The notes under the pieces: generated by a model
What the model was told of the DNA's origin: nothing
Database searches by the model: none
What the model saw: the letters and a program-made list of their open reading frames with translations, nothing else
Program-made: the position numbers and the translations under genes
Assembly: GCF_057098645.1 (NCBI RefSeq)
Contig: NZ_CM169472.1
Reading direction: 5' to 3' (one strand)
Length of the DNA stretch: 64,000 nucleotides
Shown: piece by piece, positions 1 through 64,000 of the stretch
How positions within the stretch are numbered: the first letter of the stretch is position 1
Layout of the letters: each line of letters opens with the position of its first letter

Positions 1-25
1 TAAATTCACGTCTTGTTAATGTCAT
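1..25 (-). CDS. torZ: TMAO reductase TorZ, 5-prime end only (runs off window)
   Basis: Reverse complement of 1-30 reads RBS GGGAGG then ATG ACA TTA ACA AGA CGT GAA = MTLTRREF, matching the remembered TorZ N-terminus; sits directly after torY as in the torYZ operon. Confidence 0.5.
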
Positions 26-49
26 AACTTCCTCCCTGATCAACGAGGA

Positions 50-1150
50 TCACTGTTTCTCGGTAATATCTTTGGCGTTGTACTGGAAATACCGCGTTAA
101 AATGTCCAGTTCGTTTTCGCTCATGCTGGTTCGTGCCCCCATTCCTTTGGCAATGGACGGCCACGCATTGACGGTGTAATGGTCGGCGGCAATAGGGGCA
201 TGACAACCAGCGCAATAGGTATCGTCAAGTTTTTCAGCGTATTGCCATAGCGGTTTACGGTCCGCTAATGCGGGATCGGTAAGCGCACCCTGTAAAGACG
301 CCTGACGCCATTGATTGCCGTATTCGTCAGCCTGCCATTCCCCGTTTACCGTGAGCGCCTTGATACCTTCTTCACTTAATGTGGCTAGCGCCAGCCGTTG
401 ACCTGCCGCCAGGTAGAGCGTGTTTTCACTGCCCTGCATTTGATAACCCTGCAACAGAACGATCGGCTGTTTGCCACTGGCATCAACGACGGTGAGATCG
501 GTACCAGGATTCACGGTAGCCAGCTCGCCTATGCGAGAAGTTTTGAAAGGATAAATATGTGCGCCATTAGTCACTGAAGTAGCGGCCTGACTTTCCAGCT
601 CATGCGCCGCGTTGTCATCCATTTTTATTTCTGGCGGAAAATGGGCAATGCCTTTATGACAATCGATACAGGTTTCGCCGCCCTTTTGTGCTTTGTTATG
701 CATTTTCTGCGCAGATTCACTTTGCGAGGCAATATCCATGGCATCAAAAGAATGGCAACTACGGCACGTTGCAGAGTCAGTTGCTTTTAATTCTTTCCAT
801 ACTGTTTCGGCCATTTCCTGGCGATGAGTTTCGAACTTATCGTCACTGTCTATTTTGCCGCTAACAAATTCATGATAAATATCTTTAGATGCTTTTAATT
901 TAGCAAATAAATAATCCATCCCTGACTTTGGAATATGGCAATCGGCACATTCCGCACGTATCCCTTTCTGGTTCGAAAAGTGGACAGTTCCCTGATATTC
1001 CTCAAAAGGTTTACTCATCGAGTGGCAGGAAAGGCAAAATGCTGTATCCGACGTTTTATGTAAGGCTTTTTGCGCCAGCAATAACCCGCCGCCACCAACC
1101 ACAACCGCTATCAGCAAAAACAATAACCCAATGCGTTTTTTCCCTCGCAT
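50..1150 (-). CDS. torY: pentahaem c-type cytochrome TorY (NapC/NirT family)
   Basis: 366-aa ORF, N-terminal membrane anchor, several CxxCH haem motifs; synteny with cutC/argS. Confidence 0.9.
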
Positions 1151-1461
1151 AGATTCCTCTTATTAAATTACTGGACACCGAAATCATTGTATAATTAAAT
1201 ATACAACGAATTGACCGTTTGCTTAATTCGGCACAACACTGCCTGAAATAATCAATAAAGAATATGATTTATTACAATGTAATCATTAATTGCTAAGGAA
1301 TAACCCAGCTGTTATTTATAATATATATTTGTCAGTTTTAGCAATTTAAATCACATAATTAATGTGAATATATACAATATTTTTAGCACAACGCTATGCG
1401 CACTGTCACCCGCTCAACACATCACGGCAGTCGTTCGTTTTTTATACTGTTCAGGGATAAA

Positions 1462-1493
1462 AAAAGGCCCCTGTTGAAATTGCAGGGGCCTGG
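1462..1493 (-). terminator. GC-rich hairpin plus A/T run downstream of cutC
   Basis: aaaaaaggcccctg ... caggggcc inverted repeat. Confidence 0.4.
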
Positions 1494-1537
1494 TACGAGC
1501 AAGCATCATATTGGGCGACATGATGCAACGGTAAAAA

Positions 1538-2293
<756 letters not shown>

Positions 2294-2297
2294 TTAA

Positions 2298-2864
2298 TTA
2301 CGCCGACTGCTCGCTGGCAACGATCTCTTCAATGGACCACGGATGAAACTTAATAGTTGTTTTGCCATCGGTGACCGCCAGCGTCGGATTCGGTAATCGC
2401 TCATGCTCACCTTTTGGCGAACTGGTTTTCACTGAGATCCCCGGTAGGCTGAGTCCTTCATCAGAAAGCAATGCCAGCGCACGGGCATTCAGCGTTTCTG
2501 GATCACCTGGCAGAACGATTTCAATATGTTCCCAACCTTCGTGTGGGTAACGTTTTTCCCCGGGCCACGGTAGCTCCACAATAGAAAACTGCCAGTGAGC
2601 AACCTGTACCGGTTCATGCAATTTAAACAGACAAATCGGTCTGCCATTGATCATATTTTCTGACAAAAGCTCGCCGCACTGTTCAAACCCGCGACGCCAG
2701 CGTTCAGCGGTGGCGTTTTGATGGCAACGCAAGGAAATGTGATCGGCAGTCAACGGAGTGATATTCAACCCCAGACGGCGGGAAAGTTCATCTAATGCGT
2801 GGGTAAATCGCGGTAAATCCGATGCAATATCCTGCAGCTCGTCGATAGATTGCCAGTTCGCCAT
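2298..2864 (-). CDS. yecM: YecM (VOC-family protein)
   Basis: ORF matches YecM; start set at internal Met for the 188-aa K-12 length. Confidence 0.85.
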   Translation of the reverse strand: MANWQSIDELQDIASDLPRFTHALDELSRRLGLNITPLTADHISLRCHQNATAERWRRGFEQCGELLSENMINGRPICLFKLHEPVQVAHWQFSIVELPWPGEKRYPHEGWEHIEIVLPGDPETLNARALALLSDEGLSLPGISVKTSSPKGEHERLPNPTLAVTDGKTTIKFHPWSIEEIVASEQSA

Positions 2865-3079
2865 AATCACTCTTCGTCTTTCAGTAAAAGCGTTAATTTA
2901 CCCTGTTGCCCTGTGCCAACCAACCGCTGATTTCACGCCGCTTCTGATGCAATAGTGAAAACGGCAATACGCCACGCGCACGTTGCTGACGAAAACAGCC
3001 ATTTGCAGTATACTCCCGCCCTAATTTCTTTAACTGGTGCGGGCAATTTTTGCTCGCTTCATCAATGTAAGGTATTCCG

Positions 3080-4813
3080 GTGAATATTCAGGCTCTTCTC
3101 TCAGAAAAAGTCCGTCAGGCCATGATTGCGGCAGGCGCGCCTGCGGATTGCGAACCGCAGGTTCGTCAGTCAGCAAAAGTTCAGTTCGGCGACTATCAGG
3201 CTAACGGCATGATGGCAGTTGCTAAAAAACTGGGTATGGCACCGCGACAATTAGCAGAGCAGGTGCTGACTCATCTGGATCTTAACGGTATCGCCAGCAA
3301 AGTTGAGATCGCCGGTCCAGGCTTTATCAACATTTTCCTTGATCCGGCATTCCTGGCTGAACATGTTCAGCAGGCGCTGGCGTCCGATCGTCTCGGTGTT
3401 GCTACGCCAGAAAAACAGACCATTGTGGTTGACTACTCTGCGCCAAACGTGGCGAAAGAGATGCACGTCGGTCACCTGCGCTCTACCATTATTGGTGACG
3501 CAGCAGTGCGTACTCTGGAGTTCCTCGGTCACAAAGTGATTCGCGCAAACCACGTCGGCGACTGGGGCACTCAGTTCGGTATGCTGATTGCATGGCTGGA
3601 AAAGCAGCAGCAGGAAAACGCCGGTGAAATGGAGCTGGCTGACCTTGAAGGTTTCTACCGCGATGCGAAAAAGCATTACGACGAAGATGAAGAGTTTGCC
3701 GAGCGTGCACGTAACTACGTGGTAAAACTGCAAAGCGGTGACGAATATTTCCGCGAGATGTGGCGCAAACTGGTCGACATCACCATGACGCAGAACCAGA
3801 TCACCTACGATCGTCTCAACGTGACGCTGACCCGTGATGACGTGATGGGTGAAAGCCTCTACAACCCAATGCTGCCGGGTATCGTGGCGGACCTGAAAGC
3901 CAAAGGTCTGGCAGTAGAAAGTGAAGGCGCGACCGTCGTATTCCTTGATGAGTTCAAAAACAAGGAAGGCGAACCGATGGGCGTGATCATTCAGAAGAAA
4001 GATGGCGGCTATCTCTACACCACCACTGATATCGCCTGTGCGAAATATCGTTATGAAACACTGCATGCCGATCGCGTGCTGTATTACATCGACTCCCGTC
4101 AGCATCAACACCTGATGCAGGCATGGGCGATCGTCCGTAAAGCAGGCTATGTACCGGAATCCGTACCGCTGGAACACCACATGTTCGGCATGATGCTGGG
4201 TAAAGACGGCAAACCGTTCAAAACCCGCGCGGGTGGTACAGTGAAACTGGCCGATCTGCTGGATGAAGCCCTGGAACGTGCACGCCGTCTGGTGGCAGAA
4301 AAGAACCCGGATATGCCAGCCGACGAGCTGGAAAAACTGGCTAACGCGGTTGGTATTGGTGCGGTGAAATATGCGGATCTCTCCAAAAACCGCACCACGG
4401 ACTACATCTTCGACTGGGACAACATGCTGGCGTTTGAGGGTAATACCGCGCCATACATGCAGTATGCATACACGCGTGTATTGTCCGTGTTCCGTAAAGC
4501 AGAAATTAACGAAGAGCAACTGGCTGCAGCTCCGGTTATCATCCGTGAAGATCGTGAAGCGCAACTGGCAGCTCGCCTGCTGCAGTTTGAAGAAACCCTC
4601 ACCGTGGTTGCCCGTGAAGGCACGCCGCATGTAATGTGTGCTTACCTGTACGATCTGGCCGGTCTGTTCTCTGGCTTCTACGAGCACTGCCCGATCCTCA
4701 GCGCAGAAAACGAAGAAGTGCGTAACAGCCGTCTGAAACTGGCACAACTGACAGCGAAGACGCTGAAGCTGGGTCTGGATACGCTGGGTATTGAGACTGT
4801 AGAGCGTATGTAA
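3080..4813 (+). CDS. argS: arginine--tRNA ligase
   Basis: 577-aa ORF, GTG start, class I aaRS HVGH motif present. Confidence 0.95.
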
Positions 4814-4834
4814 TCGATTTTTCGTGAGAGTGAA

Positions 4835-4868
4835 GCCTGATCAGGGTTAGCCGATCAGGCTTTTTTAT
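4835..4868 (+). terminator. rho-independent terminator of argS
   Basis: gcctgatc ... gatcaggc stem followed by TTTTTT. Confidence 0.7.
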
Positions 4869-4989
4869 TGCCATCTAAATGTATTCTGAAAACGGACATG
4901 CCATCGTTTTCTCACTGTTGAGTAAGAGGCCAGAAGCGTAATATCCAGGCCCAGGAAAACGATAACGGTTCAATTTAAGGAATACCGCA

Positions 4990-5478
4990 GTGTTTAAATT
5001 TCTTGTATTAACATTAGGCATTATCTCTTGCCAGGCTTACGCAGAAGATACGGTTATAGTAAATGATCATGACATTTCAGCCATCAAAGATTGTTGGCAA
5101 AAAAATTCAGATGATGATACTGACATTAACGTGATCAAATCATGTCTGCGACAAGAATACAACCTCGTCGATGCGCAATTAAATAAAGCTTATGGTGAAG
5201 CTTATCGTTATATAGAACAAGTGCCACGCACAGGTGCAAAAAAACCTGATACCGAACAACTTAACTTGCTTAAAAAATCACAACGAGCCTGGCTGGATTT
5301 TAGGGACAAAGAATGTGAATTAATCCTTTCAAATGAGGATGTTCAGGATTTAAGTGACCCTTATTCTGAATCAGAATGGCTATCATGTATGATCATACAG
5401 ACCAATACGCGAACTCGCCAGTTGCAGCTATACCGTAACTCTGAAGATTTTTATCCAAGCCCTTTGACAAGAGGATAA
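4990..5478 (+). CDS. yecT: YecT, secreted protein of unknown function
   Basis: 162-aa ORF with signal peptide; position between argS and flhE. Confidence 0.75.
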   Translation: MFKFLVLTLGIISCQAYAEDTVIVNDHDISAIKDCWQKNSDDDTDINVIKSCLRQEYNLVDAQLNKAYGEAYRYIEQVPRTGAKKPDTEQLNLLKKSQRAWLDFRDKECELILSNEDVQDLSDPYSESEWLSCMIIQTNTRTRQLQLYRNSEDFYPSPLTRG

Positions 5479-5599
5479 TTCACATCTTTTTGGCATGTTT
5501 TGTTGCAAGCTATTCCTGATAAATAATTGCAACAAAACATCGAGCCTTTTTCGCTGAGTTATTAAACATGCTCGCGAGCGCGTAATTTTTATTTGTCCT

Positions 5600-5992
5600 T
5601 CAGCGATAATTCACAATCACTTCATTACGTTGTACTCTTAGCGGCGGAATTAACCGCCCACCGCCAGGCACTTCCCAGATAAAGCGCAACGGTTCTGCCG
5701 TCGGTATACCGGAAAAGGCCACGGTGGTTCCGCTCTGCCCATCTAATTCGACACAACGAGATTGTGAACACAAGCGAACCCGCAGTCCTGCTGGTGTCGG
5801 GCCGATAAGCTGATAACGCCACGCCACCAGCGTCATCAATCCTGAAGCAGGTTGTCGCGAAGAAAGAGGCGCAGAAGACATCGACTCACCGCGATGATTT
5901 AGCGTAATTCCTACACTACTTGCCTGCCACATCCCCTCCCCGGCGGCTTGCGCCATCACCGGAAACAACAGCATAGCCAATAAGGTTCTCAT
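5600..5992 (-). CDS. flhE: flagellar protein FlhE
   Basis: 130-aa ORF with signal peptide, immediately downstream of flhA. Confidence 0.9.
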   Translation of the reverse strand: MRTLLAMLLFPVMAQAAGEGMWQASSVGITLNHRGESMSSAPLSSRQPASGLMTLVAWRYQLIGPTPAGLRVRLCSQSRCVELDGQSGTTVAFSGIPTAEPLRFIWEVPGGGRLIPPLRVQRNEVIVNYR

Positions 5993-8070
5993 TATTTACC
6001 GCCAATCGTCGCCGTCATTCGGATATGTCGGTTATCTGATAGTTCCAGATTCGACAGCACCACTAACTGCGGCAAACTGCGGCGCAGAAAGCGAGACAAT
6101 AATGGTCGCAGCGCGTGGTTCACCAAAAATACTGGCGGCGCACCCAACATCTCCTGACGGGATAGCGCTTCCTGAGTTTGCGCCAGCAAACGATCCGCCA
6201 ACCCTGGCTCCAATCCGCCCCCGCCCTGCAACGCCTGTAGCAACAAACGTTCCAGCGGTGTATCGAGGCCAATAACATGGACTTCATCTTTGCCAGGAAA
6301 CCACTGCTGGGTAATCGCCCGTCCCAACGCCACGCGCACGACGGCGGTTAATTCATGTGGATCACTTTGGATGGGTGCATGTTCCGCCAGCGTTTCGAGA
6401 ATGGTGCGCATATCGCGAATCGGTACTTTTTCATCGAGGAGATTTTGCAGCACTTTATGCAGTGTGGTGAGCGTGACGACGCCAGGAACGAGATCTTCCG
6501 TCAGCTTTGGCATCTCCTGGGCGACGCGATCCAGCAGCTGTTGCGCCTCCTGACGACCAAACAGCTCTGCGGCATGCTGGCTAATGAGGTGGTTAAGATG
6601 CGTTGCTACCACCGTGCTGGCCTCAACCACGGTGTACCCCTGAATCTGCGCCTGTTCTTTTAGCGCACTTTCAATCCAGATAGCATTCAGGCCAAATGCC
6701 GGATCGATGGTCGCCTCACCAGGTAACGTCCCGGCAGCGGTTCCAGGATTAATCGCCAACCAACGCCCCGGATAAGCATCACCACTGCCTATCTCCACGC
6801 CTTTCATCAAAATGCGATAGCGGGCAGGTTGCAGATCCATATTGTCGCGAATGTGCACCACTGGCGGCAGAAATCCCATCTCCTGGGCAAATTTCTTGCG
6901 AATACTGCGTATACGGCCCAACAACTCACCATCCTGCTGGAAATCGACCATCGGGATCAGTCGATAACCCACTTCCATTCCCAGAGAATCTTCCAGTTGT
7001 ACATCGTTCCACGTCGCTTCGACAACGGCATTATTCTCTGCCATTTTTACCGGTTTGGGTTCGGCAGGCGCTTTTTGTTCGCGTCCGCGGATCCACCAGG
7101 CCAGCCCCAGCAATCCAGCAGTGAACAGCAAAAATACCAGGTTCGGCATTCCAGGCACCAGGCCGAGTAAACCGAGCACGGCGGCGCTTAACAACATAAC
7201 GCTTGGGTTACTGAAAAGCTGATTCACCATCTGCTCGCCAACATCCTGATCGGTGCTGACACGCGTAACAATGACCCCCGCGGCGGTAGAAATCACCAGC
7301 GCCGGGATTTGTGCCACCAGACCGTCACCAATGGTCAATAGCGTATAACTTTCCGCCGCGTGTCCCATGCTCATGCCATGTTGCAGCACGCCGACCAGCA
7401 ACCCGCCGACAACGTTAATGACCATGATGAGGATCCCGGCGATGGCATCGCCGCGAACAAACTTACTTGCCCCGTCCATTGAGCCGTAAAAATCGGCTTC
7501 CTGAGTCACTTCGGAGCGGCGTTTTTTCGCCTCATCTTCACCAATCAATCCGGCGTTAAGGTCGGCGTCAATCGCCATCTGCTTACCCGGCATACCATCG
7601 AGAACAAAGCGCGCACCCACTTTTGCGATACGCCCGGCACCTTTGGTAATGACCATAAAGTTGATGATCACGAGAATGACAAACACCACGATACCGATAG
7701 CGAAATTGCCACCAACGAGGAAGTGACCGAACGCTTCGACCACCTTCCCTGCCGCCGCTGCGCCGGTATGCCCTTCCATCAAAATGATACGGGTTGAAGC
7801 CACGTTAAGTGCCAGACGCAACAGCGTGGTAAACAACAGAATGGTCGGAAACGCAGCAAACTCAAGCGTGCGCTGGGTAAACATCGCCACCAGCAACACC
7901 ATGATCGACAAGGCAATATTGAAGGTAAACAACAGGTCGAGTATGAATGCGGGCAGTGGCAGCACCATCATCGACAAGATCAACAGGATCAAAATCGGTC
8001 CAGCAAGGATCTGCCATTGTGTCGATTTCAGGTTTGCGGGCAGGCGCAGCATCGCGGCCAGATTACTCAT
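5992..8070 (-). CDS. flhA: flagellar export apparatus protein FlhA
   Basis: ORF matches FlhA; start set at MSNLAAMLRLP giving exactly 692 aa. Confidence 0.9.
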   Translation of the reverse strand: MSNLAAMLRLPANLKSTQWQILAGPILILLILSMMVLPLPAFILDLLFTFNIALSIMVLLVAMFTQRTLEFAAFPTILLFTTLLRLALNVASTRIILMEGHTGAAAAGKVVEAFGHFLVGGNFAIGIVVFVILVIINFMVITKGAGRIAKVGARFVLDGMPGKQMAIDADLNAGLIGEDEAKKRRSEVTQEADFYGSMDGASKFVRGDAIAGILIMVINVVGGLLVGVLQHGMSMGHAAESYTLLTIGDGLVAQIPALVISTAAGVIVTRVSTDQDVGEQMVNQLFSNPSVMLLSAAVLGLLGLVPGMPNLVFLLFTAGLLGLAWWIRGREQKAPAEPKPVKMAENNAVVEATWNDVQLEDSLGMEVGYRLIPMVDFQQDGELLGRIRSIRKKFAQEMGFLPPVVHIRDNMDLQPARYRILMKGVEIGSGDAYPGRWLAINPGTAAGTLPGEATIDPAFGLNAIWIESALKEQAQIQGYTVVEASTVVATHLNHLISQHAAELFGRQEAQQLLDRVAQEMPKLTEDLVPGVVTLTTLHKVLQNLLDEKVPIRDMRTILETLAEHAPIQSDPHELTAVVRVALGRAITQQWFPGKDEVHVIGLDTPLERLLLQALQGGGGLEPGLADRLLAQTQEALSRQEMLGAPPVFLVNHALRPLLSRFLRRSLPQLVVLSNLELSDNRHIRMTATIGGK

Positions 8071-9210
8071 GGGTCGGTTTCTCGTTAATAAAATCCAGGG
8101 CTTCCGGCACCGGAAGATGAGTAGGTTGTACAGGGCGCTGTCCACCAGCCAGACGCCAGCGTTTCAGTTGCCAGACCCAGGCCAGCACTTCCGCCACCGC
8201 GGCGTACAGTTGACCCGGGATTTGTTGACCAATCTCCGCATGTCGATACAGCGCTCGCGCCAGCGGCGGCGCTTCAAGCGTCGGGACGTTATTTTCAGCG
8301 CCAATTTCACGAATGCGCAGCGCGACCAGCCCTGCACCTTTAGCGACCACTTTCGGTGCGCTCATTTTGTTTTCGTCATACTGCAACGCTACCGAATAGT
8401 GGGTCGGGTTATTGACAATGACATCCGCTTTCGGCACATCGGCCATCATCCGACGCCGTGCGGCAGCTCGCTGCATCTGACGGATCCGTCCTTTAACATG
8501 GGGGTCGCCTTCGCTTTGTTTGAACTCATCACGAATATCCTGCCGCGACATTCGCAGCTTTTTCAGGTGGCTGAAGATTTGGAAAAAGACGTCAAATCCC
8601 ACCATTGGAATGACACCAAGCACCACCAGCAGTGCGCATAGCCCTACCAAATCCATCGCATTACCCATGGCGGTAATCGGAGACTCGGCCATTAAGCGCA
8701 TCATCTGCGGCCAGTGATGCCAGAGAAAAAACCCCGTCACGCTGCCAACCAGGATGGTTTTCAAAATTGCTTTAAGCAACTCCGCGCCAGTCTGTGCCGA
8801 GAACATCCGTTTTATGCCCGGTAGCGGGTTGAGTTTGGAAAACTTCGGCTGCAAGGATTTTCCGCTAAATACCAGCCCCCCAGCATAACCGGAGAAATGA
8901 GCGCCACCAGCACCACGCCGCTAATCAGCGGTAGCAGCGCCAGCATGGCTTCTCTGATCAGCAGAATAATTTGCCCGAGGATCAGATTCGGGTCTTTGAT
9001 AATACTGTGATCAAAATGCAGCCCAGCGGAGAGCATGCCCGACAATCGACGGGCCAGCGATACACCGCCAAACCAGATAACACTAACGCCCACCAGCAAA
9101 ATCAGCAGTGAGGTCAGTTCACGGGAACGCGGGATTTGCCCCTCTTCCCGCGCTTTTTCTAGTCGGTGAGGAGTGGGGGCTTCTGTTTTGTCGTCGCTCT
9201 CGTCAGACAC
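8063..9210 (-). pseudogene. flhB: flagellar export protein FlhB, frameshifted (1-nt deletion in a C/G homopolymer at 8876-8881)
   Basis: Two overlapping ORFs (8812-9210 N-terminal, 8063-8854 C-terminal) in different frames together cover FlhB; total span is 1148 nt, one short of the 382-aa frame. Confidence 0.85.
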
Positions 9211-9411
9211 GTCGCCAATCCTGGAAAGAGTATTAAGCGTAAATGATGCCAGAGCGCAAAGCGTTCAATGGTTTGAGTAAGGGGCAAAACAGGCGGGATT
9301 TAGGGCTTTTGCTGCCACACATCAAGCATAGTGTGCGTTTGTCGGATGCGGCGTCATCGCCTTATCAGACCGCCTGATATGACGTGGTCACGCCACATCA
9401 GGCAATACAAA

Positions 9412-10056
9412 TCAAAATCCAAGACTATCCAACAAATCGTCCACCTGATCCTGACTGGCTACCACACCGGCTTTGCTGGTATCGACCTGAGGTCCATTAA
9501 GCAAACTCTGGTTTTCACGTTTTGGACGCGACTCCTGTTCCGGGATGTTTTCCAACAGCACCATCAGCAACTGGCGTTCGATCTCCTGAATGACATCCAT
9601 CATCCGCTTAATGACCTGCCCGGTGAGATCCTGAAAATCCTGCGCCATCATGATTTCCAGCAGTTGCGCGTTAGTAAAGCTGGTATGCGCGGGTACATCT
9701 GCCAGAAATTGTCGCGTATCTGTTACCAATTCACGGGCGTCGGCAAGGTCAATCGGATCGGCAAACCAGTCATCCCAACGTTGGGTTAACGCTTTTGCTG
9801 ATTTCTCCATTTGATCCTGATGCGGTTGTGACGCCTCAACACTGTTCAGCGCCCGCTCCGCAGCCTGGGCGGTCATCTGCACAACATAGTACAAACGATC
9901 GCGCGCATCGGGGATGGCTTCCGCCGCTTCGGCAATGGCCTGATCCAGTCCCAGTTCCCGCAAACTGTCGCGCAGCATACGCGTCAGGCTGCCGATGCGC
10001 GCAATGATATCGCCAGCTGAATGCTCGTCAGCAGGTTTGATTGATGGTTGCATCAT
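9412..10056 (-). CDS. cheZ: chemotaxis phosphatase CheZ
   Basis: Matches CheZ; start at MMQPSIKP gives 214 aa. Confidence 0.9.
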
Positions 10057-10066
10057 AGTCGCATCC

Positions 10067-11520
<1,454 letters not shown>

Positions 11521-11522
11521 CG

Positions 11523-12383
11523 TTAATCCTTACTTAGCGCATACACCGTCTGACCACGCAGCGTGAAGCGGCGCTCAAGGTGGCTAAAGTTTTCAGAGTG
11601 ACCCGCAAACAGCAATCCGTCGGGTTTAAGGAGCGGAACAAAGCGGCGCAAAATCTCCTGCTGGGTAGTTTGATCGAAGTAGATCATGACGTTACGACAG
11701 AAGATCGCATCAAACGGCCCCGGCACGGTGTACTGTTTCGCCAGTAAATTCAGCGGGGCAAAATCAACATAGTTCGCCAGCTCCTGACGCACGCGTACCA
11801 GCCCTTCATGCGGTCCCGTCCCTCGCATGAAATACCGTTGCAGTTGCTGCGGCGTCAGGTTTTTCAACTCTTCATGGCGATAGATACCGCTTCTGGCTTT
11901 TTCCAGCACTTCGGTGTCGATATCACTGGCAAACACTTTCCAGCGTCCGGGCGCGGTGCCCAATGTGTCAGCCAGCGTCATCGCAATGCTGTACGGCTCT
12001 TCGCCGGTCGAAGCCGCCGCGCTCCATACGCGATACTCGCCAGAACGGCGACGTGCGTGATCCGCGAGCAGAGGGAAATGATGTGCCTCACGGAAAAATG
12101 CCGTCAGATTCGTGGTCAGCGAATTGATAAACGCCTGCCACTCACCGCTGTGCTGATTAGACTCCAGCAAGTTCAGATAATGACCGAAATCCGTCAGTCC
12201 CAGCGAACGCAAACGACGAACCAGTCGGTTGTAAACCATGTCGCGTTTATGGTCAGCCAGAACGATCCCGGCTCGTTGATAGATCAATTGACTTATCCGC
12301 CGAAAATGCGCGTCGGAAAGCGCCAGGCGCTCGGTCATCTGTAACAATAAAGACGTTTGCCCACAGGGCAGAGATGAAGTCAT
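11523..12383 (-). CDS. cheR: chemotaxis methyltransferase CheR
   Basis: 286-aa ORF matching CheR. Confidence 0.9.
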
Positions 12384-12401
12384 AGCGCCTTCTCAATCAC
12401 T

Positions 12402-14003
12402 TCAGGATACCACTGGCGCAATTTGTAACTGCGCCGACTCATGTCGTGCTACTTCATGTTCTTCAAGGGTAAATACCGCCACACGCGACGAAAGATGGTC
12501 GGCCTGATTCGCCAGTTGTTCCGTTGCCACCGCCGCTTCTTCTACCAGCGAGGCGTTCTGCTGAGTCACCTGATCCATCTGGCTGACAGCCTGTGCAACC
12601 TGCTCAATCCCCCGCCGTTGTTCTTCCGACGCCGAAGCAATTTCTCCCATAATGTCGTTCACGCGGGTCACCGAACTGACAATATCGGTCATGGTCGCGG
12701 CGGCGTTATTCACCAGTTTCGAACCCTGCTGGACACGATTGACTGACTCTTCGATCAGCCCTTTGATCTCTTTTGCTGCCTGCGCGCTACGGCTGGCAAG
12801 ATTGCGCACTTCACCTGCCACTACCGCAAAACCACGCCCCTGCTCTCCGGCGCGAGCCGCTTCCACTGCCGCATTCAGGGCCAGAATATTGGTCTGGAAA
12901 GCAATTCCGTCGATAACGCTGATAATGTCGCCAATTTTTTGCGAGCTGGTGGCGATCTCCTGCATGGTGTGAGTCATGGTACTGACCTGAACACCGCCCG
13001 CCTGCGCCGTTGTCGCGGCATTTTTTGCCAGTTCCGACGCCTGTCGTGCGTTATCGGCGTTTTGCCCTACCGTGGCGGTTAATTGCTCCATACTGGCGGC
13101 CGTTTGTGCCAGCGATGCCGCCTGCTGTTCGGTACGACTTGAGAGATCGTTATTGCCTGCGACAATCTCCGCGATACCAATGTGCATCTCCTGGCTTCCC
13201 TTACGCACATCACTCACCGTCCCACGCAAAGCCTGCTGCATGGTCTTCAGGCTGGCAAAAATGGCGGTGATCTCATTACGGCCATATACCGCAATCGGAC
13301 GCGCCAGATTACCCGCAGCAATGCTGTCAAAATGGCTACCGATAATGGCCAGTGGTTGAACAATCATCTTGCGCGTCCACCACAGCGCACTGCTGATGTA
13401 GATCGCCGCAACAATAATCATGCTGATAAACACCAGCGCCGAAATCTGATAGTTACGCTGGCTTTGCGCACTGGCGGCTTCCAGCACATGGTTGATCTCC
13501 AGCTGCCAGGCCTCAAAGTTAACGTCAAAGGCATTCTGTGATCCCTGCACCGGCGCAGTGAGGAAATCCGAAAGTTGATTACTTTCAAGCTAGGTCGCCT
13601 GATGTTCGAGATCGTTGTGCCAGCGGGCAAAACTTTTCTCCGTCTCTTTTTGCAATGCCCTGACGTGCTCGTTGCCCGCAGTCATCGCCATAAAACTTTT
13701 AAACAGCGTGGTGGATTGCGTCAGACTGGCGCGCGCCGTCGTCATCAACGTTTTAATGTCATCCGCCGGATAGCTAAGCGCTGTCAGTGTGCCTGCTTTG
13801 TTCAGCGCGGTACTGGCCTGTAACATTACCGCCCGAGTTTGCGCTAATGCCGCACGTTGCTGATTGCTCTGCTCGACCTGATTCAGTCGTTGCAAATCGT
13901 CGCGAAATGCCCAAAAAGACATGCCGTTACTGCCAATCTGCAAGATCCCGCAGAGAATCAAAATTAAAAACAGCGTGGTCGAAATTCGAATACGATTAAA
14001 CAT
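12402..14003 (-). pseudogene. tap: methyl-accepting chemotaxis protein IV (Tap) with in-frame amber codon at 13590-13592
   Basis: N-terminal 137 codons end ...NDLEHQAT then TAG; same frame continues LESNQLSDFL... into the 382-aa C-terminal ORF; total equals 533-aa Tap. Confidence 0.85.
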
Positions 14004-14048
14004 CAACGCTCCCCATCAGGCGGCAATGACCGCGTTAGTAAATACTCG

Positions 14049-15710
14049 TCAAAATGTTTCCCAGTTTGGATCTTGTTCAGCAATTCGCAGTCGTGGCTGT
14101 GCCGGTGGTTGCTCACTGGCAGGACGGGATGGTGTTTGCGGTTTATTGGTGAGTGGGCTGGCTGCCAGACGAAACGCGGAAACCGCTTGCGTTAAACGAC
14201 TAGCCTGTTCTTCCAGCGCAGCTGCGGCGGCAGCTGATTCCTGCACCAGCGATGCGTTCTGTTGCGTGACGCGATCCATTTCCGAAACCGCCAATGCGAC
14301 TTGATCGATGCCACGGCTCTGTTCATCCGATGCCGATGCAATCTCGCCCATAATGTCAGTCACGCGAGTGACAGCATTGACGATATTGTTCATTGTTTCC
14401 CCGGCGCTTTCGACCAGCACCGAACCGGTATCAACGCGCGAGACGGAGTCTTCAATGAGAGCTTTGATCTCTTTTGCCGCCTGGGCGCTACGACTGGCAA
14501 GATTACGCACTTCGCCCGCCACCACGGCAAAACCACGGCCCTGTTCACCTGCACGCGCGGCTTCAACCGCGGCATTCAGCGCGAGGATATTAGTCTGGAA
14601 GGCAATACCGTCGATAACGCTGATAATGTCGGCAATTTTCTTCGAACTATCGGCGATCTCATGCATCGTTTTCACTACGCCATCCACCACTTTGCCGCCG
14701 TGCTGGGCGGTGTCGGAGGCACTTTGCGCCAGTTGCGAGGCCTGGCGGGCGTTATCGGCGTTTTGCTTCACTGTCGCGGTGAGCTGCTCCATGCTGGCGG
14801 CAGTTTCTTCCAGCGCGGATGCCTGCTGTTCAGTACGGGAGGAAAGATCGGTGTTGCCCGCCGCAATTTCACGGGTACCGGCATAGATGGCATCTGAACC
14901 TTCGCGGACATGAGTGACGGTGTCAGTCAAAGAGCGTTGCATATGTGAAACGCTCTGCGCCAGGTCGCCCATTTCACTGCGCCCGTCAATGGTCAGGGTA
15001 TTCGCCAGGTTACCACCGGCGATTTCGCGAATGTGAGCAATAATTTTTGCCAGCGGTGTAAGCAACATACGGCGAATGCCGTACCACGCCACCAGCAGAA
15101 TCAATACCACCACCAGCGCGATAACCGCCAGTTGCCACTGGGCAAATCGGTAATCATCTGCGTTGTCAGTGACGATATCGCGATACAGTTTTTCACTGCT
15201 GAGGGCGTACTGAGCAAACGCTTCGCCCATTGCATTTTGCATTCCCTGGGTTGGCTGAGCGAAATAAGCTCCAGTATTGCCATAATCAAGATAATCAATC
15301 AGTTCAGTTAACGCTGTGTAATAGTTTTTATATTTTTCATCAATATTACGACTGGTAGCGACCATTTCAGGTAACGGTGCCATGCTTTTGAATTTTTTAT
15401 AATGAGTCGCGGCCTGGGCCAATGTTTTCCTGGCGCTATCGAGCAATTCAACTTTGGCGTTACTTTGTTGATTGGAGGAATCCATCATCATCCGCACCGC
15501 TGAACGACTCAGGTTAATGCGCGTTTGCAGCATTAAATCCCAGGTTGACGTCAGCTCGCCCTGCTGTTCCCGTAATTGATTGGAAACCACAAAGCTCTTC
15601 TGGCTATGGTGAAGAGAAGAAAAAAACAGACTGCCGGAAATAAGCTGTAACAGTGCGAATACCCCCAGCACCATTACCAACAGCGTGACTACGCGGATAC
15701 GGTTAATCAT
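14049..15710 (-). CDS. tar: methyl-accepting chemotaxis protein II (Tar)
   Basis: Start at MINRIRVV gives 553 aa; HAMP and MCP signalling domains. Confidence 0.9.
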
Positions 15711-15854
15711 AAGGCACCTTCCTGAAAACAAGTTGATCTCGTTATCGGCAAGGAAGGGGGAAACTTTATTGCTGATGCCACCCGCCGCGAAATTGAAATA
15801 AAAAACCCGATGCGCAGATCATCGGGTTCAATTCAATTGAGGAAATCAGGAGAA

Positions 15855-16358
15855 TTACGCCACTTCTGACGCCGCGCTATCTAACAGCGCCATCTCTTCG
15901 CTGTTCAGCAGTTTTTCGATGTTCACCAGAATCAACATCCGGTCGCCCAGTGCGCCCAGTCCAGTGAGATATTCTGTTGAAAGCGTCACGGCAAACTCTG
16001 GTGCCGGACGAATTTGCTCCGCCGTCAATGAAAGCACGTCTGAAACGCCGTCAACCACGATGCCGACCACCCGCTGTCCGAGATTCAGGACGATAACTAC
16101 CGTGTTGTCGTTATAGTCCACATCCACCTGGCTGAACTTAATTCGTAAGTCAACAATCGGCACAATAACGCCGCGCAGATTCGTGACGCCTTTGATAAAC
16201 GCTGGCGTGTTCGCAATCCGTGTTACCTGATCGTAGCCACGGATCTCCTGCACTTTCAGGATATCAATACCGTACTCTTCATCACCAAGGGTAAATACCA
16301 GAAATTCCTGGCCTGACGGCTCGCTGGCCAGCTTTGTTACATTCGTCATACCGGTCAT
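15855..16358 (-). CDS. cheW: chemotaxis coupling protein CheW
   Basis: 167-aa ORF matching CheW. Confidence 0.95.
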
Positions 16359-16378
16359 ATTGTTACCTTTTTACTCAT

Positions 16379-19270
<2,892 letters not shown>

Positions 19271-19274
<4 letters not shown>

Positions 19275-20158
19275 GCTTCCTCGGTTGTCGTCTGTTGTTG
19301 CGGATTTTTCACCGCACGCACATGCTCTTCCAGTTCAATAAACGACGGACGTTCGCTGGAATAGAGCGTTTTGCGACCAAACTCAACGGCGATAGGCGGT
19401 GCGTAACCGTTCAGATTAGAAAGCAGTGTGACTTTGACGCACTGCATCATTTTGCTGGTTTCGGCGCTTTTCTGACGTAAAACACTCGCTAATGGGGAAA
19501 TAAATCCGTAAGCCAATAAAATGCCGAGGAAAGTCCCCACCATCGCATGTGCGATAAGCGCCCCCAGCTCGGCGGCAGGACGATCGGCTGAACCTAACGC
19601 GTGAACGACCCCCATTACAGCTGCGACAATACCAAACGCCGGAAGTGAGTCCCCGACCAGCGCCAGACTGTTCGCCGGGACTTCTGCCTCGCTTTCGTGC
19701 GTCTCAATCTCTTCATCCATCAGGGCTTCGATTTCGAAGGTGTTCATGTGACCACTGATAATCAGGCGCAGATAATCGACGATAAAATCAAGCATGACGC
19801 TATCCGCGAGGATGCGTGGGTAGCTGGCGAAGATCTCGCTCTCACGGGGATTTTCAATATCACGTTCCAGCGAAAACATCCCCATCTGCCGCGATTTCGC
19901 CATCAACCGATAAAGCAGAGCCAGCAGATCCATATACATTGCTTTGGTGTATTTGGAGCGACGAAACAGCAACGGCAGCGCCTTCAGCGTGCCTTTAATC
20001 GCTTTGCCATTATTGCCGACGATAAACGACCCAATCCCTGCACCGGCAATAATCACCAGTTCAGCGGGTTGATAGAGTGCTCCAAGGCTTCCACCGGTCA
20101 TCAAATAACCGCCGAAAACTGTACCGAGAACAACCAGGTAACCTAATAAGATAAGCAC
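19271..20158 (-). CDS. motA: flagellar motor stator protein MotA
   Basis: 295-aa ORF matching MotA. Confidence 0.95.
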
Positions 20159-20284
20159 GACATCATCCTTCCACTGTTGACCATGACAGGATGTTCAGTC
20201 GTCAGGCGTTAACGTGCGATTGGGGCAAAAAAAAGCAGCGGTACGTCGTTACCGCTGCTGGAATGTTGCGCCACACCGTATCAG

Positions 20285-20863
20285 TTAAACAGCCTGTACT
20301 CTCTGTTCATCCAGCAGTTGTGGGATAATATCGGCAGGATTCTGGGAAAGTTTACGTCTTTTTACTGCCCGGGATGGCGGTTGACATAAGCTGCAGGCAA
20401 AGCTGCCAACAGGCTGATGAGCGTGGGTAATAAAATTGCCGCCGCAGCAGTTGCAGCTGGAAAGTTGCAGTAATCCACTTTCAACAAACCGCACCAATGT
20501 CCAGGCACGGGTTAATGCCAGCAGCGGTCCTTCTTCTGCTTGCGGGCACTGTTCAAGGTATAAACGGTAGACTTTGATCACCGCATCGACGCCATTACAC
20601 AAACCGGTTTTCAGTAAAAACTGCCATGCATTACAGAACATCGAAGCATGAACGTTTTGTTCCCAGGTCATAAACCAGTCGGTTGAGAATGGCAGCATGC
20701 CTTTCGGCGGTGGGCTTCCGCGCAGTTCTTTATAAAGTTTTATCAGGCGTCCGCGACTTAACTGTGTTTCGCTTTCCAGCATCTGCAAACGAGCGCCCAG
20801 GGTGATCAATTCCATTGCCAGCTGAATATCCCGCGCTTCCTGAACAATGCTTTTTTCACTCAT
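20285..20863 (-). CDS. flhC: flagellar master regulator FlhC
   Basis: 192-aa ORF with Cys-rich zinc site. Confidence 0.95.
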
Positions 20864-20865
20864 GA

Positions 20866-21216
20866 TCAGGCCCTTTTCTTGCGCAGCGCTTCTTCAGGCT
20901 GATTAACATCATTCAGCAAGCGTGTTGAGAGCATGATGCCGGTATGAATTTGCTGGAGATCGTCAACGCGGGAATCTTGCGTCAACTGAGTAATCGTCTG
21001 GTGGCTGTCAAAACGGAAGTGACAAACCAGCTGATTGGTTTCTGCCAGCTTAACCATTTGCGGAAGAGTCAGTGCCGCTAATGTTGTCGCCATTTCTTCA
21101 TTTATGCCGAGACGAAACATAGCGGACGCTTTGTCCTGAACAATCAGACGCTGTGCAAGTAGTAAATATGACAAGTTGATGTCATAAATGTGTTTCAGCA
21201 ACTCGGAGGTATGCAT
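20866..21216 (-). CDS. flhD: flagellar master regulator FlhD
   Basis: [17 protein letters not shown]...; start set for the 116-aa form. Confidence 0.9.
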
Positions 21217-21225
21217 TATTCCCAC

Positions 21226-21700
21226 CCAGAATAACCAACTTTATTTTTATGCGGTTTCACCGCACCCCGTGATGTCGCCGGGAAGCCCCGGTAAAAAATA
21301 ATTAGTATTAGAATAGTTGCGATAAGCTGCAATAAGCAGAGCCACCTTTTTGGTTTAATAAGTCCTTACAAATAGAAGGGGGTCTTTACACTTATCTAAG
21401 ATTTTTCCTAAATCGACGCAACTGTACTCGTCACTACACGCACATACAACGGAGGGGGGCTGCGATTTTCAATAATGTGTGATGCAGATCACACAAAACA
21501 CTCAATTACTTAACATAAATGTATAAGTCATACTTTTGTTTTGGGTGTATTTCAATCTGTTAAAAAGTTTTTCGCTACGCTAGCAAGCAAAAATGAAACA
21601 GGAATAATCGAAATGGGATGTTGCGCACAGTTAAAATAACTCACCGTAAATAATCATCTGCTATAAATAATCACTTTTATGCAATACCAGATAAGCTATT
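21226..21700 (-). promoter_or_regulatory. flhDC class I promoter and long AT-rich leader/regulatory region
   Basis: Long AT-rich non-coding stretch upstream of flhD, a known multi-input control region; individual sites not mapped; no IS present here. Confidence 0.4.
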
Positions 21701-21995
21701 TTTAAACAGACACTTACCGCACAACAAACTAATTAAATACAAAGAAAGGCAACAATCAACTTAATGTTAATAAAATGTTTTGCATATATTAACCACTTGT
21801 TTAATGCGGGGAATCAGTACATTATTTTCTTATAATTACAGTTGAAATCATATGATCACCGAGAGTGATTGATTAATTGTCTTTACTAATAATCAGACTA
21901 ATATTTACCTATTTGACTGAGTTGGGATTGCGTCGTTTCTCCATTAGGAGTAAAGCTTTAATGTCACCTGAAGTTCACAGAATAAGGAACAGGTT

Positions 21996-22424
21996 ATGAG
22001 CTATAGCAATATTCTTGTCGCTGTTGCGGTTACACCGGAAAGTCAGCAACTGCTGGCAAAAGCGGTATCTATCGCCAGGCCAGTAAAGGGACACATCAGT
22101 TTAATTACTCTCGCTTCCGACCCGGAAATGTACAATCAATTAGCTGCGCCGATGCTTGAAGATTTACGCAGCGTGATGCAGGAAGAAACGCAAAGCTTTC
22201 TTGATAAGTTAATTCAGGATGCGGGGTATCCCGTTGACAAGACGTTTATTGCCTACGGTGAGTTAAGCGAACATATTCTGGAAGTTTGTCGCAAATATCA
22301 TTTCGATTTGGTGATTTGCGGTAATCACAATCACAGTTTCTTTTCGCGAGCATCCTGCTCGGCGAAAAGAGTGATTGCCTCAAGTGAGGTCGATGTGCTG
22401 TTAGTTCCACTTACGGGAGATTAA
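21996..22424 (+). CDS. uspC: universal stress protein C
   Basis: 142-aa ORF (YecG/UspC). Confidence 0.85.
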   Translation: MSYSNILVAVAVTPESQQLLAKAVSIARPVKGHISLITLASDPEMYNQLAAPMLEDLRSVMQEETQSFLDKLIQDAGYPVDKTFIAYGELSEHILEVCRKYHFDLVICGNHNHSFFSRASCSAKRVIASSEVDVLLVPLTGD

Positions 22425-22430
22425 CCGCTC

Positions 22431-25783
<3,353 letters not shown>

Positions 25784-25797
25784 CATACTCTCCTTAC

Positions 25798-27312
25798 TCA
25801 GGCAACAGCCTGGCTGACTTTAGGCATCGCAAGGCTCAGTGCCTGACGCTCATCTGCCTGCTCGTGCAACAATTCACCGGCGATTTCACCTTCCCGCATC
25901 ACCACAATCCGGTCGGCAACGCCGAGGACTTCAGGTAAGTCGCTGGAGGCAAACAGCACCGCCACGCCCTGCGCCGCCAGCGCATAAATTACGTTATATA
26001 TTTCGTGCTTAGCGCCAACATCGATGCCGCGCGTAGGTTCATCCAGCAAAATGACCTTCATCTCTTCCGATAACCAGCGGCCCAGAATGGCTTTTTGCTG
26101 ATTTCCGCCTGAGAGATTCATGATCAGTTGCTCCGCGCCCGGCGTTTTGATGTTGAGCGAACGAATGTGGTGATCGGCATTGTTTTCTTCCCAACCGTTG
26201 TTGATTACACAACCGCCGAGCACATGTTTACGTCTGGCACTGATGTTGATATTGTCGCGAACGGAGTGCACGGGAATAATGCCTTCCGCTTTGCGATCTT
26301 CCGGGCAGAGCATCATGCCTGCGGCAATGGCGTGGCTCGGTTTACGAATATCGATCGGCTGTTGGTCGATATAAACCTGACCGGCGGTGATTTGCGTCCC
26401 GCCAAACATGCCTTTCATTAATTCGCTACGCCCCGCCCCTACCAGACCAAACAGCCCAACAATTTCACCACTGCGAACCGCCAGACTTATTGGCGTACGC
26501 ACGCCTGGTGCTTTCACAGCATCAAGACGCAGGCGCTCCTCGCCATAACTACGCGGTTGCCAGCCGTAGATATCGCCAATGTCGCGCCCGACCATCGCCT
26601 GCACCAGCGCGTCGTGGTCAACCTGCTGCATATCGGTAAAGGTTTTGACATAACGTCCATCTTTAAAGACAGTGATGGCATCGCTGAGGGCAAATATTTC
26701 TTCCATACGGTGAGAAACGTATAAGATCACCCGCCCCTCTTTTCGCAGTTCACGAATAACGCGGAAAAGATTGTCGATTTCGCGGGCAGAAAGGGAGCTG
26801 GTTGGCTCATCAAAGGCGATAATTTTAGCGTTACGCGCCAGCGCCTTGGCAATTTCAACCATCTGCCACTGACCAATGGAGAGATATTTCAGCGGCGTGT
26901 CCGGGTCAATATCCATACCAAGATGTTTAAGTTGTAAACCCGCCTCATAATTCAGTAATGAGCGATTCACAATGCCGCCTTTATGCGGCAGCTGGCCGAG
27001 ATAGATGTTTTCCGCGACGGTCATTTCCGGCACGAGATGCAGTTCCTGGTAAATAATCGCCACACCCGCGTTAAGTGCTGCGGTCGTGTCGGAAAAGGAC
27101 ATTTCCTGCCCATTAATCACTACAGAACCCGTGGTTGGCGCATAGTTGCCGCTGAGGATTTTTAAGAGAGTTGATTTTCCTGCGCCATTTTCACCCATCA
27201 ACGCATGAACCTGACCGGCATAGCAGTCAAAACTAATATCCGTCAGCGCCTTAACGCCGGGAAACGTTTTACCGATGCCGCGAAATGAGAGATACGGGGT
27301 AGACTGTTGCAT
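25798..27312 (-). CDS. araG: L-arabinose ABC transporter ATP-binding protein
   Basis: Duplicated ABC ATPase with Walker [10 protein letters not shown]; start set for 504 aa. Confidence 0.9.
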
Positions 27313-27381
27313 AACGTCTCCGTGAATCACTGGTCGTTCACACCCCCTCTGCATCATGCAGAGGGGAATTTTTCCGGCAAA

Positions 27382-28371
27382 TTACTTACCGCCTAAACCT
27401 TTTTTCTCCAGTTCTTCTTTAAAGTTGTCACGCGTGATCAGTACCACGTCGGTAACTTCGGTAAATTTTGGCGGTTCAACGTCTTTTGCTACCCAGTTGT
27501 AAAGCATTTCGCTGGATTTATAGCCATGAACATCCGGGCTTGGCAGCAGGGAACCGTAGAAGCCGGTTGCCTGTGCTTTAGACAGTTCGCTTACGGCATC
27601 CACACCGTTAATACCAATACCGATGATATCGGCTGCTTTAAAGCCCTGACCTTCGGTTGCACGTACGCCGCCAAGTACGGTGCTGTCGTTCATACCGACG
27701 ATCAGCCAATGTTTAACTTCCGGATGTTGAACCAGCATTGAGTTGGCAGCGTCAAATGCCCCCGGGATGTCGTTAGATTTGGTAGGTACCTGATAAATTT
27801 GTTTTTCCGGGAATCCTGCAGCTTTCAGCGCATCCATAGACCCCGTAGTACGGCGACGAGCCGTATCCAGTTCGTTGGCGGTAATCGCCATCACCGCGCT
27901 TTCTTTGACATCCCAGCCCCGTTTCTGCATCTCTTTATACAGTTCCTGGCCCTGACGTTCGCCAATTTTGGTCGCCGCCATCATCACCAACGGAACGGTA
28001 TCCATTGGCTTACCTTTGGCGTTAACAAACTGGTCATCCACGGCAATGACTTTCATATCGTAGCCACGCGCTTTCGCCACGATGGCAGAGCCGAGTTTCG
28101 GGTCCGGAGTACAAATAACGAAACCTTTCGCGCCACTGGCTGCCAGGCTGTCGATCGCGTTCAATGTTTTTTCGCCATCCGGCACGGCAATCTTAATAAC
28201 CTCAAACCCTAAATCCTTCCCAGCTTTATCGGCAAACTTCCATTCGGTCTGGAACCATGGCTCTTCCGGTTGCTTCACCAGGAAACCGAGCTTCAGGTTC
28301 TCCGCCATAGCGGATTGTGACATAACGGCTGCCAGACCAATGGCTGCCAGGGCTTTAGTAAATTTGTGCAT
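27382..28371 (-). CDS. araF: L-arabinose-binding periplasmic protein
   Basis: Start at MHKFTKALAAIGLAAVMSQSAMA (signal peptide) gives 329 aa. Confidence 0.9.
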   Translation of the reverse strand: MHKFTKALAAIGLAAVMSQSAMAENLKLGFLVKQPEEPWFQTEWKFADKAGKDLGFEVIKIAVPDGEKTLNAIDSLAASGAKGFVICTPDPKLGSAIVAKARGYDMKVIAVDDQFVNAKGKPMDTVPLVMMAATKIGERQGQELYKEMQKRGWDVKESAVMAITANELDTARRRTTGSMDALKAAGFPEKQIYQVPTKSNDIPGAFDAANSMLVQHPEVKHWLIVGMNDSTVLGGVRATEGQGFKAADIIGIGINGVDAVSELSKAQATGFYGSLLPSPDVHGYKSSEMLYNWVAKDVEPPKFTEVTDVVLITRDNFKEELEKKGLGGK

Positions 28372-28620
28372 GGTTCTCTCCAGCTTTAGTGTCGTTTTGT
28401 GTAGGGCAAAAACGAATGACATTCGTTAAATTAATCGGAAAACAAAGCATTACCTTTTAACTAAAAGATAAGTGACTGTGTTGACATAGTTTTAGCGAGA
28501 AATTAATTCTCCATAGGAGAGCAATATCACATCGCAGAATTACAGTGAGAACGTGCATAAATTTAGCGGGAAAAGACATAAAGAAAAGCCAATTTGTCAG
28601 ACAAATTGTCGAATGCACAG
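28372..28620 (-). promoter_or_regulatory. araFGH promoter region (AraC/CRP-dependent)
   Basis: Intergenic region upstream of araF; assignment from established knowledge, sites not mapped. Confidence 0.4.
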
Positions 28621-29167
28621 CAGATTAATCCATAAGATTAGCCTGGAAATCCTTGTTGTCTTTGGTACCCATGCGGGATGTCTTCTTTTTAACCAGTCAA
28701 TAGGCCGCATTACCTGGCGTTGAGTTTTTGAAATGGTGTAATAACCACAACTCAAAGATGTGGAAAATGCGCGCCATTCATTTCGCCATTAATTATCACT
28801 GTGCTCATTAATTAACAGGACACGTATAATGAGAGCCATCTCGCAAAAATGAAAAAACGTTTTATAAAATCATCACTTCATCATGAATTCAAATTCATCG
28901 ATTAATATCAACAAGATACAAAAAGCACTATCATTAAAATTCATTGCAGTTACATTGATTTCATCAATGAAATGTAAAAATATATAAACTTGATGATTTA
29001 AGCATTTTCTTATACCCGTTCAGACGTTATTCTTATTTCAGATCATCGTCAGAATTGACTCCACGATCACATTTCGGACCGGCAGAAAGGAATTATTCTG
29101 CAAACAGTAATTATGGTGTTTTGATTTATCTTGCACCTCTCCACTTCTGGATATAAGGATATTAGGT

Positions 29168-29671
29168 ATGGCAACCGCTGGAATGCTTCTCAAACTCAAC
29201 TCTCAAATGAACCGCGAGTTTTACGCATCCAATCTCTACCTTCACCTGAGTAACTGGTGTTCTGAACAGAGTCTGAACGGCACCGCCACTTTCCTTCGCG
29301 CCCAGGCACAGAGTAATGTGACCCAAATGATGCGCATGTTTAACTTTATGAAGAGTGTCGGCGCTACCCCCATCGTTAAAGCCATTGATGTTCCCGGTGA
29401 AAAACTGAACTCTCTGGAAGAACTGTTCCAAAAAACGATGGAAGAATACGAGCAACGTTCTAGTACGTTGGCACAGTTAGCCGATGAAGCGAAAGAACTG
29501 AATGATGATTCAACCGTCAATTTCCTGCGCGATCTGGAAAAAGAACAGCAGCATGATGGTCTGTTGCTGCAAACCATTCTTGATGAAGTGCGCAGTGCGA
29601 AACTTGCGGGTATGTGCCCTGTGCAGACCGACCAACATGTTCTGAATGTCGTGTCGCATCAGCTGCATTGA
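29168..29671 (+). CDS. ftnB: ferritin-like protein FtnB
   Basis: 167-aa ferritin-fold ORF. Confidence 0.85.
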
Positions 29672-29714
29672 TCATACATCGGCGCTAATGCATTGCGCCG
29701 ATGAAGTTTTTGAG

Positions 29715-29751
29715 AAACCGCTGCCTCATCTTTTTGAAGCAGCGGTTTTTT
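29715..29751. terminator. bidirectional rho-independent terminator between convergent ftnB and yecJ
   Basis: aaaccgctgc ... gcagcggttt stem flanked by A-run and T-run. Confidence 0.65.
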
Positions 29752-30001
29752 AATGGGATTCGCCCTGTGGGGTAAACTTGAGTTCAATCAGCGCGATGGC
29801 TTTTTGGATTGCCCGCATGGTGACCGGGTCTGCGGCGGCGGGATGGTTAGTAAAGTCGATATTCTTCAGCTGGCTGGACATTTTTTCGCGAACTTCAACG
29901 GGCGCGATTACATCCAGAACGTCGAGAATTTGTTTGATAACCAACTGGCAAGCAACCACATCAGAAACCAGTTCCTGATCGGCATTCAGCGGCTGGGACA
30001 T
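29750..30001 (-). CDS. yecJ: DUF2766 protein YecJ
   Basis: 83-aa ORF matching YecJ. Confidence 0.8.
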
Positions 30002-30085
30002 CGTAAACTCCTGATAGCATTTTGAAAGCCGTTATAGTAGCGGCTTCACATCTTCAGCGATAGTCACATCCACCGTCACCAGGAC

Positions 30086-30116
30086 ACAAAAAAACCTGCC
30101 GGAGCAGGTTTTTTTG
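30086..30116. terminator. bidirectional terminator downstream of azuC
   Basis: acaaaaaaa cctgc cgga gcagg ttttttt. Confidence 0.6.
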
Positions 30117-30203
30117 TTATCGGAACATATTGCCTGGCGGTACGTCTTTGAACGTCTTGCAATAGTTATTGAACATACTTTTCAGGATTTTGCGCAGTTT
30201 CAT
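30117..30203 (-). CDS. azuC: small membrane protein AzuC (28 aa)
   Basis: Reverse complement reads ATG AAA CTG CGC AAA ATC CTG AAA AGT ATG TTC AAT AAC TAT TGC AAG ACG TTC AAA GAC GTA CCG CCA GGC AAT ATG TTC CGA TAA = MKLRKILKSMFNNYCKTFKDVPPGNMFR; below the ORF-track length cutoff. Confidence 0.8.
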   Translation of the reverse strand: MKLRKILKSMFNNYCKTFKDVPPGNMFR

Positions 30204-30465
30204 CGCGGCACTCCGACCATTTGTTATACAGGTGTTATTGTCTTTGCGCTTATAATATGACAACCATCACAAAAATCAATCTTTATGTGATACAAATCAC
30301 ATAAATACCCCTTTAATGTTATAAAAATGATAACCAAAAAACAGCCCCCCTATTTCTGACACCTACAGATGGCAAGAAATAGCGCCTGCCAGGCGTCTTT
30401 TCCGGCCATTGTCGCAGCGCTGTAACGCGTAAAATAGTGCTTTCTCTTACTCTTCTGGCTGGACC

Positions 30466-30789
30466 ATGAGACTTCTGATTCTGACTCTTTCATTAATAAC
30501 GCTGGCGGGGTGTACGGTTACTCGCGAGGCCCATGTGAGCGAAGTTGACGCGGCAACAGGTATTGTACGGTTGGTTTATGACCAGGCTTTTTTGCAGCAT
30601 GCCCATACCGATCGTTATGTCAGTCGCGGGATCGCCGATCGCGCATGCCAGCAGGAAGGCTATACCCACGCGATCCCCTTTGGTCAGCCAGTAGGCAACT
30701 GTAGCCTTTTTGCGGGTTCCTTATGTTTGAATACGGAATTCACTTTGTCATATCAGTGCCATCATTCCGCCTTCCCTGTCTTTCTCTAA
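30466..30789 (+). CDS. yecR: lipoprotein YecR
   Basis: 107-aa ORF with lipobox LAGC. Confidence 0.8.
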   Translation: MRLLILTLSLITLAGCTVTREAHVSEVDAATGIVRLVYDQAFLQHAHTDRYVSRGIADRACQQEGYTHAIPFGQPVGNCSLFAGSLCLNTEFTLSYQCHHSAFPVFL

Positions 30790-30959
30790 ATATTTTAATC
30801 AGCGAGGGGATCTTCGCTGATTAAAGAAATAGCGGTAATGCGTTTTATTCCCATTCGTATTTTTAATAATTGAAGTTTATATTTTACCTTTTGCAAATAA
30901 TAAAATAACAAATTATAGTGACGCCACAGCAACAAATATAACCTTTGTGGAGCACTATC

Positions 30960-31457
30960 ATGCTGAAACCAGAAATGATTGAAAAACTTAATGAGCAGAT
31001 GAACCAGGAACTGTACTCTTCACTGCTTTATCAGCAAATGAGCGCCTGGTGCAGCTATCATACCTTCGAAGGTGCTGCCGCGTTCCTGCGCCGCCACGCC
31101 CAGGAAGAGATGACGCATATGCAGCGTCTGTTTGATTACCTGACTGATACCGGAAACTTACCGCGTATTAATACCGTTGAATCTCCGTTTGCTGAATATT
31201 CTTCACTTGATGAATTATTCCAGGAAACCTATAAACACGAACAATTAATCACGCAGAAAATTAACGAACTGGCTCATGCTGCAATGACCAATCAGGACTA
31301 CCCAACATTTAATTTCCTGCAATGGTATGTTTCTGAGCAGCATGAAGAAGAGAAACTGTTCAAATCGATTATTGATAAATTAAGCCTGGCAGGCAAAAGC
31401 GGCGAAGGTCTGTATTTTATCGACAAAGAACTCTCTACCCTCGACACACAAAACTAA
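30960..31457 (+). CDS. ftnA: ferritin FtnA
   Basis: Start at [10 protein letters not shown] gives 165 aa. Confidence 0.9.
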
Positions 31458-31465
31458 TGCTCTCC

Positions 31466-31491
31466 GGCGGCAGGTTTTCTGCCGCCGTTTC
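31466..31491. terminator. hairpin between convergent ftnA and yecH
   Basis: cggcggcag gtttt ctgccgccg then TTT. Confidence 0.5.
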
Positions 31492-31494
31492 AAA

Positions 31495-31734
31495 TCAGTG
31501 ACGGCAAATCTTACTCTGATCGGTCGAAAAACCGTCTTCAGAAGGAATAAATTTGCCTTTTGCTGCCAGAAACGCCACCAGCTCTCCCGCTGTCATCCCT
31601 TCTGCCGAGCAGGTGTGAAAACGTGCCTGTTCACCAAAACGCGCTTTAATCGCAGCTTCCAGACTGGCATGCGTATATTGCTCGCCTGATTCAATCATCA
31701 TATTTAACACTTCATGACCGTGTATAGAGTCCAT
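31495..31734 (-). CDS. yecH: DUF2492 protein YecH
   Basis: 79-aa ORF. Confidence 0.8.
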   Translation of the reverse strand: MDSIHGHEVLNMMIESGEQYTHASLEAAIKARFGEQARFHTCSAEGMTAGELVAFLAAKGKFIPSEDGFSTDQSKICRH

Positions 31735-31925
31735 CGTTCCTCCTCAAAAAAAAGCCTAGCGTAGCGATTACCGCTTATGAAGACTTTGCGCCAGCGCAGG
31801 ACTGAATGCTTTTTATTGTACATTTATATTTACACCATATGTAACGTCGGTTTGACGAAGCAGCCGTTATGCCTTAACCTGCGCCGCAGATATCACTCAT
31901 AAAGATCGTCAGGACAGAAGAAAGC

Positions 31926-33137
31926 GTGAAAAACAGAACCCTGGGAAGTGTTTTTATCGTGGCGGGAACCACAATTGGCGCAGGCATGCTGGCAATGCCG
32001 CTGGCTGCGGCCGGTGTTGGTTTTAGCGTTACGTTAATCTTGTTGATTGGGCTTTGGGCGTTGATGTGCTACACGGCGCTATTACTGCTGGAGGTGTACC
32101 AGCATGTTCCGGCAGATACCGGTCTGGGCACGCTGGCAAAACGCTATCTGGGACGCTACGGTCAATGGCTGACGGGCTTCAGTATGATGTTCTTAATGTA
32201 TGCTCTGACTGCGGCATACATCAGCGGTGCCGGTGAATTGTTGGCCTCCAGCATCAGCGACTGGACAGGTATTTCAATGTCGGCAACCGCTGGCGTGCTG
32301 TTGTTCACTTTTGTTGCCGGTGGCGTGGTTTGTGTTGGAACATCGCTGGTCGATTTATTTAACCGTTTTCTGTTCAGCGCCAAAATTATTTTTTTGGTGG
32401 TGATGTTGGTATTGCTGCTACCGCATATTCACAAAGTGAATCTTTTAACCCTGCCGTTGCAACAGGGGCTGGCACTGTCTGCAATCCCGGTGATTTTTAC
32501 GTCGTTTGGTTTTCACGGTAGCGTGCCGAGTATTGTCAGCTATATGGATGGCAACATTCGTAAGCTACGCTGGGTGTTTATAACCGGTAGTGCGATCCCC
32601 CTGGTGGCATATATTTTCTGGCAGGTGGCGACGCTTGGCAGCATTGATTCAACAACCTTTATGGGATTGCTGGCTAATCATGCCGGATTAAACGGGCTGT
32701 TACAGGCGTTACGCGAAATGGTGGCCTCTCCGCATGTTGAGCTGGCAGTGCATTTATTTGCTGATTTAGCCCTCGCCACGTCATTTCTCGGCGTTGCGTT
32801 AGGCTTATTTGATTATCTGGCTGATTTGTTTCAGCGTTCAAATACCGTTGGTGGACGATTGCAAACTGGAGCAATTACCTTTCTGCCGCCGTTGGCGTTT
32901 GCACTGTTTTATCCACGAGGATTTGTGATGGCGCTGGGTTACGCCGGTGTGGCGCTGGCGGTACTGGCATTGATTATCCCTTCGCTGTTGACCTGGCAAA
33001 GCAGAAGGCACAATCCTCAAGCGGGTTACCGGGTCAAAGGTGGTCGTCCGGCGCTGGTGGTGGTGTTTCTCTGTGGTATTGCTGTGATTGGCGTGCAATT
33101 TTTGATTGCGGCAGGGTTGTTACCAGAAGTGGGGTGA
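31926..33137 (+). CDS. tyrP: tyrosine-specific transporter
   Basis: 403-aa polytopic membrane ORF, GTG start. Confidence 0.9.
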
Positions 33138-33198
33138 TCAGATAGCCTCAAATTCCTTATTGGGTGCCAGAATTAACGCTGACACCCAATTTGACTTC

Positions 33199-33864
33199 TT
33201 AATGCAGGCAGCACTGCTTAAATTTCTTACCACTACCGCACGGGCAAGGATCGTTACGCCCCGGTTTCTCTTCTGCTTTGATCGGTTGCTGAACAGCTTT
33301 TTCCTGCGGATGCGCCATCCAGTACGCATGTAGATCAAGCGCCGCCAGTCGAATGGCATCTACGCTCTCTTCAAACGCTTCTGGCGACATCTTCTCTACC
33401 CGCTCGAAGTTTTCCTCAGTACCGTGCAGCGCAATCGCCTCCAGCGCTGGTTTTAACGAATCGGGCAATGTTGACCAGTCAGAAAGTGCCACGCCCCGCA
33501 TATAGCCAAAGCACCACTCCTCAACAATCGTCAGCTCGCTGCCATCAACTTCTCGCAAGCCGAATAACGGCTCAAACTGCTCCGGGAATTCGTTCAGACG
33601 CTCTGCGGTATCGGCCATATGTTGAAAAGCCAGGTTCATAAAGCGCGTCATCTCTTTCTCTGACGCCCAGCGCGGCACATAGTCAGCCCCACCCCACACG
33701 GCAACCAGCCACTGTGCCGGTTCAATCTCTTGCGGAGAACTCAACACCGCCGTCAATAAACCGTCCAGCTCCGCCACATCAAGGATGGCGTGGTCAGTGT
33801 TGTATTTGGTCAGAATATCGTCCAGCCATTCCAACTCACTTTCGTTTAACGGTCCCGTTTTCAT
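33199..33864 (-). CDS. yecA: UPF0149 family protein YecA (C-terminal SEC-C motif)
   Basis: 221-aa ORF ending ...[20 protein letters not shown]. Confidence 0.9.
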
Positions 33865-33990
33865 ACGCTTTTCCTTGTGGATCTCAACTCGCCAGCACCT
33901 ATCTTACATGCCGGTCCGTATCAGAGATACTTTTTGAGTGGCTTTGCCGGTGATTAAAAATCAAGGAGGGTGTAACGACAAGTTGCAGGC

Positions 33991-34016
33991 ACAAAAAAAC
34001 CACCCGAAGGTGGTTT
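33991..34016 (-). terminator. rho-independent terminator at the original leuZ 3-prime flank
   Basis: aaaaaaaccaccc gaa ggtggttt hairpin; left copy of the repeat. Confidence 0.6.
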
Positions 34017-34059
34017 CACGACACTGCTTATTGCTTTGATTTTATTCTTATCTTTCCCA

Positions 34060-34115
34060 TGGTACCCGGAGCGGGACTTGAACCCGCACAGCGCGAACGC
34101 CGAGGGATTTTAAAT
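34060..34115 (-). other. tRNA-Leu 3-prime fragment (integration remnant)
   Basis: tggtacccggagcgggacttgaacccgcacagcgcgaacgccgagggattttaaat equals the 3-prime part of leuZ; 5-prime part replaced by island sequence. Confidence 0.85.
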
Positions 34116-34462
34116 TCTACGCAATATCAATGAGTTACATAGCAGTGCATTGCGAAACTTTGCTGACGTTGAATGGTCGTCTTTGCAACCACTGGCAGAA
34201 AATGGATAGCCGTAGATTGCGTTGAGCACAGAAACAGCACAGGGTAATCGTCTACTTGGTCCTGTAAAGGAGGTTGTTGCCACACAAGCTAAAGCGCTTG
34301 ACCTGCCCCCAGTATTCGGTACAACTGTCAGTTAGTAATATCTGTTCTGTGAACCGCTCTCTGAATGTGATCCATTCATAATCAGCGCTACCTTTAGAGG
34401 TTGAATACCCAGCCCCTGGTAAACATAACGTTCCAGGGGGTACTTTGCGATGAAGGATATTT

Positions 34463-36334
34463 TTACAGCGTAAATTCGTTTCCGGGTCCAGTGCCCAGGT
34501 TATTTACTATATAAGCATCTATTCTCTGATCATTAAATCGCCAGCAGTCAATGGCAAGATCCATCAGCAGGCGTTGCCTTGATGTGATGCTTTCCGCAGA
34601 CCAGTCTTGATATTCATATCCATATTTCAGCTTAAAGCGATTTAATGCAGTGTTATCACCAATTGAGTACTGGGAGTGGAGTAATCGAGTCATGATGATT
34701 TCAGAGTTTAAATATTCTGTTTGTTTTTTCAAAAACCAGTCTTCACTCAAATCATTGCAGTTATTGACAGACTGGTTAATTGTACCCTCTAATAATGTTA
34801 CATTACCAAGTTTGTAGAGATAACTTGTTCGATTTACATCAGAGAACTCCCCGTTTTCAGGGGCGTTTCGTACCGTCTGAGGAAGAATATGCTCAATTTG
34901 CATCTGCTGAATAGCCTGCTGGCTCTTTTCCGGAAAACCGCAAAGATGGCGGATATGATTCTCTAATCTACCCAATACATAACGTTGGCGATACTGAGGC
35001 GTAAAATTATAGTCATTAATAATTGAGAATCGTTCTTTAAATTCATCTAAACGCTCCACAACAAAAGGTATAAGTGTTGCTGAAACAACATTTGCAACCT
35101 CTGCTTTCGTTTTCACATCCCGAAGCTTTACAGCCCATTGAGTAAAGCGTTGCTCATATGTCTTCGATTGAATAGCCATTGTATTTGTAAAGAATAAAAA
35201 GCTCTCAAGTTGAGCACCTAAGAAATCCATTACATCATCTGAACAACTAATATCCAATGCCATTAGTAAAACCAAATGCTGACGTGAGCGATATTTATTA
35301 ATATATCCAATGTTACTTACGTTTGGAAAACGGATATTTTCACGCCAGTAGGCTGCTTCATTTGTTGCATTGACCAGGTTAGCGTATCGTTCTGATAATT
35401 TTTCCAATTCTTTGACGAGGACCATAGGGCGTGTCTTATACTGCAACGACAGTTCCCCCTCAGCTGAAATGATCCATTTATATATATCATCTTCACGCAA
35501 AATCCCGTGATGATATCGTGCCATCAGAAAGTAACGTAAAAAACGAAGCGGGTTATCACTTTCGCCGCAAGACTCAAGGTTATTAGTGATGGATTTCCAT
35601 GTTGTCTTTATTGCCGAAAACTGTTCTTCTTTTATCTGACTGAAAATCAAATTTTTAACAAGATCCATAGCATTAAGGCTGGCACCACGCTGATTGATCG
35701 TTTCGAAGATCTTTAATGCGCTACTTAAGTTCTCTGATTCAATGACAACCAGCTCAACTTTTGTTAAAAAAAAGCGAGCGAAGGAGATTAATCCATTCAA
35801 GCTATCTTGCAATTGGTATTTAAGATAATCACGAATGTGATCATACGCGTCAGCCATTTTTTTTACTGAAGCTGTTTCCGCAAAGGTATTGGTTTGCCCT
35901 TCAATTAACCGCGAAATAAATCCTCGACTTTCTTCATATTGAAGATCTAGTCTAATTAGATTTTCCTCACTATTAATATCATAACTAGAGAGCCATTCCT
36001 CAATAGTTTTCAGATATTCCAGCCCTTTTTTGTCAAGTGTATCCAATCTATCTTTTAATAGATCCCGTAAGGCACACATAGTGATGACAATAGTGGTCAA
36101 CCGCTGCTGTCCGTCAATAACATCATGCTTTTCCCCATTCTTTACGATAATAACAGAACCGAGAAAATAACCATTTTGATCTTTCTGCTCTGGTTGGTAT
36201 TCATTGTCTAAATCCATGAGAAACTGTTCAACCTGATCATCAACCTTCCATACATACTCACGTTGATAATCGGGAACTAAAAAATAATAATCGCTTAATT
36301 TTGATATATTTTTTACATCGGCTTCTATTTTCAT
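34463..36334 (-). CDS. GmrSD-family type IV restriction endonuclease-like protein (DUF262 N-terminal, DUF1524 C-terminal)
   Basis: 623-aa ORF; N-terminal DGQQR motif typical of DUF262; C-terminal EHILPQ ... N-rich motif typical of DUF1524 His-Me finger. Confidence 0.65.
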   Translation of the reverse strand: MKIEADVKNISKLSDYYFLVPDYQREYVWKVDDQVEQFLMDLDNEYQPEQKDQNGYFLGSVIIVKNGEKHDVIDGQQRLTTIVITMCALRDLLKDRLDTLDKKGLEYLKTIEEWLSSYDINSEENLIRLDLQYEESRGFISRLIEGQTNTFAETASVKKMADAYDHIRDYLKYQLQDSLNGLISFARFFLTKVELVVIESENLSSALKIFETINQRGASLNAMDLVKNLIFSQIKEEQFSAIKTTWKSITNNLESCGESDNPLRFLRYFLMARYHHGILREDDIYKWIISAEGELSLQYKTRPMVLVKELEKLSERYANLVNATNEAAYWRENIRFPNVSNIGYINKYRSRQHLVLLMALDISCSDDVMDFLGAQLESFLFFTNTMAIQSKTYEQRFTQWAVKLRDVKTKAEVANVVSATLIPFVVERLDEFKERFSIINDYNFTPQYRQRYVLGRLENHIRHLCGFPEKSQQAIQQMQIEHILPQTVRNAPENGEFSDVNRTSYLYKLGNVTLLEGTINQSVNNCNDLSEDWFLKKQTEYLNSEIIMTRLLHSQYSIGDNTALNRFKLKYGYEYQDWSAESITSRQRLLMDLAIDCWRFNDQRIDAYIVNNLGTGPGNEFTL

Positions 36335-36391
36335 TTTATATCCTTACATAGCTGGATGAACACCATAGATCATACTGATCCCAGATCCAAT

Positions 36392-36901
36392 TCACAAACG
36401 AACAGGAGAGTAGACCCCTTCTACATTACAGCTATCTCCGTCATCAAAAATCAACTCTCCTGCACTATAACCATCCATGGATAAAATAGCCTTTTCATTG
36501 AGAGCCAGACTAAGGCACATTGATGTTTTTATCATATTATCTGTACCATAAATCTCATACCAGTTATCTTCTTTTTTAGAAACCTCTACCTCATACTTTC
36601 CTGAGTCAATATTAACCATGCTAAATACATTATCTACATCACATGAATCCTTGCTATCTGTAAAAATTATTTTTTTATCATAGCCATCAACCCTGAGATA
36701 TGCGTCTTCAGAATAAGCATAAACATAACAATATTTAGTATTAACAAAAGAATCCTTCCCAGTAATTTGATATAAATTACTATCTTTTCTTGTGACATTT
36801 ATTTCCCACGTATTGGCATGAACATAACCTGGAGCCAAAAACAGGGTTAATAAGAACGGTCCAATCTTGGCTTTAAAGTTTCTAACAATTTTGAAAAACA
36901 T
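36392..36901 (-). CDS. secreted protein of unknown function with two tandem Cys-containing repeat domains
   Basis: 169-aa ORF; signal peptide MFFKIVRNFKAKIGPFLLTLFLAPGYVHA; internal repeat NLYQITGKDS...CDVDNVFSMV / NWYEIYGTDN...CNVEGVYSPV. Confidence 0.55.
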   Translation of the reverse strand: MFFKIVRNFKAKIGPFLLTLFLAPGYVHANTWEINVTRKDSNLYQITGKDSFVNTKYCYVYAYSEDAYLRVDGYDKKIIFTDSKDSCDVDNVFSMVNIDSGKYEVEVSKKEDNWYEIYGTDNMIKTSMCLSLALNEKAILSMDGYSAGELIFDDGDSCNVEGVYSPVRL

Positions 36902-36952
36902 AAAACCCCTTCTTATATAGTTCTGTAATATGTTAATTTAGCTGGGCTCTTA

Positions 36953-37708
36953 CTACATATCAGCCAACAACATCCCAGCCATGCCATCCAGCCGTTTCTT
37001 GACCTTTTCCCACCCAGGCATAACCTGCCCCATCAGGCGGTAAAACTCTTCACTGTGGTTGTGCTCAGCAACATGGCATAACTCATGTAGCAAAACATAA
37101 TCGATACATTCTGAGGATGCCTTAACCAGCCATGGATTCAGGGTCAGACAGCCTTTTGCTGAACAGTTGCCCCATTGCGTTTGCATCGCCCGCAGACGTA
37201 TCGGAGGACGCTCACTGACCCAAAGGGTCTGCGGAATCAGTAAATCAAGCCTGCGCTGAAAAACATCTCTGGCACGTTCCCGATACCATTCAGCCAGCAA
37301 GGCTTTAATCTTTTCTGCCGATTTGTGTCTGACAGTCACTTCCAGACGCCCACGCAACATTTTCACTCGTTGCGGCACAGTAGCGTCTTCTGTCACTTTC
37401 AACTGATATTGCTTACCGAGATAATAATGGCTTTCTCCGCTGACATACTGACGCGGAACAATGTGTGTCTGTTGCTCCCTGAAATCACGCAGTTGCTGGT
37501 ATATCCAGCGCCCACGTTTTTTCAGCGCAGACAATACCTCGTGCTCCGGTGTTTCAGGCGGTACAGAGGCCACAACCCGGCAGTCCGGATAAACCTTGAT
37601 GAGCACCCTGCCCTTTACGACCTGACGCGGAACACACTGTACGACGATGACCTCATCACCATAGACAATGCGTAACGCTTTCATTGATGGCGATTCTTTT
37701 TCACTCAT
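36953..37708 (-). CDS. DUF45/YgjP-like zinc metallohydrolase
   Basis: 251-aa ORF with HELCHVAEHNHSEEF (HExxH...NHS); 4-nt overlap with hsdR stop. Confidence 0.6.
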   Translation of the reverse strand: MSEKESPSMKALRIVYGDEVIVVQCVPRQVVKGRVLIKVYPDCRVVASVPPETPEHEVLSALKKRGRWIYQQLRDFREQQTHIVPRQYVSGESHYYLGKQYQLKVTEDATVPQRVKMLRGRLEVTVRHKSAEKIKALLAEWYRERARDVFQRRLDLLIPQTLWVSERPPIRLRAMQTQWGNCSAKGCLTLNPWLVKASSECIDYVLLHELCHVAEHNHSEEFYRLMGQVMPGWEKVKKRLDGMAGMLLADM

Positions 37709-40700
37709 GATTTCATCAAACCAACGCGCAGTATCTGGATGATGGTTTCCACAATACGGTTAACCTGATTCATTCCGGCACCAATTTCCCGGCAGGCCGT
37801 AAACAGCAGTGGTAGCAGACTTGTCTTAACGACTTTCTCAATGTCCTGGGGGTTCAGGGAGTTTTCTGCCACCGCTTTGACGATAATGTTGTCCACGTCA
37901 AAAGCCAGCTTCGTCCACTTATCCTGCACTTGAACGTCTTTTACCACAAAAACCTCAGGTAGCTCTTTTTTAAATACACCGTAATATGCCTGAGCATGCT
38001 TGTTTACCGCCAAAGCATCCGGGATATCACTGAGCTTACGGGCTTTAACCTGTTCTTCAAACTCACGGAATAAGAGGTACTGCTTAAGTGGATGGTCGAA
38101 CAGTTTTTCAGCCTCTTCGATTGCCATACGCAGGAGTCTGGAAAAGGCCTCCTGAGCATACGGATCATCACGCAGCTCCTGCTCAATCATCTTCGTCACA
38201 CGGGTTTTAATGATGTCGGTTTCATTGCGGGTTTTATTGTTATCCCACTCTTCGGGTTTTTCGCTCTTGCCCATTTTACCGACTTCATACACGCCATCCG
38301 GTTCACGAACCTCAACGCCGGTAACATGCTTATCCAGCAATTTTTTCACCTGCTCAGCGTAGTCGTCATAATTGACCTGCTCTCCACTTACCTGCATCGC
38401 CCACTGGCGAAGGCTGGACATCTGTTTTACGGTTTCTTTATAGAGATTTCGGTCTTGTTCCGTAAAGCTCTTGTCGGTGAAGAAGGTAGCGGACTGCAGT
38501 GCCACTTTCAGGCATCCGGCAAAGGCCGTTAACGCCTCGAAGAAATCATCACGGGTTTTCTGATGGATATCGACCATCTCTCCGTCACGTTCTTCCATTT
38601 TAGGCACCAGTACTGCACGTAACTGCTCAGTATCATTTTTGTTTTTAACACCGGCAAATATGGCCCACAACTGGTTATACAGATGCGGCAGACGTTTATA
38701 TTCAGAGCTCATGGCGCTGTACAGCCCGTCAATATCCTTGATGTCGTATCCTCCCTGGGTTCGGGAGGCGAGATCCTGATATTTGCCGATAGTCGTGTCC
38801 AGTTCAGCCAGAATGCCGCGATAATCAATCAGCAGGCCAAACTTTTTCAGTGGATGCAGACGGTTTACCCTTGCAATCGCCTGGATAAGGTTGTGGGACT
38901 TAAGCGGCTTGTCGATATACAGCACGGTATTCTTCGGTTCATCAAATCCGGTGAGCAGTTTATCAACGACGATCAGTAATTTGAGCTTATCATCAGTATC
39001 GAAACGACTGATGATATTGCGGGTATACACAGACTCATCCTGCATGCCGACGTTATCTTTCCACCATTTCGTCACTTCCGGCAGTTTGCTTTCATCCACC
39101 TCAGTATTCCCTTCCCGGGTATCCGGCGGGCTGATAACTACAGCTGACTCAAACAACCCGGCTTCATCAAGATACTTTTTATATTTGATGGCGGAAATCT
39201 TGCTGTCGCAGGCAAGTTGGCCTTTCAGCCCCTCATCAATATTCTTCGAGAAGTGTGTGGCGATATCGAGTGCGATCAGCCGGATGCGGTCATCTGCACT
39301 GTAGACCTCACCTTTACGGGCATATTTACGTTTAAGGTCGGCTTTTTGCGCTTCGCTTAACCCATCGGTAATACGGTCAAACCAGGCATCTATTGCCCGA
39401 TCGTTAACCTCAAGGTCGGGAATACGTTCTTCATACAGCAAAGGTGTAACGGCTTTATCTTCTACCGCTCGCTGCATGGTATAAGCGTGGACAATCGGCC
39501 CGAATTTATTGGTGGTCTTATCTTCTTTTAGCAATGGCGTACCGGTGAATGCCACAAAGGCGGCGTTCGGCAGTGCCAGTTTCATTCGCACATGGTTCTC
39601 ACCCCCCTGGCTGCGGTGTCCTTCATCAATCAGAACGATGATGTCGGGGCTGGTATTGACGCATTCAGGCAATTTTGTCGCTGAGTTAAATTTCTGGATA
39701 AGGGTAAAGATTATACGTTCTTTACCAGAGCCAATCTGCTGTGCCAGCTTCTGACCTGAGGTCGCCATCGCTTTGGCCTTATCATCCTTCCCTGCCAGTT
39801 CGCCACCAGAGACAAAAGTGCCGCTGAGCTGCCCTTCAAGGTCCACGCGGTCCGTCACCACCACAATACGACACTGCTTCAGGCTGTCATGAAGGATCAG
39901 CGCCTTGCTGAGGAATACCATGGTGTAAGATTTACCTGACCTCGTGGTATGCCAGATCACCCCACCTTCCCTGCCCCCGTCTGGTCTGCGGGTACTGATG
40001 CGTTCCAGCAGTCTTTTTATCCCGAACACCTGCTGATAGCGGGCAACAATTTTTCCGGTTTTTTTATCAAACAGGGTGAAGAAGCGGGTCATCTCCAGCA
40101 GACGTTCCGGTGAAAGCAGACTGATGAGCAGCTTATCCTGCCCGCTGACTGCCAGTTCCCCCCCATCGATTAACTGTTGATACCATTTGAGATCGACTGA
40201 AGGACGATGATCAAACAACGCATGAATTTGTTCAGTCGATAACTGATGGTTGCGCAGCGCATACATCTGCGGATCGGTAATATCTTCTTCGCGCCATGCC
40301 GCCCAGAATTTCATTGGCGTATGGCATGTACCGTAGCGCCCGTCATGACCGTTAATCGAAAGTAATAACTGGCTGTAGACAAACAGCTGCGGGATTTCAT
40401 CGTTGAACTGGTTGCGGATACTCTGGGATATCCCCTCGTCAATGGTTGGCCCTTTCTTGCCATGACCAGCCGGGCTTTTCGCTTCAATAACAGCCAGCGG
40501 GATACCATTAACAAAGCAGACAATATCCGGTCTGCGGGTTTCAACACCGCCTGACCGCAATACCGTAAATTCTTCAGTAAAATGGAACTGGTTATTTTCC
40601 GGATGTTCCCAGTCGATCAGCGCAATGGTGGGGTTGACCTTCTTGCCATCGACAAATTCGGTGACGGCGATACCGTAGAGCAGATGGTTATACATCCGTT

Positions 40701-40989
40701 CATTGGCTTTGAGCAGCCCTTCATTCAGCGCCGGAGAACAGACCTGTGATATCAGGTTATCCAGTGCTTTTTCCGATAACTGGCAGTTTTTGCCACCCGC
40801 CATAAAGGAACGCTTCGACAGCTCTTCACGCAGAACCGGACGCAGCACCACCTCATCCTGTTTATAGCCCCGGTAATCCATAATCTGTTTCGGAGATAAA
40901 AACGTCCAGCCGAGGCTGGTCAGTAACGTCAGTGCCGGGATTTTGGCGCTGTATTCTTCCTGGAATTTAGGTTGGTAGTGCTTATCCAC
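37705..40989 (-). CDS. hsdR: type I restriction enzyme R subunit
   Basis: 1094-aa ORF; N-terminal PD-(D/E)xK-like IEAK motif, SF2 helicase motifs including DEGHRS. Confidence 0.85.
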   Translation of the reverse strand: MDKHYQPKFQEEYSAKIPALTLLTSLGWTFLSPKQIMDYRGYKQDEVVLRPVLREELSKRSFMAGGKNCQLSEKALDNLISQVCSPALNEGLLKANERMYNHLLYGIAVTEFVDGKKVNPTIALIDWEHPENNQFHFTEEFTVLRSGGVETRRPDIVCFVNGIPLAVIEAKSPAGHGKKGPTIDEGISQSIRNQFNDEIPQLFVYSQLLLSINGHDGRYGTCHTPMKFWAAWREEDITDPQMYALRNHQLSTEQIHALFDHRPSVDLKWYQQLIDGGELAVSGQDKLLISLLSPERLLEMTRFFTLFDKKTGKIVARYQQVFGIKRLLERISTRRPDGGREGGVIWHTTRSGKSYTMVFLSKALILHDSLKQCRIVVVTDRVDLEGQLSGTFVSGGELAGKDDKAKAMATSGQKLAQQIGSGKERIIFTLIQKFNSATKLPECVNTSPDIIVLIDEGHRSQGGENHVRMKLALPNAAFVAFTGTPLLKEDKTTNKFGPIVHAYTMQRAVEDKAVTPLLYEERIPDLEVNDRAIDAWFDRITDGLSEAQKADLKRKYARKGEVYSADDRIRLIALDIATHFSKNIDEGLKGQLACDSKISAIKYKKYLDEAGLFESAVVISPPDTREGNTEVDESKLPEVTKWWKDNVGMQDESVYTRNIISRFDTDDKLKLLIVVDKLLTGFDEPKNTVLYIDKPLKSHNLIQAIARVNRLHPLKKFGLLIDYRGILAELDTTIGKYQDLASRTQGGYDIKDIDGLYSAMSSEYKRLPHLYNQLWAIFAGVKNKNDTEQLRAVLVPKMEERDGEMVDIHQKTRDDFFEALTAFAGCLKVALQSATFFTDKSFTEQDRNLYKETVKQMSSLRQWAMQVSGEQVNYDDYAEQVKKLLDKHVTGVEVREPDGVYEVGKMGKSEKPEEWDNNKTRNETDIIKTRVTKMIEQELRDDPYAQEAFSRLLRMAIEEAEKLFDHPLKQYLLFREFEEQVKARKLSDIPDALAVNKHAQAYYGVFKKELPEVFVVKDVQVQDKWTKLAFDVDNIIVKAVAENSLNPQDIEKVVKTSLLPLLFTACREIGAGMNQVNRIVETIIQILRVGLMKS

Positions 40990-41058
40990 CCGGTAATCCT
41001 TCTTGGCTAAGAGGTGAAACTGTATGTCCTTACGGACATACTCAAAATGAACGAAGAC

Positions 41059-42843
41059 TTATGATGAAAAGAACGGCGAGTCCCGATAAAGGCGATTGTA
41101 CTTGACCTGTTCTGTTTCGCCCTTGTTTACATTACCAAATTTCTCCTGATGCGTCGTACAGCAGGAACCACAGGATGCACAAATAAATCGTCCTTCTGAA
41201 CATTTTTCATGCAAATCCCTGGCGTCAATTATTTCGCTGCATTTGTAACCAATACAGTGATTAATGTAATGCCCGATACCAAACTGTTCGCACGAATGAC
41301 TGGCACATTTAAAGACGGTCAGGCGATACGCGGCCTGGAAAGGTTTTTTCACAAATCCTTTCGACTTTGTATCCCAGACGCTGACTTCCACACGAGCATA
41401 TTTCATATCTGGAACCATCAGCACCCCACAACTTCGGCAATGCAAGCGGGAATGTAATTCTCTGATACGATTGAAATACCCAGCCAGTTTAATTGGGAAA
41501 TCCCGCTTAGAAGGTTCGCCTGCAATCAGATAGGTCATGCCATAGTGGGCAAGCCAGTCATAAATAGTGAAGTCGATGTAATCCCGACTGAGGTCGGGTA
41601 GTACCTGCGGATCATGGCAGATTTTCGAACGACAAAGGAATTTTTTCTCTATCGTTCCGTCAGGTTGTTTTGCATTCCAGTGAAATGCCTCACAGGATAA
41701 TTTTAAATTCCGGGAACGAATTTTCAATGAGCTACACTGTGGGAACAATTTGAAAACAGAAGGATGGCTTACCGGGATTTTACCCGACAACACTCCCTGC
41801 CATATCTCATGCAGAATAATACTCAGAACGGACTGTTCATCGTTACGCCCAATCAGCGGTAACAATTTACTCAGAATAAAGTATTCAGGGTCAGAAGAAA
41901 TTTCAGTATTCGACTCAATATCATTAACAAAACTGAAATCTTTCCTGAACATCTTCTGTTTAATCAAATACTTATTGACAAAAGGACTAATCACGGAATG
42001 TTTATAAAATTGCTCTCTCGATGAGAATTTCTGCTGATAGGCATCACGGACAAATGGTTGTATATCCATTTTATTTTTCGTGAAACTACGTCGAACAAAA
42101 TTCTCTATATCATCATGCCGATGTTCAAGAATCCGCTCGCTGCTTATACAATCGTAAAATGCCAGGTAGAGAATAGCACTTATAGATATATGGCTGAGTA
42201 ATTCATTGATGATGTCCGATGTTGAAGCCCCCTGGCAATCCGTAGCCGCAGAACACCTTTTCACCCAAACAGCGAACTGATCAATGTTATTATCGATAAA
42301 TGACGAAGGCATGACTGCAGGAGATATTTGTTGTGCGGTCAAATCATCAAAATTCTTATCAGAGGCGAAAAGTGCAAACTGGTTATCGTAGTTACGTGAT
42401 TTTAAAAATAGCGGCAAGACTTTTGTAGCAGCTATATCACTGGTAACTAACCGAATTATAGCCCTTTCGCCAAAGGACTGAGTGAGAAAATTAATAACGC
42501 AGTCACGATAACGCCAACGAGCGAAATCAACGCCCTCCTCAATAATAGCCCGGAGATATTCAATAAGGAGCTCAGCCGTCTCCTCATCTGTTTTATCAAG
42601 AATGTGAACATTAAAAGCCGTAGGCTTACCATTTTTACCTGTACCTTCCCTGAACAGCACCGGTGCATTGTCTGCGGGTGTATAGTTCCGGCTTATCTCA
42701 TTCTTATGAAAAAACAGCTCATTACCATTCTCTGATAAGAGAAAGCCAAAGTTATTCTCCCGATCCGTTTTGCTGTTGTAGCCTCCGAACCAGAGAACAT
42801 TTCCCATGTACCACCGGGAACGATCCAGATTGTTCACTGCCAT
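41059..42843 (-). CDS. protein of unknown function: N-terminal cold-shock-like domain, C-terminal Cys/His-rich putative zinc-ribbon region
   Basis: Start chosen at MAVNNLDR with RBS GAAGGGGG 7 nt upstream (594 aa); WFGGYNSKTDRENNFGFL resembles the CSD KWFN..KGFGFI core; C-terminal clusters CRSCG, CASHSC, CASCGSCC. Confidence 0.55.
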   Translation of the reverse strand: MAVNNLDRSRWYMGNVLWFGGYNSKTDRENNFGFLLSENGNELFFHKNEISRNYTPADNAPVLFREGTGKNGKPTAFNVHILDKTDEETAELLIEYLRAIIEEGVDFARWRYRDCVINFLTQSFGERAIIRLVTSDIAATKVLPLFLKSRNYDNQFALFASDKNFDDLTAQQISPAVMPSSFIDNNIDQFAVWVKRCSAATDCQGASTSDIINELLSHISISAILYLAFYDCISSERILEHRHDDIENFVRRSFTKNKMDIQPFVRDAYQQKFSSREQFYKHSVISPFVNKYLIKQKMFRKDFSFVNDIESNTEISSDPEYFILSKLLPLIGRNDEQSVLSIILHEIWQGVLSGKIPVSHPSVFKLFPQCSSLKIRSRNLKLSCEAFHWNAKQPDGTIEKKFLCRSKICHDPQVLPDLSRDYIDFTIYDWLAHYGMTYLIAGEPSKRDFPIKLAGYFNRIRELHSRLHCRSCGVLMVPDMKYARVEVSVWDTKSKGFVKKPFQAAYRLTVFKCASHSCEQFGIGHYINHCIGYKCSEIIDARDLHEKCSEGRFICASCGSCCTTHQEKFGNVNKGETEQVKYNRLYRDSPFFSS

Positions 42844-42865
42844 GAGCAAGCCCCCTTCCGCTTTG

Positions 42866-43549
42866 TCAGTGCAGGCAGCACTTTTTAAATTTTTTACCAC
42901 TGCCACACTGACACGGGTCATTACGACCGGGCAGTTTTTCTGCCCCCTTCACGGGAACAGGCCGGGATGATGCCTCTGACATTCTCACCGACAACCAGTG
43001 CTGGTAAAGCGCCAGTGCCGCAGGCTGAATGAGAGTAATACTCTGTTCAAATTGAACAGGTGACATTTTCTCAACCACTGGGAAGTTCTTTTCAATACCA
43101 TGAAGGGCTATCGCCTCCAGCGAGGGACGTAAGGCCTCTGGCAAGGCTGACCAGTCATCCAGAGACCGGCCTTTCATATACCCGAAACACCACTCTTCGA
43201 CGATGGTATATGTCTTCCCCTTCACCTCACGTCCATTGAAAATCGGTTCAAACTGTTCAGGGGCCTCATACAGGCAGCCAGCGATATCGTTCATATGCTG
43301 AAAACACAGCCCCACAAAACGCGTCATCTCTTTTTCAGTGGTCCAGCGAGGGTGGTAATCACCTCGCCCCCAGATAGCACTGAGCCAGGTATTAGGGGAA
43401 ATCGTATTCGGGCCAGAGACAATCGCCGTCAGAAAGCCATCCAGCTCAGAGAAACAGAGCACAGAGTCATCATTGCCGTATTTCATCAACACCTCTTCCA
43501 GCCAGTCGATTTCCCGGTCAATCAGCGGCCCGCTTTTCGTCAGTTTCAT
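42866..43549 (-). CDS. YecA-like UPF0149 protein with SEC-C motif (paralogue of chromosomal yecA)
   Basis: 227-aa ORF colinear with YecA at roughly 60 percent identity by eye, ends [24 protein letters not shown] overlap with hsdS stop; stop 22 nt before next gene. Confidence 0.7.
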   Translation of the reverse strand: MKLTKSGPLIDREIDWLEEVLMKYGNDDSVLCFSELDGFLTAIVSGPNTISPNTWLSAIWGRGDYHPRWTTEKEMTRFVGLCFQHMNDIAGCLYEAPEQFEPIFNGREVKGKTYTIVEEWCFGYMKGRSLDDWSALPEALRPSLEAIALHGIEKNFPVVEKMSPVQFEQSITLIQPAALALYQHWLSVRMSEASSRPVPVKGAEKLPGRNDPCQCGSGKKFKKCCLH

Positions 43550-44188
43550 TCGGCAACCGCCTCATCGACCTTAACACGACGTTTGCCAGTCAGTAGCTGT
43601 TGCATCAGGGCTTTTTTCTCGTCTTTCAGGCAGGCGAGTTTTTTCTCCAGCGTGGAGATTTCAGCGTCGGCAGCGGAAAGGACGGCGGCGATTTTTTGTT
43701 GTTCTTTGATATCTAATGGCAACCTAAAGTCTTTCTCTTTAAGTTCTCGCATATGTCTGCTGTAACCTAAATTCGGAATATCTGTATTTGAAAGAAGATA
43801 GTATCCAAGTTTTGGTTCAAGTATTTTGCTAGTTTTTATTACTTGCGTTCCATCAGCACCGGGACAAAACACAAACTCAATCCATTTGACGCATCTTGTA
43901 TGATCGCCAAAAACAATCACAGGCACGTCCGAATAAACCTCTAAATTATTACAGTACCCAGCAATTCGACTTTGCCCTTGATCGATTATAGGGATGGAAC
44001 CTGACTGTAAATAATCGGAAGATTTGACTTGCGCCGATTTTTTATTTGCAACAATGAAAGCATTATCAAACGTTAAATATACCCACTCCCCATTAAACCT
44101 CCCCCCATTCTCATCCAGCAAGCGTTTTTGTCCGGTAAGCAATTGCTGCATCAGGGCTTTTTTCTGTTGCTGGCTGTTGGTGAGAAGC

Positions 44189-45245
44189 GGCTTTGTTGAA
44201 TAAATCAGATTTCGGGTAAGTCTCCCCCGTAGCGGGTTGTGTTTTCAGGCAATACGCACGCTTTCAGGCATACCTGCTTTCGTCATTTTGTTCAGCGCTC
44301 GTACCAGGGCCATAGCCTCCGCAACCTGACCATCGTAGTCACGCAGCGTCAGTGAACCCCCGAACAGCTGTTTTACCCGGTACATCGCCGTTTCCGCTAT
44401 CGAGCGACGGTTGTAATCTGTTGTCCATTTCCACCGCGCATTACTCCCGGTCATTCGCTGATTAGCCACTGCACGGTTACGGTCTGCATATTCACCGGGC
44501 CAGTAGCCCGCACCTTTTCGGGGAGGGATAAGCGCGCTGATTTTCTTACGCCGCAGTTCATCGTGACATAGCCGGGTATCGTAAGCGCCATCGGCGGCGG
44601 CTGACCTGATTTTCCGGTGGGTTTGCCGGATTAACCCGGGGAAGGCCTCTGAGTCCGTAACGTTGTTCAGCGACAGGTCTGCACAGATGATTTCATGTGT
44701 TTTACTGTCAACGGCGAGATGCAGCTTACGCCAGATACGGCGGCGTTCCTGGCCATGCTTTTTGACTTTCCACTCGCCTTCACCGAAGACCTTCAGCCCG
44801 GTGGAATCAATCACCAGATGTGCGATTTCACCCCGGGTGGGCGTTTTGAAACTGACATTAACCGACTTTGCCCGCCTGCTGACACAGCTGTAATCCGGGC
44901 AGCGTAGCGGAACGTTCATCAGAGAAAAAATGGAATCAATAAAGCCCTGCGCAGCGCGCAGGGTCAGCCTGAATACGCGTTTAATGACCAGCACAGTCGT
45001 GATGGCAAGGTCAGAATAGCGCTGAGGTCTGCCTCGTGAAGAAGGTGTTGCTGACTCATACCAGGCCTGAATAGCTTCATCATCCAGCCAGAAAGTTATG
45101 GAGCCACGGTTGATGAGGGCTTTATTGTAGGTGGGCCAGTTGGTGATTTTGAACTTTTGCTTTGCCACGGAACGGTCTGCGTTGTCGGGAAGATGCGTGA
45201 TCTGATCCTTCAACTCAGCAAAAGTTCGATTTATTCAACAAAGCC
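44189..45245 (-). mobile_element. IS903-like element (IS5 family), copy 1, 1057 bp
   Basis: Terminal inverted repeats GGCTTTGTTGAATAAATC; 9-bp target duplication GTGAGAAGC at 44180-44188 and 45246-45254. Confidence 0.9.
44245..45213 (-). CDS. IS903-like transposase
   Basis: 322-aa ORF; recognised by eye as IS903/IS102-type transposase. Confidence 0.85.
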   Translation of the reverse strand: MKDQITHLPDNADRSVAKQKFKITNWPTYNKALINRGSITFWLDDEAIQAWYESATPSSRGRPQRYSDLAITTVLVIKRVFRLTLRAAQGFIDSIFSLMNVPLRCPDYSCVSRRAKSVNVSFKTPTRGEIAHLVIDSTGLKVFGEGEWKVKKHGQERRRIWRKLHLAVDSKTHEIICADLSLNNVTDSEAFPGLIRQTHRKIRSAAADGAYDTRLCHDELRRKKISALIPPRKGAGYWPGEYADRNRAVANQRMTGSNARWKWTTDYNRRSIAETAMYRVKQLFGGSLTLRDYDGQVAEAMALVRALNKMTKAGMPESVRIA

Positions 45246-45815
45246 GTGAGAAGCTTTTCCGTCACCGAAATCGCCTCATCCCAGGTTGACAGAATTTTAA
45301 CGATTCTCTTTTGTTCAGACAGTGGGGGGATATTAAATGGCCACTTAAACCAACTATCTAACTTAAAAATCATTTTCTCTATGTGCACACCAATGCTAGA
45401 GTGGAAGCAGGTTTGCTGGAAATATAGAGACTCCGATAGAAATTCCATATAAGGAAGATAAAAACCGGACTTCCCTGTAAGCACACAATATTCATTCGAT
45501 ACAATTGAGCCAGAAAGTTCTTTAGGTACAAGACCGCAAGCACCGTGCACAATTTGTCGTTTTGATATGAGAAAGTCGCCTTCTTTAATATAGAATTGAC
45601 TTTTTACGGAGATATCTTTTCCTTTAAGATGCTCACGTCTTATTACGCCACCTCTGGAGCGCTTTACTGTAACTAAGTCATACTCTTGATTATCTTGTAT
45701 ATATGCCTTTCTTGCCTCTATATTTAAGCACTTTTCTAATGATAACTTTTGCCATCCTGTAGGTAGCATTCCAAGGATCGGTTTTCCAGCTTTAACGCTC
45801 ACTGGGTAAAGCGAA

Positions 45816-47339
45816 TCACGAGCCATAACCCAACTCCTTCAAATACCCTGCCATCTCAACTTCCAGCTTCGCCAGTTCCACCTTCAGTTGCTCACGCTCT
45901 GCTCGCACCGCCACCAGGTCAATCTCATCCTCTTCTTCAAAGGTATCGACATAGCGCGGAATATTGAGGTTGTAATCGTTGTCCTGAATTTCCTTCAGGC
46001 TGGCAAGATAGGCGTATTTCTCGACGTTATCGCCATCACGGTAGGTCTTGACGATTTTCTTAATGTTTTCTTCGCTAAGCTGGTTCTGGTTTTTACCTGC
46101 CTTGAATTCACGGCTGGCATCGATAAACAGCACCTTGTCATCAACTTTCTACTTTTTGAAAATCAGAATCGCAGCCGGAATCCCCGTACCGTAGAACAGT
46201 TTTTCCGGCAGACCAATTACCGCATCCAGCAAATTTTCGTCGATCAGTTTCTGGCGAATTTTACCTTCGCTGGAGCCACGGAAAAGCACACCGTGTGGCA
46301 CAACTACGCCCATACGGCCAGTTCCCGGTTTCAGGGTTTCGATCATATGCGAGATAAAAGCGTAATCTCCTTTAGTCTTCGGCGGTACACCGCGACGAAA
46401 ACGGCCAAACTTATCGTTCTCGGCCTCGTCATGGCCCCACTTATCGAGGCTGAACGGTGGGTTAGCGGTCACGATATCAAACAGCATCAGGTCGCCATTT
46501 TTATCGAGCAGCTTCGGGTTACGAATGGTATCGCCCCACTCGATTTTATGGTTGTCTTCCCCGTGCAGGAACATATTCATTTTCGCCAGCGACCACGTAG
46601 AACCGATCGCTTCCTGACCGAACAAGGCATAGTTACGACTATCATGCCCGGAGACAATTTTACGCCCACACTTCATCAATAATGAACCGGAACCACAGGC
46701 TGGATCGCAGATGGTATCACCCGGTTGCGGATCGAGCAGTTCTGCAATCAGGTCCGAAACTTCCGGCGGGGTATAGAACTCCCCGGCTTTCTGCCCACCG
46801 CTGGCGGCAAAGTTTTTGATCAGGTATTCGTAAGCATTGCCGATAACGTCCAGCGTACCGACACGACTCGGCTTCAGGTTGAGATCTTCACCGGCGAAGT
46901 CTTCCAGTAGCTGACGCAGTATGGTGTTTTTCTGTTTTTCTTCGCCAAGACGATCGGTGTTAAACGAAATATCCTGGAACACGCTTTTCCCGGCATCTTT
47001 CAGTTTGGTTCCGTTGGCTTCTTCGATTGCATGCAGAGCCTGATCGATACGCTCACCGTTACCCAGCTCATGGCGGCGTTCGTACAGCGCATAAAAGCTG
47101 GCACTTTTTGGCAGTACAAAACGCTCGTTGGCCATCATCGCTTCAATCAGTTCCGGCGCATCGCCATACTGTTCTTTGTATTCGTCATAGTGATCCTGCC
47201 AGACATCTGAAATGTACTTGAGGAACAGCATGGTAAGGATAAAGTCTTTATAGGTATCAGCACTGATGGTGCCACGGAACGTATCACACGCGGCCCACAG
47301 GGCTTTGTTGATCGTGTCCTGACTGATTTTGTCGTTCAT
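45816..47339 (-). pseudogene. hsdM: type I R-M methyltransferase HsdM with in-frame amber codon at 46149-46151
   Basis: 396-codon ORF with N6-adenine MTase motifs (DPACGSG, NPPF) stops at ...AAILIFKK TAG, then continues in frame KVDDKVLFIDAS... for 105 more codons; overlaps hsdS start. Confidence 0.8.
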
Positions 47340-47714
47340 GAATCATCCTGGTCTGAAGAAAAAGCTAGCGATGCAGGGCTTTGCATCTTAAAAATTGCGG
47401 TAAATGATACCGTAAGATGCCTCCCCTGACACGCCAATATCGCAGCATTCAGGTTTGCATCATCCCCGTAATATCGACATGAGACAGACTGACACAACCT
47501 GGCTCGTCACTCGCTAAAAACCAATTATCTTAGTAAGATAGCATCCATATTAGCCATGGTGTAAAACTGCCGTTGGGGTAATGATGATCCATATATCACC
47601 CATTCTGGTGTGTGAAGCTGACATCATCCATAATCGGCAACGTTGATGCCCTTTGATAGTAATGATGACCGTCAATGTGATTCCCCTGCTGACTGGAGGT
47701 CTCCGGATAGAATG

Positions 47715-48878
47715 AGTATTGCCAACTGCGCTATCGGCCCACTTTATGATGAGCAAATAAAAAAAACACTTATGTATGCTGACCATAAATTCAAGCGGCT
47801 AATGAATACACGAATGTCGTTACTCGAACATTTATCACCCCACTATGACTTATCTTCCATGTTCAGCTATGAGTTGGAGGGAAGAGTTTTTCGGATTAAA
47901 TTGATCAAGCCTGAGATTAAATTATCTCGCCAGCAGTTGATCTTCTCCTCACTCTTTTTAGAGCAAGATTTTCTAAAAGAATATAAAAAACACATCTCAA
48001 ATACTCTACAAAAAACAATCAAACAGTGCATTAAAAAATACAAACAAAAAATCAAAATCGAGCCTTCTATTTTAGATTACATATCAGCATCACCCCGCAA
48101 TACGTCGAGTTATGTATTACATGAGATAGTTTCTCAATGTGAACATTGCGATGAAATTCGCAATATTAAAAATGATATATTGCTTGATGAACTAACGTTG
48201 AATGGCCGGATCACTAACATTTCAAAATACATTAAAAATAGTCAAGATAAAATCGTCGAACATATAGAGTTCTGCACTCATAAACTTGTCAATATAAGTC
48301 GTAAGAATCGTCACATTTTCAACAGCACCACAATACCTGGTAGAAAACCTAACATCACTGGTGTTTTACTTTGCCTTTCGGAATTGATAAGCAACCTGCA
48401 TATTTACCCAACTGAAATTAATAATATAAGCAATGCCATAATATTAAGCATTGTATACTCTGTACTTCAACATCTTCAATCTGGAAGAGAAACAGAAAAA
48501 ACCAAAACCTCTCCAGCACTGAATTTCATCCCCACCATCATCGCACCTCATGTTTTCTACCTGGCGAAACGCGAAAAATCCTCTCAATATAAATACATTG
48601 AAAAAGAATATCTTCTCGGCCAGTTACTTATATTTTTGATGTATAAAACAGTTTACTACTCGATTCATAGCATCAGGGTAAGCCGTAAGCATTTCTATAA
48701 CGATATAAAACCAAAATTAATGACACTAAAAAAAGAAAGCTTATTAAGCACCAATTTCATGAAAAATCGAAGAGAGATTAGTGGTGAAGTCTTTGGTGAT
48801 GTTGGTAGTATTGAGGCTGATTTTCGAGAAATCAGCACATTGATTCATCGGCGAAAGGCTCTGTTTATTTCCTTTTAA
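47715..48878 (+). CDS. hypothetical protein, AT-rich, Lys/Ile/Asn-rich
   Basis: Long ORF in strongly AT-rich DNA; start chosen at MSIANCAIG; no recognisable motifs. Confidence 0.4.
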   Translation, partial: SIANCAIGPLYDEQIKKTLMYADHKFKRLMNTRMSLLEHLSPHYDLSSMFSYELEGRVFRIKLIKPEIKLSRQQLIFSSLFLEQDFLKEYKKHISNTLQKTIKQCIKKYKQKIKIEPSILDYISASPRNTSSYVLHEIVSQCEHCDEIRNIKNDILLDELTLNGRITNISKYIKNSQDKIVEHIEFCTHKLVNISRKNRHIFNSTTIPGRKPNITGVLLCLSELISNLHIYPTEINNISNAIILSIVYSVLQHLQSGRETEKTKTSPALNFIPTIIAPHVFYLAKREKSSQYKYIEKEYLLGQLLIFLMYKTVYYSIHSIRVSRKHFYNDIKPKLMTLKKESLLSTNFMKNRREISGEVFGDVGSIEADFREISTLIHRRKALFISF

Positions 48879-49279
48879 TCTTTAGAGAACACTATATCAT
48901 CGTGAAGCAGAGCTAATTTCAGCCTTGCATAGATCATTATCAATGCCATAGACAGTGTTAATCATATGACATCGTTCCGGTATTGATACTGATTATCAGG
49001 CCTTGGTTTTATGTAATTTAAACACCACCATCTCTGAAACCCCATAACGCTCACAATTTAACCATAAAAACTAACCGGTTTATACCCGCTAACAAAATCA
49101 ATAACATATTGAATTTAAATAACTATAACCATTCCAACTACAGATGACTGGCTTTTATTTATGGTATATGTCCCGGCAGAATCAAGCTTGCGCCCTCTAC
49201 CACTCACGATTTAGGATTTCCTCGCTAACACAGCATGTTTCATTATAAATCAATGTATTAATTTAAACGAGGATAAACC

Positions 49280-50126
49280 ATGTTCGAGAAAATGAAAAAC
49301 AATGTAACCCGTGTACCGGGGAATTTAACCATACTTAATCAATACCAAAAAGACATTGATCACCTGTCTAAATTATTTTCTGAACAGCTATTACTGGATC
49401 TAATGACGACTACCAACCCTAATCAAACATTGCAAATGAAACCTTCTGTAGATATTCTTCATGTACTATCTCCATCAGCATCCACTGCTAACCATATCAA
49501 TTTTTTTCAGCACGTCCCAGTGATCGAACTATGGTTAAAAAAGGAGTGCACTGCCTTTAATTCACTTGCTATTTATTTCTATGCACAGCAATCCCGTAAA
49601 AATGTCATTCCGAAAAAAAATCTGTAGACAACTGGACGTATTTATTAATACTGAACTTGCATCTGCGGTTAATGGCAATAGTAATTCTAAACCCCTTTTT
49701 CATTTTCTAAATAACTACCTTTATCATCCTAAAATGATTGCATTGATCATTTTATCTATGCTGCCTTATGAAGTCATTCGTAACGATGAATCACTGAGTG
49801 AGTTTAAAACACCATTAACCACACCCGATGAGTTTATTATCAAAGCATTTTGCGTTAAAGGTACGCAAAACACCACGGGACATAAAAAAGATATCGAACA
49901 ATTGCTTCGAAAAACATATATCTACATTGCATTACTTTTGAACCCTGAGTGGGTACCATCATCCAAGGATTTGATTTCCTTTTTATCAGGAGAGTCCACC
50001 GAGATAAGTGGTTCAATGAATTTCCAGTCAACGTCCAGTGGTCTGGGTGTTCAAACTAACAATATCACTCTTCTTAAGAATGAGGTTTACTTCGAAAAAA
50101 TAGCGAACAAGATCATGAAACTGTAG
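49280..50126 (+). pseudogene. hypothetical gene split by a frameshift in an A8 tract (49614-49621)
   Basis: ORFs 49280-49627 and 49566-50126 overlap in different frames; with A7 instead of A8 the frame reads through (...IPKKICRQLDVF...). Confidence 0.45.
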
Positions 50127-50271
50127 TTTCTTAATATAATGGCGACATGGAATTGTGTTGCCATTATATCCGAATCAGAATTTTTCACCTGATGAACTGT
50201 GAAAACTGAGACTGGCAGACAGTAATCTCGCACCGTATTTTTTCTGTGTTATTTTACAGGAGAAATACGAT

Positions 50272-51400
50272 GCCCATTCTGGATCTGCGTTTCAGCAACA
50301 AATCACTTCACCAACTTCCCCATCCCCTCACGGGCTGTCAGGAATACCGTGATATTCACTGCCAAAACCTGCGTGCTCTGGTGTATCCCAATCGGATCAC
50401 GCTGGCCTTTCGTGCCACTATAAACAATCAGCGTATATATGAACCCCTGGGTCAGTTCCCTCAGCTCTGCGTTGAGGATGCCCGTCAGCATGTGATGAAA
50501 CTGCTTGCTGATAAAAATCGTCTTGCGGTTCAGTCCCGTCGATTCACTGTGGAACAGGCCATCAATGACCTGTGGCTACCGGATTTGCAGTTGTATAAAA
50601 AGAGTCCTCAGTCAGAGTTGTCAAAACTCAACCTCTACGTTCGCCCGTTCTGGGGCAAGCGGCAACTTCGCGACATCACGGCAGGAGAACTAGAACAATA
50701 TGCTGCTGGCTTACGGGAAAAATTACGTCCGTCAACAGTAAACCGTATCCTCGCAATATTGTCCAAAATATGCTCTCTGGCAGTACGTGCTGGATGGATC
50801 ACGCATTCCCCGATGTCACATGTCCGCTATCTGAAAGAAAATAACATTCGCTATCGCACACTATCAGCGACAGAAATCCCGCGCTTTATTGACGCGGCAA
50901 CAGCGCTGCAAACACCGGCAGCTGATTCTATATTGCTTGCTCTTTATACGGGGATGCGTATTGGTGAGGTATGTACCCTGAAATGGGAGTACTGGCACCT
51001 GGATATGCATCAACTCATACTGCCTGATACAAAGTCCGGACACCCTTTCACCTGCCCACTTGCACCTCCAGCCATTGCAGTTGTCCAGTGCCAGCAGGAC
51101 CTGATGCTCAGCAAAACTTACATTTTTCCGCGACTAACCGACAATGCCCGCCCTCTGGCATATCCGCGTGCAACCTTTGCCCGTATTTGCCGGGATGCCG
51201 ACATTGATAACCTGCGGATGCATGACCTGCGCCGTACCTTTGCCACCCGGGTACTACAGGCGACCGGGGATATTGCAATCGCTTCCCATCTGCTAAATCA
51301 CCATTCACTCACGGCGACCCGTCGCTACGCTTTTCACAATGCAGCGACATCACACGCAGTGGTTTCTCAGGTCATTGAAAGTTATGACACGAAAAAATGA
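50272..51400 (+). CDS. tyrosine-type site-specific integrase
   Basis: RBS AGGAG then ATG; catalytic signature R (YTGMRIGE), HDLRRT, HH, RYAFH with Tyr. Confidence 0.75.
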
Positions 51401-51440
51401 ACCAATGATCTGTGATTCGTGAAAGCAGTTCGCAGAAAGA

Positions 51441-51608
51441 TTGAATCTTTCTGCATCCACGGTTGCGTCAGATATTTCTCGCAATCCCGGAAAACTCCCG
51501 CCCTTCATCAGAATTGGGCGGGCTATACGATTCTCTCTTGACGATATTGTTGATTGGGAAAATGCACATCGTCAAAACAAACTTAAAGGTGATATAAATG
51601 GTTACTAA
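51441..51608 (+). CDS. AlpA-like excisionase / HTH regulator (short ORF, no ATG; possibly TTG-initiated or a remnant)
   Basis: Translation LNLSASTVASDISRNPGKLPPFIRIGRAIRFSLDDIVDWENAH resembles AlpA-type HTH; frame opens right after a TGA. Confidence 0.4.
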   Translation: MNLSASTVASDISRNPGKLPPFIRIGRAIRFSLDDIVDWENAHRQNKLKGDINGY

Positions 51609-51786
51609 GAACACGGAAAATAACGCTAATAATGCACTGAACATTCTTCCCGAATCAGCAAGCACAGCTGTAGACAACGATGAAAAATATCTGTCCTTTG
51701 CATTAGTTCTCGCTATCACGATTATGGGCAACTGAACCGCCCCGGGAATCCTGGAGACTAAACTTCCTGAGAAAGAGGTAAACAGG

Positions 51787-52113
51787 ATGACTAAAAATAC
51801 TCGTTTTTCCCCTGAAGTCCGTCAACGGGCAGTCCGTATGGTTCTGGAAAGTCAGGGCGAATATGACTCACAATGGGCGACAATTTGTTCCATTGCTCCA
51901 AAGATTGGCTGTACGCCGGAGACTCTGCGTGTCTGGGTTCGCCAGCATGAGCGGGATACCGGGGGCGGTGATGGAGGGCTCACCACCGCTGAACGTCAGC
52001 GTCTGAAAGAGCTGGAGCGTGAAAATCGTGAACTGCGCCGCAGTAACGATATCCTTCGCCAGGCTTCCGCTTATTTTGCGAAGGCGGAGTTCGACCGCCT
52101 CTGGAAAAAATGA
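51787..52113 (+). CDS. IS629 OrfA (transposase N-terminal HTH part)
   Basis: 108-aa [22 protein letters not shown]... Confidence 0.85.
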
Positions 52114-53000
52114 TGCCACTGCTGGATAAGCTGCGTGAGCAGTACGGGGTCGGACCGCTATGCAGCGAACTGCATATTGCCCCGTCAACGTATTACCACT
52201 GTCAGCAACAGCGACATCATCCGGATAAACGCAGTGCCCGTGCGCAGCGCGATGACTGGCTGAAGAAAGAGATACAGCGCGTATACGATGAAAATCACAA
52301 GGTATACGGTGTGCGTAAAGTCTGGCGTCAGTTGTTACGGGAAGGTATCAGAGTGGCCAGATGCACTGTGGCACGTCTCATGGCGGTTATGGGACTTGCC
52401 GGTGTTCTCCGGGGTAAAAAGGTCCGTACGACCATCAGCCGGAAAGCCGTTGCCGCAGGCGACCGCGTAAACCGTCAGTTCGTGGCAGAACGACCTGACC
52501 AGCTGTGGGTGGCTGATTTTACTTACGTCAGCACATGGCAGGGCTTCGTCTATGTGGCGTTCATCATTGATGTGTTTGCCGGATACATTGTGGGGTGGCG
52601 GGTCTCATCGTCCATGGAGACGACATTCGTGCTGGATGCACTGGAGCAGGCGTTATGGGCCCGTCGACCGTCCGGCACGGTCCATCACAGTGATAAAGGT
52701 TCTCAGTATGTATCGCTGGCCTACACACAGCGGCTTAAGGAAGCCGGATTACTGGCATCAACAGGAAGTACAGGCGACTCGTATGACAACGCGATGGCGG
52801 AGAGCATCAATGGTCTTTACAAAGCGGAGGTAATACACCGTAAGAGCTGGAAAAACCGTGCAGAAGTGGAACTGGCCACACTCACGTGGGTGGACTGGTA
52901 TAACAATCGACGATTGCTGGAAAGGCTGGGCCATACTCCTCCGGCAGAAGCAGAAAAAGCTTATTATGCTTCCATCGGAAACGATGATCTGGCAGCCTGA
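52110..53000 (+). CDS. IS629 OrfB (transposase catalytic part, DDE)
   Basis: 296-aa ORF overlapping orfA. Confidence 0.85.
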
Positions 53001-53662
53001 GTTCACAGATAAAACACTCTCCAGGAAACCCGGGGCGGTTCAAACTTAGTAAAGCTCATCGGCACAGATGGCTTCATACTTTATACCTACACCCTGCAGG
53101 ACACGGCTACTGCTCGTGCTGTTTTTAATGAATTAGCCAGGCGTCTCAAAAATTTCAATCGTCAGGAGGAGGTCTACACCACCGATTCCCTCACCTTTCG
53201 AATGAAATACATTTACGGTGTTACCCTGTTCGAACATGATAGTAAATCTATCCTTAACCTTTTTGATAAGAAGGGTTATCCAGTATTGAGTGAATCAGGA
53301 GAACCCGGTTCTCTTGATGATATGTATCTTGACATTCAAGCCCGATTACATGGCGGCTACGCCTCAAAAAAGTTTCTTCATTTACATGAACATTGTCTGT
53401 TATCTGCACACGTTACCCCGTCTGTGGAAAAGACGCAACGTGGTATCCTGATTAAAGCAGGCAGGAAACTCGTTTCCTTTATCTATGCAGATAATGAATC
53501 TCGCAAAAATGATATTTTCAAAGCTGTAGTAGACGTCATTAAATCCTGATTCATTATGCCGGGTGCGTATTCCGCTCTATTCGATCACGGATTGGCATCG
53601 AAGTCCGATCAGCGATTCGCATCCATTCGATCAACCGGGAACTTAACTTTTTCTACCGCTTT

Positions 53663-54421
53663 TTAACGCGTTTTTTCGCTGCTTTCCACTACCGGGGGAT
53701 TTTTCCTCAGTGACTCTCCCTGAAGGACCACTCGGTGTGAGTTATGTACCAGTCTGTCCAGGATGGCATCTGCTGTTGTTGGGTTCTCCATCAGACCATG
53801 CCATTTATCTACCGGGAACTGGCTTACCACTATCGTGCTGCTTTGTCCGTAACGATCCTCTATGAGCTCCAGAAGGTCATTACACTGGGCGTTACTTAAC
53901 TGTTCCAGCCCCAGATCGTCCAGGATTAGAACCTGTATTTTTTGCAACTGTTTCAGATATTTCAGCCAGCTGCCATCAACACGTCCCTGAGCCAGTTGTT
54001 CCAGTAATCGCCCGGTTCTACAGTACCGGACGCTGTGTTTCTGTCGACATGCCTGTTCGCCCAGCGCATTGGCTATCCAGCTCTTGCCACATCCTGTCGG
54101 ACCGGTTATCAGCAGGTTTTTCCTGTGGGTTATGTAGTGGCCGTTCAGCAGTTCTCTCATCTGTTCAGCCCGCAGACCTCTTGAGGCCGGATAGCGCAGC
54201 CCTTCCGGTGTTGCCTGGTATTTCAGGCCGGCATTTTTTCTCAACCGTGCCACACGGCTGTTTTCCCTGCTCAGAAGCTCGTCATCAACCAGCAGCGTCA
54301 GCCTTTCCTCGAACGACAGTTCGTCGTAGGTCTGAGGCGTTTCCCGCTGCCGTATCAGGCTCCCGGCCATCGCCGGGAGTTTCAGTTGGGTCAGTTTGTT
54401 TAACAGGTTATCACTCATACT
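53663..54421 (-). CDS. istB: IS21-family IstB ATP-binding helper protein
   Basis: Start at MSDNLLNKL; Walker A GPTGCGKS. Confidence 0.75.
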   Translation of the reverse strand, partial: SMSDNLLNKLTQLKLPAMAGSLIRQRETPQTYDELSFEERLTLLVDDELLSRENSRVARLRKNAGLKYQATPEGLRYPASRGLRAEQMRELLNGHYITHRKNLLITGPTGCGKSWIANALGEQACRQKHSVRYCRTGRLLEQLAQGRVDGSWLKYLKQLQKIQVLILDDLGLEQLSNAQCNDLLELIEDRYGQSSTIVVSQFPVDKWHGLMENPTTADAILDRLVHNSHRVVLQGESLRKNPPVVESSEKTR

Positions 54422-54434
54422 GTTGTTCCTTCTG

Positions 54435-55970
54435 TCAGTGGTAGTAGCCCGGACCACGCAGGTTTTCATGCTCTGAAGCATATGCCGGATGTTGTTCGCC
54501 CTGGCGGGATAATGGAAGCTCCAGGTTCTCCCGATGGTGACGCAGCAGATTGTCGATAAAGCGTCTGTCAGGGGCGTTATAGTGCAGGGCAACGTAACAG
54601 GCCTTTTCCAGCCGTTCCGGGCCGTATTTTTTCTGAAGTGCCAGCAGCCCCAGAACTGCACGATAAGCCAGTTCCGGATGGGGTTTTGCCTTCAGCATGG
54701 ATTCAACCACCCGGCCTGTGGACGGGCCCGTACGTTTTCCCTGCTCGATCAGGCGTTCCGGTGTCCATGTCCCGTGCTGCCGGTGGCGCTCTGGCATGTG
54801 AAGCGGATTGGTTGTGTGTTTATATTCATGTGTGCTGCGCGGATGTTGCGCCACACACTGCCCCTTGTGCCAGAGCTGTACCACCGACTGCCCCGCCTTC
54901 AGTGACAGACGCTGACCGACCAGTTCGTGTGGAACGGAGTACCAGTGACGGGCATATTCAACGTGGTAGTCAGGGCCAACCTTCACAGCTTTGTATTCCG
55001 TGTATTCATAAGGTGCCAGAGGCAGCGGAGAGAGTGCTGGCGCATCCAGTATGCGGAAGCGTTCTGCACGGGTTTGATTGCCGTACCCCTTCATTGGCCG
55101 GTTATTCATGTCTGTCAGTAACTCCCTAAGGCGCGCATTCAGCGCCCTGAGCGTGTGGAAGGTTTCATTACGGATGCGGGCAAGAAGCCATCGTTCAACG
55201 ATGAGGACGCCGTTTTCTGCTTTTGGTTTATCTTTAGGTTTGCGTGGTCGGGCCGGGATGATAACCGTGCCATAGTGCTCAGCCAGTGCCTGATAACTGT
55301 CGTTGATGACAGGCTCATATCGATCGGCCTTTTTCACTGCGCTTCTGAGGTTATCGGGGATGAGCAGCTTCGGTACGCCGCCCAGGAAGGTCAGGCAACG
55401 GCTGTGGGCATTTAACCATGACATCATGTCCTGACCTTCGCACGCTTCAACGTAGGTATAGTTGGACGCCCCCATTACGGCCACGAAGATTGCCACGCGG
55501 CGTATCTCACCGGTGTCCGGATTAATAACAGGAACCGTAGGACCACAGAAGTCGATAAAAAGCTTTTCGCCGGCACGATGCTCCTGGCGCATGGAGAGAC
55601 GTCGCGTTTTTTTCCACTCCCGGTAGCAACGGCAGAAGTGCGAGTATCCCATCGCTTTGTTACCCGCCTGTGCCTTGTATTCCATCCACAACAGTTGCCG
55701 CGTCACACCTGGTTTTCTCATTTCCGTATCGAAGTACAACATGTCAGGCATTACAAGCTCTGATGCAAAGGTGTCTTTGGGCGGAAAAATGAGTTTCTCC
55801 AGCGTGTCATGGGATATATCAGCAGGTAATGGCCATGACAGAGAAGAGGCTTTGAAGCGGGCAAGAACCTCAAAAACGGTTGAGGCGCTGATGTGTAACG
55901 TCAGTCCGATACAACGGTTAGTCAGCTTCTTGTCGAACTTGAGCTGAAGGATCTTAAAACAGGTTTCCAT
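54435..55970 (-). CDS. istA: IS21-family transposase IstA
   Basis: Start chosen at METCFKIL; DDE integrase-type fold; precedes istB. Confidence 0.7.
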   Translation of the reverse strand: METCFKILQLKFDKKLTNRCIGLTLHISASTVFEVLARFKASSLSWPLPADISHDTLEKLIFPPKDTFASELVMPDMLYFDTEMRKPGVTRQLLWMEYKAQAGNKAMGYSHFCRCYREWKKTRRLSMRQEHRAGEKLFIDFCGPTVPVINPDTGEIRRVAIFVAVMGASNYTYVEACEGQDMMSWLNAHSRCLTFLGGVPKLLIPDNLRSAVKKADRYEPVINDSYQALAEHYGTVIIPARPRKPKDKPKAENGVLIVERWLLARIRNETFHTLRALNARLRELLTDMNNRPMKGYGNQTRAERFRILDAPALSPLPLAPYEYTEYKAVKVGPDYHVEYARHWYSVPHELVGQRLSLKAGQSVVQLWHKGQCVAQHPRSTHEYKHTTNPLHMPERHRQHGTWTPERLIEQGKRTGPSTGRVVESMLKAKPHPELAYRAVLGLLALQKKYGPERLEKACYVALHYNAPDRRFIDNLLRHHRENLELPLSRQGEQHPAYASEHENLRGPGYYH

Positions 55971-56594
55971 AGTGCTCCTGGATTTTCTCTTTCTGGACAT
56001 TGACGTCTCCACTGGTTTAAACACGGCAATGGAGACTGTGGTGAAAAGAGTTAATTCCCGGAGTGACTGGCAGGATGCCAATCAATGATCGGAAGCATGC
56101 CAAATCGTGATCGATTGTGATGCCAAACTGTGATCGGAGATGGATGCCAAATCATGATCGATTCGAATGCCAAACTGCGATCGATTCAGATGCCATTTTG
56201 CAGCCGGGGGGGACGAACTCCCGGCATTTTTTCGGAGTTAACTATGAGCAATAATTTGCAGGACATCCTCGCTGCCGCATCGGGGTATCAGTCCGTGACT
56301 TCAGAGCCAGCGCTCAATCTTAAAAGACCTAAAACGCTTGATGATTATCCTGTGATACCACCTGCATCAAAAAAAGTATCTGTTATTTCAAGTGACCTGA
56401 CACTCCATATCGGTTTTGATACCGAATATGTTTTCAATCCTGAAACACAACAGAATGATATTCTGTCATATCAGAGTTATGTTGTCTTACCCGATAATAC
56501 AGGTATATCGAACATTATCTATCCACCTGACTCACAGAAAAAATCCCGGCTGTCTTTTAAGAACTTTCTCTGTCAAACGATTATGGATTTGCCC

Positions 56595-57500
56595 CTATAT
56601 TTCCAGACATCTGTTATCACTTAACCCATTACAAGCCCGCTGCCGCAGATATTCCCGTGGCGAGCGATAACCCAGCGCACTATGCGGATGCCATTCGTTA
56701 TAATGCTCGAACGCCTCTGCAAGGTTCTTTGCTGCCGTTAACCCGTCTGGTTTGGGCATGATACTGATGTAGTCACGCTTTATCGTTTTCACGAAGCTCT
56801 CTGCTATTCCGTTACTCTCCGGACTCCGCACCGCCGTGTTCTTCGGTTCAAGTCCCAACATCCGGGCGAACTGGCGTGTTTCATTAGCCCGGTAGCATGA
56901 ACCATTATCCGTCAGCCACTCCACTGGAGACGACGGAAGATCGTTGCCGAAGCGGCGTTCCACCGCTCCCAGCATGACGTCCTGTACTGTTTCACTGTTG
57001 AAGCCGCCGGTAGTCACCGCCCAGTGCAGTGCCTCACGATCACAGCAGTCCAGCGCGAACGTGACACGCAGTCTCTCTCCGTTATCACAGCAGAACTCGA
57101 ACCCGTCAGAGCACCATCGCTGATTGCTTTCTTTCACGGCCACTCTGCCTGTATGTGCCCGTTTCGATGGCGGTACAGCAGGTTTTCGCTCAAGCAACAG
57201 CGCATTCTGGCGCATGATCCGGTAAACACGTTTGGCATTGATCGCAGGCATACCATCAAGTTCTGCCTGTCTGCGAAGCAGCGCCCATACCCGACGATAA
57301 CCATACGTGGGCAGCTCTCCGATAACATGGTGTATACGGAGAAGCACATCCGTATCATCAGTGTGACGACTGCGGCGGCCATCCATCCAGTCATCGGTTC
57401 GTCTGAGAATGACGTGCAACTGCGCACGCGACACCCGGAGACAACGGCTGACTAAGCTTACTCCCCATCCCCGGGCAATAAGGGCGCGTGCGCTATCCAC
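56595..57500 (-). CDS. insD: IS2 transposase InsD
   Basis: 301-aa ORF. Confidence 0.85.
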
Positions 57501-57823
57501 TTTTTTGCCCGTCCATATTCAACGGCTTCTTTGAGGAGTTCATTTTCCATCGTTTTCTTGCCGAGCAGGCGCTGGAGTTCTTTAATCTGCTTCATGGCGG
57601 CAGCAAGTTCAGAGGCAGGAACAACCTGTTCTCCGGCGGCCACAGCAGTAAGACTTCCTTCCTGGTATTGCTTACGCCAGAGAAATAACTGGCTGGCTGC
57701 TACACCATGTTGCCGGGCAACGAGGGAGACCGTCATCCCCGGTTCAAAGCTCTGCTGAACAATTGCGATCTTTTCCTGTGTGGTACGCCGTCTGCGTTTC
57801 TCCGGCCCTAAGACATCAATCAT
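57458..57823 (-). CDS. insC: IS2 InsC
   Basis: Start at [13 protein letters not shown], 121 aa. Confidence 0.85.
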
Positions 57824-59974
57824 CTGTTCTCCAATGACTAGTCTAAAAACTAGTATTAAGACTATCACTTATTTAAGTGATACTGGTTGTCTGGAGATTC
57901 AGGGGGCCAGTCTAGATTACACCGCTTCTTGAAACGGGTGTGATTACAAAATGGCCCGGTATTATTAATATATATGCGCATTTCATTCGTGCGGATATCA
58001 CCTCCTTTGCCAATTTCTGGTCAGACTACAAAATTCTTCTGAAAGGAATACGCGGTACTGTCAGCAGCTTCAAAAATCGTTACGGTATCGATTTTGATGA
58101 ACAGCAGGAACGTCGCGTAAAGACTGAACAGATAATGTTTGACAAACGAACTTCCCCTCCGCGTTGCAGTAACGTAGCTTTCATCGATACACTGCTTATC
58201 ACTCCCGGGGGTATGGGTCTGGCTGAATGTGGTGAATTACTGGGTCTTCCCAAACTGACCATTCCTGCACCTTATTCCATAACCAATATGCGTGAATATC
58301 TTCTGGGCGACAGAGCAGGGTTTGAAGCCTATGCTCTGCGGGATGCCGAGATTGCGGTTCGTTATGCTTTACAGGTTCGCAATTTTTGCGCCCGGGAGCT
58401 GATGATTGATCGTGTCCCCGCCACCATCGGGGCGATGGCAGTTTCACGGTTCACCAAAACACTTAAAGAAAACAATATGTCTCCTGAAGTCTGCCTTGGG
58501 ACACACATTAAAACCCGTGAACTCTGGCTCACGGAGAAACAGGCATTCCGGACGATTAAAAACCCCGCCAGTGTTCCTTCAAGAGAGCTGTTTGAAACGT
58601 TCCCGATCAACTGTTACCACGGCGGACGCAATGAGTGTTTTATGATGGGGGTTACACCGTCTGATCACTGGTATGACTACGATCTGGCTGGAGCGTATAC
58701 CACCGGGCTATTAGATATCCTCATACCCGATTACGGAAACATCCGCCTCAGTAAAAATCCGGACGATTACTGTGGGCATGTAATGGGATTTGCGTTTGTC
58801 ACATTTCAGTTCCCGGAATCAGTTCCCTATCCCAGCCTGCCGGTTCGGACCGATCAATATGGGTTATTCTTTCCATTAAGTGGCGAATCATGGGCAACGG
58901 CACCTGAAATCGAACTTGCTCTGTCGCTCGGGGCAGAGATGACGATCCATAATGGGATCATCGTCCCCTGGATCTGTGACACCTCCCCACATAACAGCGA
59001 ATCAACATCGGTGTTTCTTCCCTTTGTTCAACAGGTCCGTGAGAACCGTAATCGCCATATTAAAGGTTCTCTGGAGGAGAAATTCTGGAAAGAAATTGGC
59101 AACTCGCTTTATGGCAAACTTGCTCAGGGCCTTCGCGCCAAAACCGCCTTTGATACTGCCCGTGGATTAAACAGATCCCTCCCACCATCATCGGTTACTC
59201 AGCCATTCTTTGCTGCGCATGTGACGGGATTTATCCGCGCCGTTGTCGGGGAACTCATGAATGCTTTGCCTTCTGATTCATCGGTTGTCAGCGTCACAAC
59301 CGATGGCTTTTTGACAAATTGCCCACTTAACAAGATAAACATGAGCGGTCCACTGTCTTCCCGCTTCCAGTCGCTGTGCGATATTGTTGATCCGGGTTCA
59401 TCAATGTTGACATGTAAGCATGAGGTCAGCCAGCTTATCGCCATGAAAACCCGGGGGCAGTTAACCTATAGAGCTATTCAGGGAAAACCTGTTGTTCATG
59501 CCAGGGCTGGCGTCAAACCTCCTGCCGATATTCCACGCAGTGACTATAACGACTATATGGTAGATCTTTACCTTAATCGTTTACCCGGTCAGACGTTATC
59601 CCGAAGTACGTTGATATCAACGCGTGAGATGTGGCTGTCGGAAAGCGATCTGGTATCCCGGGAACAGGATATCCGTCTTAATCTGGAATTCGATTTCAAA
59701 CGCCAGCCCGTACAGCCCGCCATGAATGAAGGGCATTTACTGATGTCTTCCCGCCCATGGGATAATATGGAAGAGGCTCTGCAGCAACGCTCTCTTTTCG
59801 ACGACTGGCGGCAAACGCATACACTGAAGACCCTGGCTGACTGGGATGACTGGTGTGATTTTCTCTATTGCCGGACGGTGTTTTCTGATATGAAACTAAA
59901 AGTCGGAAGCAAACGTAGTGATGATATTTTAGTCAGACTATTTCTCCGGGCGCTGACTCAGTGCCAATGGGGGC

Positions 59975-60523
59975 TTATGCTGAAAGATAAAAAAAGTTAT
60001 TCCTGTAAAGAGGTTGCTGAATGGCTGACGTCAGAAGGCTATTCAGTAACATGTCAAAAAGCACCTGCTGGATCTCCCGGGCCCGAAGGTCGCAGTAACG
60101 TATCTTCCCCAGACGAGGTTCAATGTATTGCGTGAAACGCTGAACATCCTTATCCCAGGACTTTTTATGGCGTTTGATGAACGGAACATAGGTCTGGTGA
60201 AAAAACTCACTAAGTGTTGGCATCGCACGATAATTATCGCGTTCTGCTTTAGGGTCATTTCCCAGTGCAATCGCCTCCTTGTGACGACGAGCTATCTGAC
60301 GGGCTGTCCCCACATCGATTTCAGGGAATCTGCCAATACTGATACTTTTTTTGGTACCGTGGAATGTGTAGCGCAGGAGGAAACGTTTGTTACCCGTTCG
60401 ACCTGAGAGACATTTGAGGCCTATGACCTCGGTATCTGATACCTCAAGCTCTGTAGATCGGGTATCTGTGTTTGCCGGAAGGGCTTTGATGGATGAATTG
60501 GTGAATCGGAAGGATTTTTGCAT
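59975..60523 (-). pseudogene. N-terminal fragment of a P4-type tyrosine integrase (arm-binding domain), truncated
   Basis: MQKSFRFTNSSIKALP ... GRFPEIDVGTARQIARRHKEAIALGNDP resembles integrase N-terminal domain; no catalytic domain follows; overlaps piPolB 3-prime end on the opposite strand. Confidence 0.5.
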
Positions 60524-60709
60524 ATTTATCCTCATGTATCTGATTGATATCATGAAAATAATATATATCTGAAGGTGTTTTTATTACGGGGCAGGATTGA
60601 AGAATGGAAAAGCTATTAGACGCGTACAAACGGATATTGCAGGAAGTTAACGCCCAGTCATTTAACCTGAATGAGGATAAATACTCAGGCGTCTTTTTAC
60701 CCGTGCCGT

Positions 60710-61766
60710 GGCTTTGTTGAATAAATCGAACTTTTGCTGAGTTGAAGGATCAGATCACGCATCTTCCCGACAACGCAGACCGTTCCGTGGCAAAGCAAAA
60801 GTTCAAAATCACCAACTGGCCCACCTACAATAAAGCCCTCATCAACCGTGGCTCCATAACTTTCTGGCTGGATGATGAAGCTATTCAGGCCTGGTATGAG
60901 TCAGCAACACCTTCTTCACGAGGCAGACCTCAGCGCTATTCTGACCTTGCCATCACGACTGTGCTGGTCATTAAACGCGTATTCAGGCTGACCCTGCGCG
61001 CTGCGCAGGGCTTTATTGATTCCATTTTTTCTCTGATGAACGTTCCGCTACGCTGCCCGGATTACAGCTGTGTCAGCAGGCGGGCAAAGTCGGTTAATGT
61101 CAGTTTCAAAACGCCCACCCGGGGTGAAATCGCACATCTGGTGATTGATTCCACCGGGCTGAAGGTCTTCGGTGAAGGCGAGTGGAAAGTCAAAAAGCAT
61201 GGCCAGGAACGCCGCCGTATCTGGCGTAAGCTGCATCTCGCCGTTGACAGTAAAACACATGAAATCATCTGTGCAGACCTGTCGCTGAACAACGTTACGG
61301 ACTCAGAGGCCTTCCCCGGGTTAATCCGGCAAACCCACCGGAAAATCAGGTCAGCCGCCGCCGATGGCGCTTACGATACCCGGCTATGTCACGATGAACT
61401 GCGGCGTAAGAAAATCAGCGCGCTTATCCCTCCCCGAAAAGGTGCGGGCTACTGGCCCGGTGAATATGCAGACCGTAACCGTGCAGTGGCTAATCAGCGA
61501 ATGACCGGGAGTAATGCGCGGTGGAAATGGACAACAGATTACAACCGTCGCTCGATAGCGGAAACGGCGATGTACCGGGTAAAACAGCTGTTCGGGGGTT
61601 CACTGACGCTGCGTGACTACGATGGTCAGGTTGCGGAGGCTATGGCCCTGGTACGAGCGCTGAACAAAATGACGAAAGCAGGTATGCCTGAAAGCGTGCG
61701 TATTGCCTGAAAACACAACCCGCTACGGGGGAGACTTACCCGAAATCTGATTTATTCAACAAAGCC
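60710..61766 (+). mobile_element. IS903-like element, copy 2, 1057 bp, inverted relative to copy 1
   Basis: Same inverted repeats; 9-bp target duplication CCGTGCCGT at 60701-60709 and 61767-61775. Confidence 0.9.
60742..61710 (+). CDS. IS903-like transposase
   Basis: 322-aa ORF identical in translation to the copy at 44245-45213. Confidence 0.85.
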   Translation: MKDQITHLPDNADRSVAKQKFKITNWPTYNKALINRGSITFWLDDEAIQAWYESATPSSRGRPQRYSDLAITTVLVIKRVFRLTLRAAQGFIDSIFSLMNVPLRCPDYSCVSRRAKSVNVSFKTPTRGEIAHLVIDSTGLKVFGEGEWKVKKHGQERRRIWRKLHLAVDSKTHEIICADLSLNNVTDSEAFPGLIRQTHRKIRSAAADGAYDTRLCHDELRRKKISALIPPRKGAGYWPGEYADRNRAVANQRMTGSNARWKWTTDYNRRSIAETAMYRVKQLFGGSLTLRDYDGQVAEAMALVRALNKMTKAGMPESVRIA

Positions 61767-62578
61767 CCGTGCCGTTTGAAGAATACTGGCATTCACCGAT
61801 AAAAATCATGCTGGTTGGACGTGAAACCGCAGGCTGGAATACGCTGAATGGTAAGAATACGATATCACGGGTGTTGGGACTTATACCTGACGTCACCATC
61901 GGGCAAGTGGTTGAAGAAGCTGTAGATCGTTACAGGAAACATCTTCCGGTACAAAATTATGGCACCGCCAACCTCAAATCACGTAGCCGCTTCACGCAAT
62001 ATCATTTCAGGCTGGCCCGGGAGCTTAATATTCTTCCCCAGGCAATCGTGTATGCCAATCTACTGGCGTGGGATTACGACGGACTGACCCCTCTCAATCG
62101 CCCTCAAAATGAAGTGCAGGAAGTCATATTAGCCTCGCTGAAGCTACTGGCGGTACAAATTAAACACCTTGAGCCTGATTTCATCATCTTTGCATCTGGA
62201 GCCCGGAGAACAGACTACATCATAAAACAGGTGCTTACTGAGCTAGGCGGCTATGAGACTTCTTCAGTCATTCCGGGGAAGCTGTGGGAGTTCAAAACAG
62301 GTAATACAATCTGTTTCAGAATTGCCCATCCAAGGGCTATGCGCGGACACCAGAAGTACAGAGATGAGGTGATTGCACGAATTAAGCAACTTTGTACTCA
62401 GGGTGGCTAGAGCATTACAGCTTGCTCAGCAGGGCCCCTTCCCGGAAGAGTACCGGAAAACAGGCAAAGCAACCTGGTTCTCTATGCTGGAGGCGACACG
62501 TTCGATTCGGCATTGCCAGGCTGGAGATTGCAGCTCATTGCACCCCGTGAGCACAGGATATGCACAGGACATGAATTT

Positions 62579-62708
62579 CAGGCACAAAAAAACCACCCGG
62601 AGGTGGTTTCACGACACTGCTTATTGCTTTGATTTTATTCTTATCTTTCCCATGGTACCCGGAGCGGGACTTGAACCCGCACAGCGCGAACGCCGAGGGA
62701 TTTTAAAT
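62579..62708. repeat. attR: 130-bp direct repeat (leuZ 3-prime part plus downstream flank)
   Basis: Matches 33986-34115 with 1 mismatch. Confidence 0.9.
62584..62609 (-). terminator. rho-independent terminator downstream of leuZ (copy within attR)
   Basis: aaaaaaaccaccc gga ggtggttt. Confidence 0.6.
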
Positions 62709-62739
62709 CCCTTGTGTCTACCGATTCCACCATCCGGGC
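62653..62739 (-). tRNA. leuZ: tRNA-Leu
   Basis: 87-nt sequence, reverse complement GCCCGGATGGTGGAATCGGTAGACACAAGGGATTTAAAATCCC...GGGTACCA. Confidence 0.9.
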
Positions 62740-62751
62740 TCGGGAAGAAAG

Positions 62752-62825
62752 TGGAGGCGCGTTCCGGAGTCGAACCGGACTAGACGGATTTGCAATCCGC
62801 TACATAACCGCTTTGTTAACGCGCC
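62752..62825 (-). tRNA. cysT: tRNA-Cys
   Basis: 74-nt sequence, reverse complement GGCGCGTTAACAAAGCGGTTATGTAGCGGATTGCAAATCCGTC...CTCCA. Confidence 0.9.
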
Positions 62826-62878
62826 AAATTCTTCAGGCCTTTCAGCCAGACATCCGCTGACGCCGATGTCTTTTAAAC

Positions 62879-62954
<76 letters not shown>

Positions 62955-63105
62955 ATTCATCAAGCAATCAGTTAATCACTTGATTTTATTATCGTCTGGC
63001 AATCAGTGCCGCCGTTCGATGCGTTGCATTCTACTTACCTGGCGCGATGAGTCAACGATATTTTTCACCACTTTTGATCGTTTGCTGAAAATTGCGCCGA
63101 AACGA

Positions 63106-63654
63106 TCACTGATCAAGCAAATCTGCACGCGCAGCGCTCAAATATTGCAACATTGACCACAGAGTCAGTACCGCAGCCACAAAGAAAAGTGCAATACCGG
63201 CGTACTCAACCCAAATGTTCGGACGCCACAGCAGCCATGCCAACGCCACCATCTGGGCAGTGGTTTTCACTTTCCCAATCCAGGAGACAGCCACGCTACT
63301 GCGTTTACCCAACTCCGCCATCCATTCGCGTAGCGCAGAAATAATAATTTCACGAGCGATCATCGTTGCCGCCGGTAAGGTCACCCACCAGCTGTGGTAA
63401 TGCTCGGTTACCAGCACCATGGCGATAGCCACGAGAACTTTATCTGCTACAGGGTCAAGGAAAGCACCAAACCGGGTACTCTGGTTCCAGCGGCGTGCCA
63501 GAAAACCATCGAACCAGTCAGTCACCGCCGCGACGCAGAAAATGAGCGCGGCGGCAAACGGCGACCAGGTGACAGGCAGATAAAAGACCAATACAAAGAA
63601 TGGGATAAGGATGACACGGAACAGTGTAAGCAACGTAGGGATATTAAATTGCAT
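63106..63654 (-). CDS. pgsA: CDP-diacylglycerol--glycerol-3-phosphate 3-phosphatidyltransferase
   Basis: 182-aa ORF matching PgsA; CDP-alcohol phosphatidyltransferase motif. Confidence 0.9.
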
Positions 63655-63710
63655 AATGACGGGTAACTATCTGTTGTCAGTAAGATTACCCCTATGTTGC
63701 TACAGAGACA

Positions 63711-64000
63711 TCAATGTTTCAACGACCAGAAGATCTTTTCTGCCAGACCTTGCGAAATACCCGGCACTTTTGCAATTTCCTCGACGCTGGCGTTACGTAA
63801 ACCTTGCAAACCACCCATATATTTCAACAACATTTGCCGGCGTTTTGGCCCGACGCCTTCAATGGTTTCCAGGGAACTGGTATTTTTGACCTTCGCCCGT
63901 TTTTTACGGTGCCCGCCAATCGCGTGATCATGTGATTCATCGCGAATATGCTGGATAACATGCAGCGCGGGAGAATCTGGCGGCAAACTGAATCCCTCAC
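63711..64000 (-). CDS. uvrC: excinuclease ABC subunit C, 3-prime end only (runs off window)
   Basis: C-terminal HhH region ...[50 protein letters not shown]. Confidence 0.85.

What the first reader, a model, noticed from the sequence alone, without database searches (positions are those of the whole stretch)
33199..43549. Island carries a paralogue of yecA, the gene that flanks its integration site
Chromosomal YecA (33199-33864) and the island protein (42866-43549) are colinear with a near-identical SEC-C tail and the same orientation. yecA is the gene immediately adjacent to leuZ in the core genome. This raises the possibility that chromosomal yecA is itself an ancient remnant of such elements, or that homology between the copies has mediated rearrangements.
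Basis: seen in the sequence. Interest (0 to 1): 0.5.

Follow-up and report, generated by a model that had tools for sequence, protein, structure and literature searches.

The report
Restriction-operon YecA copy beside host yecA
The second yecA-like gene is real, but it is an accessory gene of a mobile Type I restriction-modification operon carried here by a known island type (a pipolin) and elsewhere by hundreds of plasmids, so lying beside the host's own yecA looks like a by-product of where pipolins integrate.

Summary
Core YecA (33199-33864) and the island protein (42866-43549) are colinear: 58% identical, same strand, near-identical SEC-C tail.

The interpretation mostly fails.
- The island is a degraded pipolin, bounded by 130-bp repeats at 33986-34115 and 62579-62708. 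Pipolins are known to integrate at leuZ.
- The island copy (yecA') sits inside a Type I R-M operon: hsdM-hsdS-yecA'-CSD protein-hsdR-YgjP protease. It matches PADLOC's untested candidate PDC-S12.
- The same module occurs in 420 of 5426 complete E. coli genomes, mostly in leuZ pipolins. It also occurs at the ydeT/hipBA locus, on about 347 mainly Klebsiella conjugative plasmids, and in Morganella and Providencia.
- A homologous hsdS-YecA-hsdR-YgjP arrangement exists in Pseudomonas and in marine gammaproteobacteria.
- The two copies share 62% of nucleotides and at most 14 identical bases in a row. No hybrid gene occurs in any finished genome, so recombination is not supported here.
- Core yecA lies outside the repeats and is far from any tRNA in Erwiniaceae and Yersiniaceae, so it is not a leuZ-element remnant.
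- In trees, the island clade is the sister of all core Enterobacterales YecA (84-97% bootstrap). Which gave rise to which is unresolved.

Function is untested. I infer a ribosome/SecB-docking holdase serving HsdR.

The parts
33199..33864 (-). Core yecA (ascA), 221 aa, UPF0149 + SEC-C metal-binding domain
   Evidence: ORF; Pfam; NCBIfam PRK10396, 437 bits; 100% identical to RefSeq WP_000847882.1 'UPF0149 family protein YecA'. The ftnA-yecH-tyrP-yecA-leuZ-pgsA order is conserved in Enterobacteriaceae.
33986..34115 (.). Left att direct repeat of the pipolin: a copy of the leuZ 3' end plus its terminator
   Evidence: 130 bp, 99.2% identical to 62579-62708. It starts 122 bp from the yecA start codon, so yecA lies outside the element.
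34463..36334 (-). GmrSD / DUF262 Type IV restriction-like nuclease
   Evidence: Pfam GmrSD_N + GmrSD_C; PADLOC HEC-06, 1.3e-79.
36392..36901 (-). 169-aa hypothetical protein
   Evidence: ORF. No significant family. Conserved in Franconibacter and E. coli 74-2.
36953..37708 (-). YgjP-like (DUF45 / SprT / WLM-like) zinc metalloprotease; its start overlaps the hsdR stop by 4 nt
   Evidence: Pfam YgjP-like 3.1e-58, with weak WLM and SprT matches. It follows hsdR in every related operon.
37705..40989 (-). hsdR, 1094 aa, intact
   Evidence: Pfam HSDR_N, SWI2_SNF2, T1R_D3-like. This lineage is present in 552 of 5426 E. coli genomes.
41059..42843 (-). 594-aa protein with an N-terminal cold-shock domain (annotated from 42921 as 620 aa); variable cargo between yecA' and hsdR
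42866..43549 (-). yecA' : the R-M-embedded YecA paralogue, 227 aa (PADLOC PDC-S12)
   Evidence: ATGA stop/start overlap with hsdS. dN/dS is about 0.1 among alleles. AF2 pLDDT 93.
43546..45826 (-). hsdS split by an IS5 (IS5 transposase ORF 44245-45213; hsdS fragments 43546-44151 and 45215-45826)
   Evidence: Pfam Methylase_S on both fragments. IS5 transposase ORF. hsdS is intact in strain RM9872.
45816..47339 (-). hsdM with an internal stop codon after residue 396, so the R-M system is inactive in this strain
   Evidence: Translation shows ...LIFKK*KVDD.... Pfam N6_Mtase + HsdM_N. RefSeq notes 'internal stop'.
56130..60135 (+). piPolB (primer-independent PolB), the pipolin hallmark, split by an IS2-like insertion (56595-57868)
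   Evidence: ORFs. 100% match to the RM9872 'DNA-directed DNA polymerase'. The identification as piPolB rests on pipolin definitions in PMC11551731 and PMC7385651; no piPolB-specific model was run here.
59975..60553 (-). Remnant (Arm DNA-binding N-terminus) of the leuZ-proximal integrase, with an IS5 lying just beyond its 5' end
   Evidence: ORF. RefSeq 'Arm DNA-binding domain-containing protein, incomplete'. The gene is intact in H10407.
62579..62708 (.). Right att direct repeat, overlapping the 3' 56 nt of leuZ (62653-62739)

Best explanation
The island protein is not tied to yecA by the integration site. It is an accessory gene (yecA', PADLOC candidate PDC-S12) of one family of Type I restriction-modification operons. 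It lies in the hsdS-hsdR interval, the slot that PrrC occupies in the prr locus, and a YgjP/SprT-like protease gene follows hsdR.

That operon is exchangeable cargo. Here it rides in a pipolin, an element whose integrase targets the 3' end of leuZ. In Enterobacteriaceae, leuZ happens to be followed by the housekeeping yecA.

Shown here:
- The operon architecture and its conservation across gammaproteobacterial orders.
- Its mobility: pipolins, another chromosomal locus, and conjugative plasmids.
- Purifying selection on yecA'.
- The island clade's sister relationship to core Enterobacterales YecA.
- The lack of a usable recombination substrate between the two copies in this genome.

Inferred, about 35-40% likely: like core YecA/AscA, which is a holdase that docks on ribosomes and SecB through its SEC-C domain, YecA' uses the same tail to meet nascent protein. 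It would serve the operon's own large HsdR subunit, holding it or handing it to the adjacent protease. This would tune when and how much active restriction enzyme forms, for example after transfer to a new host.

In this strain the system is dead: hsdM has a stop codon and hsdS is split by IS5.
For: - Operon layout and ATGA coupling with hsdS.
- The same hsdM-hsdS-yecA'-(CSD)-hsdR-YgjP module in E. coli H10407, PSS-16, NB4833, S43 and 74-2, in six further genome-collection loci (K. michiganensis plasmid contig, Franconibacter, two Buttiauxella, an Enterobacter MAG and C. freundii), with partial or divergent versions in Intestinirhabdus and Morganella, and on a Klebsiella IncFII plasmid.
- About 347 plasmids carry a copy at 80% identity or more; 339 of the 371 matched plasmids are conjugative.
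- Homologous operons with YecA directly upstream of hsdR-YgjP or with one cargo gene between, in Pseudomonas MAGs, a Pseudohongiella-like lineage, a Pseudidiomarina-like lineage and the P0169 lineage. Another lineage has YecA directly downstream of an EcoR124-type hsdR.
- PADLOC PDC-S12 match, 8.5e-98. PDC candidates were defined by embedding in BREX, DISARM or Type I R-M systems and are untested (bioRxiv 10.1101/2024.01.29.577857).
- Pipolins integrate at tRNA-Leu between pgsA and yecA and often carry Type I R-M plus PDC-S12 (PMC11551731; PMC7385651).
- att repeats in the window.
- dN/dS of 0.07-0.18.
- Tree: island clade monophyletic in 100% of replicates; island + core together in 84-97%; island with other R-M-linked YecAs in 0-1%.
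- Core YecA/AscA binds SecB and ribosomes through its MBD and prevents aggregation (bioRxiv 10.1101/2020.07.21.215244).
Against: - No experiment links YecA' to HsdR, to the protease or to phage defence.
- Near-identical operons work without it: C. amalonaticus has HsdM 100% and HsdR 96% identical with a clean hsdS-hsdR junction. About 130 of 552 E. coli genomes with this hsdR lineage lack yecA'. It is therefore dispensable for R-M as such.
- YecA does not co-diverge with HsdR. YecA/HsdR identity to the window is 43/76% for the Pseudohongiella-like operon and 52/60% for Pseudomonas. This fits a swappable module better than an obligate subunit.
- The fold search gave no functional clue beyond UPF0149.
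- In E. coli the strong co-occurrence with leuZ pipolins means that 'coincidence' rests on the non-leuZ cases in other loci, plasmids and genera.
Confidence: 0.8

Rival explanations
1. Domestication, a modified form of the first reader's idea. YecA was ancestrally a Type I R-M-borne gene. The housekeeping yecA/ascA of Enterobacterales descends from such a copy left behind when an operon decayed in the stem lineage. The island clade is the surviving mobile sister.
For: The core clade and the island clade are sisters. Half of the nearest non-enterobacterial lineages sampled are R-M-embedded in the same slot: Pseudomonas, P0122, P0127, P0169 and P0130, against Halopseudomonas, P0133, P0131, P0126 and P0123. 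By my own count on the NJ topology, one gain plus two losses of R-M linkage is no worse than four independent gains into the same slot. Orphaned yecA' next to a decayed R-M is seen today in Providencia and in this window.
Against: Deep branches are weakly resolved (NJ on 219 columns). More distant family members sampled are chromosomal, for example in a sucCD neighbourhood. Core yecA is not tRNA-linked in Erwiniaceae or Yersiniaceae and lies outside the att repeats. Replacement of an R-M-borne copy by the host gene through gene conversion would give the same tree.
Confidence: 0.25
2. Capture from the flank. A leuZ-integrated element excised imprecisely in an Enterobacteriaceae host and picked up the neighbouring yecA. 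The captured gene then diverged inside the element.
For: yecA starts 122 bp from the att repeat. Prophage records at leuZ do run over into yecA.
Against: The island clade is no closer to the leuZ-adjacent Enterobacteriaceae yecA (50-59% identity) than to Erwiniaceae or Yersiniaceae yecA (56-60%), which are not next to leuZ. It falls outside the whole core clade in 62-83% of bootstraps. yecA' sits 8.7 kb inside the island, translationally coupled to hsdS, in the same slot as in non-enterobacterial operons.
Confidence: 0.05
3. Recombination substrate. Homology between the two direct copies drives deletions or duplications, producing chimeric yecA genes.
For: Three chimeric proteins exist in metagenome assemblies. 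P0014 is island N-terminus joined to core C-terminus, and lies between an upstream ORF overlapping its start by 4 nt, as hsdS does in the intact operon, and a convergent downstream ORF in DNA matching the Citrobacter yecA-tyrP region. That is the deletion product predicted for direct repeats. P0015 and P0019 are core N-terminus joined to island C-terminus; P0019 is followed by hsdR. The L093 junction is a 24-nt block identical in C. braakii yecA and the H10407-type allele, which is close to the roughly 23-27 nt commonly quoted (from memory) as the minimum for RecA-dependent recombination.
Against: In this window the copies are 62% identical with a longest run of 14 nt. Each chimera is known from one short metagenome contig, one of them at 2.2x coverage. 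A 24-nt shared block is enough to join de Bruijn graphs at k = 21. No half-length match appears among 421 E. coli records (the weakest covers 65% and is a frameshifted pseudogene) or 371 plasmid records.
Confidence: 0.1
4. Stand-alone embedded defence gene (the PDC-S12 reading). YecA' acts independently of the R-M enzyme and uses the operon only for co-transfer. For example, it could sense infection and block translation or Sec export through its SecA-like tail, or counter anti-restriction proteins.
For: The guilt-by-embedding rationale, under which six other embedded candidates were validated. yecA' is optional within the operon. The neighbouring slots hold diverse cargo: the CSD protein, AlbA_2, DUF6161, RhuM, YhcG and Bro-N. 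YecA evolves faster than HsdM or HsdR.
Against: There is no enzymatic or toxic domain. Adjacency is persistently to hsdR rather than a random position. PDC-S12 itself is untested, and its HMM scores the housekeeping gene higher than the embedded one.
Confidence: 0.3

Closest known systems
E. coli YecA / AscA (UPF0149 + SecA-like metal-binding domain; bioRxiv 10.1101/2020.07.21.215244 and 10.1101/613315)
   Same: Same two-domain architecture and length. 58% identity. The metal-ligand pattern C-x-C...C-C-x-H is conserved. It passes the NCBIfam YecA equivalog model.
   Different: The island copy is encoded inside a mobile Type I R-M operon rather than at the tyrP-leuZ core locus. It forms a separate clade with 100% bootstrap support. 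No binding or chaperone data exist for it.
PADLOC PDC-S12 (phage defence candidate found by 'guilt-by-embedding'; Payne et al., bioRxiv 10.1101/2024.01.29.577857)
   Same: Full-length HMM match (8.5e-98) and embedding in a Type I R-M system, which is the criterion by which PDCs were defined. PDC-S12 is listed as frequent pipolin cargo in Enterobacterales.
   Different: PDC-S12 is an untested label. The model scores the housekeeping YecA even higher (1.7e-110), so it does not separate the embedded clade from the core gene.
Pipolins of E. coli (piPolB-encoding integrative elements at tRNA-Leu; PMC7385651, PMC11551731)
   Same: piPolB, two tyrosine recombinases, att direct repeats overlapping the leuZ 3' end, and a defence-gene cargo including Type I R-M, GmrSD and PDC-S12.
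   Different: This copy is heavily degraded. piPolB is split by an IS, the leuZ-proximal integrase is truncated, and hsdS and hsdM are inactivated.
PrrC in the prr locus (hsdM-hsdS-prrC-hsdR, EcoprrI); comparison from my own knowledge
   Same: A non-R-M gene fixed in the hsdS-hsdR interval of a Type I operon. Payne et al. describe PrrC as almost exclusively embedded in Type I R-M.
   Different: PrrC is an ABC-ATPase anticodon nuclease. YecA' has no nuclease or ATPase domain.

Membership tests
YecA family (UPF0149 + SEC-C; NCBIfam NF007704 / PRK10396) | N-terminal UPF0149 domain | tested here: met
   Pfam PF03695, 1.4e-29, residues 15-185. TIGR02292, 4.4e-39.
YecA family (UPF0149 + SEC-C; NCBIfam NF007704 / PRK10396) | C-terminal SecA-like metal-binding (SEC-C) motif with Cys/His ligands | tested here: met
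   PF02810, 9.3e-08, residues 209-225. C213, C215, C224 and C225 are invariant in a 46-sequence alignment. The tail matches SecA MBD chains in the PDB.
YecA family (UPF0149 + SEC-C; NCBIfam NF007704 / PRK10396) | Score above the curated equivalog cut-off | tested here: met
   350.5 bits against a cut-off of 149.
YecA family (UPF0149 + SEC-C; NCBIfam NF007704 / PRK10396) | Same function as E. coli YecA/AscA (binds SecB and ribosomes; holdase) | not testable with these tools
   This would need binding and aggregation assays. Only the core protein has been studied.
PADLOC PDC-S12 | HMM match | tested here: met
   PDLC04917, 8.5e-98, full length.
PADLOC PDC-S12 | Embedded within a BREX, DISARM or Type I R-M system | tested here: met
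   The gene lies between hsdS and hsdR, with ATGA overlap to hsdS.
PADLOC PDC-S12 | Confers phage resistance | not testable with these tools
   Its authors list it as an untested candidate.
Pipolin | Encodes piPolB | tested here: inconclusive
   A PolB-like gene is present, 100% identical to the RM9872 'DNA-directed DNA polymerase', and is found in 422 E. coli genomes. It is split by an IS here. No piPolB-specific model was run; the identification rests on locus, att site and literature.
Pipolin | Integration at a tRNA 3' end with flanking att direct repeats | tested here: met
   130-bp repeats at 33986-34115 and 62579-62708, the latter overlapping leuZ.
Functional Type I R-M system | Intact hsdM, hsdS and hsdR | tested here: not met
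   hsdM has an internal stop and hsdS is split by IS5. Only hsdR is intact. The system is intact in H10407, PSS-16 and the Klebsiella plasmid.
PrrC-type embedded abortive-infection nuclease | ABC-ATPase N-domain plus anticodon-nuclease C-domain | tested here: not met
   No such domains in Pfam, PADLOC or the fold search. Only the operon position is shared.

The most novel reading that the evidence does not exclude
A widespread mobile Type I R-M family carries its own copy of a host ribosome/SecB-docking chaperone, and that copy tracks the host order. The enterobacterial version is sister to enterobacterial core YecA, and the Pseudomonas version groups with a Pseudomonadales chromosomal YecA. 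This would imply one of two things. Either YecA' is a dedicated co-translational holdase or adaptor that, together with the SprT/YgjP-like protease, controls HsdR assembly and restriction alleviation. Or the housekeeping chaperone AscA of Enterobacterales was itself domesticated from a defence-operon gene.
Probability: 0.25. Interest if true: 0.6.

Novelty: already known. Interest (0 to 1): 0.3.

Why it matters
As posed, the finding is largely explained by known things: a yecA paralogue in an island beside yecA. Pipolins integrate at leuZ, and the R-M-embedded YecA-like gene is already catalogued as PDC-S12.

Three residual points have some value.
1. The embedded gene is a close paralogue of a characterised host chaperone. 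It is kept next to hsdR and a SprT-like protease across gammaproteobacterial orders and on hundreds of clinical Klebsiella plasmids. That gives a concrete, testable hypothesis for an untested defence candidate.
2. The PDC-S12 model cannot tell the embedded gene from housekeeping yecA. Survey counts of this 'system' in Enterobacteriaceae are therefore probably inflated.
3. Whether core yecA/ascA was donor or descendant of the mobile copy is an open but tractable evolutionary question.

Tried and rejected
- Recombination between the copies: rejected for this genome (62% nucleotide identity, longest run 14 nt).
- Chimeras: three chimeric proteins were found, but each comes from a single short metagenome contig with no isolate support. 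I treat them as probable assembly chimeras, unresolved.
- Capture of flanking yecA by imprecise excision: rejected on phylogeny.
- Phage-borne yecA: the six 'phage' hits are core yecA at the ends of prophage records.
- Metagenome scan with an outgroup alignment: largely wasted. Only about 20 loci were YecA-like, most on short contigs with no recognisable context.
- Domain fusions of YecA (DUF6933, DUF1186) gave no functional lead.
- The fold search of the YecA' model found only lpg0076 (4GYT), itself uncharacterised.
- The fold search of the CSD protein identified only its cold-shock domain.
- Cluster look-ups of outgroup representatives gave few taxon names, so the presence of core yecA in sister orders could not be settled.
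- A mosaic test of the island clade against core and R-M-linked groups showed no clear recombinant segments.
- Literature searches found nothing linking YgjP to Type I restriction, and no named discussion of YecA in R-M operons.


Full report
**Observation.** BLASTP gives 58% identity over 223 residues with E = 3e-100, colinear from end to end. Both proteins have a UPF0149 domain and a SEC-C motif. Both exceed the NCBIfam YecA equivalog cut-off. The tails differ at 2 of 20 positions. leuZ, a tRNA-Leu(taa), lies at 62653-62739, followed by cysT and glyW. Where the site is empty, yecA is the first gene after leuZ, as in E. coli E69, E. albertii, Klebsiella and Salmonella.

**What the island is.** The closest complete genome is E. 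coli O145 RM9872. A 130-bp direct repeat at 33986-34115 duplicates 62579-62708. It comprises the last 56 nt of leuZ plus its terminator. This delimits an element of about 28.6 kb, and core yecA lies 122 bp outside it. The element encodes a PolB-type polymerase, two tyrosine recombinases and defence genes. Published work describes exactly this: E. coli pipolins always integrate at the Leu-tRNA gene (PMC7385651), 'between pgsA and yecA', and commonly carry Type I R-M and PDC-S12 (PMC11551731). The copy in the window is badly degraded:
- An IS splits piPolB.
- The leuZ-proximal integrase is reduced to its Arm fragment.
- IS5 splits hsdS.
- hsdM has an internal stop.

**What the paralogue is.** yecA' is embedded in a Type I R-M operon with this order:
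- hsdM
- hsdS, whose stop overlaps the yecA' start as ATGA
- yecA'
- after 22 nt, a 594-aa protein with a cold-shock domain
- hsdR
- a YgjP/SprT-like metalloprotease overlapping the hsdR stop

A 169-aa ORF and a GmrSD nuclease follow. yecA' matches PADLOC model PDC-S12 over its full length. PDC candidates are untested genes nominated because they are embedded in BREX, DISARM or Type I R-M systems. The same model scores the housekeeping YecA higher still.

**Is it tied to leuZ?** In 5426 complete E. coli genomes, yecA' occurs in 420, piPolB in 422 and this hsdR lineage in 552. Wherever it was listed, yecA' abuts hsdS. Eight chromosomal loci were inspected:
- Six lie between yecA and leuZ: RM9872, H10407, NB4833, S43, 74-2 and CP8-3.
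- Two lie at the ydeT/hipBA-lsr locus: PSS-16 and a Logan contig.

Outside E. coli, alleles 83-99% identical sit in the same operon in a K. michiganensis plasmid contig, Franconibacter, Buttiauxella, an Enterobacter MAG and C. freundii, with partial or divergent versions in Intestinirhabdus and Morganella. In Providencia an allele lies beside an hsdS remnant. Of 371 plasmid records that match, about 347 carry a copy at 80% identity or more. Of the 371, 342 are from Klebsiella and 339 are conjugative. One example is an IncFII plasmid with the whole module next to traX and finO. The phage collection holds only six hits. All are core-type yecA at the extreme end of P2-like prophage records, which means the record boundary overran into the host flank. 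So the association is with the R-M operon, not with leuZ. In E. coli it is frequent at leuZ because pipolins are its main vehicle there.

**Depth of the R-M association.** Homologous operons have a YecA gene in the hsdS-hsdR interval, directly upstream of hsdR-YgjP or with one cargo gene between. Their HsdM is 72-91%, HsdR 60-76% and YgjP 51-62% identical to the window's. They occur in:
- two Pseudomonas MAGs, next to tRNA-Phe
- a Pseudohongiella-like lineage
- a Pseudidiomarina-like lineage
- the P0169 lineage

Another lineage places YecA directly downstream of an EcoR124-type hsdR. Other embedded cargo varies around it: Bro-N, DUF6161, DUF4357, RhuM, YhcG, an AlbA_2 protein and the CSD protein. 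About half of the nearest non-enterobacterial lineages sampled are R-M-linked. The rest are in ordinary chromosomal or unclear contexts. YecA identity does not track HsdR identity, so the module has been swapped among operons. It is also optional. A C. amalonaticus island at the same site has HsdM 100% and HsdR 96% identical, with a clean hsdS-hsdR junction. About 130 E. coli genomes have this hsdR lineage without yecA'. Among island alleles dN/dS is about 0.1, so the protein is under purifying selection.

**Phylogeny.** I built neighbour-joining trees on 52 sequences and 219 columns, with 200 bootstraps and two distance measures.

| Grouping | Bootstrap support |
|---|---|
| Island clade monophyletic | 100% |
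| Island + core Enterobacterales together | 84-97% |
| Core monophyletic, island outside it | 62-83% |
| Island with other R-M-linked YecAs, excluding core | 0-1% |

The island clade is no closer to Enterobacteriaceae yecA (50-59% identity) than to Erwiniaceae or Yersiniaceae yecA (56-60%). In those two families yecA has no tyrP, leuZ or any tRNA within 10 kb. This argues against two ideas. The first is that core yecA is a remnant of a leuZ element. The second is that the element picked up the flanking yecA by imprecise excision.

The tree does not settle direction. An R-M operon may have acquired, or converted its copy to, an early enterobacterial yecA. Alternatively, stem Enterobacterales may have domesticated an R-M-borne copy. 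By my own count on the NJ topology, the two scenarios need similar numbers of events. I give domestication about 25%.

**Recombination.** The two copies in the window are 62% identical at DNA level, with a longest identical run of 14 nt. That is too short for efficient RecA-dependent exchange (my recollection of the minimum is about 23-27 nt). Three chimeric proteins exist in the protein database. Their contigs have the flanks expected of recombination between direct repeats. One junction is a 24-nt block identical in C. braakii yecA and the H10407-type allele. However, each chimera is known from one short metagenome contig, one at 2.2x coverage, with no isolate support. No half-length match occurs in finished E. 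coli genomes or plasmids; the weakest E. coli hit covers 65% and is a frameshifted pseudogene. I regard them as probable assembly chimeras and leave the point open.

**Mechanism.** Core YecA (AscA) binds SecB and ribosomes through its SEC-C domain and prevents aggregation. Its authors also raise a role in handing substrates to proteases. YecA' keeps the same architecture and metal ligands. It is modelled with high confidence (pLDDT 93). It has no enzymatic domain, and its only fold match is the uncharacterised lpg0076. Because it is persistently adjacent to hsdR and a SprT/WLM-like protease, my preferred inference is a dedicated holdase or adaptor for the 1094-aa HsdR. It would tune assembly or turnover of the restriction subunit, for example during establishment in a new host. 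I put this at about 35-40%. The main rival, at about 30%, is an independent embedded defence gene, as the PDC label implies. Neither has been tested.

**Verdict.** The elements involved are already known: a pipolin, a Type I R-M system and PDC-S12. Interest is modest.

Noticed in passing
window 33199-33864 vs 42866-43549 (PADLOC scan): The PADLOC PDC-S12 HMM scores housekeeping YecA (366 bits) above the R-M-embedded copy (325 bits). PDC-S12 calls in Enterobacteriaceae genome surveys are therefore likely to be mostly the core gene.
   Followed up: partly
window 41059-42843 (annotated to 42921): A 594-aa protein with an N-terminal cold-shock domain, a large helical middle and an invariant Cys/His-rich C-terminus fills the yecA'-hsdR slot. 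It has no PADLOC or NCBIfam match. The AF2 model is confident (pLDDT 85), but only the CSD matches the PDB. The family has 82 clusters, in Erwinia, Vibrio, Aeromonas and Pseudomonas. Most of the 30 listed Klebsiella plasmid hits annotate it beside yecA'. It is an uncharacterised embedded candidate.
   Followed up: partly
window 44245-45213, 51787-53000, 53663-56081, 56595-57868, 60742-61710: The pipolin is riddled with insertion sequences: two identical IS5 copies, an IS3-family element, an IS21-family element and an IS2-like element. They disrupt hsdS, piPolB and the region next to the truncated integrase. hsdM also has a stop after residue 396. The element looks immobile and its R-M system dead.
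   Followed up: partly
L189 (ON470596.1 1-666) and five other 'phage' records: GenBank phage records of P2-like prophages carry core yecA at the very end of the record. This is host flank included by boundary overrun at the leuZ site.
   Followed up: yes
L012 13107-14202 (Franconibacter helveticus LMG 23732): The same island and its att repeat abut ftnA directly, with no yecH-tyrP-yecA between. No core-type yecA locus from this genome was returned by the scan. The island copy may be its only YecA, or the scan missed the core copy.
   Followed up: no
L092, L093 (ENA metagenome contigs); proteins P0014, P0015, P0019: Chimeric core::island YecA genes. The two whose contigs were examined (L092, L093) switch at or near the [10 protein letters not shown] codon block, which is a 24-nt identical stretch in L093. 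Flanks match the products expected from recombination between direct repeats. They could be real exchange or k-mer assembly chimeras.
   Followed up: partly
L050 1-6500 (Citrobacter amalonaticus S646): An island at the yecA-leuZ site has a near-identical Type I R-M (HsdM 100%, HsdR 96%) but no yecA' and no scar. There are therefore two operon forms, with and without the insert.
   Followed up: yes
L100 6001-6660 and 8160-8822 (Pseudomonas sp. chromosome): Two divergent YecA paralogues lie 1.5 kb apart in a non-R-M context, near a YhcG/DUF1016 nuclease-like gene.
   Followed up: no
L003 3408-6206 (E. coli PSS-16, ydeT/hipBA island): A 932-aa 'SEC-C metal-binding domain-containing protein' lies in the same defence island as the yecA'-containing R-M operon. 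This is another SEC-C-tailed protein in a defence context.
   Followed up: no

Follow-up and report, generated by a model that had tools for sequence, protein, structure and literature searches.

Within a 64,000-nucleotide window of an Escherichia coli chromosome, about 28.7 kb are enclosed between two 130-bp direct repeats at the leuZ tRNA gene, which raises the question of what was inserted there and whether it can still leave. A preliminary description of the sequence had proposed an immobilised pipolin, that is, an integrative mobile element encoding piPolB, a primer-independent family-B DNA polymerase (PMC5695915). E. coli pipolins are all reported to lie at Leu-tRNA with att repeats, LREC252 excepted (PMC7385651), and their site is between pgsA and yecA (PMC11551731). 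From the evidence below we conclude, with a probability of about 0.93, that the region is an E. coli leuZ pipolin that was inserted by a tyrosine recombinase and is now a fossil decayed in three layers. Its features are collected in Table 1.

Table 1. Features of the leuZ element and its borders; positions are those of the window.
Feature	Position	Strand	Remarks
attL	33986–34115		displaced copy: leuZ 3′ 56 nt and 74 bp of terminator flank; adjoins yecA
DUF262 protein (HEC-06/GmrSD-like type IV restriction candidate)	34463–36334	−	intact; PADLOC HEC-06, E = 1.3e-79
169-aa hypothetical protein	36392–36901	−	intact
M48-family metallopeptidase	36953–37708	−	intact; RefSeq annotation of identical protein; 251/251 aa, 100% in alignment
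hsdR, Type I restriction subunit R	37705–40989	−	intact ORF; TIGR00348, E = 3.9e-136; PADLOC REase_I, E = 0
Cold-shock-domain protein, 594 aa	41059–42843	−	intact; within R-M operon
YecA-family SEC-C protein (PADLOC candidate PDC-S12)	42866–43549	−	intact; E = 8.5e-98
hsdS	43546–45826	−	split by IS903-like copy a; PADLOC Specificity_I
IS903-like (IS5 family) copy a	44189–45245	−	1057 bp; 9-bp target duplication GTGAGAAGC; splits hsdS
hsdM pseudogene	45816–47339	−	CAG>TAG at codon 397 (46149–46151)
410-aa hypothetical protein	47646–48878	+	intact
376-aa hypothetical gene	49280–50126	+	pseudogene; +1 A frameshift at ~49613–49620; 285-bp deletion at 49711
Tyrosine recombinase beside xis	50270–51400	+	intact; phrog_1 integrase, E = 5e-52; putative IntP2 type, by synteny
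xis-like HTH remnant	51423–51608	+	TIGR01764 and phrog_66 matches on intact homologue
212-aa conserved pipolin orphan gene	51598–53549	+	split after codon 45 by IS629-like element
IS629-like IS3-family element	51733–53042	+	1310 bp; target duplication AAC; ALIL frameshift pseudoknot
ISSso4-like IS21-family element (istA/istB)	53564–56202	−	2639 bp; target duplication GCCGGG
piPolB	56244–60135	+	split by IS2 after nt 340 (codon 113/114)
IS2-family element	56584–57914	−	1331 bp; target duplication GATTA; splits piPolB
IntSXT-type integrase remnant, att-proximal	60047–60523	−	N-terminal 158 codons left, confined to Arm DNA-binding part
UDG-superfamily gene (predicted)	60604–62410	+	246 aa once reconstituted; interrupted by IS903-like copy b after codon ~36
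IS903-like copy b	60710–61766	+	target duplication CCGTGCCGT; splits UDG-like gene
attR	62579–62708		overlaps 3′ end of functional leuZ
leuZ, tRNA-Leu(UAA)	62653–62739	−	intact; ARAGORN (taa) and Rfam; last of glyW-cysT-leuZ cluster

Boundaries and target site

A repeat search of positions 30000–64000 returned a single direct-repeat family (33983–34115 and 62576–62708, spacing 28,593), within which pairwise alignment gave an unbroken 130-bp core with one mismatch, A versus G. The pair is not a chance resemblance, because self-BLAST of the whole window matched nothing other than these att copies and one IS pair. The right repeat consists of the 3′ 56 nt of the tRNA (62653–62708) and 74 bp of downstream flank (62579–62652), the tRNA-Leu being followed by tRNA-Cys and then tRNA-Gly in the ARAGORN order. 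RNA folding of this flank produced a 9-bp GC-rich stem and then a U run, with a hairpin z-score of only −1.13 against shuffles. The length, single mismatch and enclosed distance of the repeats, as well as their division into tRNA and flank, had been given in the preliminary description and agree with these searches; the terminator placed inside the repeat is borne out by folding, while a strict consensus terminator scanner made no call there.

The only base that differs between attL and attR lies within the terminator hairpin loop, and the attL allele is the one present at the empty sites of O157:H7 and O55:H7. Mapping of the crossover through this mismatch was weak and was dropped, since both att copies of PapRG-06-5 carry the same base. 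The comparison with an empty yecA-leuZ junction that had been suggested earlier was clear: the flanks joined in silico (33600–34115 and 62709–63100) were recovered at 100% identity and in one piece at the uninterrupted sites of the O157:H7 and O55:H7 chromosomes, and this synthetic site was covered to at least 80% at one place in 3,789 of 5,426 complete genomes.

The element would bring along a tRNA 3′ end and terminator of its own and insert through site-specific recombination by a tyrosine recombinase, so that the tRNA remains complete at attR while the 130-bp copy it displaced comes to lie at attL beside yecA. This mechanism is inferred from anatomy because excision and integration of intact E. 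coli pipolins are "still to be confirmed in vivo" (PMC9710591).

Identity of the polymerase

Removal of IS2 and one copy of its target duplication from the split polymerase gene restored an intact 851-codon ORF. Profile searches of the product gave a single Pfam match (PF03175, E = 0.024), no NCBIfam match and no relevant match in a PDB sequence search, and after these weak results its identity was decided by the published motif signature. In piPolB, SxTTDG replaces YxDTDS, KH-X8-KTRG replaces KxY, and acidic residues of the Exo and PolA motifs are conserved (PMC5695915). The reconstituted protein contains SVTTDG at 571, KHEVSQLIAMKTRG (KH-X8-KTRG) at 613–626, D59/E61 and D368, in residues and positions that match the published enzyme of E. 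coli 3-373-03_S1_C2 (compared with PMC5695915). The canonical KxY and YxDTDS of protein-primed PolBs are absent, these replacement motifs standing in their place. Judged by this signature, the polymerase is a true piPolB and not a protein-primed PolB.

A phage-type polymerase had been named earlier as the finding that would speak against a pipolin, and the region could then be an ordinary island at a tRNA gene, or what is left of a prophage, that happens to carry a protein-primed PolB. The sole Pfam match is indeed to an organellar/viral PolB family, the PHROG DNA-polymerase matches are weak, and tblastn of the intact integrase against phage records returned assorted integrases at 24–28% identity. 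However, the motif test, with both replacement motifs at their published positions, places the polymerase with piPolB and refutes this reading; furthermore, no terminal-protein or phage structural gene was matched among the proteins searched, and the same element of other strains is included in published pipolin datasets. We consider the chance of a non-pipolin origin vanishingly small. With terminal att-like direct repeats, attR on tRNA-Leu and a piPolB between them, the region is a pipolin, and the proposal of a pipolin with its hallmark set at leuZ is upheld by the piPolB signature, the att repeats and the match to the published layout.

Core module, integrases and UDG-like gene

The core module near attR comprises an integrase, xis, an orphan gene, piPolB, a second integrase and the UDG-like gene. 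The slot near piPolB where IntP2 and an excisionase are expected holds an intact integrase followed by the xis-like HTH remnant; the family labels IntP2 and IntSXT are putative, as both are assigned from gene order relative to the published layout. The first integrase aligned over 376 of 376 aa to the copy of an IS-free relative with 99.7% identity and retains all of its R-K-H-R-H-Y catalytic residues. A 143-bp deletion has deprived the xis-like gene of its RBS, start ATG and five initial codons, and an in-frame TGA lies directly upstream.

Compared with the complete pipolin of MDK6L1, this copy lacks 5,820 bp, and the deletion junction is at 60050. The deletion takes the catalytic domain of IntSXT together with genes for DUF2787, DUF726 and an HTH regulator (DUF2787/WYL core), and is the reason why the DUF2787 and WYL/HTH regulator genes of MDK6L1 are absent here. 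It also created the 3′ end of piPolB, a fusion in which the last 43 codons gave way to 28 unrelated ones. The same junction was found in 31 of 446 matching genomes. The gammaproteobacterial core includes an IntSXT beside the integration site, DUF2787 and WYL/HTH regulator genes around it, and an IntP2-type integrase with an excisionase near piPolB (PMC11551731); in this copy the IntSXT lacks its catalytic domain. A truncated pipolin clade with an IntSXT-piPolB deletion has already been described (PMC11551731, PMC7385651), and this copy is a degenerate member of that subgroup rather than a non-member.

The UDG-like gene was traced to the 246-aa ORF adjoining attR. Its product had no Pfam match and no PDB sequence match, and a single-sequence AlphaFold prediction was unusable (pLDDT 50), but an alignment of 42 sequences resolved the fold (AF2, pLDDT 89.7). 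The top structural matches of this model in the PDB were all UDG-superfamily enzymes, namely UdgX, SMUG1 and T. maritima family 4 (E down to 2e-5, TM 0.37–0.48), and GRETxGWN and HPR are invariant across the 42 homologues. The protein is a predicted member of the UDG superfamily with its alpha/beta fold and motif A/B active-site loops. The 376-aa and 410-aa hypotheticals were also tried as the UDG-like gene and rejected, with Pfam, PHROGs, PADLOC and PDB all blank.

Insertion sequences

The damage amounts to five IS, three deletions, one stop codon and one frameshift. Relative to the IS-free element of PapRG-06-5, the window carries five additional insertions, each flanked by a target duplication, and has lost two short stretches, and the lengths balance exactly (28,593 − 7,426 = 21,167 = 21,595 − 428). 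The preliminary description had stated that every hallmark gene was disrupted by an IS. This holds for piPolB (IS2) and the UDG-like gene (IS903-like) but not for the integrase, which is intact, nor for the excisionase gene, whose start was lost through a deletion with no IS involved. The ISSso4-like element stands 41 bp upstream of the piPolB ATG and separates the gene from upstream transcription. A search of the 5,426 complete E. coli genomes in RefSeq for the junction between IS2 and piPolB gave no match.

The two IS903-like copies are inverted and 100% identical over 1057 bp, and each has a full-length 322-aa transposase ORF, as might be expected of a Tn903-like composite able to mobilise the 15.5 kb that stretch between hsdM and the IntSXT remnant. 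Against this, the 9-bp target duplications match separately for each copy, which means that the two arrived independently and that nothing has yet moved or been inverted; moreover, most of the enclosed genes are pseudogenes. A composite is extremely unlikely. The unit bounded by the two copies measures 17.6 kb.

Defence cargo

The attL side carries the exchangeable cargo, namely DUF262/HEC-06, a Type I R-M system with an embedded M48 peptidase, the cold-shock-domain protein and PDC-S12. HEC-06, Type I R-M and PDC-S12 thus lie in the attL half, distal to the tRNA, and published pipolins have such a two-module structure with cargo that includes these three types (PMC11551731). The separate defence module noted earlier was recovered here, as were all items of the earlier cargo list (family-B polymerase, UDG-like gene, integrase, excisionase-like HTH and defence genes), and the suggested comparison with published E. 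coli pipolins gave agreement in site, two-module structure and cargo types. The DUF262 protein aligned over 623 of 623 aa to the IS-free relative. The PDC-S12 protein is a paralogue of chromosomal YecA (33199–33864; 57.5% identity). The Type I R-M system is dead: hsdR is intact, hsdM contains the TAG, and hsdS is split, tblastn returning it as two fragments (aa 186–404 and aa 1–194).

Order of decay

The layers of decay were ordered by which strains share each lesion, with three relatives compared. O145:H28 strains have a flank 100% identical to that of the window, and the host backbone matches E. coli O145:H28; one O145 strain, FWSEC0002, belongs to the published pipolin set. RM9872 (O145, NZ_CP028379.1) and RM12761 (O145:H28, NZ_CP007133.1), with backbones 99.9–100% identical, have both the 5.8-kb deletion and the xis deletion. 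The hsdM of RM9872 is nonsense-interrupted according to its annotation ('internal stop'), and the 376-aa gene of RM12761 is split as in this copy. None of the five IS insertions of the window is present at these sites in either O145 relative. The first layer would therefore be the 5.8-kb deletion common to the published truncated clade. The second, also seen in O145 relatives, would comprise the xis start deletion, the hsdM nonsense codon, and the frameshift and 285-bp deletion of the 376-aa gene. IS2, the IS629-like and ISSso4-like elements and the two IS903-like copies would have come last.

Each of these O145 relatives has further damage of its own. RM9872 retains an intact piPolB (851 aa) and has three IS629-type copies at other sites, with IS629 insertions and deletions around int and the orphan gene, while RM12761 has lost 9 kb and carries an IS629-type insertion at piPolB nt ~280, 60 bp upstream of the IS2 site of the window. 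Repeated, independent hits have affected the core module within the O145:H28 lineage (RM12761, RM9872 and this copy). Selection to silence a costly piPolB module or an IS3-family hot spot at the piPolB 5′ end, in place of neutral decay, or a Tn903-like composite of the core could each be imagined, though even taken jointly they are improbable. The first 800 bp of piPolB are broken in 12 of 286 genomes; in the three broken genes listed the matches start at 208, 275 and 542, and because these starts are scattered a 5′ hot spot is not convincing.

Mobility

No piPolB, UDG-like protein, HsdM or HsdS can be produced from this copy, and its xis lacks a start codon. The element has probably lost its own excision and replication and would be inherited vertically as a fixed island, with HEC-06, PDC-S12 and a few other ORFs as its sole potentially active remainder. 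Alternatively, the intact integrase might still excise a circle, the loss of piPolB, xis and IntSXT only cutting the frequency. That integrase keeps its full length and its catalytic residues, the att sites are identical at 129 of 130 positions, and which of the two integrases acts at them has been left open (PMC11551731). Several observations count against this. First, xis has neither start codon nor RBS. Second, IntSXT, the proposed primary integrase (PMC11551731), keeps only its Arm-binding part. Third, truncated pipolins co-diverge with their hosts, which has been taken to indicate low transfer (PMC7385651). Fourth, the element occupies the same site in three O145 relatives, in which decay was independent. 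Lastly, an excised circle would not be replicated by a polymerase of its own. Continued mobility is therefore highly unlikely, and the immobilised state proposed in the preliminary description is very probable, given an xis without a start and an IntSXT without its catalytic part.

Significance

The element type, the leuZ att site, the defence cargo and the clade with the IntSXT-piPolB deletion are already known, and this copy is an ordinary one, of little importance beyond bookkeeping. It does offer a clear worked example of the layered decay of an integrative element, from a shared deletion through lineage-level point lesions to strain-specific IS. It also shows how often piPolB and the UDG-like gene leave annotation pipelines as "hypothetical". 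The strain could possibly serve as a natural piPolB-null, xis-null control for experiments on pipolin excision and fitness.

Comparison with known systems

One of the nearest counterparts is the pipolin of 3-373-03_S1_C2, whose piPolB has been characterised and with which this element shares the piPolB residues D59/E61, D368, SVTTDG, K613, H614 and K623-T-R625-G, as well as tyrosine recombinases, an excisionase, a Type I R-M system and att direct repeats at a tRNA (PMC5695915). It differs in that its piPolB is split by IS2, has an IS21-family element upstream and ends in the 28 unrelated codons instead of the last 43. The truncated enterobacterial subgroup has the same IntSXT-piPolB deletion with the Arm part left (PMC11551731, Fig. 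3B, pipolin 2), and the Arm DNA-binding part is likewise what is left of the integrase in the Arm-only XerC_2 pipolins (PMC7385651). Also common to that subgroup are ISs near IntP2, the tRNA-Leu site between yecA and pgsA, and the cargo types Type I R-M, PDC-S12 and HEC-06. Unlike in that subgroup, no co-integrated prophage lies beside this copy, and its five IS copies are a heavier load than in the relatives examined.

Casposons and polintons are likewise mobile elements with their own family-B polymerase. These self-synthesising transposons encode a protein-primed PolB with canonical KxY and DTD motifs, integrate via Cas1 or retroviral-type integrases, and have terminal inverted repeats. The leuZ element, in contrast, has tyrosine recombinases and a piPolB, and its ends in the repeat search are direct att repeats at a tRNA rather than inverted ones.

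An insertion at leuZ

Pairwise alignment bore out the 130-bp direct repeats with one mismatch claimed in the preliminary description: their cores are unbroken and differ by a single A/G mismatch, and a repeat search of 30000-64000 returned one direct-repeat family (33983-34115 and 62576-62708, spacing 28,593 bp). Because this att pair and one insertion sequence (IS) pair were the sole matches in a whole-window self-BLAST, chance is ruled out for the att repeat. ARAGORN and Rfam placed tRNA-Leu(UAA) at the right repeat, followed by tRNA-Cys and tRNA-Gly, a run known as the glyW-cysT-leuZ cluster, adjoining pgsA. As also proposed earlier, the repeat comprises exactly the 3' 56 nt of leuZ and 74 bp of downstream sequence including the terminator, which folded into a GC-rich hairpin of 9 bp with a U run behind it and was not called by a strict pattern scanner. 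The sole attL/attR difference, 34007 (A) versus 62600 (G), lies in the loop of this hairpin; the attL base is the allele of the O157:H7 and O55:H7 empty sites, and PapRG-06-5, a baboon isolate with an IS-free relative of the element, has A in both copies, so the G is specific to attR of the window's sublineage.

The suggested check for an empty yecA-leuZ site was run with a synthetic junction (33600-34115 fused to 62709-63100, 908 nt). It matched O157:H7 and O55:H7 chromosomes in one piece at 100% over 908 nt, and at least 80% of it was covered at one place in 3,789 of 5,426 complete E. coli genomes. By sequence comparison, the 28.7-kb region is thus a genuine insertion, and its empty site is known. 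The left flank (1-33000), in which no IS was found and which matches O145:H28 strains at 100% identity, is ordinary core genome, with flagellar and chemotaxis genes (flhA, cheA, tar, tap), argS, and araFGH to yecA. Since the first 25 kb of the window are 100% identical to O145:H28 RM12761 and RM13516 and O145:NM FWSEC0002, the host belongs to the O145:H28 lineage.

Identity of the polymerase and UDG-like genes

Database searches said little about the polymerase: Pfam gave a weak match (PF03175, E=0.024), and NCBIfam and PDB sequence searches gave nothing relevant. When the IS2-family element and one GATTA copy were removed, an uninterrupted 851-codon ORF (ATG at 56244) was obtained, differing from the PapRG-06-5 protein at 7 residues. 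It contains FDTEY with D59/E61, D368, SVTTDG at 571-576 and KHEVSQLIAMKTRG at 613-626. In primer-independent family-B polymerases (piPolBs), SxTTDG replaces the YxDTDS and KH-X8-KTRG the KxY of protein-primed and RNA-primed PolBs (PMC5695915), and the residue numbers mutated in the E. coli 3-373-03_S1_C2 piPolB are the positions of these motifs (PMC5695915). Diagnostic motifs at published positions identify the polymerase as a piPolB and argue against its grouping with phage protein-primed PolBs, the outcome that would have undone the pipolin assignment. RefSeq names the same protein variously "hypothetical protein", "DNA polymerase", "DNA-directed DNA polymerase" and "DNA polymerase type-B family protein", so annotation-based surveys would undercount pipolins.

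The 246-aa ORF adjoining attR belongs to a UniRef cluster with members named "Uracil-DNA glycosylase-like domain-containing protein", and had no match in Pfam, NCBIfam or PDB sequence searches. When it was modelled with AlphaFold from 42 homologues (pLDDT 89.7), all structural matches belonged to the UDG superfamily (UdgX, SMUG1, T. maritima family 4 and TDG/MUG; E down to 2e-5, TM 0.37-0.48), and UdgX, SMUG1 and family 4 came nearest to the predicted fold. Homologues from Enterobacterales, Pseudoalteromonas, Marinobacter and Stutzerimonas all carry GRETxGWN and HPR unchanged. The model confidently predicts a UDG-superfamily fold.

Lesions of the element

Compared with PapRG-06-5, the element carries five insertions, all with target-site duplications, and two small deletions. 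Subtracting 7,426 bp of IS and duplications from the att spacing of 28,593 leaves 21,167, the same as the PapRG-06-5 att spacing of 21,595 minus the 428 bp of the two small deletions; all bases between the att repeats are thereby explained. IS families were called with NCBIfam; the names IS903 and IS629 were assigned from known lengths, ends and duplication sizes, the ISSso4-like label is backed by RefSeq annotation of 100%-identical copies, and Rfam found an ALIL frameshift pseudoknot in the IS629-like element. All five ISs lie within 21 kb of element and none in the 35 kb of core genome that flank it, which is consistent with relaxed selection on the element.

Features of the leuZ element, by position in the window unless another record is named
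Feature	Position	Size	Detail
YecA	33199-33864		chromosomal
attL core	33986-34115	130 bp
Hypothetical protein	36392-36901	169 aa
M48 metallopeptidase	36953-37708
Cold-shock-domain protein	41059-42843	594 aa
PDC-S12	42866-43549		YecA-family SEC-C protein, 57.5% identical to YecA
IS903-like copy a	44189-45245	1057 bp	duplication GTGAGAAGC; within hsdS
hsdM nonsense	46149-46151		CAG>TAG, codon 397
Small deletion 1	49711	285 bp	versus PapRG-06-5
Integrase adjoining xis	50270-51400	376 aa
Small deletion 2	51422/51423	143 bp	versus PapRG-06-5
IS629-like, IS3 family	51733-53042	1310 bp	duplication AAC; within 212-aa conserved orphan gene
ISSso4-like, IS21 family	53564-56202	2639 bp	duplication GCCGGG; 41 bp 5' of piPolB ATG
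IS2 family	56584-57914	1331 bp	duplication GATTA; within piPolB
IntSXT remnant	60047-60523	158 codons	att-proximal integrase
UDG-like gene, reconstituted	60604-62410	246 aa
IS903-like copy b	60710-61766	1057 bp	duplication CCGTGCCGT; splits UDG-like gene
attR core	62579-62708	130 bp
tRNA-Leu(UAA)	62653-62739		minus strand
IS629-type in RM12761 piPolB	L004 12246-13557		60 bp upstream of window's IS2 site (window span 56523-56583)
piPolB in another record	L001 26649-29204		example of inconsistent RefSeq naming
Genes lost in 5,820-bp deletion			108-aa ORF, HTH regulator, DUF726, DUF2787, two small ORFs (versus MDK6L1)

IS903-like copies a and b, mutually inverted, share 100% identity over 1057 bp, and the 15.5 kb between them, from hsdM to the IntSXT remnant, has a Tn903-like composite geometry. 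Since each copy is still flanked by a separate 9-bp target duplication, the pair has neither inverted the segment nor transposed jointly so far. A composite transposon is a residual reading, unsupported beyond suggestive geometry.

The earlier statement that every hallmark gene is IS-disrupted holds for piPolB and the UDG-like gene. The integrase adjoining xis is intact (376/376 aa, 99.7% identity; phrog_1, E=5e-52), with the catalytic R, K, HxxR, H and Y present. The xis-like gene, whose intact homologue is an excisionase-family HTH protein (TIGR01764 and phrog_66), has lost its Shine-Dalgarno, ATG and first five codons to the 143-bp deletion, and an in-frame TGA lies directly upstream of the remnant. 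That reading was therefore wrong in detail, as not all damage is due to ISs and a key 5,820-bp deletion was missed. Of 446 genomes matching a query made of the 3' part of piPolB and the sequence downstream, most break at 60050 and 31 span it; the complete pipolin of MDK6L1 has 5,820 bp that the window lacks. This deletion replaced the last 43 piPolB codons with 28 read-through codons and removed about 240 C-terminal codons of IntSXT, whose N-terminal remnant is annotated "Arm DNA-binding domain".

The first 800 bp of piPolB were found in 286 of 5,426 complete genomes (5.3%), unbroken in 274 and broken in 12, and matches in the three broken cases listed start at scattered positions (208, 275, 542). 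Disruption is thus a minority state, though not a unique one, and does not cluster at a hot spot. The IS2::piPolB junction was absent from all complete RefSeq E. coli genomes searched. In two O145 strains piPolB was hit independently, 60 bp apart, by two different IS3-family elements, an IS629-type one in RM12761 and IS2 in the window. Selection against piPolB is another residual reading, likewise unsupported beyond suggestive geometry.

The proposed defence module was recovered by PADLOC as HEC-06 (DUF262 gene, E=1.3e-79), PDC-S12 (E=8.5e-98) and Type I R-M (hsdR, hsdS, hsdM), all known pipolin cargo (PMC11551731). With hsdM nonsense-interrupted and hsdS split, the Type I R-M system is dead in this copy. 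As yecA lies directly outside attL, the element adjoins a paralogue of its own cargo gene PDC-S12. The cold-shock-domain, M48 and 169-aa proteins, in or beside the R-M operon, had no PADLOC match and are 99-100% conserved in relatives.

State of the element and proposed order of decay

From its anatomy, a pipolin's tyrosine recombinase would join an element-borne attP (leuZ 3' end and terminator) to chromosomal leuZ, and piPolB would replicate the excised circle primer-free. The window's copy has interruptions in piPolB, the UDG-like gene, the orphan gene, hsdS and hsdM; its xis lacks a start and its IntSXT a catalytic domain. The piPolB, xis and IntSXT lesions agree with the earlier view of an immobilised pipolin, and we infer a vertically inherited fossil, which may at most still express HEC-06, PDC-S12, HsdR (of no use by itself), the M48 peptidase, the cold-shock-domain protein and the lone integrase.

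This is a known element, and the configuration with the 5,820-bp deletion is published (PMC11551731); pipolins whose XerC_2 keeps only the Arm domain were tied to co-phylogeny with the host (PMC7385651). Three relatives suggest the order of lesions. The 5.8-kb deletion is probably the oldest, since non-O145 strains such as PapRG-06-5, with intact xis and hsdM, also carry it. The xis deletion is common to the window, O145 RM9872 and RM12761. RM9872 shares a nonsense-interrupted hsdM but differs in that its piPolB is intact, its three IS629-type copies sit at other places and a deletion runs from a 410-aa gene into int; RM12761 shares the split 376-aa hypothetical gene (49280-50126 in the window) but differs in a 9-kb deletion and its own IS629-type insertion. 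The IS insertions thus appear strain-specific and the shared deletions older, which suggests that the proposed excision machinery was lost before the ISs arrived.

What the first reader, a model, noticed from the sequence alone, without database searches (positions are those of the whole stretch)
34463..36334. GmrSD-like DUF262/DUF1524 protein at the island edge
A 623-aa protein with the DGQQR motif and a C-terminal His-Me finger-like region is the architecture of modification-dependent type IV restriction enzymes. It lies in the same orientation as the type I genes, giving the island stacked defences.
Basis: partly seen in the sequence, partly recalled or inferred. Interest (0 to 1): 0.5.

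Follow-up and report, generated by a model that had tools for sequence, protein, structure and literature searches.

The report
GmrSD-family defence nuclease on a pipolin
The gene is a real, intact GmrSD-family anti-phage nuclease (the published "HEC-06" type) carried on a known E. coli mobile element, so it is ordinary; which DNA feature triggers it is still unknown, and the type I restriction system beside it is broken in this strain.

Summary
ORF 34463-36334 (- strand) encodes 623 aa with Pfam GmrSD_N (2.3e-36) and GmrSD_C (3.7e-20). All DUF262 motifs are present (QR, DGQQR, FxxxN), as is a beta-beta-alpha His-Me core (H482, N511, N520).

The best defence-library match is HEC-06, a validated single-gene GmrSD-like system. 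Identity to the tested protein is only 22%. The nearest solved structures are the phosphorothioate sensors DndI and SspE, not the hmC-dependent enzymes, so "modification-dependent type IV" is plausible but unproven.

The exact protein (WP_000687352.1) is already listed in cluster CLS_009 of a 2025 GmrSD survey. The island is an E. coli pipolin at tRNA-Leu, and HEC-06, type I R-M and PDC-S12 are published pipolin cargo.

Orthologs (54-63% identical) sit between hsdS and hsdR in five distant bacteria and stand alone in four others, so the gene is an autonomous cassette.

"Stacked defences" does not hold in this strain. hsdM has an amber stop and hsdS is split by an IS.

Verdict: already known, low interest.

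The parts
34463..36334 (-). GmrSD-family (HEC-06-type, cluster CLS_009) NTPase-nuclease gene, 623 aa, identical to WP_000687352.1
   Evidence: ORF; Pfam GmrSD_N + GmrSD_C; PADLOC HEC-06 model PDLC04157 at 1.3e-79, full length; RefSeq annotation; listed in CLS_009
35642..36292 (-). DUF262 / ParB-like NTPase-sensor domain (residues 15-231)
   Evidence: Pfam PF03235, 2.3e-36; coordinates checked by translation
36260..36274 (-). P21-D-Y23-Q24-R25: the QR motif. It aligns with the P23/Y25/Q26 phosphorothioate-sensing patch of DndI
   Evidence: Invariant in orthologs; DndI patch described in PMC11662687; alignment to DndI; translation
36101..36115 (-). DGQQR nucleotide-hydrolysis motif (residues 74-78)
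   Evidence: Invariant in the 111-sequence alignment A2; translation; equivalent mutants abolish HEC-06 and DndI defence
35693..35707 (-). FxxxN motif (F210-ETI-N214) of DUF262
   Evidence: motif definition quoted
34559..35053 (-). DUF1524 His-Me finger nuclease domain (residues 428-592)
   Evidence: Pfam PF07510, 3.7e-20
34754..34900 (-). beta-beta-alpha-Me core: strand 479-482 ending in E481-H482, N511 before strand 512-515, helix 517-526 with N520 (also N524, N527)
   Evidence: AF2 model, pLDDT 93.5, DSSP; residues invariant or >=90% conserved; translation
36392..36901 (-). 169-aa hypothetical protein with a signal-peptide-like N-terminus and two ~60-aa Cys-containing repeats. It travels with the DUF262 gene in Enterobacteriaceae but is not a conserved partner elsewhere
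   Evidence: same neighbour on a Klebsiella plasmid; absent beside orthologs; GC 33%
36953..37708 (-). YgjP-like / M48 metallopeptidase, the usual gene downstream of hsdR
   Evidence: Pfam PF01863, 3.1e-58; the same hsdR-YgjP pair occurs in the Vibrio fluvialis, V. cholerae, Pontiellaceae and Halorhodospira loci
37705..40989 (-). hsdR, intact (1094 aa)
   Evidence: Pfam and PADLOC REase_I
41059..43549 (-). Two genes embedded between hsdS and hsdR: a 620-aa cold-shock-domain protein and a YecA-like SEC-C protein (PADLOC candidate PDC-S12)
43546..45826 (-). hsdS split into two fragments (43546-44151 and 45215-45826) by a 1057-bp IS903-like element (44189-45245)
   Evidence: Pfam Methylase_S on both fragments and a DDE transposase between them; breakpoints against strain G1/2
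45816..47339 (-). hsdM with a CAG>TAG amber at codon 397 (46149-46151)
   Evidence: Alignment to the intact G1/2 hsdM; translation
33986..34115 (.). Distal att direct repeat (130 bp, 99.2% identical to 62579-62708), containing a partial tRNA-Leu copy
62579..62708 (.). Proximal att repeat overlapping tRNA-Leu(taa) at 62653-62739; this is the pipolin integration site

Best explanation
The gene encodes a self-sufficient, single-polypeptide GmrSD-family defence enzyme of the HEC-06 / CLS_009 type.

Proposed mechanism: the N-terminal DUF262 (ParB-like) domain binds and hydrolyses NTP through DGQQR and reads the state of bound DNA. A long helical linker transmits that state to the C-terminal DUF1524 His-Me finger (H482 as general base, N520 as metal ligand), which nicks or cuts foreign DNA.

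It is cargo of an E. coli pipolin. It behaves as an autonomous cassette that repeatedly lodges inside or beside type I R-M operons, where it would cover phages that escape type I restriction.

Shown here: family membership, intact motifs, fold, mobility and genomic linkage. Inferred: enzymatic activities and defence function, from mutagenesis of HEC-06, DndI, BrxU and TgvB.

Not determined: the trigger.
For: Domains and motifs. The high-confidence model has a beta-beta-alpha-Me core.

The full-length PADLOC HEC-06 match is 1.3e-79. HEC-06 defence is abolished by mutating the equivalent Q, R, E and H residues.

The exact accession is in CLS_009, within a survey that describes 12 of its GmrSD groups as single-gene systems; the text I could read does not say which type CLS_009 is.

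Orthologs have no conserved partner gene. Five are embedded as hsdS-[X]-hsdR and four stand alone in defence islands or a P4-like element.

The DUF262 protein is 54-63% identical across these loci, while the flanking HsdR is 25-33% and HsdM 26-39% identical. Its GC is 37.6% against 49% for hsdR.

The gene stays intact and >=99% identical in 143 E. coli genomes. These include O145:H28 and C325, where hsdMS is deleted.

The same 8-gene array occurs on Klebsiella IncFIB plasmids. HEC-06 is published as pipolin cargo.
Against: There are no functional data for this protein that I could read. Whether the CLS_009 representative restricted T-even phages appears only in figure images.

Identity to any characterised member is just 22-25%.

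The nearest solved relatives, DndI and SspE, are not modification-dependent cutters. They are held off self DNA by a host mark, and the tyrosine of their sensing patch is conserved here.

Expression is unproven. Promoter-like and terminator-like sites are no more frequent than in shuffled sequence.
Confidence: 0.8

Rival explanations
1. It senses a self mark, like DndI and SspE. The enzyme attacks any DNA lacking a host-written mark, and that mark on self DNA stimulates the NTPase and releases the enzyme. The mark would be phosphorothioate made elsewhere in the genome, or the m6A written by the type I methyltransferase it travels with.
Against: No dnd or ssp genes occur in the island or in any of the ortholog neighbourhoods read. 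DndI without its mark causes filamentation and growth delay. Yet this gene is intact where hsdM and hsdS are dead (this window) or deleted (O145:H28, C325). Four orthologs have no adjacent methyltransferase system of one consistent kind. The flanking type I subunits are far more divergent than the DUF262 protein, so there is no co-evolution with one methylase.
Confidence: 0.1
2. It is one half of a multi-gene system. The nuclease needs a partner, as TgvAB, GrwAB and GmrS1/GmrSD2 do. Here the partner would be the co-travelling 169-aa protein or the M48 peptidase.
For: Two-gene GmrSD systems are documented. The 169-aa gene shares the low GC of the DUF262 gene and is its neighbour both in E. coli and on Klebsiella plasmids.
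Against: Known partners are DUF262 proteins. The 169-aa protein has no DUF262 domain and looks secreted. Orthologs in Vibrio, Chryseobacterium, Halorhodospira, Pontiellaceae, Yersinia, Atlantibacter, Variovorax and Morganella lack it. HEC-06 works alone.
Confidence: 0.05
3. It is a silent passenger: an intact but unexpressed or functionless gene on a decaying island.
For: The island is heavily eroded. hsdM has an amber stop, hsdS is split by an IS, and piPolB is broken by several IS insertions. No promoter signal rises above chance.
Against: The reading frame is full length with every catalytic residue intact. A good Shine-Dalgarno sequence is present. The gene is annotated intact and is >=99% identical in 143 of 144 matching genomes; only one copy is interrupted by an IS.
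Confidence: 0.05

Closest known systems
HEC-06 (Payne et al., bioRxiv 10.1101/2024.01.29.577857; PADLOC models PDLC04154-04157)
   Same: A single ~560-620-aa DUF262 - helical linker - DUF1524 protein. The alignment is colinear end to end. DGQQR and the E-H nuclease dyad are at equivalent positions. There is a full-length HMM match at 1.3e-79. HEC-06 is found embedded in DNA-modification-based defence loci.
   Different: Only 22% identical to the tested protein. The best model here is PDLC04157, whereas the tested protein fits PDLC04154. This protein has Y23 where HEC-06 has F, and a GNxxLLExxINQxxNN helix that HEC-06 lacks. The phage range of HEC-06 could not be read from the text.
DndI (PDB 9JFL; PMC11662687) and PADLOC 'Orf5'
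   Different: About 25% identity, in the N-terminal domain only. DndI is encoded beside dndBCDE-dndFGH and depends on phosphorothioate. No dnd genes lie near this gene or its orthologs.
SspE (PDB 6JIV, 7DRS, 7DRI)
   Different: SspE is about 770 aa and is coupled to sspABCD phosphorothioation. Neither applies here.
GmrSD (Eco94/CT596) and BrxU (PDB 7P9K): classical type IV enzymes for hmC/ghmC DNA
   Same: The architecture and the three DUF262 motifs plus the His-Me finger. BrxU is likewise embedded in a modification-based system, BREX.
RloF / TgvAB / GrwAB (GmrSD-like genes embedded in type I R-M or genomic islands)
   Same: The positional theme. DUF262 genes between hsdS and hsdR have been recorded since Miller et al. 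and Machnicka 2015. Orthologs of this gene occupy exactly that slot.
   Different: TgvAB and GrwAB need a second DUF262 protein; none is present here. In E. coli the gene lies downstream of hsdR-M48, not between hsdS and hsdR.

Membership tests
GmrSD family (DUF262 + DUF1524; Pfam PF03235 + PF07510) | N-terminal DUF262/ParB-like domain above the Pfam gathering score | tested here: met
   126.3 bits against a cut-off of 33.2, residues 15-231
GmrSD family (DUF262 + DUF1524; Pfam PF03235 + PF07510) | DUF262 motifs QR, DGQQR and FxxxN | tested here: met
   Q24-R25, D74-R78 and F210-N214. Q24, R25, D74-R78 and N214 are invariant in 111 sequences and F210 is >=90% conserved
GmrSD family (DUF262 + DUF1524; Pfam PF03235 + PF07510) | C-terminal DUF1524 domain above the gathering score | tested here: met
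   72.7 bits against a cut-off of 23, residues 428-592
GmrSD family (DUF262 + DUF1524; Pfam PF03235 + PF07510) | beta-beta-alpha-Me finger with His at the end of strand 1, Asn in the loop and Asn in the helix | tested here: met
   Strand 479-482 (H482), N511, strand 512-515, helix 517-526 (N520) in the pLDDT 93.5 model; these residues are >=90% conserved
GmrSD family (DUF262 + DUF1524; Pfam PF03235 + PF07510) | Fold similarity to solved members | tested here: met
GmrSD family (DUF262 + DUF1524; Pfam PF03235 + PF07510) | NTP hydrolysis and metal-dependent DNA cleavage | not testable with these tools
   Needs purified protein
Type IV (modification-dependent) restriction enzyme | Cleaves modified DNA (hmC, ghmC, 7-deazaG and similar) but not unmodified DNA | not testable with these tools
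   Only weak, N-terminal similarity to the type IV model (4e-14). The T-even result for CLS_009 is not readable from the text
HEC-06 (PADLOC) | Full-length match to a HEC-06 profile | tested here: met
   PDLC04157 at 1.3e-79, residues 3-599 on profile positions 7-556 of 558
HEC-06 (PADLOC) | Close relationship to the experimentally validated protein | tested here: inconclusive
   22% identity with a colinear alignment; each protein fits a different best sub-model
HEC-06 (PADLOC) | A single gene is sufficient for phage defence | not testable with these tools
   Supported only indirectly, by the lack of any conserved neighbour
DndI / SspE phosphorothioate-sensing nucleases | Closest fold and conserved P-x-Y-Q sensing patch | tested here: met
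DndI / SspE phosphorothioate-sensing nucleases | Genetic linkage to dndBCDE or sspABCD modification genes | tested here: not met
   None in the annotated island, on the plasmid copy, or in nine ortholog loci
Two-gene GmrSD systems (TgvAB, GrwAB, GmrS1/GmrSD2) | An adjacent second DUF262-containing gene | tested here: not met
   The neighbours are a 169-aa protein with no DUF262 domain and the att site
Functional type I R-M next door ('stacked defences') | Intact hsdM, hsdS and hsdR | tested here: not met
   hsdM has Q397* and hsdS is interrupted by an IS; only hsdR is intact

The most novel reading that the evidence does not exclude
The DUF262 pocket of this subfamily keeps the P-x-Y-Q-R patch that DndI and SspE use to sense phosphorothioate. 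It might read a different host mark: the m6A written by whichever type I methyltransferase the cassette is embedded in. The gene would then be a portable second restriction arm that reuses the type I self mark. That could explain why orthologs sit between hsdS and hsdR in five distant lineages and are far better conserved than the R-M genes around them.
Probability: 0.05. Interest if true: 0.6.

Novelty: already known. Interest (0 to 1): 0.15.

Why it matters
It matters little beyond correct annotation. The gene should be labelled a GmrSD-family (HEC-06-type) defence nuclease on a pipolin, not a proven type IV enzyme.

Three points are useful. First, in this strain the nuclease is probably the only working part of the hsd-linked array, because hsdM and hsdS are broken. 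Second, this subfamily (CLS_009) is unusually well conserved across phyla and moves independently of its type I hosts, which makes it a convenient model for asking what non-BrxU, non-PT GmrSD enzymes sense. Third, nearly identical copies on Klebsiella IncFIB plasmids show recent exchange between pipolins and plasmids.

Tried and rejected
- A single-sequence search of PDB sequences gave only weak SspE-like hits. A profile of 111 homologs was needed to reveal DndI.
- The first AlphaFold model, from 18 close orthologs, was poor: pLDDT 69, with the nuclease region below 50. I discarded it and replaced it with a model from a deeper alignment, pLDDT 93.5.
- NCBIfam has no model for the protein.
- I tried to learn whether CLS_009 restricted T-even phages in Silas et al. 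2025 and which phages HEC-06 blocks. Both results exist only as figure images.
- The promoter and terminator scan found no more sites than shuffled controls. The transcription unit, own promoter or read-through from hsdR, is unresolved.
- I considered the 169-aa neighbour as a partner and rejected it because it is absent beside orthologs.
- I considered dnd/ssp coupling and rejected it because those genes are absent from every context examined.
- I considered functional coupling to the type I methylase and judged it unlikely, because the gene persists where hsdMS is dead or deleted and shows no co-evolution with the flanking subunits.
- The phage collection holds only distant homologs plus one at 49% identity on a 13-kb faecal contig, so this is not a typical phage gene.

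Full report
OBSERVATION. Pfam detects GmrSD_N (PF03235, the former DUF262) at residues 15-231 (2.3e-36, 126 bits against a cut-off of 33). It detects GmrSD_C (PF07510, the former DUF1524) at residues 428-592 (3.7e-20, 73 bits against 23). The three DUF262 motifs are present: Q24-R25, D74-G-Q-Q-R78 and F210-xxx-N214. The nuclease signature is E481-H482...G510-N511...N520. In an 18-ortholog alignment from several phyla (54-77% identical to the query) these residues are invariant. In a 111-sequence alignment reaching down to 22% identity they are invariant or >=90% conserved.

WHICH KIND OF GmrSD PROTEIN. In PADLOC the best models are HEC-06 (PDLC04157, 1.3e-79, end to end) and then a series named 'Orf5'. 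SspE models and the generic type IV model (4e-14, N-terminal part only) score far lower. I showed that 'Orf5' is the DndI family: the DndI sequence scores 936 bits on PDLC02701. HEC-06 is a validated single-gene defence, and its Q79A, R80A, E471A and H472A mutants lose protection. I recovered the tested HEC-06 from an E. coli genome, where it lies in a Rac prophage. It aligns colinearly with the window protein at only 22% identity and fits a different HEC-06 sub-model best. Identity to DndI is 25%, in the N-terminal domain. So this is a distinct subfamily within the HEC-06/DndI/SspE side of the family. It is well separated from the hmC/ghmC-dependent GmrSD and BrxU enzymes that gave the family its 'type IV' label.

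WHAT IS ALREADY PUBLISHED. RefSeq calls the protein WP_000687352.1, 'DUF262 domain-containing protein'. That exact accession is listed in cluster CLS_009 of the enterobacterial GmrSD survey of Silas et al. 2025. The authors synthesised a representative of each of 15 groups and tested them on T-even phages. Five new groups were active, but which ones is shown only in figures I cannot read. The association of GmrSD homologs with type I R-M loci ('RloF', between hsdS and hsdR) has been on record since 2015 and earlier.

THE ISLAND. The window is E. coli. The element lies between yecA and the leuZ-cysT-glyW tRNA cluster. It is bounded by 130-bp direct repeats, 33986-34115 and 62579-62708 (99.2% identical). 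The second repeat overlaps tRNA-Leu and the first contains a partial tRNA copy. The element carries a tyrosine recombinase and a family-B DNA polymerase. This is the structure and the insertion site of E. coli pipolins. The 2024 pipolin study already names type I R-M, PDC-S12, mza and HEC-06 as cargo exchanged between pipolins, plasmids and other elements. The DUF262 gene is the last gene before the distal att site, so 'at the island edge' is right.

IS THE DEFENCE STACKED? The gene order on the minus strand is hsdM - hsdS - YecA-like (PADLOC PDC-S12, 8.5e-98) - 620-aa cold-shock-domain protein - hsdR - YgjP/M48 peptidase - 169-aa protein - DUF262. In this window, however, hsdM carries a CAG>TAG amber at codon 397 (46149-46151). 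hsdS is split by a 1057-bp IS903-like element with a 9-bp target duplication (44189-45245). Only hsdR is intact. The array is complete in strains G1/2 and GS04 and on a Klebsiella IncFIB plasmid whose DUF262 protein is 99.7% identical. In O145:H28 strains and strain C325, hsdMS and most of hsdR are deleted, yet the DUF262 gene is untouched. The gene is present in 143-144 of 5426 complete E. coli genomes, always at >=99% identity, and is IS-interrupted in only one. The associated hsdM family is present in 450 genomes.

AUTONOMY OF THE CASSETTE. I read the neighbourhoods of nine orthologs, 54-77% identical. In Vibrio fluvialis, V. cholerae, Chryseobacterium, a Pontiellaceae bacterium and Halorhodospira, the gene lies between hsdS and hsdR, sometimes alongside other embedded genes. 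In Yersinia intermedia, Atlantibacter, Variovorax and Morganella it stands alone in defence islands or a P4-like element. No neighbour is conserved across these loci. None has dnd or ssp genes, and none has a second DUF262 gene. Across the embedded loci the DUF262 protein is 54-63% identical to the E. coli one. The flanking HsdR is only 25-33% identical, HsdM 26-39% and the M48 peptidase 30-34%. In E. coli the gene and its 169-aa neighbour have 33-38% GC against 49-50% for hsdR and M48. The gene is therefore a self-contained module that repeatedly lands in type I loci. It is not a co-evolving subunit of them.

MECHANISM. Shown: an intact NTPase-type DUF262 domain and an intact His-Me nuclease domain joined by a helical linker, in a family where equivalent mutations abolish defence. 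Inferred: NTP-gated nicking or cleavage of invading DNA by one polypeptide, probably acting as a homodimer, as BrxU, SspE and DndI do.

The trigger is undetermined. The type IV reading (hypermodified phage DNA) fits the complementarity argument for embedding in an R-M locus. It also fits the gene's harmless persistence where no methylase remains. It rests on distant relatives only.

The self-mark reading (DndI/SspE-like) is favoured by fold and by the conserved P21/Y23/Q24 patch. It is contradicted by the absence of dnd and ssp genes, and by the fact that DndI is toxic without its mark whereas this gene survives loss of hsdMS. An HEC-06-like trigger unrelated to base modification also remains open, because HEC-06's phage range was reported to differ from that of BrxU.

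My rough estimates for the trigger are: modification-dependent 0.45, other trigger 0.3, absence of a self mark 0.1. The remainder covers a partner requirement or a silent gene. These are judgements, not computed values.

VERDICT. The family and architecture are right, the 'type IV' substrate claim is unproven, and 'stacked defences' is not functional in this strain. The gene is a catalogued member of a known family on a known element type, so I score it already known and of low interest.

Noticed in passing
window 33986-62708: The whole island is an E. coli pipolin, a mobile element encoding a primer-independent family-B DNA polymerase (piPolB), integrated at tRNA-Leu between yecA and pgsA and flanked by 130-bp att repeats. 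Compared with strain G1/2, its polymerase gene and neighbouring region are broken by at least four insertions: about 51734-53042, 53564-56202, 56584-57914 (IS2-like) and 60710-61765 (IS903-like).
   Followed up: partly
window 45816-47339 and 43546-45826: The type I R-M system is inactivated twice. hsdM has an amber stop at codon 397 (46149-46151). hsdS is split by a 1057-bp IS903-like element (44189-45245) with a 9-bp target duplication. hsdR is still intact.
   Followed up: yes
window 41059-43549: Two extra genes are embedded between hsdS and hsdR. One is a YecA-like SEC-C protein matching PADLOC candidate PDC-S12 (8.5e-98), a paralogue of the chromosomal yecA that lies just outside the island. 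The other is a 620-aa protein with a weak cold-shock domain and no defence-library match. Some island variants (strain GS04) lack the cold-shock-domain gene.
   Followed up: partly
window 36392-36901: A 169-aa ORF with a signal-peptide-like N-terminus and two ~60-aa repeats, each with two cysteines; GC is 33%. It has only weak similarity to Leptospira LIC_11826-type proteins. It sits between M48 and the DUF262 gene in E. coli and on Klebsiella plasmids, but not beside orthologs elsewhere. Its function is unknown.
   Followed up: partly
L007, L009, L013, L014 compared with window 34463-47339: The DUF262 protein is 54-63% identical between E. coli and Vibrio, Chryseobacterium, Pontiellaceae and Halorhodospira. 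The type I subunits flanking it are only 25-39% identical, and HsdM is 780-940 aa there against 507 aa here. The cassette is much better conserved than its hosts.
   Followed up: yes
L016 (Klebsiella pneumoniae IncFIB plasmid NZ_CP045662.1): The same 8-gene array (hsdM-hsdS-YecA-CSD-hsdR-M48-169aa-DUF262), with a 99.7% identical DUF262 protein, lies on large Klebsiella plasmids next to IS21 and IS5 elements. Sixteen plasmid records carry copies at >=99% identity.
   Followed up: partly
L004:9001-10683 (E. coli S3): The experimentally validated HEC-06 gene lies inside a Rac-type prophage, between sieB/ydaF and a TPR protein. It occurs in 30 of 5426 E. coli genomes.
   Followed up: no
L017 (Atlantibacter subterranea) and L018 (Vibrio cholerae): In Atlantibacter the ortholog follows a NERD-UvrD helicase gene and lies near a ScoMcrA-like sulfur-binding-domain HNH gene. 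In V. cholerae it shares the hsdS-hsdR gap with an AAA_15/AAA_21 ATPase gene and a 230-aa gene.
   Followed up: no
L003:1-2930 (E. coli G1/2): In strain G1/2 a second element carrying an Mza anti-phage system and a recombinase fragment is inserted in tandem, just beyond the att site next to the DUF262 gene. This att site therefore acts as a stacking point for defence elements.
   Followed up: no

What the first reader, a model, noticed from the sequence alone, without database searches (positions are those of the whole stretch)
36392..36901. Secreted 169-aa protein with an internal tandem duplication inside a defence operon
A clear Sec signal peptide is followed by two roughly 55-aa repeats that each contain a Cys pair and a D-x-D/G-Y motif. 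A periplasmic protein between the DUF45 hydrolase and GmrSD genes is unexpected for a cytoplasmic defence system; it could be an immunity or superinfection-exclusion factor.
Basis: seen in the sequence. Interest (0 to 1): 0.45.

Follow-up and report, generated by a model that had tools for sequence, protein, structure and literature searches.

The report
Mobile secreted two-repeat protein, function unknown
A real, conserved E. coli gene encodes a small exported protein made of two copies of a novel beta-barrel module; it travels on its own between prophages, plasmids and defence islands, most likely acts in the periplasm against incoming phage, and is not part of the restriction enzymes beside it.

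Summary
The ORF at 36392-36901 (minus strand) encodes 169 aa. It has a Sec-type signal peptide (cleavage predicted after VHA29) and two homologous repeats of about 68 aa (37% identity, E 5e-17), each with one invariant Cys pair.

- **Real gene:** dN/dS is 0.14-0.20.
- **Structure:** AlphaFold gives a confident all-beta model of two six-stranded units, with no significant PDB or viral structural relative.
- **No known family:** no Pfam, NCBIfam, PHROG or PADLOC family covers it.
- **Family size:** a profile search finds about 800 clusters. Most are 160-aa secreted proteins. Some are fused to PKD, CARDB or TSP3 surface domains.

"Inside a defence operon" is true only by position. The gene plus the GmrSD gene form a low-GC cargo that starts exactly at the ygjP stop codon, in 141 of about 513 E. 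coli genomes carrying that hsdR-ygjP module. The closest GmrSD relatives lack it.

Homologues sit in quite different mobile settings:
- a Leclercia island, where only the ORF is shared;
- a DISARM-like locus;
- a prophage slot downstream of an Mnt-like repressor, which is P22's sieA position;
- a probable integron;
- a mobile 11-gene Hsp70/AAA/peptidoglycan-binding/RDD operon.

My best guess is an autonomous periplasmic entry-blocking (superinfection-exclusion-like) factor, with confidence about 0.4. This function is untested.

The parts
36392..36901 (-). CDS of the 169-aa secreted two-repeat protein (stop codon 36392-36394)
   Evidence: ORF listing and sequence. 26 close homologues and about 800 family clusters. 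dN/dS 0.20 against Leclercia.
36815..36901 (-). Signal peptide, residues 1-29, predicted SPase I site VHA|NT
   Evidence: n/h/c-region heuristics. A29 is invariant in A1. 49 of 54 family members pass at the aligned site.
36605..36811 (-). Repeat 1 (residues 31-99), a six-stranded beta unit with C58/C87 and the conserved Tyr-rich loop Y57-C-Y-V-Y-A-Y-S-E65 (36707-36733)
   Evidence: Repeat alignment E 5e-17. Invariant C58, Y59, Y61, Y63, S64, E65. AF2 strands E29-40, 43-46, 51-55, 65-72, 75-80, 86-96 with pLDDT >90.
36395..36601 (-). Repeat 2 (residues 101-169), a six-stranded beta unit with C129/C158
36906..36911 (-). Shine-Dalgarno AAGGGG. It lies within the ~45 nt upstream stretch that is the only flanking DNA shared with the Leclercia copy.
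   Evidence: Sequence. Pairwise DNA alignment.
34463..36334 (-). GmrSD (DUF262/DUF1524) type IV restriction gene. It is co-acquired with the target as a low-GC two-gene cargo.
   Evidence: Pfam GmrSD_N and GmrSD_C. PADLOC HEC-06/Orf5/SspE-like. Found in 143-144 E. coli genomes, the same number as the target. GC 38% and 33% against 49-50% for hsdR/ygjP.
36953..37708 (-). YgjP-like (DUF45/M48) metallopeptidase, last gene of the conserved type I R-M backbone. The variable cargo starts right after its stop codon (36952/36953).
   Evidence: Pfam PF01863, E 3e-58. 519 genomes carry it. The homology break sits at query positions 853-856 of a query starting at 36100.
37705..40989 (-). hsdR (type I restriction subunit R). 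It overlaps the ygjP start by 4 nt.
   Evidence: Pfam HSDR_N, SWI2_SNF2, T1R_D3-like.

Best explanation
The gene is an autonomous, horizontally mobile single-gene module. It is not a subunit of the flanking type I R-M or GmrSD systems.

Proposed pathway: the product is exported by Sec, cleaved after Ala29, and folds in the periplasm into a 16-kDa acidic protein (pI 4.3). The protein has two tandem small six-stranded beta-barrel repeats, each locked by one disulfide (C58-C87 and C129-C158). It belongs to a large extracytoplasmic family that no database describes.

Proposed function: a periplasmic binding protein that protects the carrier cell against incoming phage at the entry stage, in the manner of superinfection exclusion. 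The conserved Tyr-rich loop of repeat 1 is the likely contact surface. The target would be either an injected phage component or a host envelope component needed for DNA translocation.

Shown here by computation:
- it is a real gene under purifying selection;
- it has signal-peptide features;
- it has the duplication;
- it has the conserved Cys;
- it has a confident all-beta model;
- it moves independently of its neighbours;
- it sits in a prophage slot co-transcribed with a lysogeny repressor.

Inferred, not shown: export and cleavage, disulfide pairing, the binding site, and the anti-phage activity.
For: - **Real, conserved gene.** 26 close homologues, 798 family clusters at E<=1e-3, and dN/dS of 0.20 and 0.14.
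- **Export.** Signal-peptide features in 49 of 54 members and four Cys in 51 of 54 mature proteins. Family domains are fused to the C-termini of PKD, Big_9, CARDB, MopE, TSP_3 and CarboxypepD_reg proteins.
- **Fold.** The AF2 model has pLDDT 85 overall and >90 in the mature part, with 2 x 6 strands.
- **Independence from neighbours.** The cargo boundary falls at the ygjP stop codon, and the junction is intact in only 141 of about 513 genomes. Alternative cargo in other strains is IS + 2x DUF262 + Hhe. The nearest GmrSD relatives lack the gene. The Leclercia copy shares only the ORF and sits between PDDEXK_4, AAA_15 and dynamin-like genes. Another copy lies inside a DISARM-like locus.
- **Mobility.** Copies at 98-100% identity occur in Citrobacter, Franconibacter and Klebsiella IncFIB plasmids. 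Others lie in a probable integron array, next to YoeB/YefM, and next to a resolvase or a Prim-Pol.
- **Prophage link.** Island copies and prophage copies form one clade. In Dickeya, Pectobacterium and Brenneria prophages the layout is ANT/KilA-N <- Arc | Mnt-like -> homologue (start 2 nt after the stop) -> RcsF-like lipoprotein. This matches P22's ant <- arc | mnt -> orf59a -> sieA.
Against: - No experiment, and no homology to any characterised exclusion or defence protein. P22 SieA gives BLASTP E 4.4. There is no PADLOC hit and only a weak unannotated PHROG hit.
- Guilt by association with mobile DNA does not distinguish anti-phage from other accessory functions.
- At least one distant family member lies in an ordinary chromosomal context next to ppk.
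- Sequenced phage genomes (INPHARED) hold only weak partial hits, in Helicobacter pullorum phage records.
- No own promoter or terminator stands out. Sites found are no more frequent than in shuffled sequence, so expression conditions are unknown.
- Signal-peptide and disulfide calls are heuristic.
Confidence: 0.4

Rival explanations
1. It is a generic envelope accessory ('moron') protein with a function unrelated to phage. Examples would be binding a cell-wall or surface glycan or a metal, envelope-stress protection, adhesion, or host interaction. On this reading it hitch-hikes in variable regions of mobile elements.
For: - The family is large and widespread. Members are fused to adhesin-type and surface domains such as PKD, CARDB, TSP_3 and MopE.
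- A distant member sits in a housekeeping context.
- The Tyr-rich conserved loop and the acidic D-rich loops would suit carbohydrate or cation binding.
- Prophage morons often encode host-fitness factors (established knowledge).
Against: The close relatives (>=45% identity) are repeatedly wedged between dedicated anti-phage genes in three unrelated arrangements, and sit in a lysogeny-repressor operon. This is more specific than random cargo.
Confidence: 0.25
2. It is a detached periplasmic component of the mobile Hsp70/AAA/PG-binding/RDD trans-envelope system. Solo copies would act as decoys or dominant-negative inhibitors of that system (anti-defence), or as orphan remnants.
For: - Homologues at 53% identity are a fixed member of an 11-gene operon present in 21 loci.
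- Mobile elements are known to capture single components of defence systems as inhibitors (established knowledge; see for example the abstract of PMC11257639, listed).
Against: - The Hsp70-operon copies form a separate, recently spreading clade with 70-100% identity across hosts. They are not shown to be ancestral to the solos.
- None of the partner genes is in the window.
- The operon's own function is unknown.
- Solos are under purifying selection in genera where the operon was not seen.
Confidence: 0.12
3. It is an orphan periplasmic immunity protein against an interbacterial toxin that acts in the periplasm (a T6SS, CDI or bacteriocin-type peptidoglycan or membrane effector).
For: It is a small, acidic, disulfide-bonded periplasmic protein carried on islands and plasmids. 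Orphan immunity genes are known to accumulate in variable islands (established knowledge).
Against: - No toxin, Rhs, VgrG or CdiA gene was seen next to any of the roughly 50 loci examined.
- The two contexts that recur across genera are a prophage lysogeny slot and the Hsp70 operon.
Confidence: 0.08
4. It is a functional partner of the adjacent GmrSD or type I R-M/YgjP genes.
For: - Same strand, with gaps of 51-57 nt and no convincing intervening terminator.
- Strict 1:1 co-occurrence with this GmrSD allele in E. coli and on Klebsiella plasmids.
Against: - A periplasmic location separates it from cytoplasmic nucleases.
- GmrSD relatives at 77% and 73% identity lack it.
- GmrSD homologues number in the thousands across phyla, whereas the target is rare.
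- Leclercia, DISARM-like and prophage copies have no GmrSD.
- About 372 E. coli genomes with the same hsdR-ygjP lack it.
Confidence: 0.04

Closest known systems
P22 SieA (superinfection exclusion A) and the immI region
   Same: Same genomic slot in temperate phages. The gene is co-oriented with and downstream of the mnt-type maintenance repressor, divergent from arc-ant, and convergent with virion genes. The size is similar (164 against 160-169 aa) and both target the envelope.
   Different: No sequence similarity (E 4.4). From memory, SieA is an inner-membrane protein. The present protein is predicted to be a soluble periplasmic beta protein with a cleavable signal peptide.
Phage P1 Sim and other periplasm-exposed exclusion factors (T5 Llp, phi80/N15 Cor, T4 Imm/Sp)
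   Same: All are small envelope- or periplasm-located products of mobile elements that act before or at DNA entry. Sim is exported and processed (from memory).
   Different: No homology was detected to any annotated PHROG or PADLOC model. Llp and Cor are lipoproteins, whereas this protein has no lipobox. The mechanism here is untested.
Ltp of Streptococcus thermophilus phage TP-J34
   Same: The architecture is analogous: a signal sequence followed by two tandem repeat domains, encoded in the lysogeny module, blocking DNA injection (from memory).
   Different: Ltp is a Gram-positive lipoprotein with helical repeat domains. Here the repeats are beta-barrels with disulfides. The two are not homologous.
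PmrD / small six-stranded beta-barrels (best structural match)
Zorya-type envelope-anchored defence (conceptual comparison for the Hsp70/AAA/PG-binding/RDD operon)
   Same: A mobile operon that combines peptidoglycan-binding membrane proteins with cytoplasmic ATPases.
   Different: No ZorA/ZorB homology and no PADLOC hit apart from the AAA protein resembling IetA. Its function is unknown, and the E. coli window lacks the operon.

Membership tests
Sec/SPase I-exported proteins | N-terminal positively charged n-region, hydrophobic h-region, small residues at -3/-1, and no lipobox Cys at +1 | tested here: met
   Heuristic only, because SignalP was unavailable. 4 K/R, h-region KD 2.26, V-H-A|N. 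49 of 54 family members pass at the aligned site.
Sec/SPase I-exported proteins | Experimental export and cleavage | not testable with these tools
   Needs PhoA/Bla fusions or N-terminal sequencing.
GmrSD type IV restriction system (as accessory subunit) | Conserved co-occurrence with GmrSD across relatives | tested here: not met
   GmrSD relatives at 77% and 73% identity lack it. Target homologues in Leclercia, prophages, the DISARM-like locus and the Hsp70 operon have no GmrSD.
Type I R-M / YgjP module (as accessory subunit) | Conserved co-occurrence with hsdR-ygjP | tested here: not met
   141-143 of 513-519 E. coli genomes. The break point is at the ygjP stop codon.
Known anti-phage defence proteins (PADLOC-DB v2) | Match to a PADLOC HMM | tested here: not met
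   0 families for the target.
Known superinfection-exclusion proteins (P22 SieA; annotated PHROGs) | Sequence homology | tested here: not met
   SieA BLASTP E 4.4. The only PHROG hit is phrog_3579, unknown function, E 0.004.
Known superinfection-exclusion proteins | Location in the prophage lysogeny/immunity module, co-transcribed with a maintenance repressor | tested here: met
   True for the prophage homologues, not for the E. coli copy itself. The Mnt-like stop and the target start are 2 nt apart in Dickeya. The same layout is seen in Pectobacterium and Brenneria and matches P22.
Known superinfection-exclusion proteins | Blocks infection by phage when expressed | not testable with these tools
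   Requires plaque and DNA-entry assays.
Pfam Y_Y_Y (PF07495) | Score at or above the gathering threshold (26.6 bits) | tested here: not met
   17.7 bits, and only 1 of 54 members matches.
NCBIfam LIC_11826 / LBBP_01157 families (Leptospira) | Score at or above the curated cut-off (240 / 270 bits) | tested here: not met
   23.6 and 22.3 bits. At most this reflects a shared domain.
Hsp70/AAA/PG-binding/RDD mobile operon (uncharacterised) | Presence of the partner genes next to the homologue | tested here: not met
   tblastn with all 10 partner proteins finds none in the window or in the enterobacterial solo loci.
Periplasmic lysozyme inhibitors (Ivy, MliC/PliC, PliG) | Fold or sequence similarity | tested here: not met

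The most novel reading that the evidence does not exclude
The family marks a previously undescribed class of periplasm-acting conflict modules. In its full form it is a subunit of a mobile trans-envelope machine. That machine combines a cytoplasmic Hsp70-like ATPase and an AAA ATPase with two bitopic membrane proteins (one with a peptidoglycan-binding domain), two secreted proteins and an RDD membrane protein. It is carried by prophages, Tn7-like transposons and plasmids. In Enterobacterales the two-barrel protein has been freed as a minimal stand-alone periplasmic anti-phage (or anti-defence) factor that shuttles between prophage lysogeny modules and defence islands.
Probability: 0.2. Interest if true: 0.75.

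Novelty: new variant of a known kind. Interest (0 to 1): 0.48.

Why it matters
Nearly all catalogued bacterial defence genes act in the cytoplasm or in the membrane. Soluble periplasmic factors that stop phage at entry are few and come from unrelated families. This gene adds a structurally new, widely mobile, unannotated family of about 800 clusters that no domain database covers. The family repeatedly lodges among defence genes and in a prophage slot used for superinfection exclusion.

If it does block entry, it would be a compact single-gene resistance determinant that current defence-finding tools miss. It would also be relevant to phage therapy, because it circulates in E. coli (including O145:H28 outbreak strains), on Klebsiella plasmids, and in Citrobacter and Enterobacter. 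It also points to an uncharacterised 11-gene trans-envelope operon that is spreading across Proteobacteria.

Tried and rejected
- **Domain databases.** Pfam, NCBIfam, PHROGs and PADLOC on the protein and on 54 family members gave nothing above threshold.
- **Coupling to GmrSD.** Rejected.
- **Coupling to ygjP/hsdR.** Rejected.
- **The 252-aa gene preceding the DISARM-embedded homologue.** I tested whether it is a YgjP relative, which would have been a shared neighbour. It is not.
- **A 169-aa ORF near the Atlantibacter GmrSD.** It is an HNH protein, not a homologue.
- **Own promoter or terminator.** Site counts were at or near the shuffled expectation.
- **Literature.** Searches for the protein accessions and for the Hsp70/AAA/PG-binding/RDD operon found nothing. 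The Hsp70-containing systems described in PMC7159879 and PMC11090510 are different systems.
- **The Hsp70 operon as ancestral context.** I first read it that way. I then rejected this as unproven, because the 21 operon loci are 70-100% identical. They are one recently spreading cassette and a separate clade.
- **Wider alignment as a search query.** A2 was too divergent for the search for related loci.

Full report
**1. What is there**

The window is E. coli chromosome. The order ftnA-yecH-tyrP-yecA is followed by an island of about 29 kb that ends at the leuZ-cysT-glyW tRNA genes. The ORF at 36392-36901 on the minus strand encodes 169 aa. It sits 51 nt downstream of a YgjP-like/DUF45 metallopeptidase gene, which itself overlaps hsdR by 4 nt. 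It sits 57 nt upstream of a GmrSD gene. All four are on the same strand.

**2.

- **Signal peptide.** The N-terminus MFFKIVRNFKAKIGPFLLTLFLAPGYVHA|NTWE has a basic n-region, a hydrophobic core and V-x-A. It has no lipobox. The same features occur at the aligned site in 49 of 54 family members.
- **Duplication.** Residues 31-99 and 101-169 are homologous, with 37% identity and E 5e-17. The repeats are therefore about 68 aa, not about 55 aa.
- **Cysteines.** Each repeat has one Cys pair with identical 29-residue spacing. All four Cys are invariant among the 19 close homologues, and C87 and C158 are conserved in at least 90% of the wider alignment.
- **Mature protein.** It is 140 aa, 16 kDa, pI 4.3, with 12 Tyr. 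Repeat 1 carries an almost invariant loop, Y-C-Y-x-Y-A-Y-S-E.
- **Purifying selection.** dN/dS is 0.20 for E. coli against Leclercia and 0.14 for Dickeya against Pectobacterium.

**3. Structure and family**

AlphaFold2, run on the 19-sequence alignment, gives a confident model: pLDDT 85 overall, above 90 throughout the mature part, pTM 0.71. The model is two units of six beta strands.

It has no meaningful structural relative:
- Foldseek finds nothing at E<1e-3 in PDB or BFVD.
- A PDB sequence-profile search finds nothing.

No Pfam, NCBIfam, PHROG or PADLOC model reaches threshold for the protein or for any of 54 relatives. Public records call it 'hypothetical protein'.

A profile search of 1.84 billion representative proteins finds 798 clusters at E<=1e-3. 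Most are proteins of about 160 aa with the same layout. A few carry the two-repeat unit at the C-terminus of proteins with PKD, Big_9, CARDB, MopE, TSP_3, CarboxypepD_reg or MORN domains, most of which are typical extracytoplasmic or surface modules. This agrees with export.

**4. It is not part of the neighbouring defence systems**

- The hsdR-ygjP backbone occurs in 519 complete E. coli genomes. The target occurs in 143 and this GmrSD allele in 143-144.
- A query across both junctions is fully covered in 141 genomes. In roughly 372 others, homology stops exactly at the ygjP stop codon, window 36952/36953.
- The target (33% GC) and GmrSD (38% GC) are therefore a two-gene cargo behind a backbone of 49-50% GC. 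Other strains carry IS + 2x DUF262 + Hhe at the same place.
- The same block occurs at 98-100% identity in Citrobacter braakii, Franconibacter helveticus and Klebsiella IncFIB plasmids.
- GmrSD homologues are very numerous. The nearest relatives outside this clade that I examined (77% and 73% identity, in Yersinia intermedia and Atlantibacter) have no such neighbour.
- The Leclercia homologue (76% identity) lies in a related hsdR-ygjP island, between PDDEXK_4, AAA_15 and dynamin-like genes. DNA homology to E. coli covers only the ORF and about 45 nt upstream.

**5. Other contexts of close relatives (>=45% identity)**

(a) A DISARM-like locus, between a DrmD/DpdE-like helicase and a DrmMI-like methylase.

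(b) Prophages of Yersinia, Dickeya, Pectobacterium and Brenneria, in a fixed slot between a giant polyvalent LPD/MuF protein gene and tail genes. In the last three genera the layout is ANT/KilA-N <- Arc | Mnt-like -> homologue -> RcsF-like lipoprotein. The homologue's ATG lies 2 nt after the repressor's stop codon. The P22 record shows the same architecture with orf59a and sieA in that position. SieA itself is unrelated in sequence.

(c) A probable integron cassette array, with an IntI-type integrase, co-oriented small ORFs and palindromes after several cassettes. I did not verify attC sites.

(d) Next to YoeB/YefM, a resolvase, a Prim-Pol or an NTP_transf_8 gene.

(e) A mobile 11-gene operon, described in section 6.

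A neighbour-joining tree puts the enterobacterial island and prophage copies in one clade. The DISARM-embedded copy is sister to it, and the operon copies form a separate clade. One distant member lies in an ordinary chromosomal context.

**6. The Hsp70 operon (side finding)**

Twenty-one loci carry some or all of the same co-oriented set (several sit on short or truncated contigs):
- a 123-aa protein;
- an Hsp70-like ATPase (~760-830 aa);
- an AAA ATPase (FtsH/PAN-like, resembling IetA);
- a bitopic membrane protein with PG_binding_1;
- a 672-aa protein with an N-terminal zinc ribbon;
- a 214-aa cytoplasmic protein;
- the two-barrel protein;
- a second bitopic paralogue;
- a 217-aa secreted protein;
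- a 4-TM RDD protein;
- a 2-TM peptide.

The set is 70-100% identical across Acidovorax, Comamonas, Lysobacter, Pseudomonas, Aeromonas, Shewanella, Methylotetracoccus and others. It lies next to a phage tail gene, next to type I R-M genes, behind TnsE of a Tn7-like element, and on an IncP plasmid. It is thus a recently spreading mobile cassette of unknown function with both cytoplasmic and periplasmic parts. I found no description of it. None of its partner genes is in the E. coli window.

**7. Most likely mechanism**

The protein is exported by Sec and cleaved after A29. It is then oxidised by DsbA to one disulfide per repeat, and acts as a soluble periplasmic binding protein. The evidence points to an autonomous module in phage-host conflict for three reasons:
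- its closest relatives sit in a prophage operon headed by a lysogeny-maintenance repressor, at P22's sieA position;
- the gene has independently lodged among anti-phage genes three times;
- it moves as a single ORF.

I therefore propose that it blocks infection at the entry stage, by binding an ejected phage protein or a host periplasmic component needed for DNA transfer. I put this at about 0.4. Export, cleavage, disulfides, the binding site and the phenotype are all inferred.

**8. Rivals**

| Rival | Confidence |
|---|---|
| Accessory envelope protein unrelated to phage | 0.25 |
| Detached component, decoy or inhibitor of the Hsp70 trans-envelope system | 0.12 |
| Orphan immunity protein to a periplasm-acting toxin | 0.08 |
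| True partner of GmrSD or type I R-M | 0.04 |

The last rival conflicts with topology and with the distribution data.

**9. Novelty and score**

The kind of element is known: a small exported exclusion or moron protein of mobile elements. The protein family, its fold and its distribution are undescribed. I therefore rate it 'new variant of a known kind'. Interest is moderate (0.48). The function is unproven, but the family is large, invisible to current defence annotation, and linked to an unexplored trans-envelope operon.

Noticed in passing
L047:495-12121 (Shewanella plasmid); also L013, L014, L016-L019, L022-L026, L038-L041, L046: A conserved mobile 11-gene operon. Its members are a 123-aa protein, an Hsp70-like ATPase, an AAA ATPase resembling IetA, a bitopic PG_binding_1 protein, a 672-aa zinc-ribbon protein, a 214-aa protein, the two-barrel secreted protein, a bitopic paralogue, a 217-aa secreted protein, an RDD 4-TM protein and a 2-TM peptide. 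It is 70-100% identical across distant Proteobacteria. It lies next to a phage tail gene, next to type I R-M genes, behind Tn7-like TnsE, and on an IncP plasmid. It is not in PADLOC v2 and I did not find it in the literature.
   Followed up: partly
window 43546-47339: The type I R-M of this strain looks inactivated. hsdS is split into 201-aa and 203-aa ORFs by an IS with a DDE_Tnp_1_5 transposase (44245-45213). The hsdM ORF (46149-47339) is only 396 aa and its N6_Mtase match is truncated. A second copy of the same IS transposase lies at 60742-61710.
   Followed up: partly
window 41059-43549: Two genes lie between hsdS and hsdR. One is a 620-aa protein with a sub-threshold cold-shock-domain match (22.5 bits against a 27-bit cut-off; RefSeq calls it 'cold shock domain-containing protein'). 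The other is a YecA-like SEC-C/UPF0149 paralogue of 227 aa. This arrangement is conserved on Klebsiella plasmids, and some E. coli lack the 620-aa gene. The DISARM-like locus L007 that carries a target homologue also has an S1/OB-fold protein and a SEC-C protein.
   Followed up: no
window 50246-62410: The distal part of the island holds a tyrosine integrase (50246-51400), IS3-type (52110-53000, 56595-57500) and IS21-type (istA/istB, 53663-56081) elements, and two large ORFs with no Pfam match (411 aa at 47643-48878; 731 aa at 57940-60135). The island ends at tRNA-Leu(taa) 62653-62739.
   Followed up: partly
L005:8498-8878, L008:8498-8875, L011: Immediately downstream of the prophage homologues is a 125-126-aa lipoprotein (lipobox LSAC) with a sub-threshold match to RcsF (25.3 bits against a 29-bit cut-off). 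This may be a prophage-encoded mimic of the Rcs envelope-stress sensor. Yersinia-type prophages carry instead a 276-aa membrane/coiled-coil protein.
   Followed up: partly
L021:4315-8444: A homologue (64% identity to the operon-type protein) is the fifth of a row of co-oriented small ORFs, divergent from an IntI-type integrase (Phage_int_SAM_4 + Phage_integrase). Imperfect palindromes follow several ORFs. This looks like an integron cassette array, but attC sites were not verified.
   Followed up: partly
L006:5956-13876 (Leclercia sp. J807): The variable cargo behind hsdR-ygjP here is a different candidate defence cluster: two PDDEXK_4 nucleases flanking the target homologue, an AAA_15 ATPase, and two dynamin-like GTPases of about 570 aa.
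   Followed up: no
L043, L044 (E. coli ATCC 43886, GZ2408P): In other E. coli strains the same slot after the ygjP stop codon carries IS1/IS3 remnants, two DUF262 genes and the anti-phage gene hhe. The ygjP 3' end therefore behaves as a defence-cargo exchange point.
   Followed up: partly

What the first reader, a model, noticed from the sequence alone, without database searches (positions are those of the whole stretch)
36953..37708. DUF45 metallohydrolase translationally coupled to hsdR
The HELCHxxxxNHSxxF motif identifies a YgjP/DUF45-type zinc hydrolase. Its start overlaps the hsdR stop by 4 nt, implying co-expression with the restriction subunit and a possible role in controlling HsdR or in a linked abortive response.
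Basis: partly seen in the sequence, partly recalled or inferred. Interest (0 to 1): 0.4.

Follow-up and report, generated by a model that had tools for sequence, protein, structure and literature searches.

The report
Zinc peptidase gene fused onto hsdR
A small zinc-hydrolase gene overlaps the end of a Type I restriction-enzyme gene; the pairing is real, conserved across bacterial phyla and already annotated and published, but what the enzyme does is still unknown.

Summary
ORF 36953..37708 (-), 251 aa, is a full-length YgjP-like/DUF45 protein (Pfam PF01863, E 3e-58). It carries HELCHVAEHNH, with H208, E209, H212 and H218 invariant in 72 homologues. Its ATG overlaps the TGA of hsdR (37705..40989) as ATGA.

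The adjacency is not chance:
- Of 80 DUF45-anchored loci from different species, 70 have the same HsdR clade directly upstream, mostly with -4 or -1 overlaps.
- Of 74 assessable HsdR-anchored loci, 66 have DUF45 directly downstream. Only the most distant HsdRs lack it.
- DUF45 tracks HsdR in sequence divergence more closely than HsdM does (r 0.85 against 0.62).

The genes between hsdS and hsdR vary from locus to locus and are defence-type cargo. DUF45 is the constant last gene.

The protein is already in RefSeq as "M48 family metallopeptidase", and a 2025 paper shows the same layout in EPEC without testing the gene. Its function is therefore inferred only. My best guess is a protease dedicated to HsdR or to its DNA-bound complex.

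In this window the system is dead: hsdM has an amber codon and hsdS is split by an IS element.

The parts
36953..37708 (-). DUF45/YgjP-like zinc metallohydrolase gene, 251 aa. It has an N-terminal family-specific basic domain (about aa 10-160) and a C-terminal minigluzincin-like catalytic domain (about aa 165-248).
37055..37087 (-). Zinc-binding and catalytic motif HELCHVAEHNH (H208, E209, H212, H218)
   Evidence: These four residues are invariant in the 72-sequence alignment A1, where they are numbered H207/E208/H211/H217. H218 aligns with the His of proabylysin's 'YHSSSF'.
37705..37708 (-). ATGA overlap between the hsdR stop codon (TGA) and the DUF45 start codon (ATG)
   Evidence: Read directly from the sequence. 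Overlaps of -4 or -1 recur in 41 of 70 loci and in 32 of 66 loci under a longest-ORF rule.
37705..40989 (-). hsdR, Type I restriction subunit, 1094 aa, intact
   Evidence: TIGR00348 455 bits; Pfam HSDR_N, SWI2_SNF2, T1R_D3; PADLOC REase_I PDLC03041 1365 bits. Only distantly related to EcoR124I HsdR (E 1e-31, motor domain only).
41059..42921 (-). Cargo gene in the hsdS|hsdR slot: a 620-aa protein with a weak cold-shock domain. RefSeq uses a shorter start, giving 594 aa.
   Evidence: Pfam CSD E 1e-4, below the curated cut-off. Annotated 'cold shock domain-containing protein'. No PADLOC, NCBIfam or PHROGs hit.
42866..43549 (-). Cargo gene in the hsdS|hsdR slot: a YecA-like UPF0149 + SEC-C protein, a paralogue of chromosomal yecA (33199-33864)
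   Evidence: Pfam UPF0149 and SEC-C. PADLOC candidate system PDC-S12, E 8.5e-98.
43546..45826 (-). hsdS, split into 43546-44188 and 45246-45826 by an insertion sequence
   Evidence: Methylase_S hits on both halves. Colinear with intact hsdS of L001 apart from the insertion.
44189..45245 (-). 1057-bp IS5-family (IS903/IS102-like) element with a 9-bp target duplication, GTGAGAAGC
   Evidence: Terminal inverted repeats GGCTTTGTTGAATAAATC and the duplicated target. DDE_Tnp_1 transposase 44245-45213.
45816..47339 (-). hsdM with a premature amber codon (CAG to TAG at codon 397, window 46149-46151)
   Evidence: Gap-free alignment to the intact 507-aa hsdM of L001. Pfam N6_Mtase and HsdM_N.
34463..36901 (-). 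Downstream island genes that are not conserved partners of DUF45: a 169-aa protein (36392-36901) and a DUF262/GmrSD-like nuclease (34463-36334)
   Evidence: GmrSD_N and GmrSD_C; PADLOC HEC-06. No gene family recurs downstream of DUF45 across 134 loci.

Best explanation
The ORF encodes a cytoplasmic zinc metallopeptidase-type enzyme that is the conserved fourth and last gene of a widespread Type I restriction-modification family. The gene order is hsdM-hsdS-[variable cargo]-hsdR-DUF45.

Shown here:
- It is a PF01863 protein with an intact HExxHx5H site.
- Its start codon overlaps the hsdR stop codon.
- The hsdR-to-DUF45 junction is conserved across phyla.
- Within this HsdR clade DUF45 is essentially always present.
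- DUF45 co-diversifies with HsdR.
- It is uniformly basic, whereas HsdR is acidic.

Inferred:
- It is made together with HsdR by termination-reinitiation.
- It works on or with HsdR. Most likely it is a protease that acts on HsdR or on DNA-bound, stalled or translocating restriction complexes. This would be a built-in counterpart of the ClpXP-mediated restriction alleviation known for Type IA and IB enzymes, and it would let a horizontally mobile system establish itself and avoid self-restriction in any host.

In this window the mechanism cannot operate, because hsdM (amber codon) and hsdS (IS insertion) are inactivated.
For: - Identity and active site.
- Junction.
- Forward adjacency: 70 of 80 species-level loci spanning Proteobacteria, Bacteroidota, Chloroflexota, Planctomycetota, Actinomycetota, Cyanobacteria and others.
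- Reverse adjacency: 66 of 74 assessable HsdR-anchored loci. Every assessable HsdR scoring at least 494 bits on the clade HMM has DUF45. The 8 without it are the most distant (426-465 bits) and are followed by unrelated genes.
- E. coli: 560 genomes carry DUF45 and 560 carry the hsdR+DUF45 unit.
- Constant against variable parts: 42 of 52 loci carry 0.4-5.4 kb of diverse defence-type cargo between hsdS and hsdR (SMODS, patatin, KwaB, Pycsar-like, Schlafen, Fic and others). No gene family recurs after DUF45 (E. coli variants; DarTG2 in EPEC, PMC12255303).
- Co-diversification: pairwise-identity correlation is 0.85 for DUF45-HsdR, 0.62 for DUF45-HsdM and 0.71 for HsdR-HsdM; Mantel test 0 of 999 permutations.
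- Charge: all 72 homologues have pI 9.0-11.3 with median net charge +16, against a median pI of 5.9 for HsdR.
- Precedent that HsdR proteolysis is how Type IA/IB restriction is controlled: review PMC12707154. The EcoKI locus has no DUF45.
Against: - No experiment on any family member's role in restriction was found. The one paper showing this architecture did not test the gene.
- Conserved linkage and a mirror-tree correlation can arise from shared inheritance alone.
- Peptidase activity is itself inferred from fold and motif. From memory, the only biochemical annotation in the family (E. coli YgjP) is a weak UTP pyrophosphatase activity.
- WLM and SprT Pfam hits fall below their curated cut-offs.
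- No interaction model could be computed.
- Making a protease against HsdR one-for-one with HsdR needs an extra layer of control that is not visible in the sequence.
- A DUF45-M78-HTH fusion hints instead at regulatory proteolysis of a repressor.
Confidence: 0.35

Rival explanations
1. Guard or abortive-infection effector. DUF45 is a latent protease, like Lit, or like PrrC in logic. It is switched on when a phage disables the restriction complex, for example with Ocr or Stp-type inhibitors, and then cleaves a host or phage target to stop the infection.
For: - Type I loci do carry such effectors. PrrC in EcoprrI and accessory toxin genes are discussed in PMC12707154.
- This RM family is a frequent carrier of abortive-type modules.
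- The catalytic residues are strictly conserved, so the enzyme is active.
Against: - Known and candidate add-on effectors sit in the variable hsdS|hsdR slot and differ from locus to locus. DUF45 is constant, sits after hsdR and co-diversifies with it.
- PADLOC has no model that matches it.
- In this window M and S are dead while DUF45 is intact and identical to that of strains with intact systems. That fits poorly with a toxin held in check by the assembled complex. This is a single case, however, and a sister O145 strain has IS3 inside DUF45.
Confidence: 0.17
2. Anti-anti-restriction factor. The basic protease removes acidic DNA-mimic inhibitors such as Ocr and ArdA, or other proteins that block the enzyme, and so keeps the restriction complex working.
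For: - Homologues are uniformly high in positive charge.
- The gene is tightly coupled to the restriction subunit.
- Relatives such as SPRTN and Wss1 are activated by DNA, and DNA mimics could exploit this (the mechanism is from general knowledge).
Against: There is no direct evidence. The basic charge is explained equally well by DNA binding or by binding to acidic HsdR. No such activity is reported in the papers searched.
Confidence: 0.13
3. Not a protease. DUF45 is a small-molecule hydrolase, for example a nucleotide pyrophosphatase as annotated for E. coli YgjP, that adjusts nucleotide or cofactor pools around the ATP- and SAM-dependent enzyme.
For: - It belongs to the same Pfam family as YgjP.
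Against: - It shares only 25% identity over 60 aa with YgjP, which lacks the 160-aa N-terminal domain.
Confidence: 0.1
4. The gene is a passenger that merely travels with hsdR and has no role in restriction.
For: Defence islands accumulate unrelated genes. The function is untested.
Against: - The same junction, usually with overlapping stop and start codons, is kept at 31-64% protein identity across many phyla.
- It is kept in 66 of 74 HsdR-anchored loci, while everything else around it changes.
Confidence: 0.05

Closest known systems
[quoted passage not shown]
   Same: Same architecture: hsdM-hsdS-[embedded cargo]-hsdR-metallopeptidase. The authors' neighbourhood analysis also shows the peptidase travelling with hsdR.
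   Different: The cargo here is a YecA-like protein plus a CSD protein rather than DarTG2. No RptR-like regulator lies upstream of hsdM. I could not retrieve the EPEC protein sequence, so the sequence relationship was not measured. The paper did not test the peptidase.
Minigluzincins (proabylysin 4jiu, projannalysin 4jix, selecase 4qhf)
   Different: Minigluzincins are stand-alone archaeal proteins of about 105-110 aa. This protein adds a 160-aa basic N-terminal domain with no solved counterpart and is tied to hsdR. No conserved autoinhibitory C-terminal tail is seen in the alignment.
SPRTN / Wss1 (SprT-like, WLM) DNA-dependent proteases
   Different: The Pfam scores are below the curated cut-offs (WLM 25.6 against 26; SprT-like 23.5 against 25.6). 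DNA dependence is untested. There are no ubiquitin- or SUMO-binding modules.
ClpXP-dependent restriction alleviation of Type IA/IB enzymes (EcoKI, EcoAI)
   Same: The proposed logic is the same: proteolysis of HsdR in DNA-engaged complexes to prevent self-restriction (PMC12707154).
   Different: ClpXP is a host ATP-dependent serine protease that is not encoded with the hsd genes. EcoKI has no DUF45. For DUF45 the activity is only hypothesised.
PrrC in EcoprrI, and Lit protease of e14
   Same: Both are accessory enzymes associated with restriction or exclusion. Lit is a zinc metalloprotease (from general knowledge). PrrC is embedded in a Type I locus.
   Different: PrrC sits between hsdS and hsdR, in the variable slot, and is a tRNA nuclease. 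DUF45 sits after hsdR and is constant across the clade.
E. coli K-12 YgjP (b3085)
   Same: Same Pfam family and the same HExxHx5H core.
   Different: YgjP is 167 aa against 251 aa here. The two share 25% identity over only 60 aa. YgjP is not next to any hsd gene; it lies between rlmG and ygjQ.

Membership tests
Pfam PF01863 YgjP-like / DUF45 | Whole-protein score above the gathering threshold with near full-length profile coverage | tested here: met
   197.6 bits against a cut-off of 26; profile positions 3-205 of 207
Pfam PF01863 YgjP-like / DUF45 | Intact HExxH plus a downstream His metal site | tested here: met
   H208, E209, H212 and H218 are invariant in 72 homologues
MEROPS/Pfam Peptidase_M48 (Ste24/HtpX/BepA), the name RefSeq gives it | Match to the Peptidase_M48 profile | tested here: not met
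   Pfam-A at E<=0.01 returns only PF01863, WLM and SprT-like, with no Peptidase_M48 hit
MEROPS/Pfam Peptidase_M48 (Ste24/HtpX/BepA), the name RefSeq gives it | Closest structural relatives are M48 enzymes | tested here: not met
Minigluzincins | Fold of the roughly 100-aa catalytic domain | tested here: met
Minigluzincins | Minimal single-domain protein of about 105-110 aa | tested here: not met
   The protein is 251 aa, with an extra confidently folded N-terminal domain
SprT-like / WLM DNA-protein-crosslink proteases | Profile score above the curated cut-off | tested here: not met
   WLM 25.6 bits against 26; SprT-like 23.5 against 25.6
SprT-like / WLM DNA-protein-crosslink proteases | DNA-dependent proteolysis | not testable with these tools
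   The only indirect hint is that the protein is basic (pI 9.4; family 9.0-11.3)
Orthologue of E. coli YgjP | Full-length similarity and shared genomic context | tested here: not met
   25% identity over 60 aa; different length and different neighbours
Conserved hsdR-DUF45 gene pair (Type I RM clade with a fourth gene) | DUF45 directly downstream of an HsdR of the same clade, on the same strand, overlapping or within 30 nt | tested here: met
   The window has an ATGA overlap. 66 of 70 linked loci are overlapping or within 30 nt. 66 of 74 HsdR-anchored loci have the pair.
Functional Type I RM system (R2M2S) | Intact hsdM, hsdS and hsdR | tested here: not met
   hsdM has an amber codon at position 397 and hsdS is split by a 1057-bp IS; hsdR is intact
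RRDM-type island (PMC12255303) | rptR regulator upstream and darTG2 between hsdS and hsdR | tested here: not met
   No small HTH ORF upstream of hsdM and none annotated in L001 or L002. The cargo is YecA-like plus CSD.
RM-embedded abortive effectors (PrrC-like) | Located in the hsdS|hsdR slot; variable between related loci | tested here: not met
   DUF45 lies after hsdR and is constant. The slot holds other, variable genes.

The most novel reading that the evidence does not exclude
DUF45 is a dedicated protease that senses DNA or the translocation state and degrades its own HsdR, or clears stalled R2M2S complexes from DNA. This large Type I family would then have a self-contained, host-independent restriction-alleviation mechanism, in effect a true fourth subunit. 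That would explain why the family moves so freely between phyla and can carry toxic cargo.
Probability: 0.3. Interest if true: 0.7.

Novelty: already known. Interest (0 to 1): 0.33.

Why it matters
Type I restriction enzymes are textbook three-gene systems. Here a fourth gene is practically obligatory in one widespread clade. In E. coli about 10% of complete genomes carry it, and it also occurs in many other phyla. No function has been assigned to it.

If the gene controls HsdR by proteolysis, it would add a built-in safety mechanism to the ClpXP paradigm. That could explain how these islands establish in naive hosts. It would also matter for engineering strains and for predicting barriers to gene transfer.

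For this particular window the finding is ordinary. The gene is annotated, the architecture is published, and the surrounding system is decayed.

Tried and rejected
Literature. Full-text searches for DUF45, YgjP, COG1451 and PF01863 together with Type I restriction found nothing relevant. The 'DUF45' hits were DUF450. Makarova 2011, Titheradge 2001 and Chin 2004 are not held, so I could not verify my recollection that COG1451 was already noted in defence-island surveys, and I could not place the HsdR in the classical ID or IE families.

Family libraries. NCBIfam and PADLOC have no model for the protein. PHROGs gives only a weak hit to an unknown family.

RptR regulator. No RptR-like gene lies upstream of hsdM.

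Downstream partner. No gene family recurs after DUF45.

Promoter and terminator scan. Uninformative: 20 promoter-like sites against 23.5 expected in shuffles.

HsdR-DUF45 complex.

Full report
**Observation**

The window is E. coli chromosome. The 4-kb stretch containing hsdR and the ORF is 100% identical to O145 strains such as RM11626-C1. On the minus strand, ORF 36953..37708 encodes 251 aa.

- Pfam-A assigns it to PF01863 (YgjP-like, formerly DUF45). E is 3.1e-58, and the match covers profile positions 3-205 of 207. WLM and SprT-like give only sub-threshold hits.
- The motif reads HELCHVAEHNHSEEF. In full-protein numbering it is H208, E209, H212 and H218, at 37055-37087. The alignment and model numbering is one lower, because I left out Met1.
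- The minus-strand junction is AAA-TCA-TGA-GTG. The ATG (37708-37706) and the hsdR TGA (37707-37705) form ATGA.
- The upstream ORF 37705..40989 is a full-length HsdR (TIGR00348, HSDR_N, SWI2_SNF2, T1R_D3).

**Local context**

The genes lie in an island between yecA and the leuZ-cysT-glyW tRNA cluster. In strains with an intact copy (L001, L002) the order is hsdM-hsdS-YecA-like-CSD protein-hsdR-'M48 family metallopeptidase' (WP_001290574.1)-hypothetical-DUF262.

The window aligns to L001 without gaps, with two differences:
- A 1057-bp IS903/IS102-type element with a 9-bp target duplication splits hsdS.
- hsdM carries CAG to TAG at codon 397.

HsdR has 7 substitutions and DUF45 has none. Whatever the pair does, it cannot act through an assembled R2M2S enzyme in this strain. 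A sister O145 strain has in addition an IS3 inside the DUF45 gene, so the locus is decaying.

**Is the adjacency conserved?**

I tested both directions.

(i) Anchored on DUF45. An alignment of 72 diverse homologues (A1) was used to scan one genome per GTDB species. The best 80 loci have 31-64% identity and come from many phyla.
- 70 have a homologue of the window's HsdR directly upstream on the same strand.
- 3 are cut by a contig end.
- 7 sit in unrelated contexts.
- Under a longest-ORF rule, 26 junctions overlap by 4 nt and 15 by 1 nt. Another 16 have longer apparent overlaps, and several of these have an alternative -1 start. Nine have gaps of 0-30 nt and four have larger gaps, two of them with a small ORF in between.

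(ii) Anchored on HsdR. An alignment of 41 HsdRs (A2) was used to scan IMG/VR.
- Of 74 loci with room downstream, 66 have DUF45 immediately after hsdR. Of these, 27 overlap by 4 nt and 5 by 1 nt.
- The 8 without it are exactly the HsdRs most distant from the clade HMM (426-465 bits). They are followed by unrelated genes: GIY-YIG/DUF4357, GmrSD, PC4, DUF2513/Mrr and M78.

In E. coli, 560 of 5426 complete genomes carry the DUF45 gene, and the same number carry the hsdR+DUF45 unit. EcoKI has no such gene.

**Constant and variable parts**

- In 42 of 52 loci, 0.4-5.4 kb lie between hsdS and hsdR.
- The 106 ORFs there include SMODS and DncV-like cyclases, patatin, SLATT, guanylate cyclase with PycTM, KwaB, Schlafen/AlbA_2, RhuM, DUF3800, AAA_21, Fic, kinases and SEC-C proteins.
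- E. coli variants carry YecA-like alone, or DUF2188-nucleotidyltransferase-SLATT. EPEC carries DarTG2 (PMC12255303).
- By contrast, no gene family recurs after DUF45 in 134 loci.
- Pairwise identities of DUF45 and HsdR correlate at r = 0.85 over 61 loci (Mantel 0 of 999). The figures are 0.62 for DUF45-HsdM and 0.71 for HsdR-HsdM.

DUF45 therefore behaves like a core component attached to R, not like slot cargo.

**The protein**

- The family is large: 22,122 clusters at 50% identity with E<1e-3, and 388 with E<1e-30.
- AlphaFold2 with A1 gives pLDDT 95.6.
- All 72 homologues are basic (pI 9.0-11.3, median net charge +16). In the query the charge is concentrated in the N-terminal part. The partner HsdRs are acidic (median pI 5.9).
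- The protein is not an orthologue of E. coli YgjP: 25% identity over 60 aa, and 167 aa against 251 aa.
- RefSeq's label 'M48' is not supported by Pfam.

**What is known**

No paper in the searchable library links DUF45, YgjP, COG1451 or PF01863 to Type I systems.

The closest published description is the EPEC RRDM island: RptR-HsdM-HsdS-DarT-DarG-HsdR-'M48-family metallopeptidase'. The whole island protects against phages, and the peptidase is shown as a conserved neighbour. Its role was not tested.

A 2025 review recounts that Type IA and IB restriction is alleviated by ClpXP degrading HsdR in DNA-engaged complexes. Type IC uses assembly failure instead. The review also notes that accessory genes such as prrC sense inhibition of the enzyme.

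ArdC, a plasmid antirestriction protein with a metalloprotease domain, does not need that activity, so it is no precedent.

**Mechanism**

The following are shown:
- An intact zinc site.
- Stop-start overlap with hsdR.
- Clade-wide, bidirectional linkage.
- Co-diversification with HsdR.
- Basic charge.
- Peptidase-type fold.

From these I infer that the enzyme is co-translated with HsdR and acts on or with it. My preferred reading (confidence about 0.35) is a dedicated protease for HsdR or for stalled DNA-bound complexes, that is, built-in restriction alleviation or turnover.

The rivals are:
- A Lit/PrrC-like guard effector (0.17).
- A protease against DNA-mimic inhibitors (0.13).
- A non-proteolytic hydrolase (0.10).
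- A mere passenger (0.05).

The constant position after hsdR, set against the variable cargo slot, argues against the guard model. So does the intact DUF45 beside dead hsdM and hsdS, but only weakly.

A fusion of DUF45 with an ImmA/IrrE-type M78 domain and a weak HTH, seen in three related viral contigs, is unexplained. It could point to regulatory proteolysis.

**Verdict**

The object itself is already annotated and its architecture is published, so novelty is low. The open question of what this fourth gene does is real and easily testable.

Interest is 0.33.

Noticed in passing
window 43546-47339: The methylase half of the Type I system is broken twice. hsdM has an amber codon at position 397 (46149-46151), and hsdS is split by a 1057-bp IS903/IS102-like element (44189-45245, 9-bp duplication GTGAGAAGC). 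hsdR and DUF45 remain intact.
   Followed up: yes
window 41059-43549; loci L003-L082: The gap between hsdS and hsdR is a cargo slot. It is filled in 42 of 52 loci with varied defence-type genes (CBASS-like, Pycsar-like, KwaB, Schlafen, RhuM, Fic, kinases). In the window it holds a YecA-like protein (PADLOC candidate PDC-S12) and a 620-aa protein with a weak cold-shock domain and no other family match.
   Followed up: partly
window 33199-33864 and 42866-43549: There are two yecA paralogues 9 kb apart: the chromosomal yecA at the island border, and a diverged UPF0149/SEC-C copy inside the restriction operon. By eye they are clearly homologous along their whole length. The identity was not computed.
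   Followed up: no
L119 9018-11573, L122, L124 (IMG/VR contigs): In three related viral contigs the DUF45 ORF after hsdR is 851 aa. It has a YgjP-like domain, then a Peptidase_M78 (ImmA/IrrE) domain and a weak HTH_3 hit. This natural fusion might bear on function.
   Followed up: partly
window 36392-36901: A 169-aa ORF lies between DUF45 and the GmrSD-like gene. It has a hydrophobic, signal-peptide-like N-terminus and two similar halves (…NLYQITGKD…SCDVDNVF / …NWYEIYGTD…SCNVEGVY). It has no family assignment apart from weak Leptospira-family hits.
   Followed up: no
window 34463-36334: A DUF262/GmrSD-type (Type IV-like) nuclease gene lies at the island end and matches PADLOC HEC-06. A GmrSD gene also follows hsdR directly in one DUF45-less locus (L160).
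   Followed up: no
L053 8510-8890; L078 8553-8906: In two Bacteroidota loci a small ORF of 117-126 aa sits between hsdR and DUF45. It was not identified.
   Followed up: no
NZ_CP028379.1 (hit H76): In O145 strain RM9872, which is otherwise 100% identical to the window over hsdR-DUF45, an IS3-family element interrupts the DUF45 gene. This is further decay of an already inactive locus.
   Followed up: no
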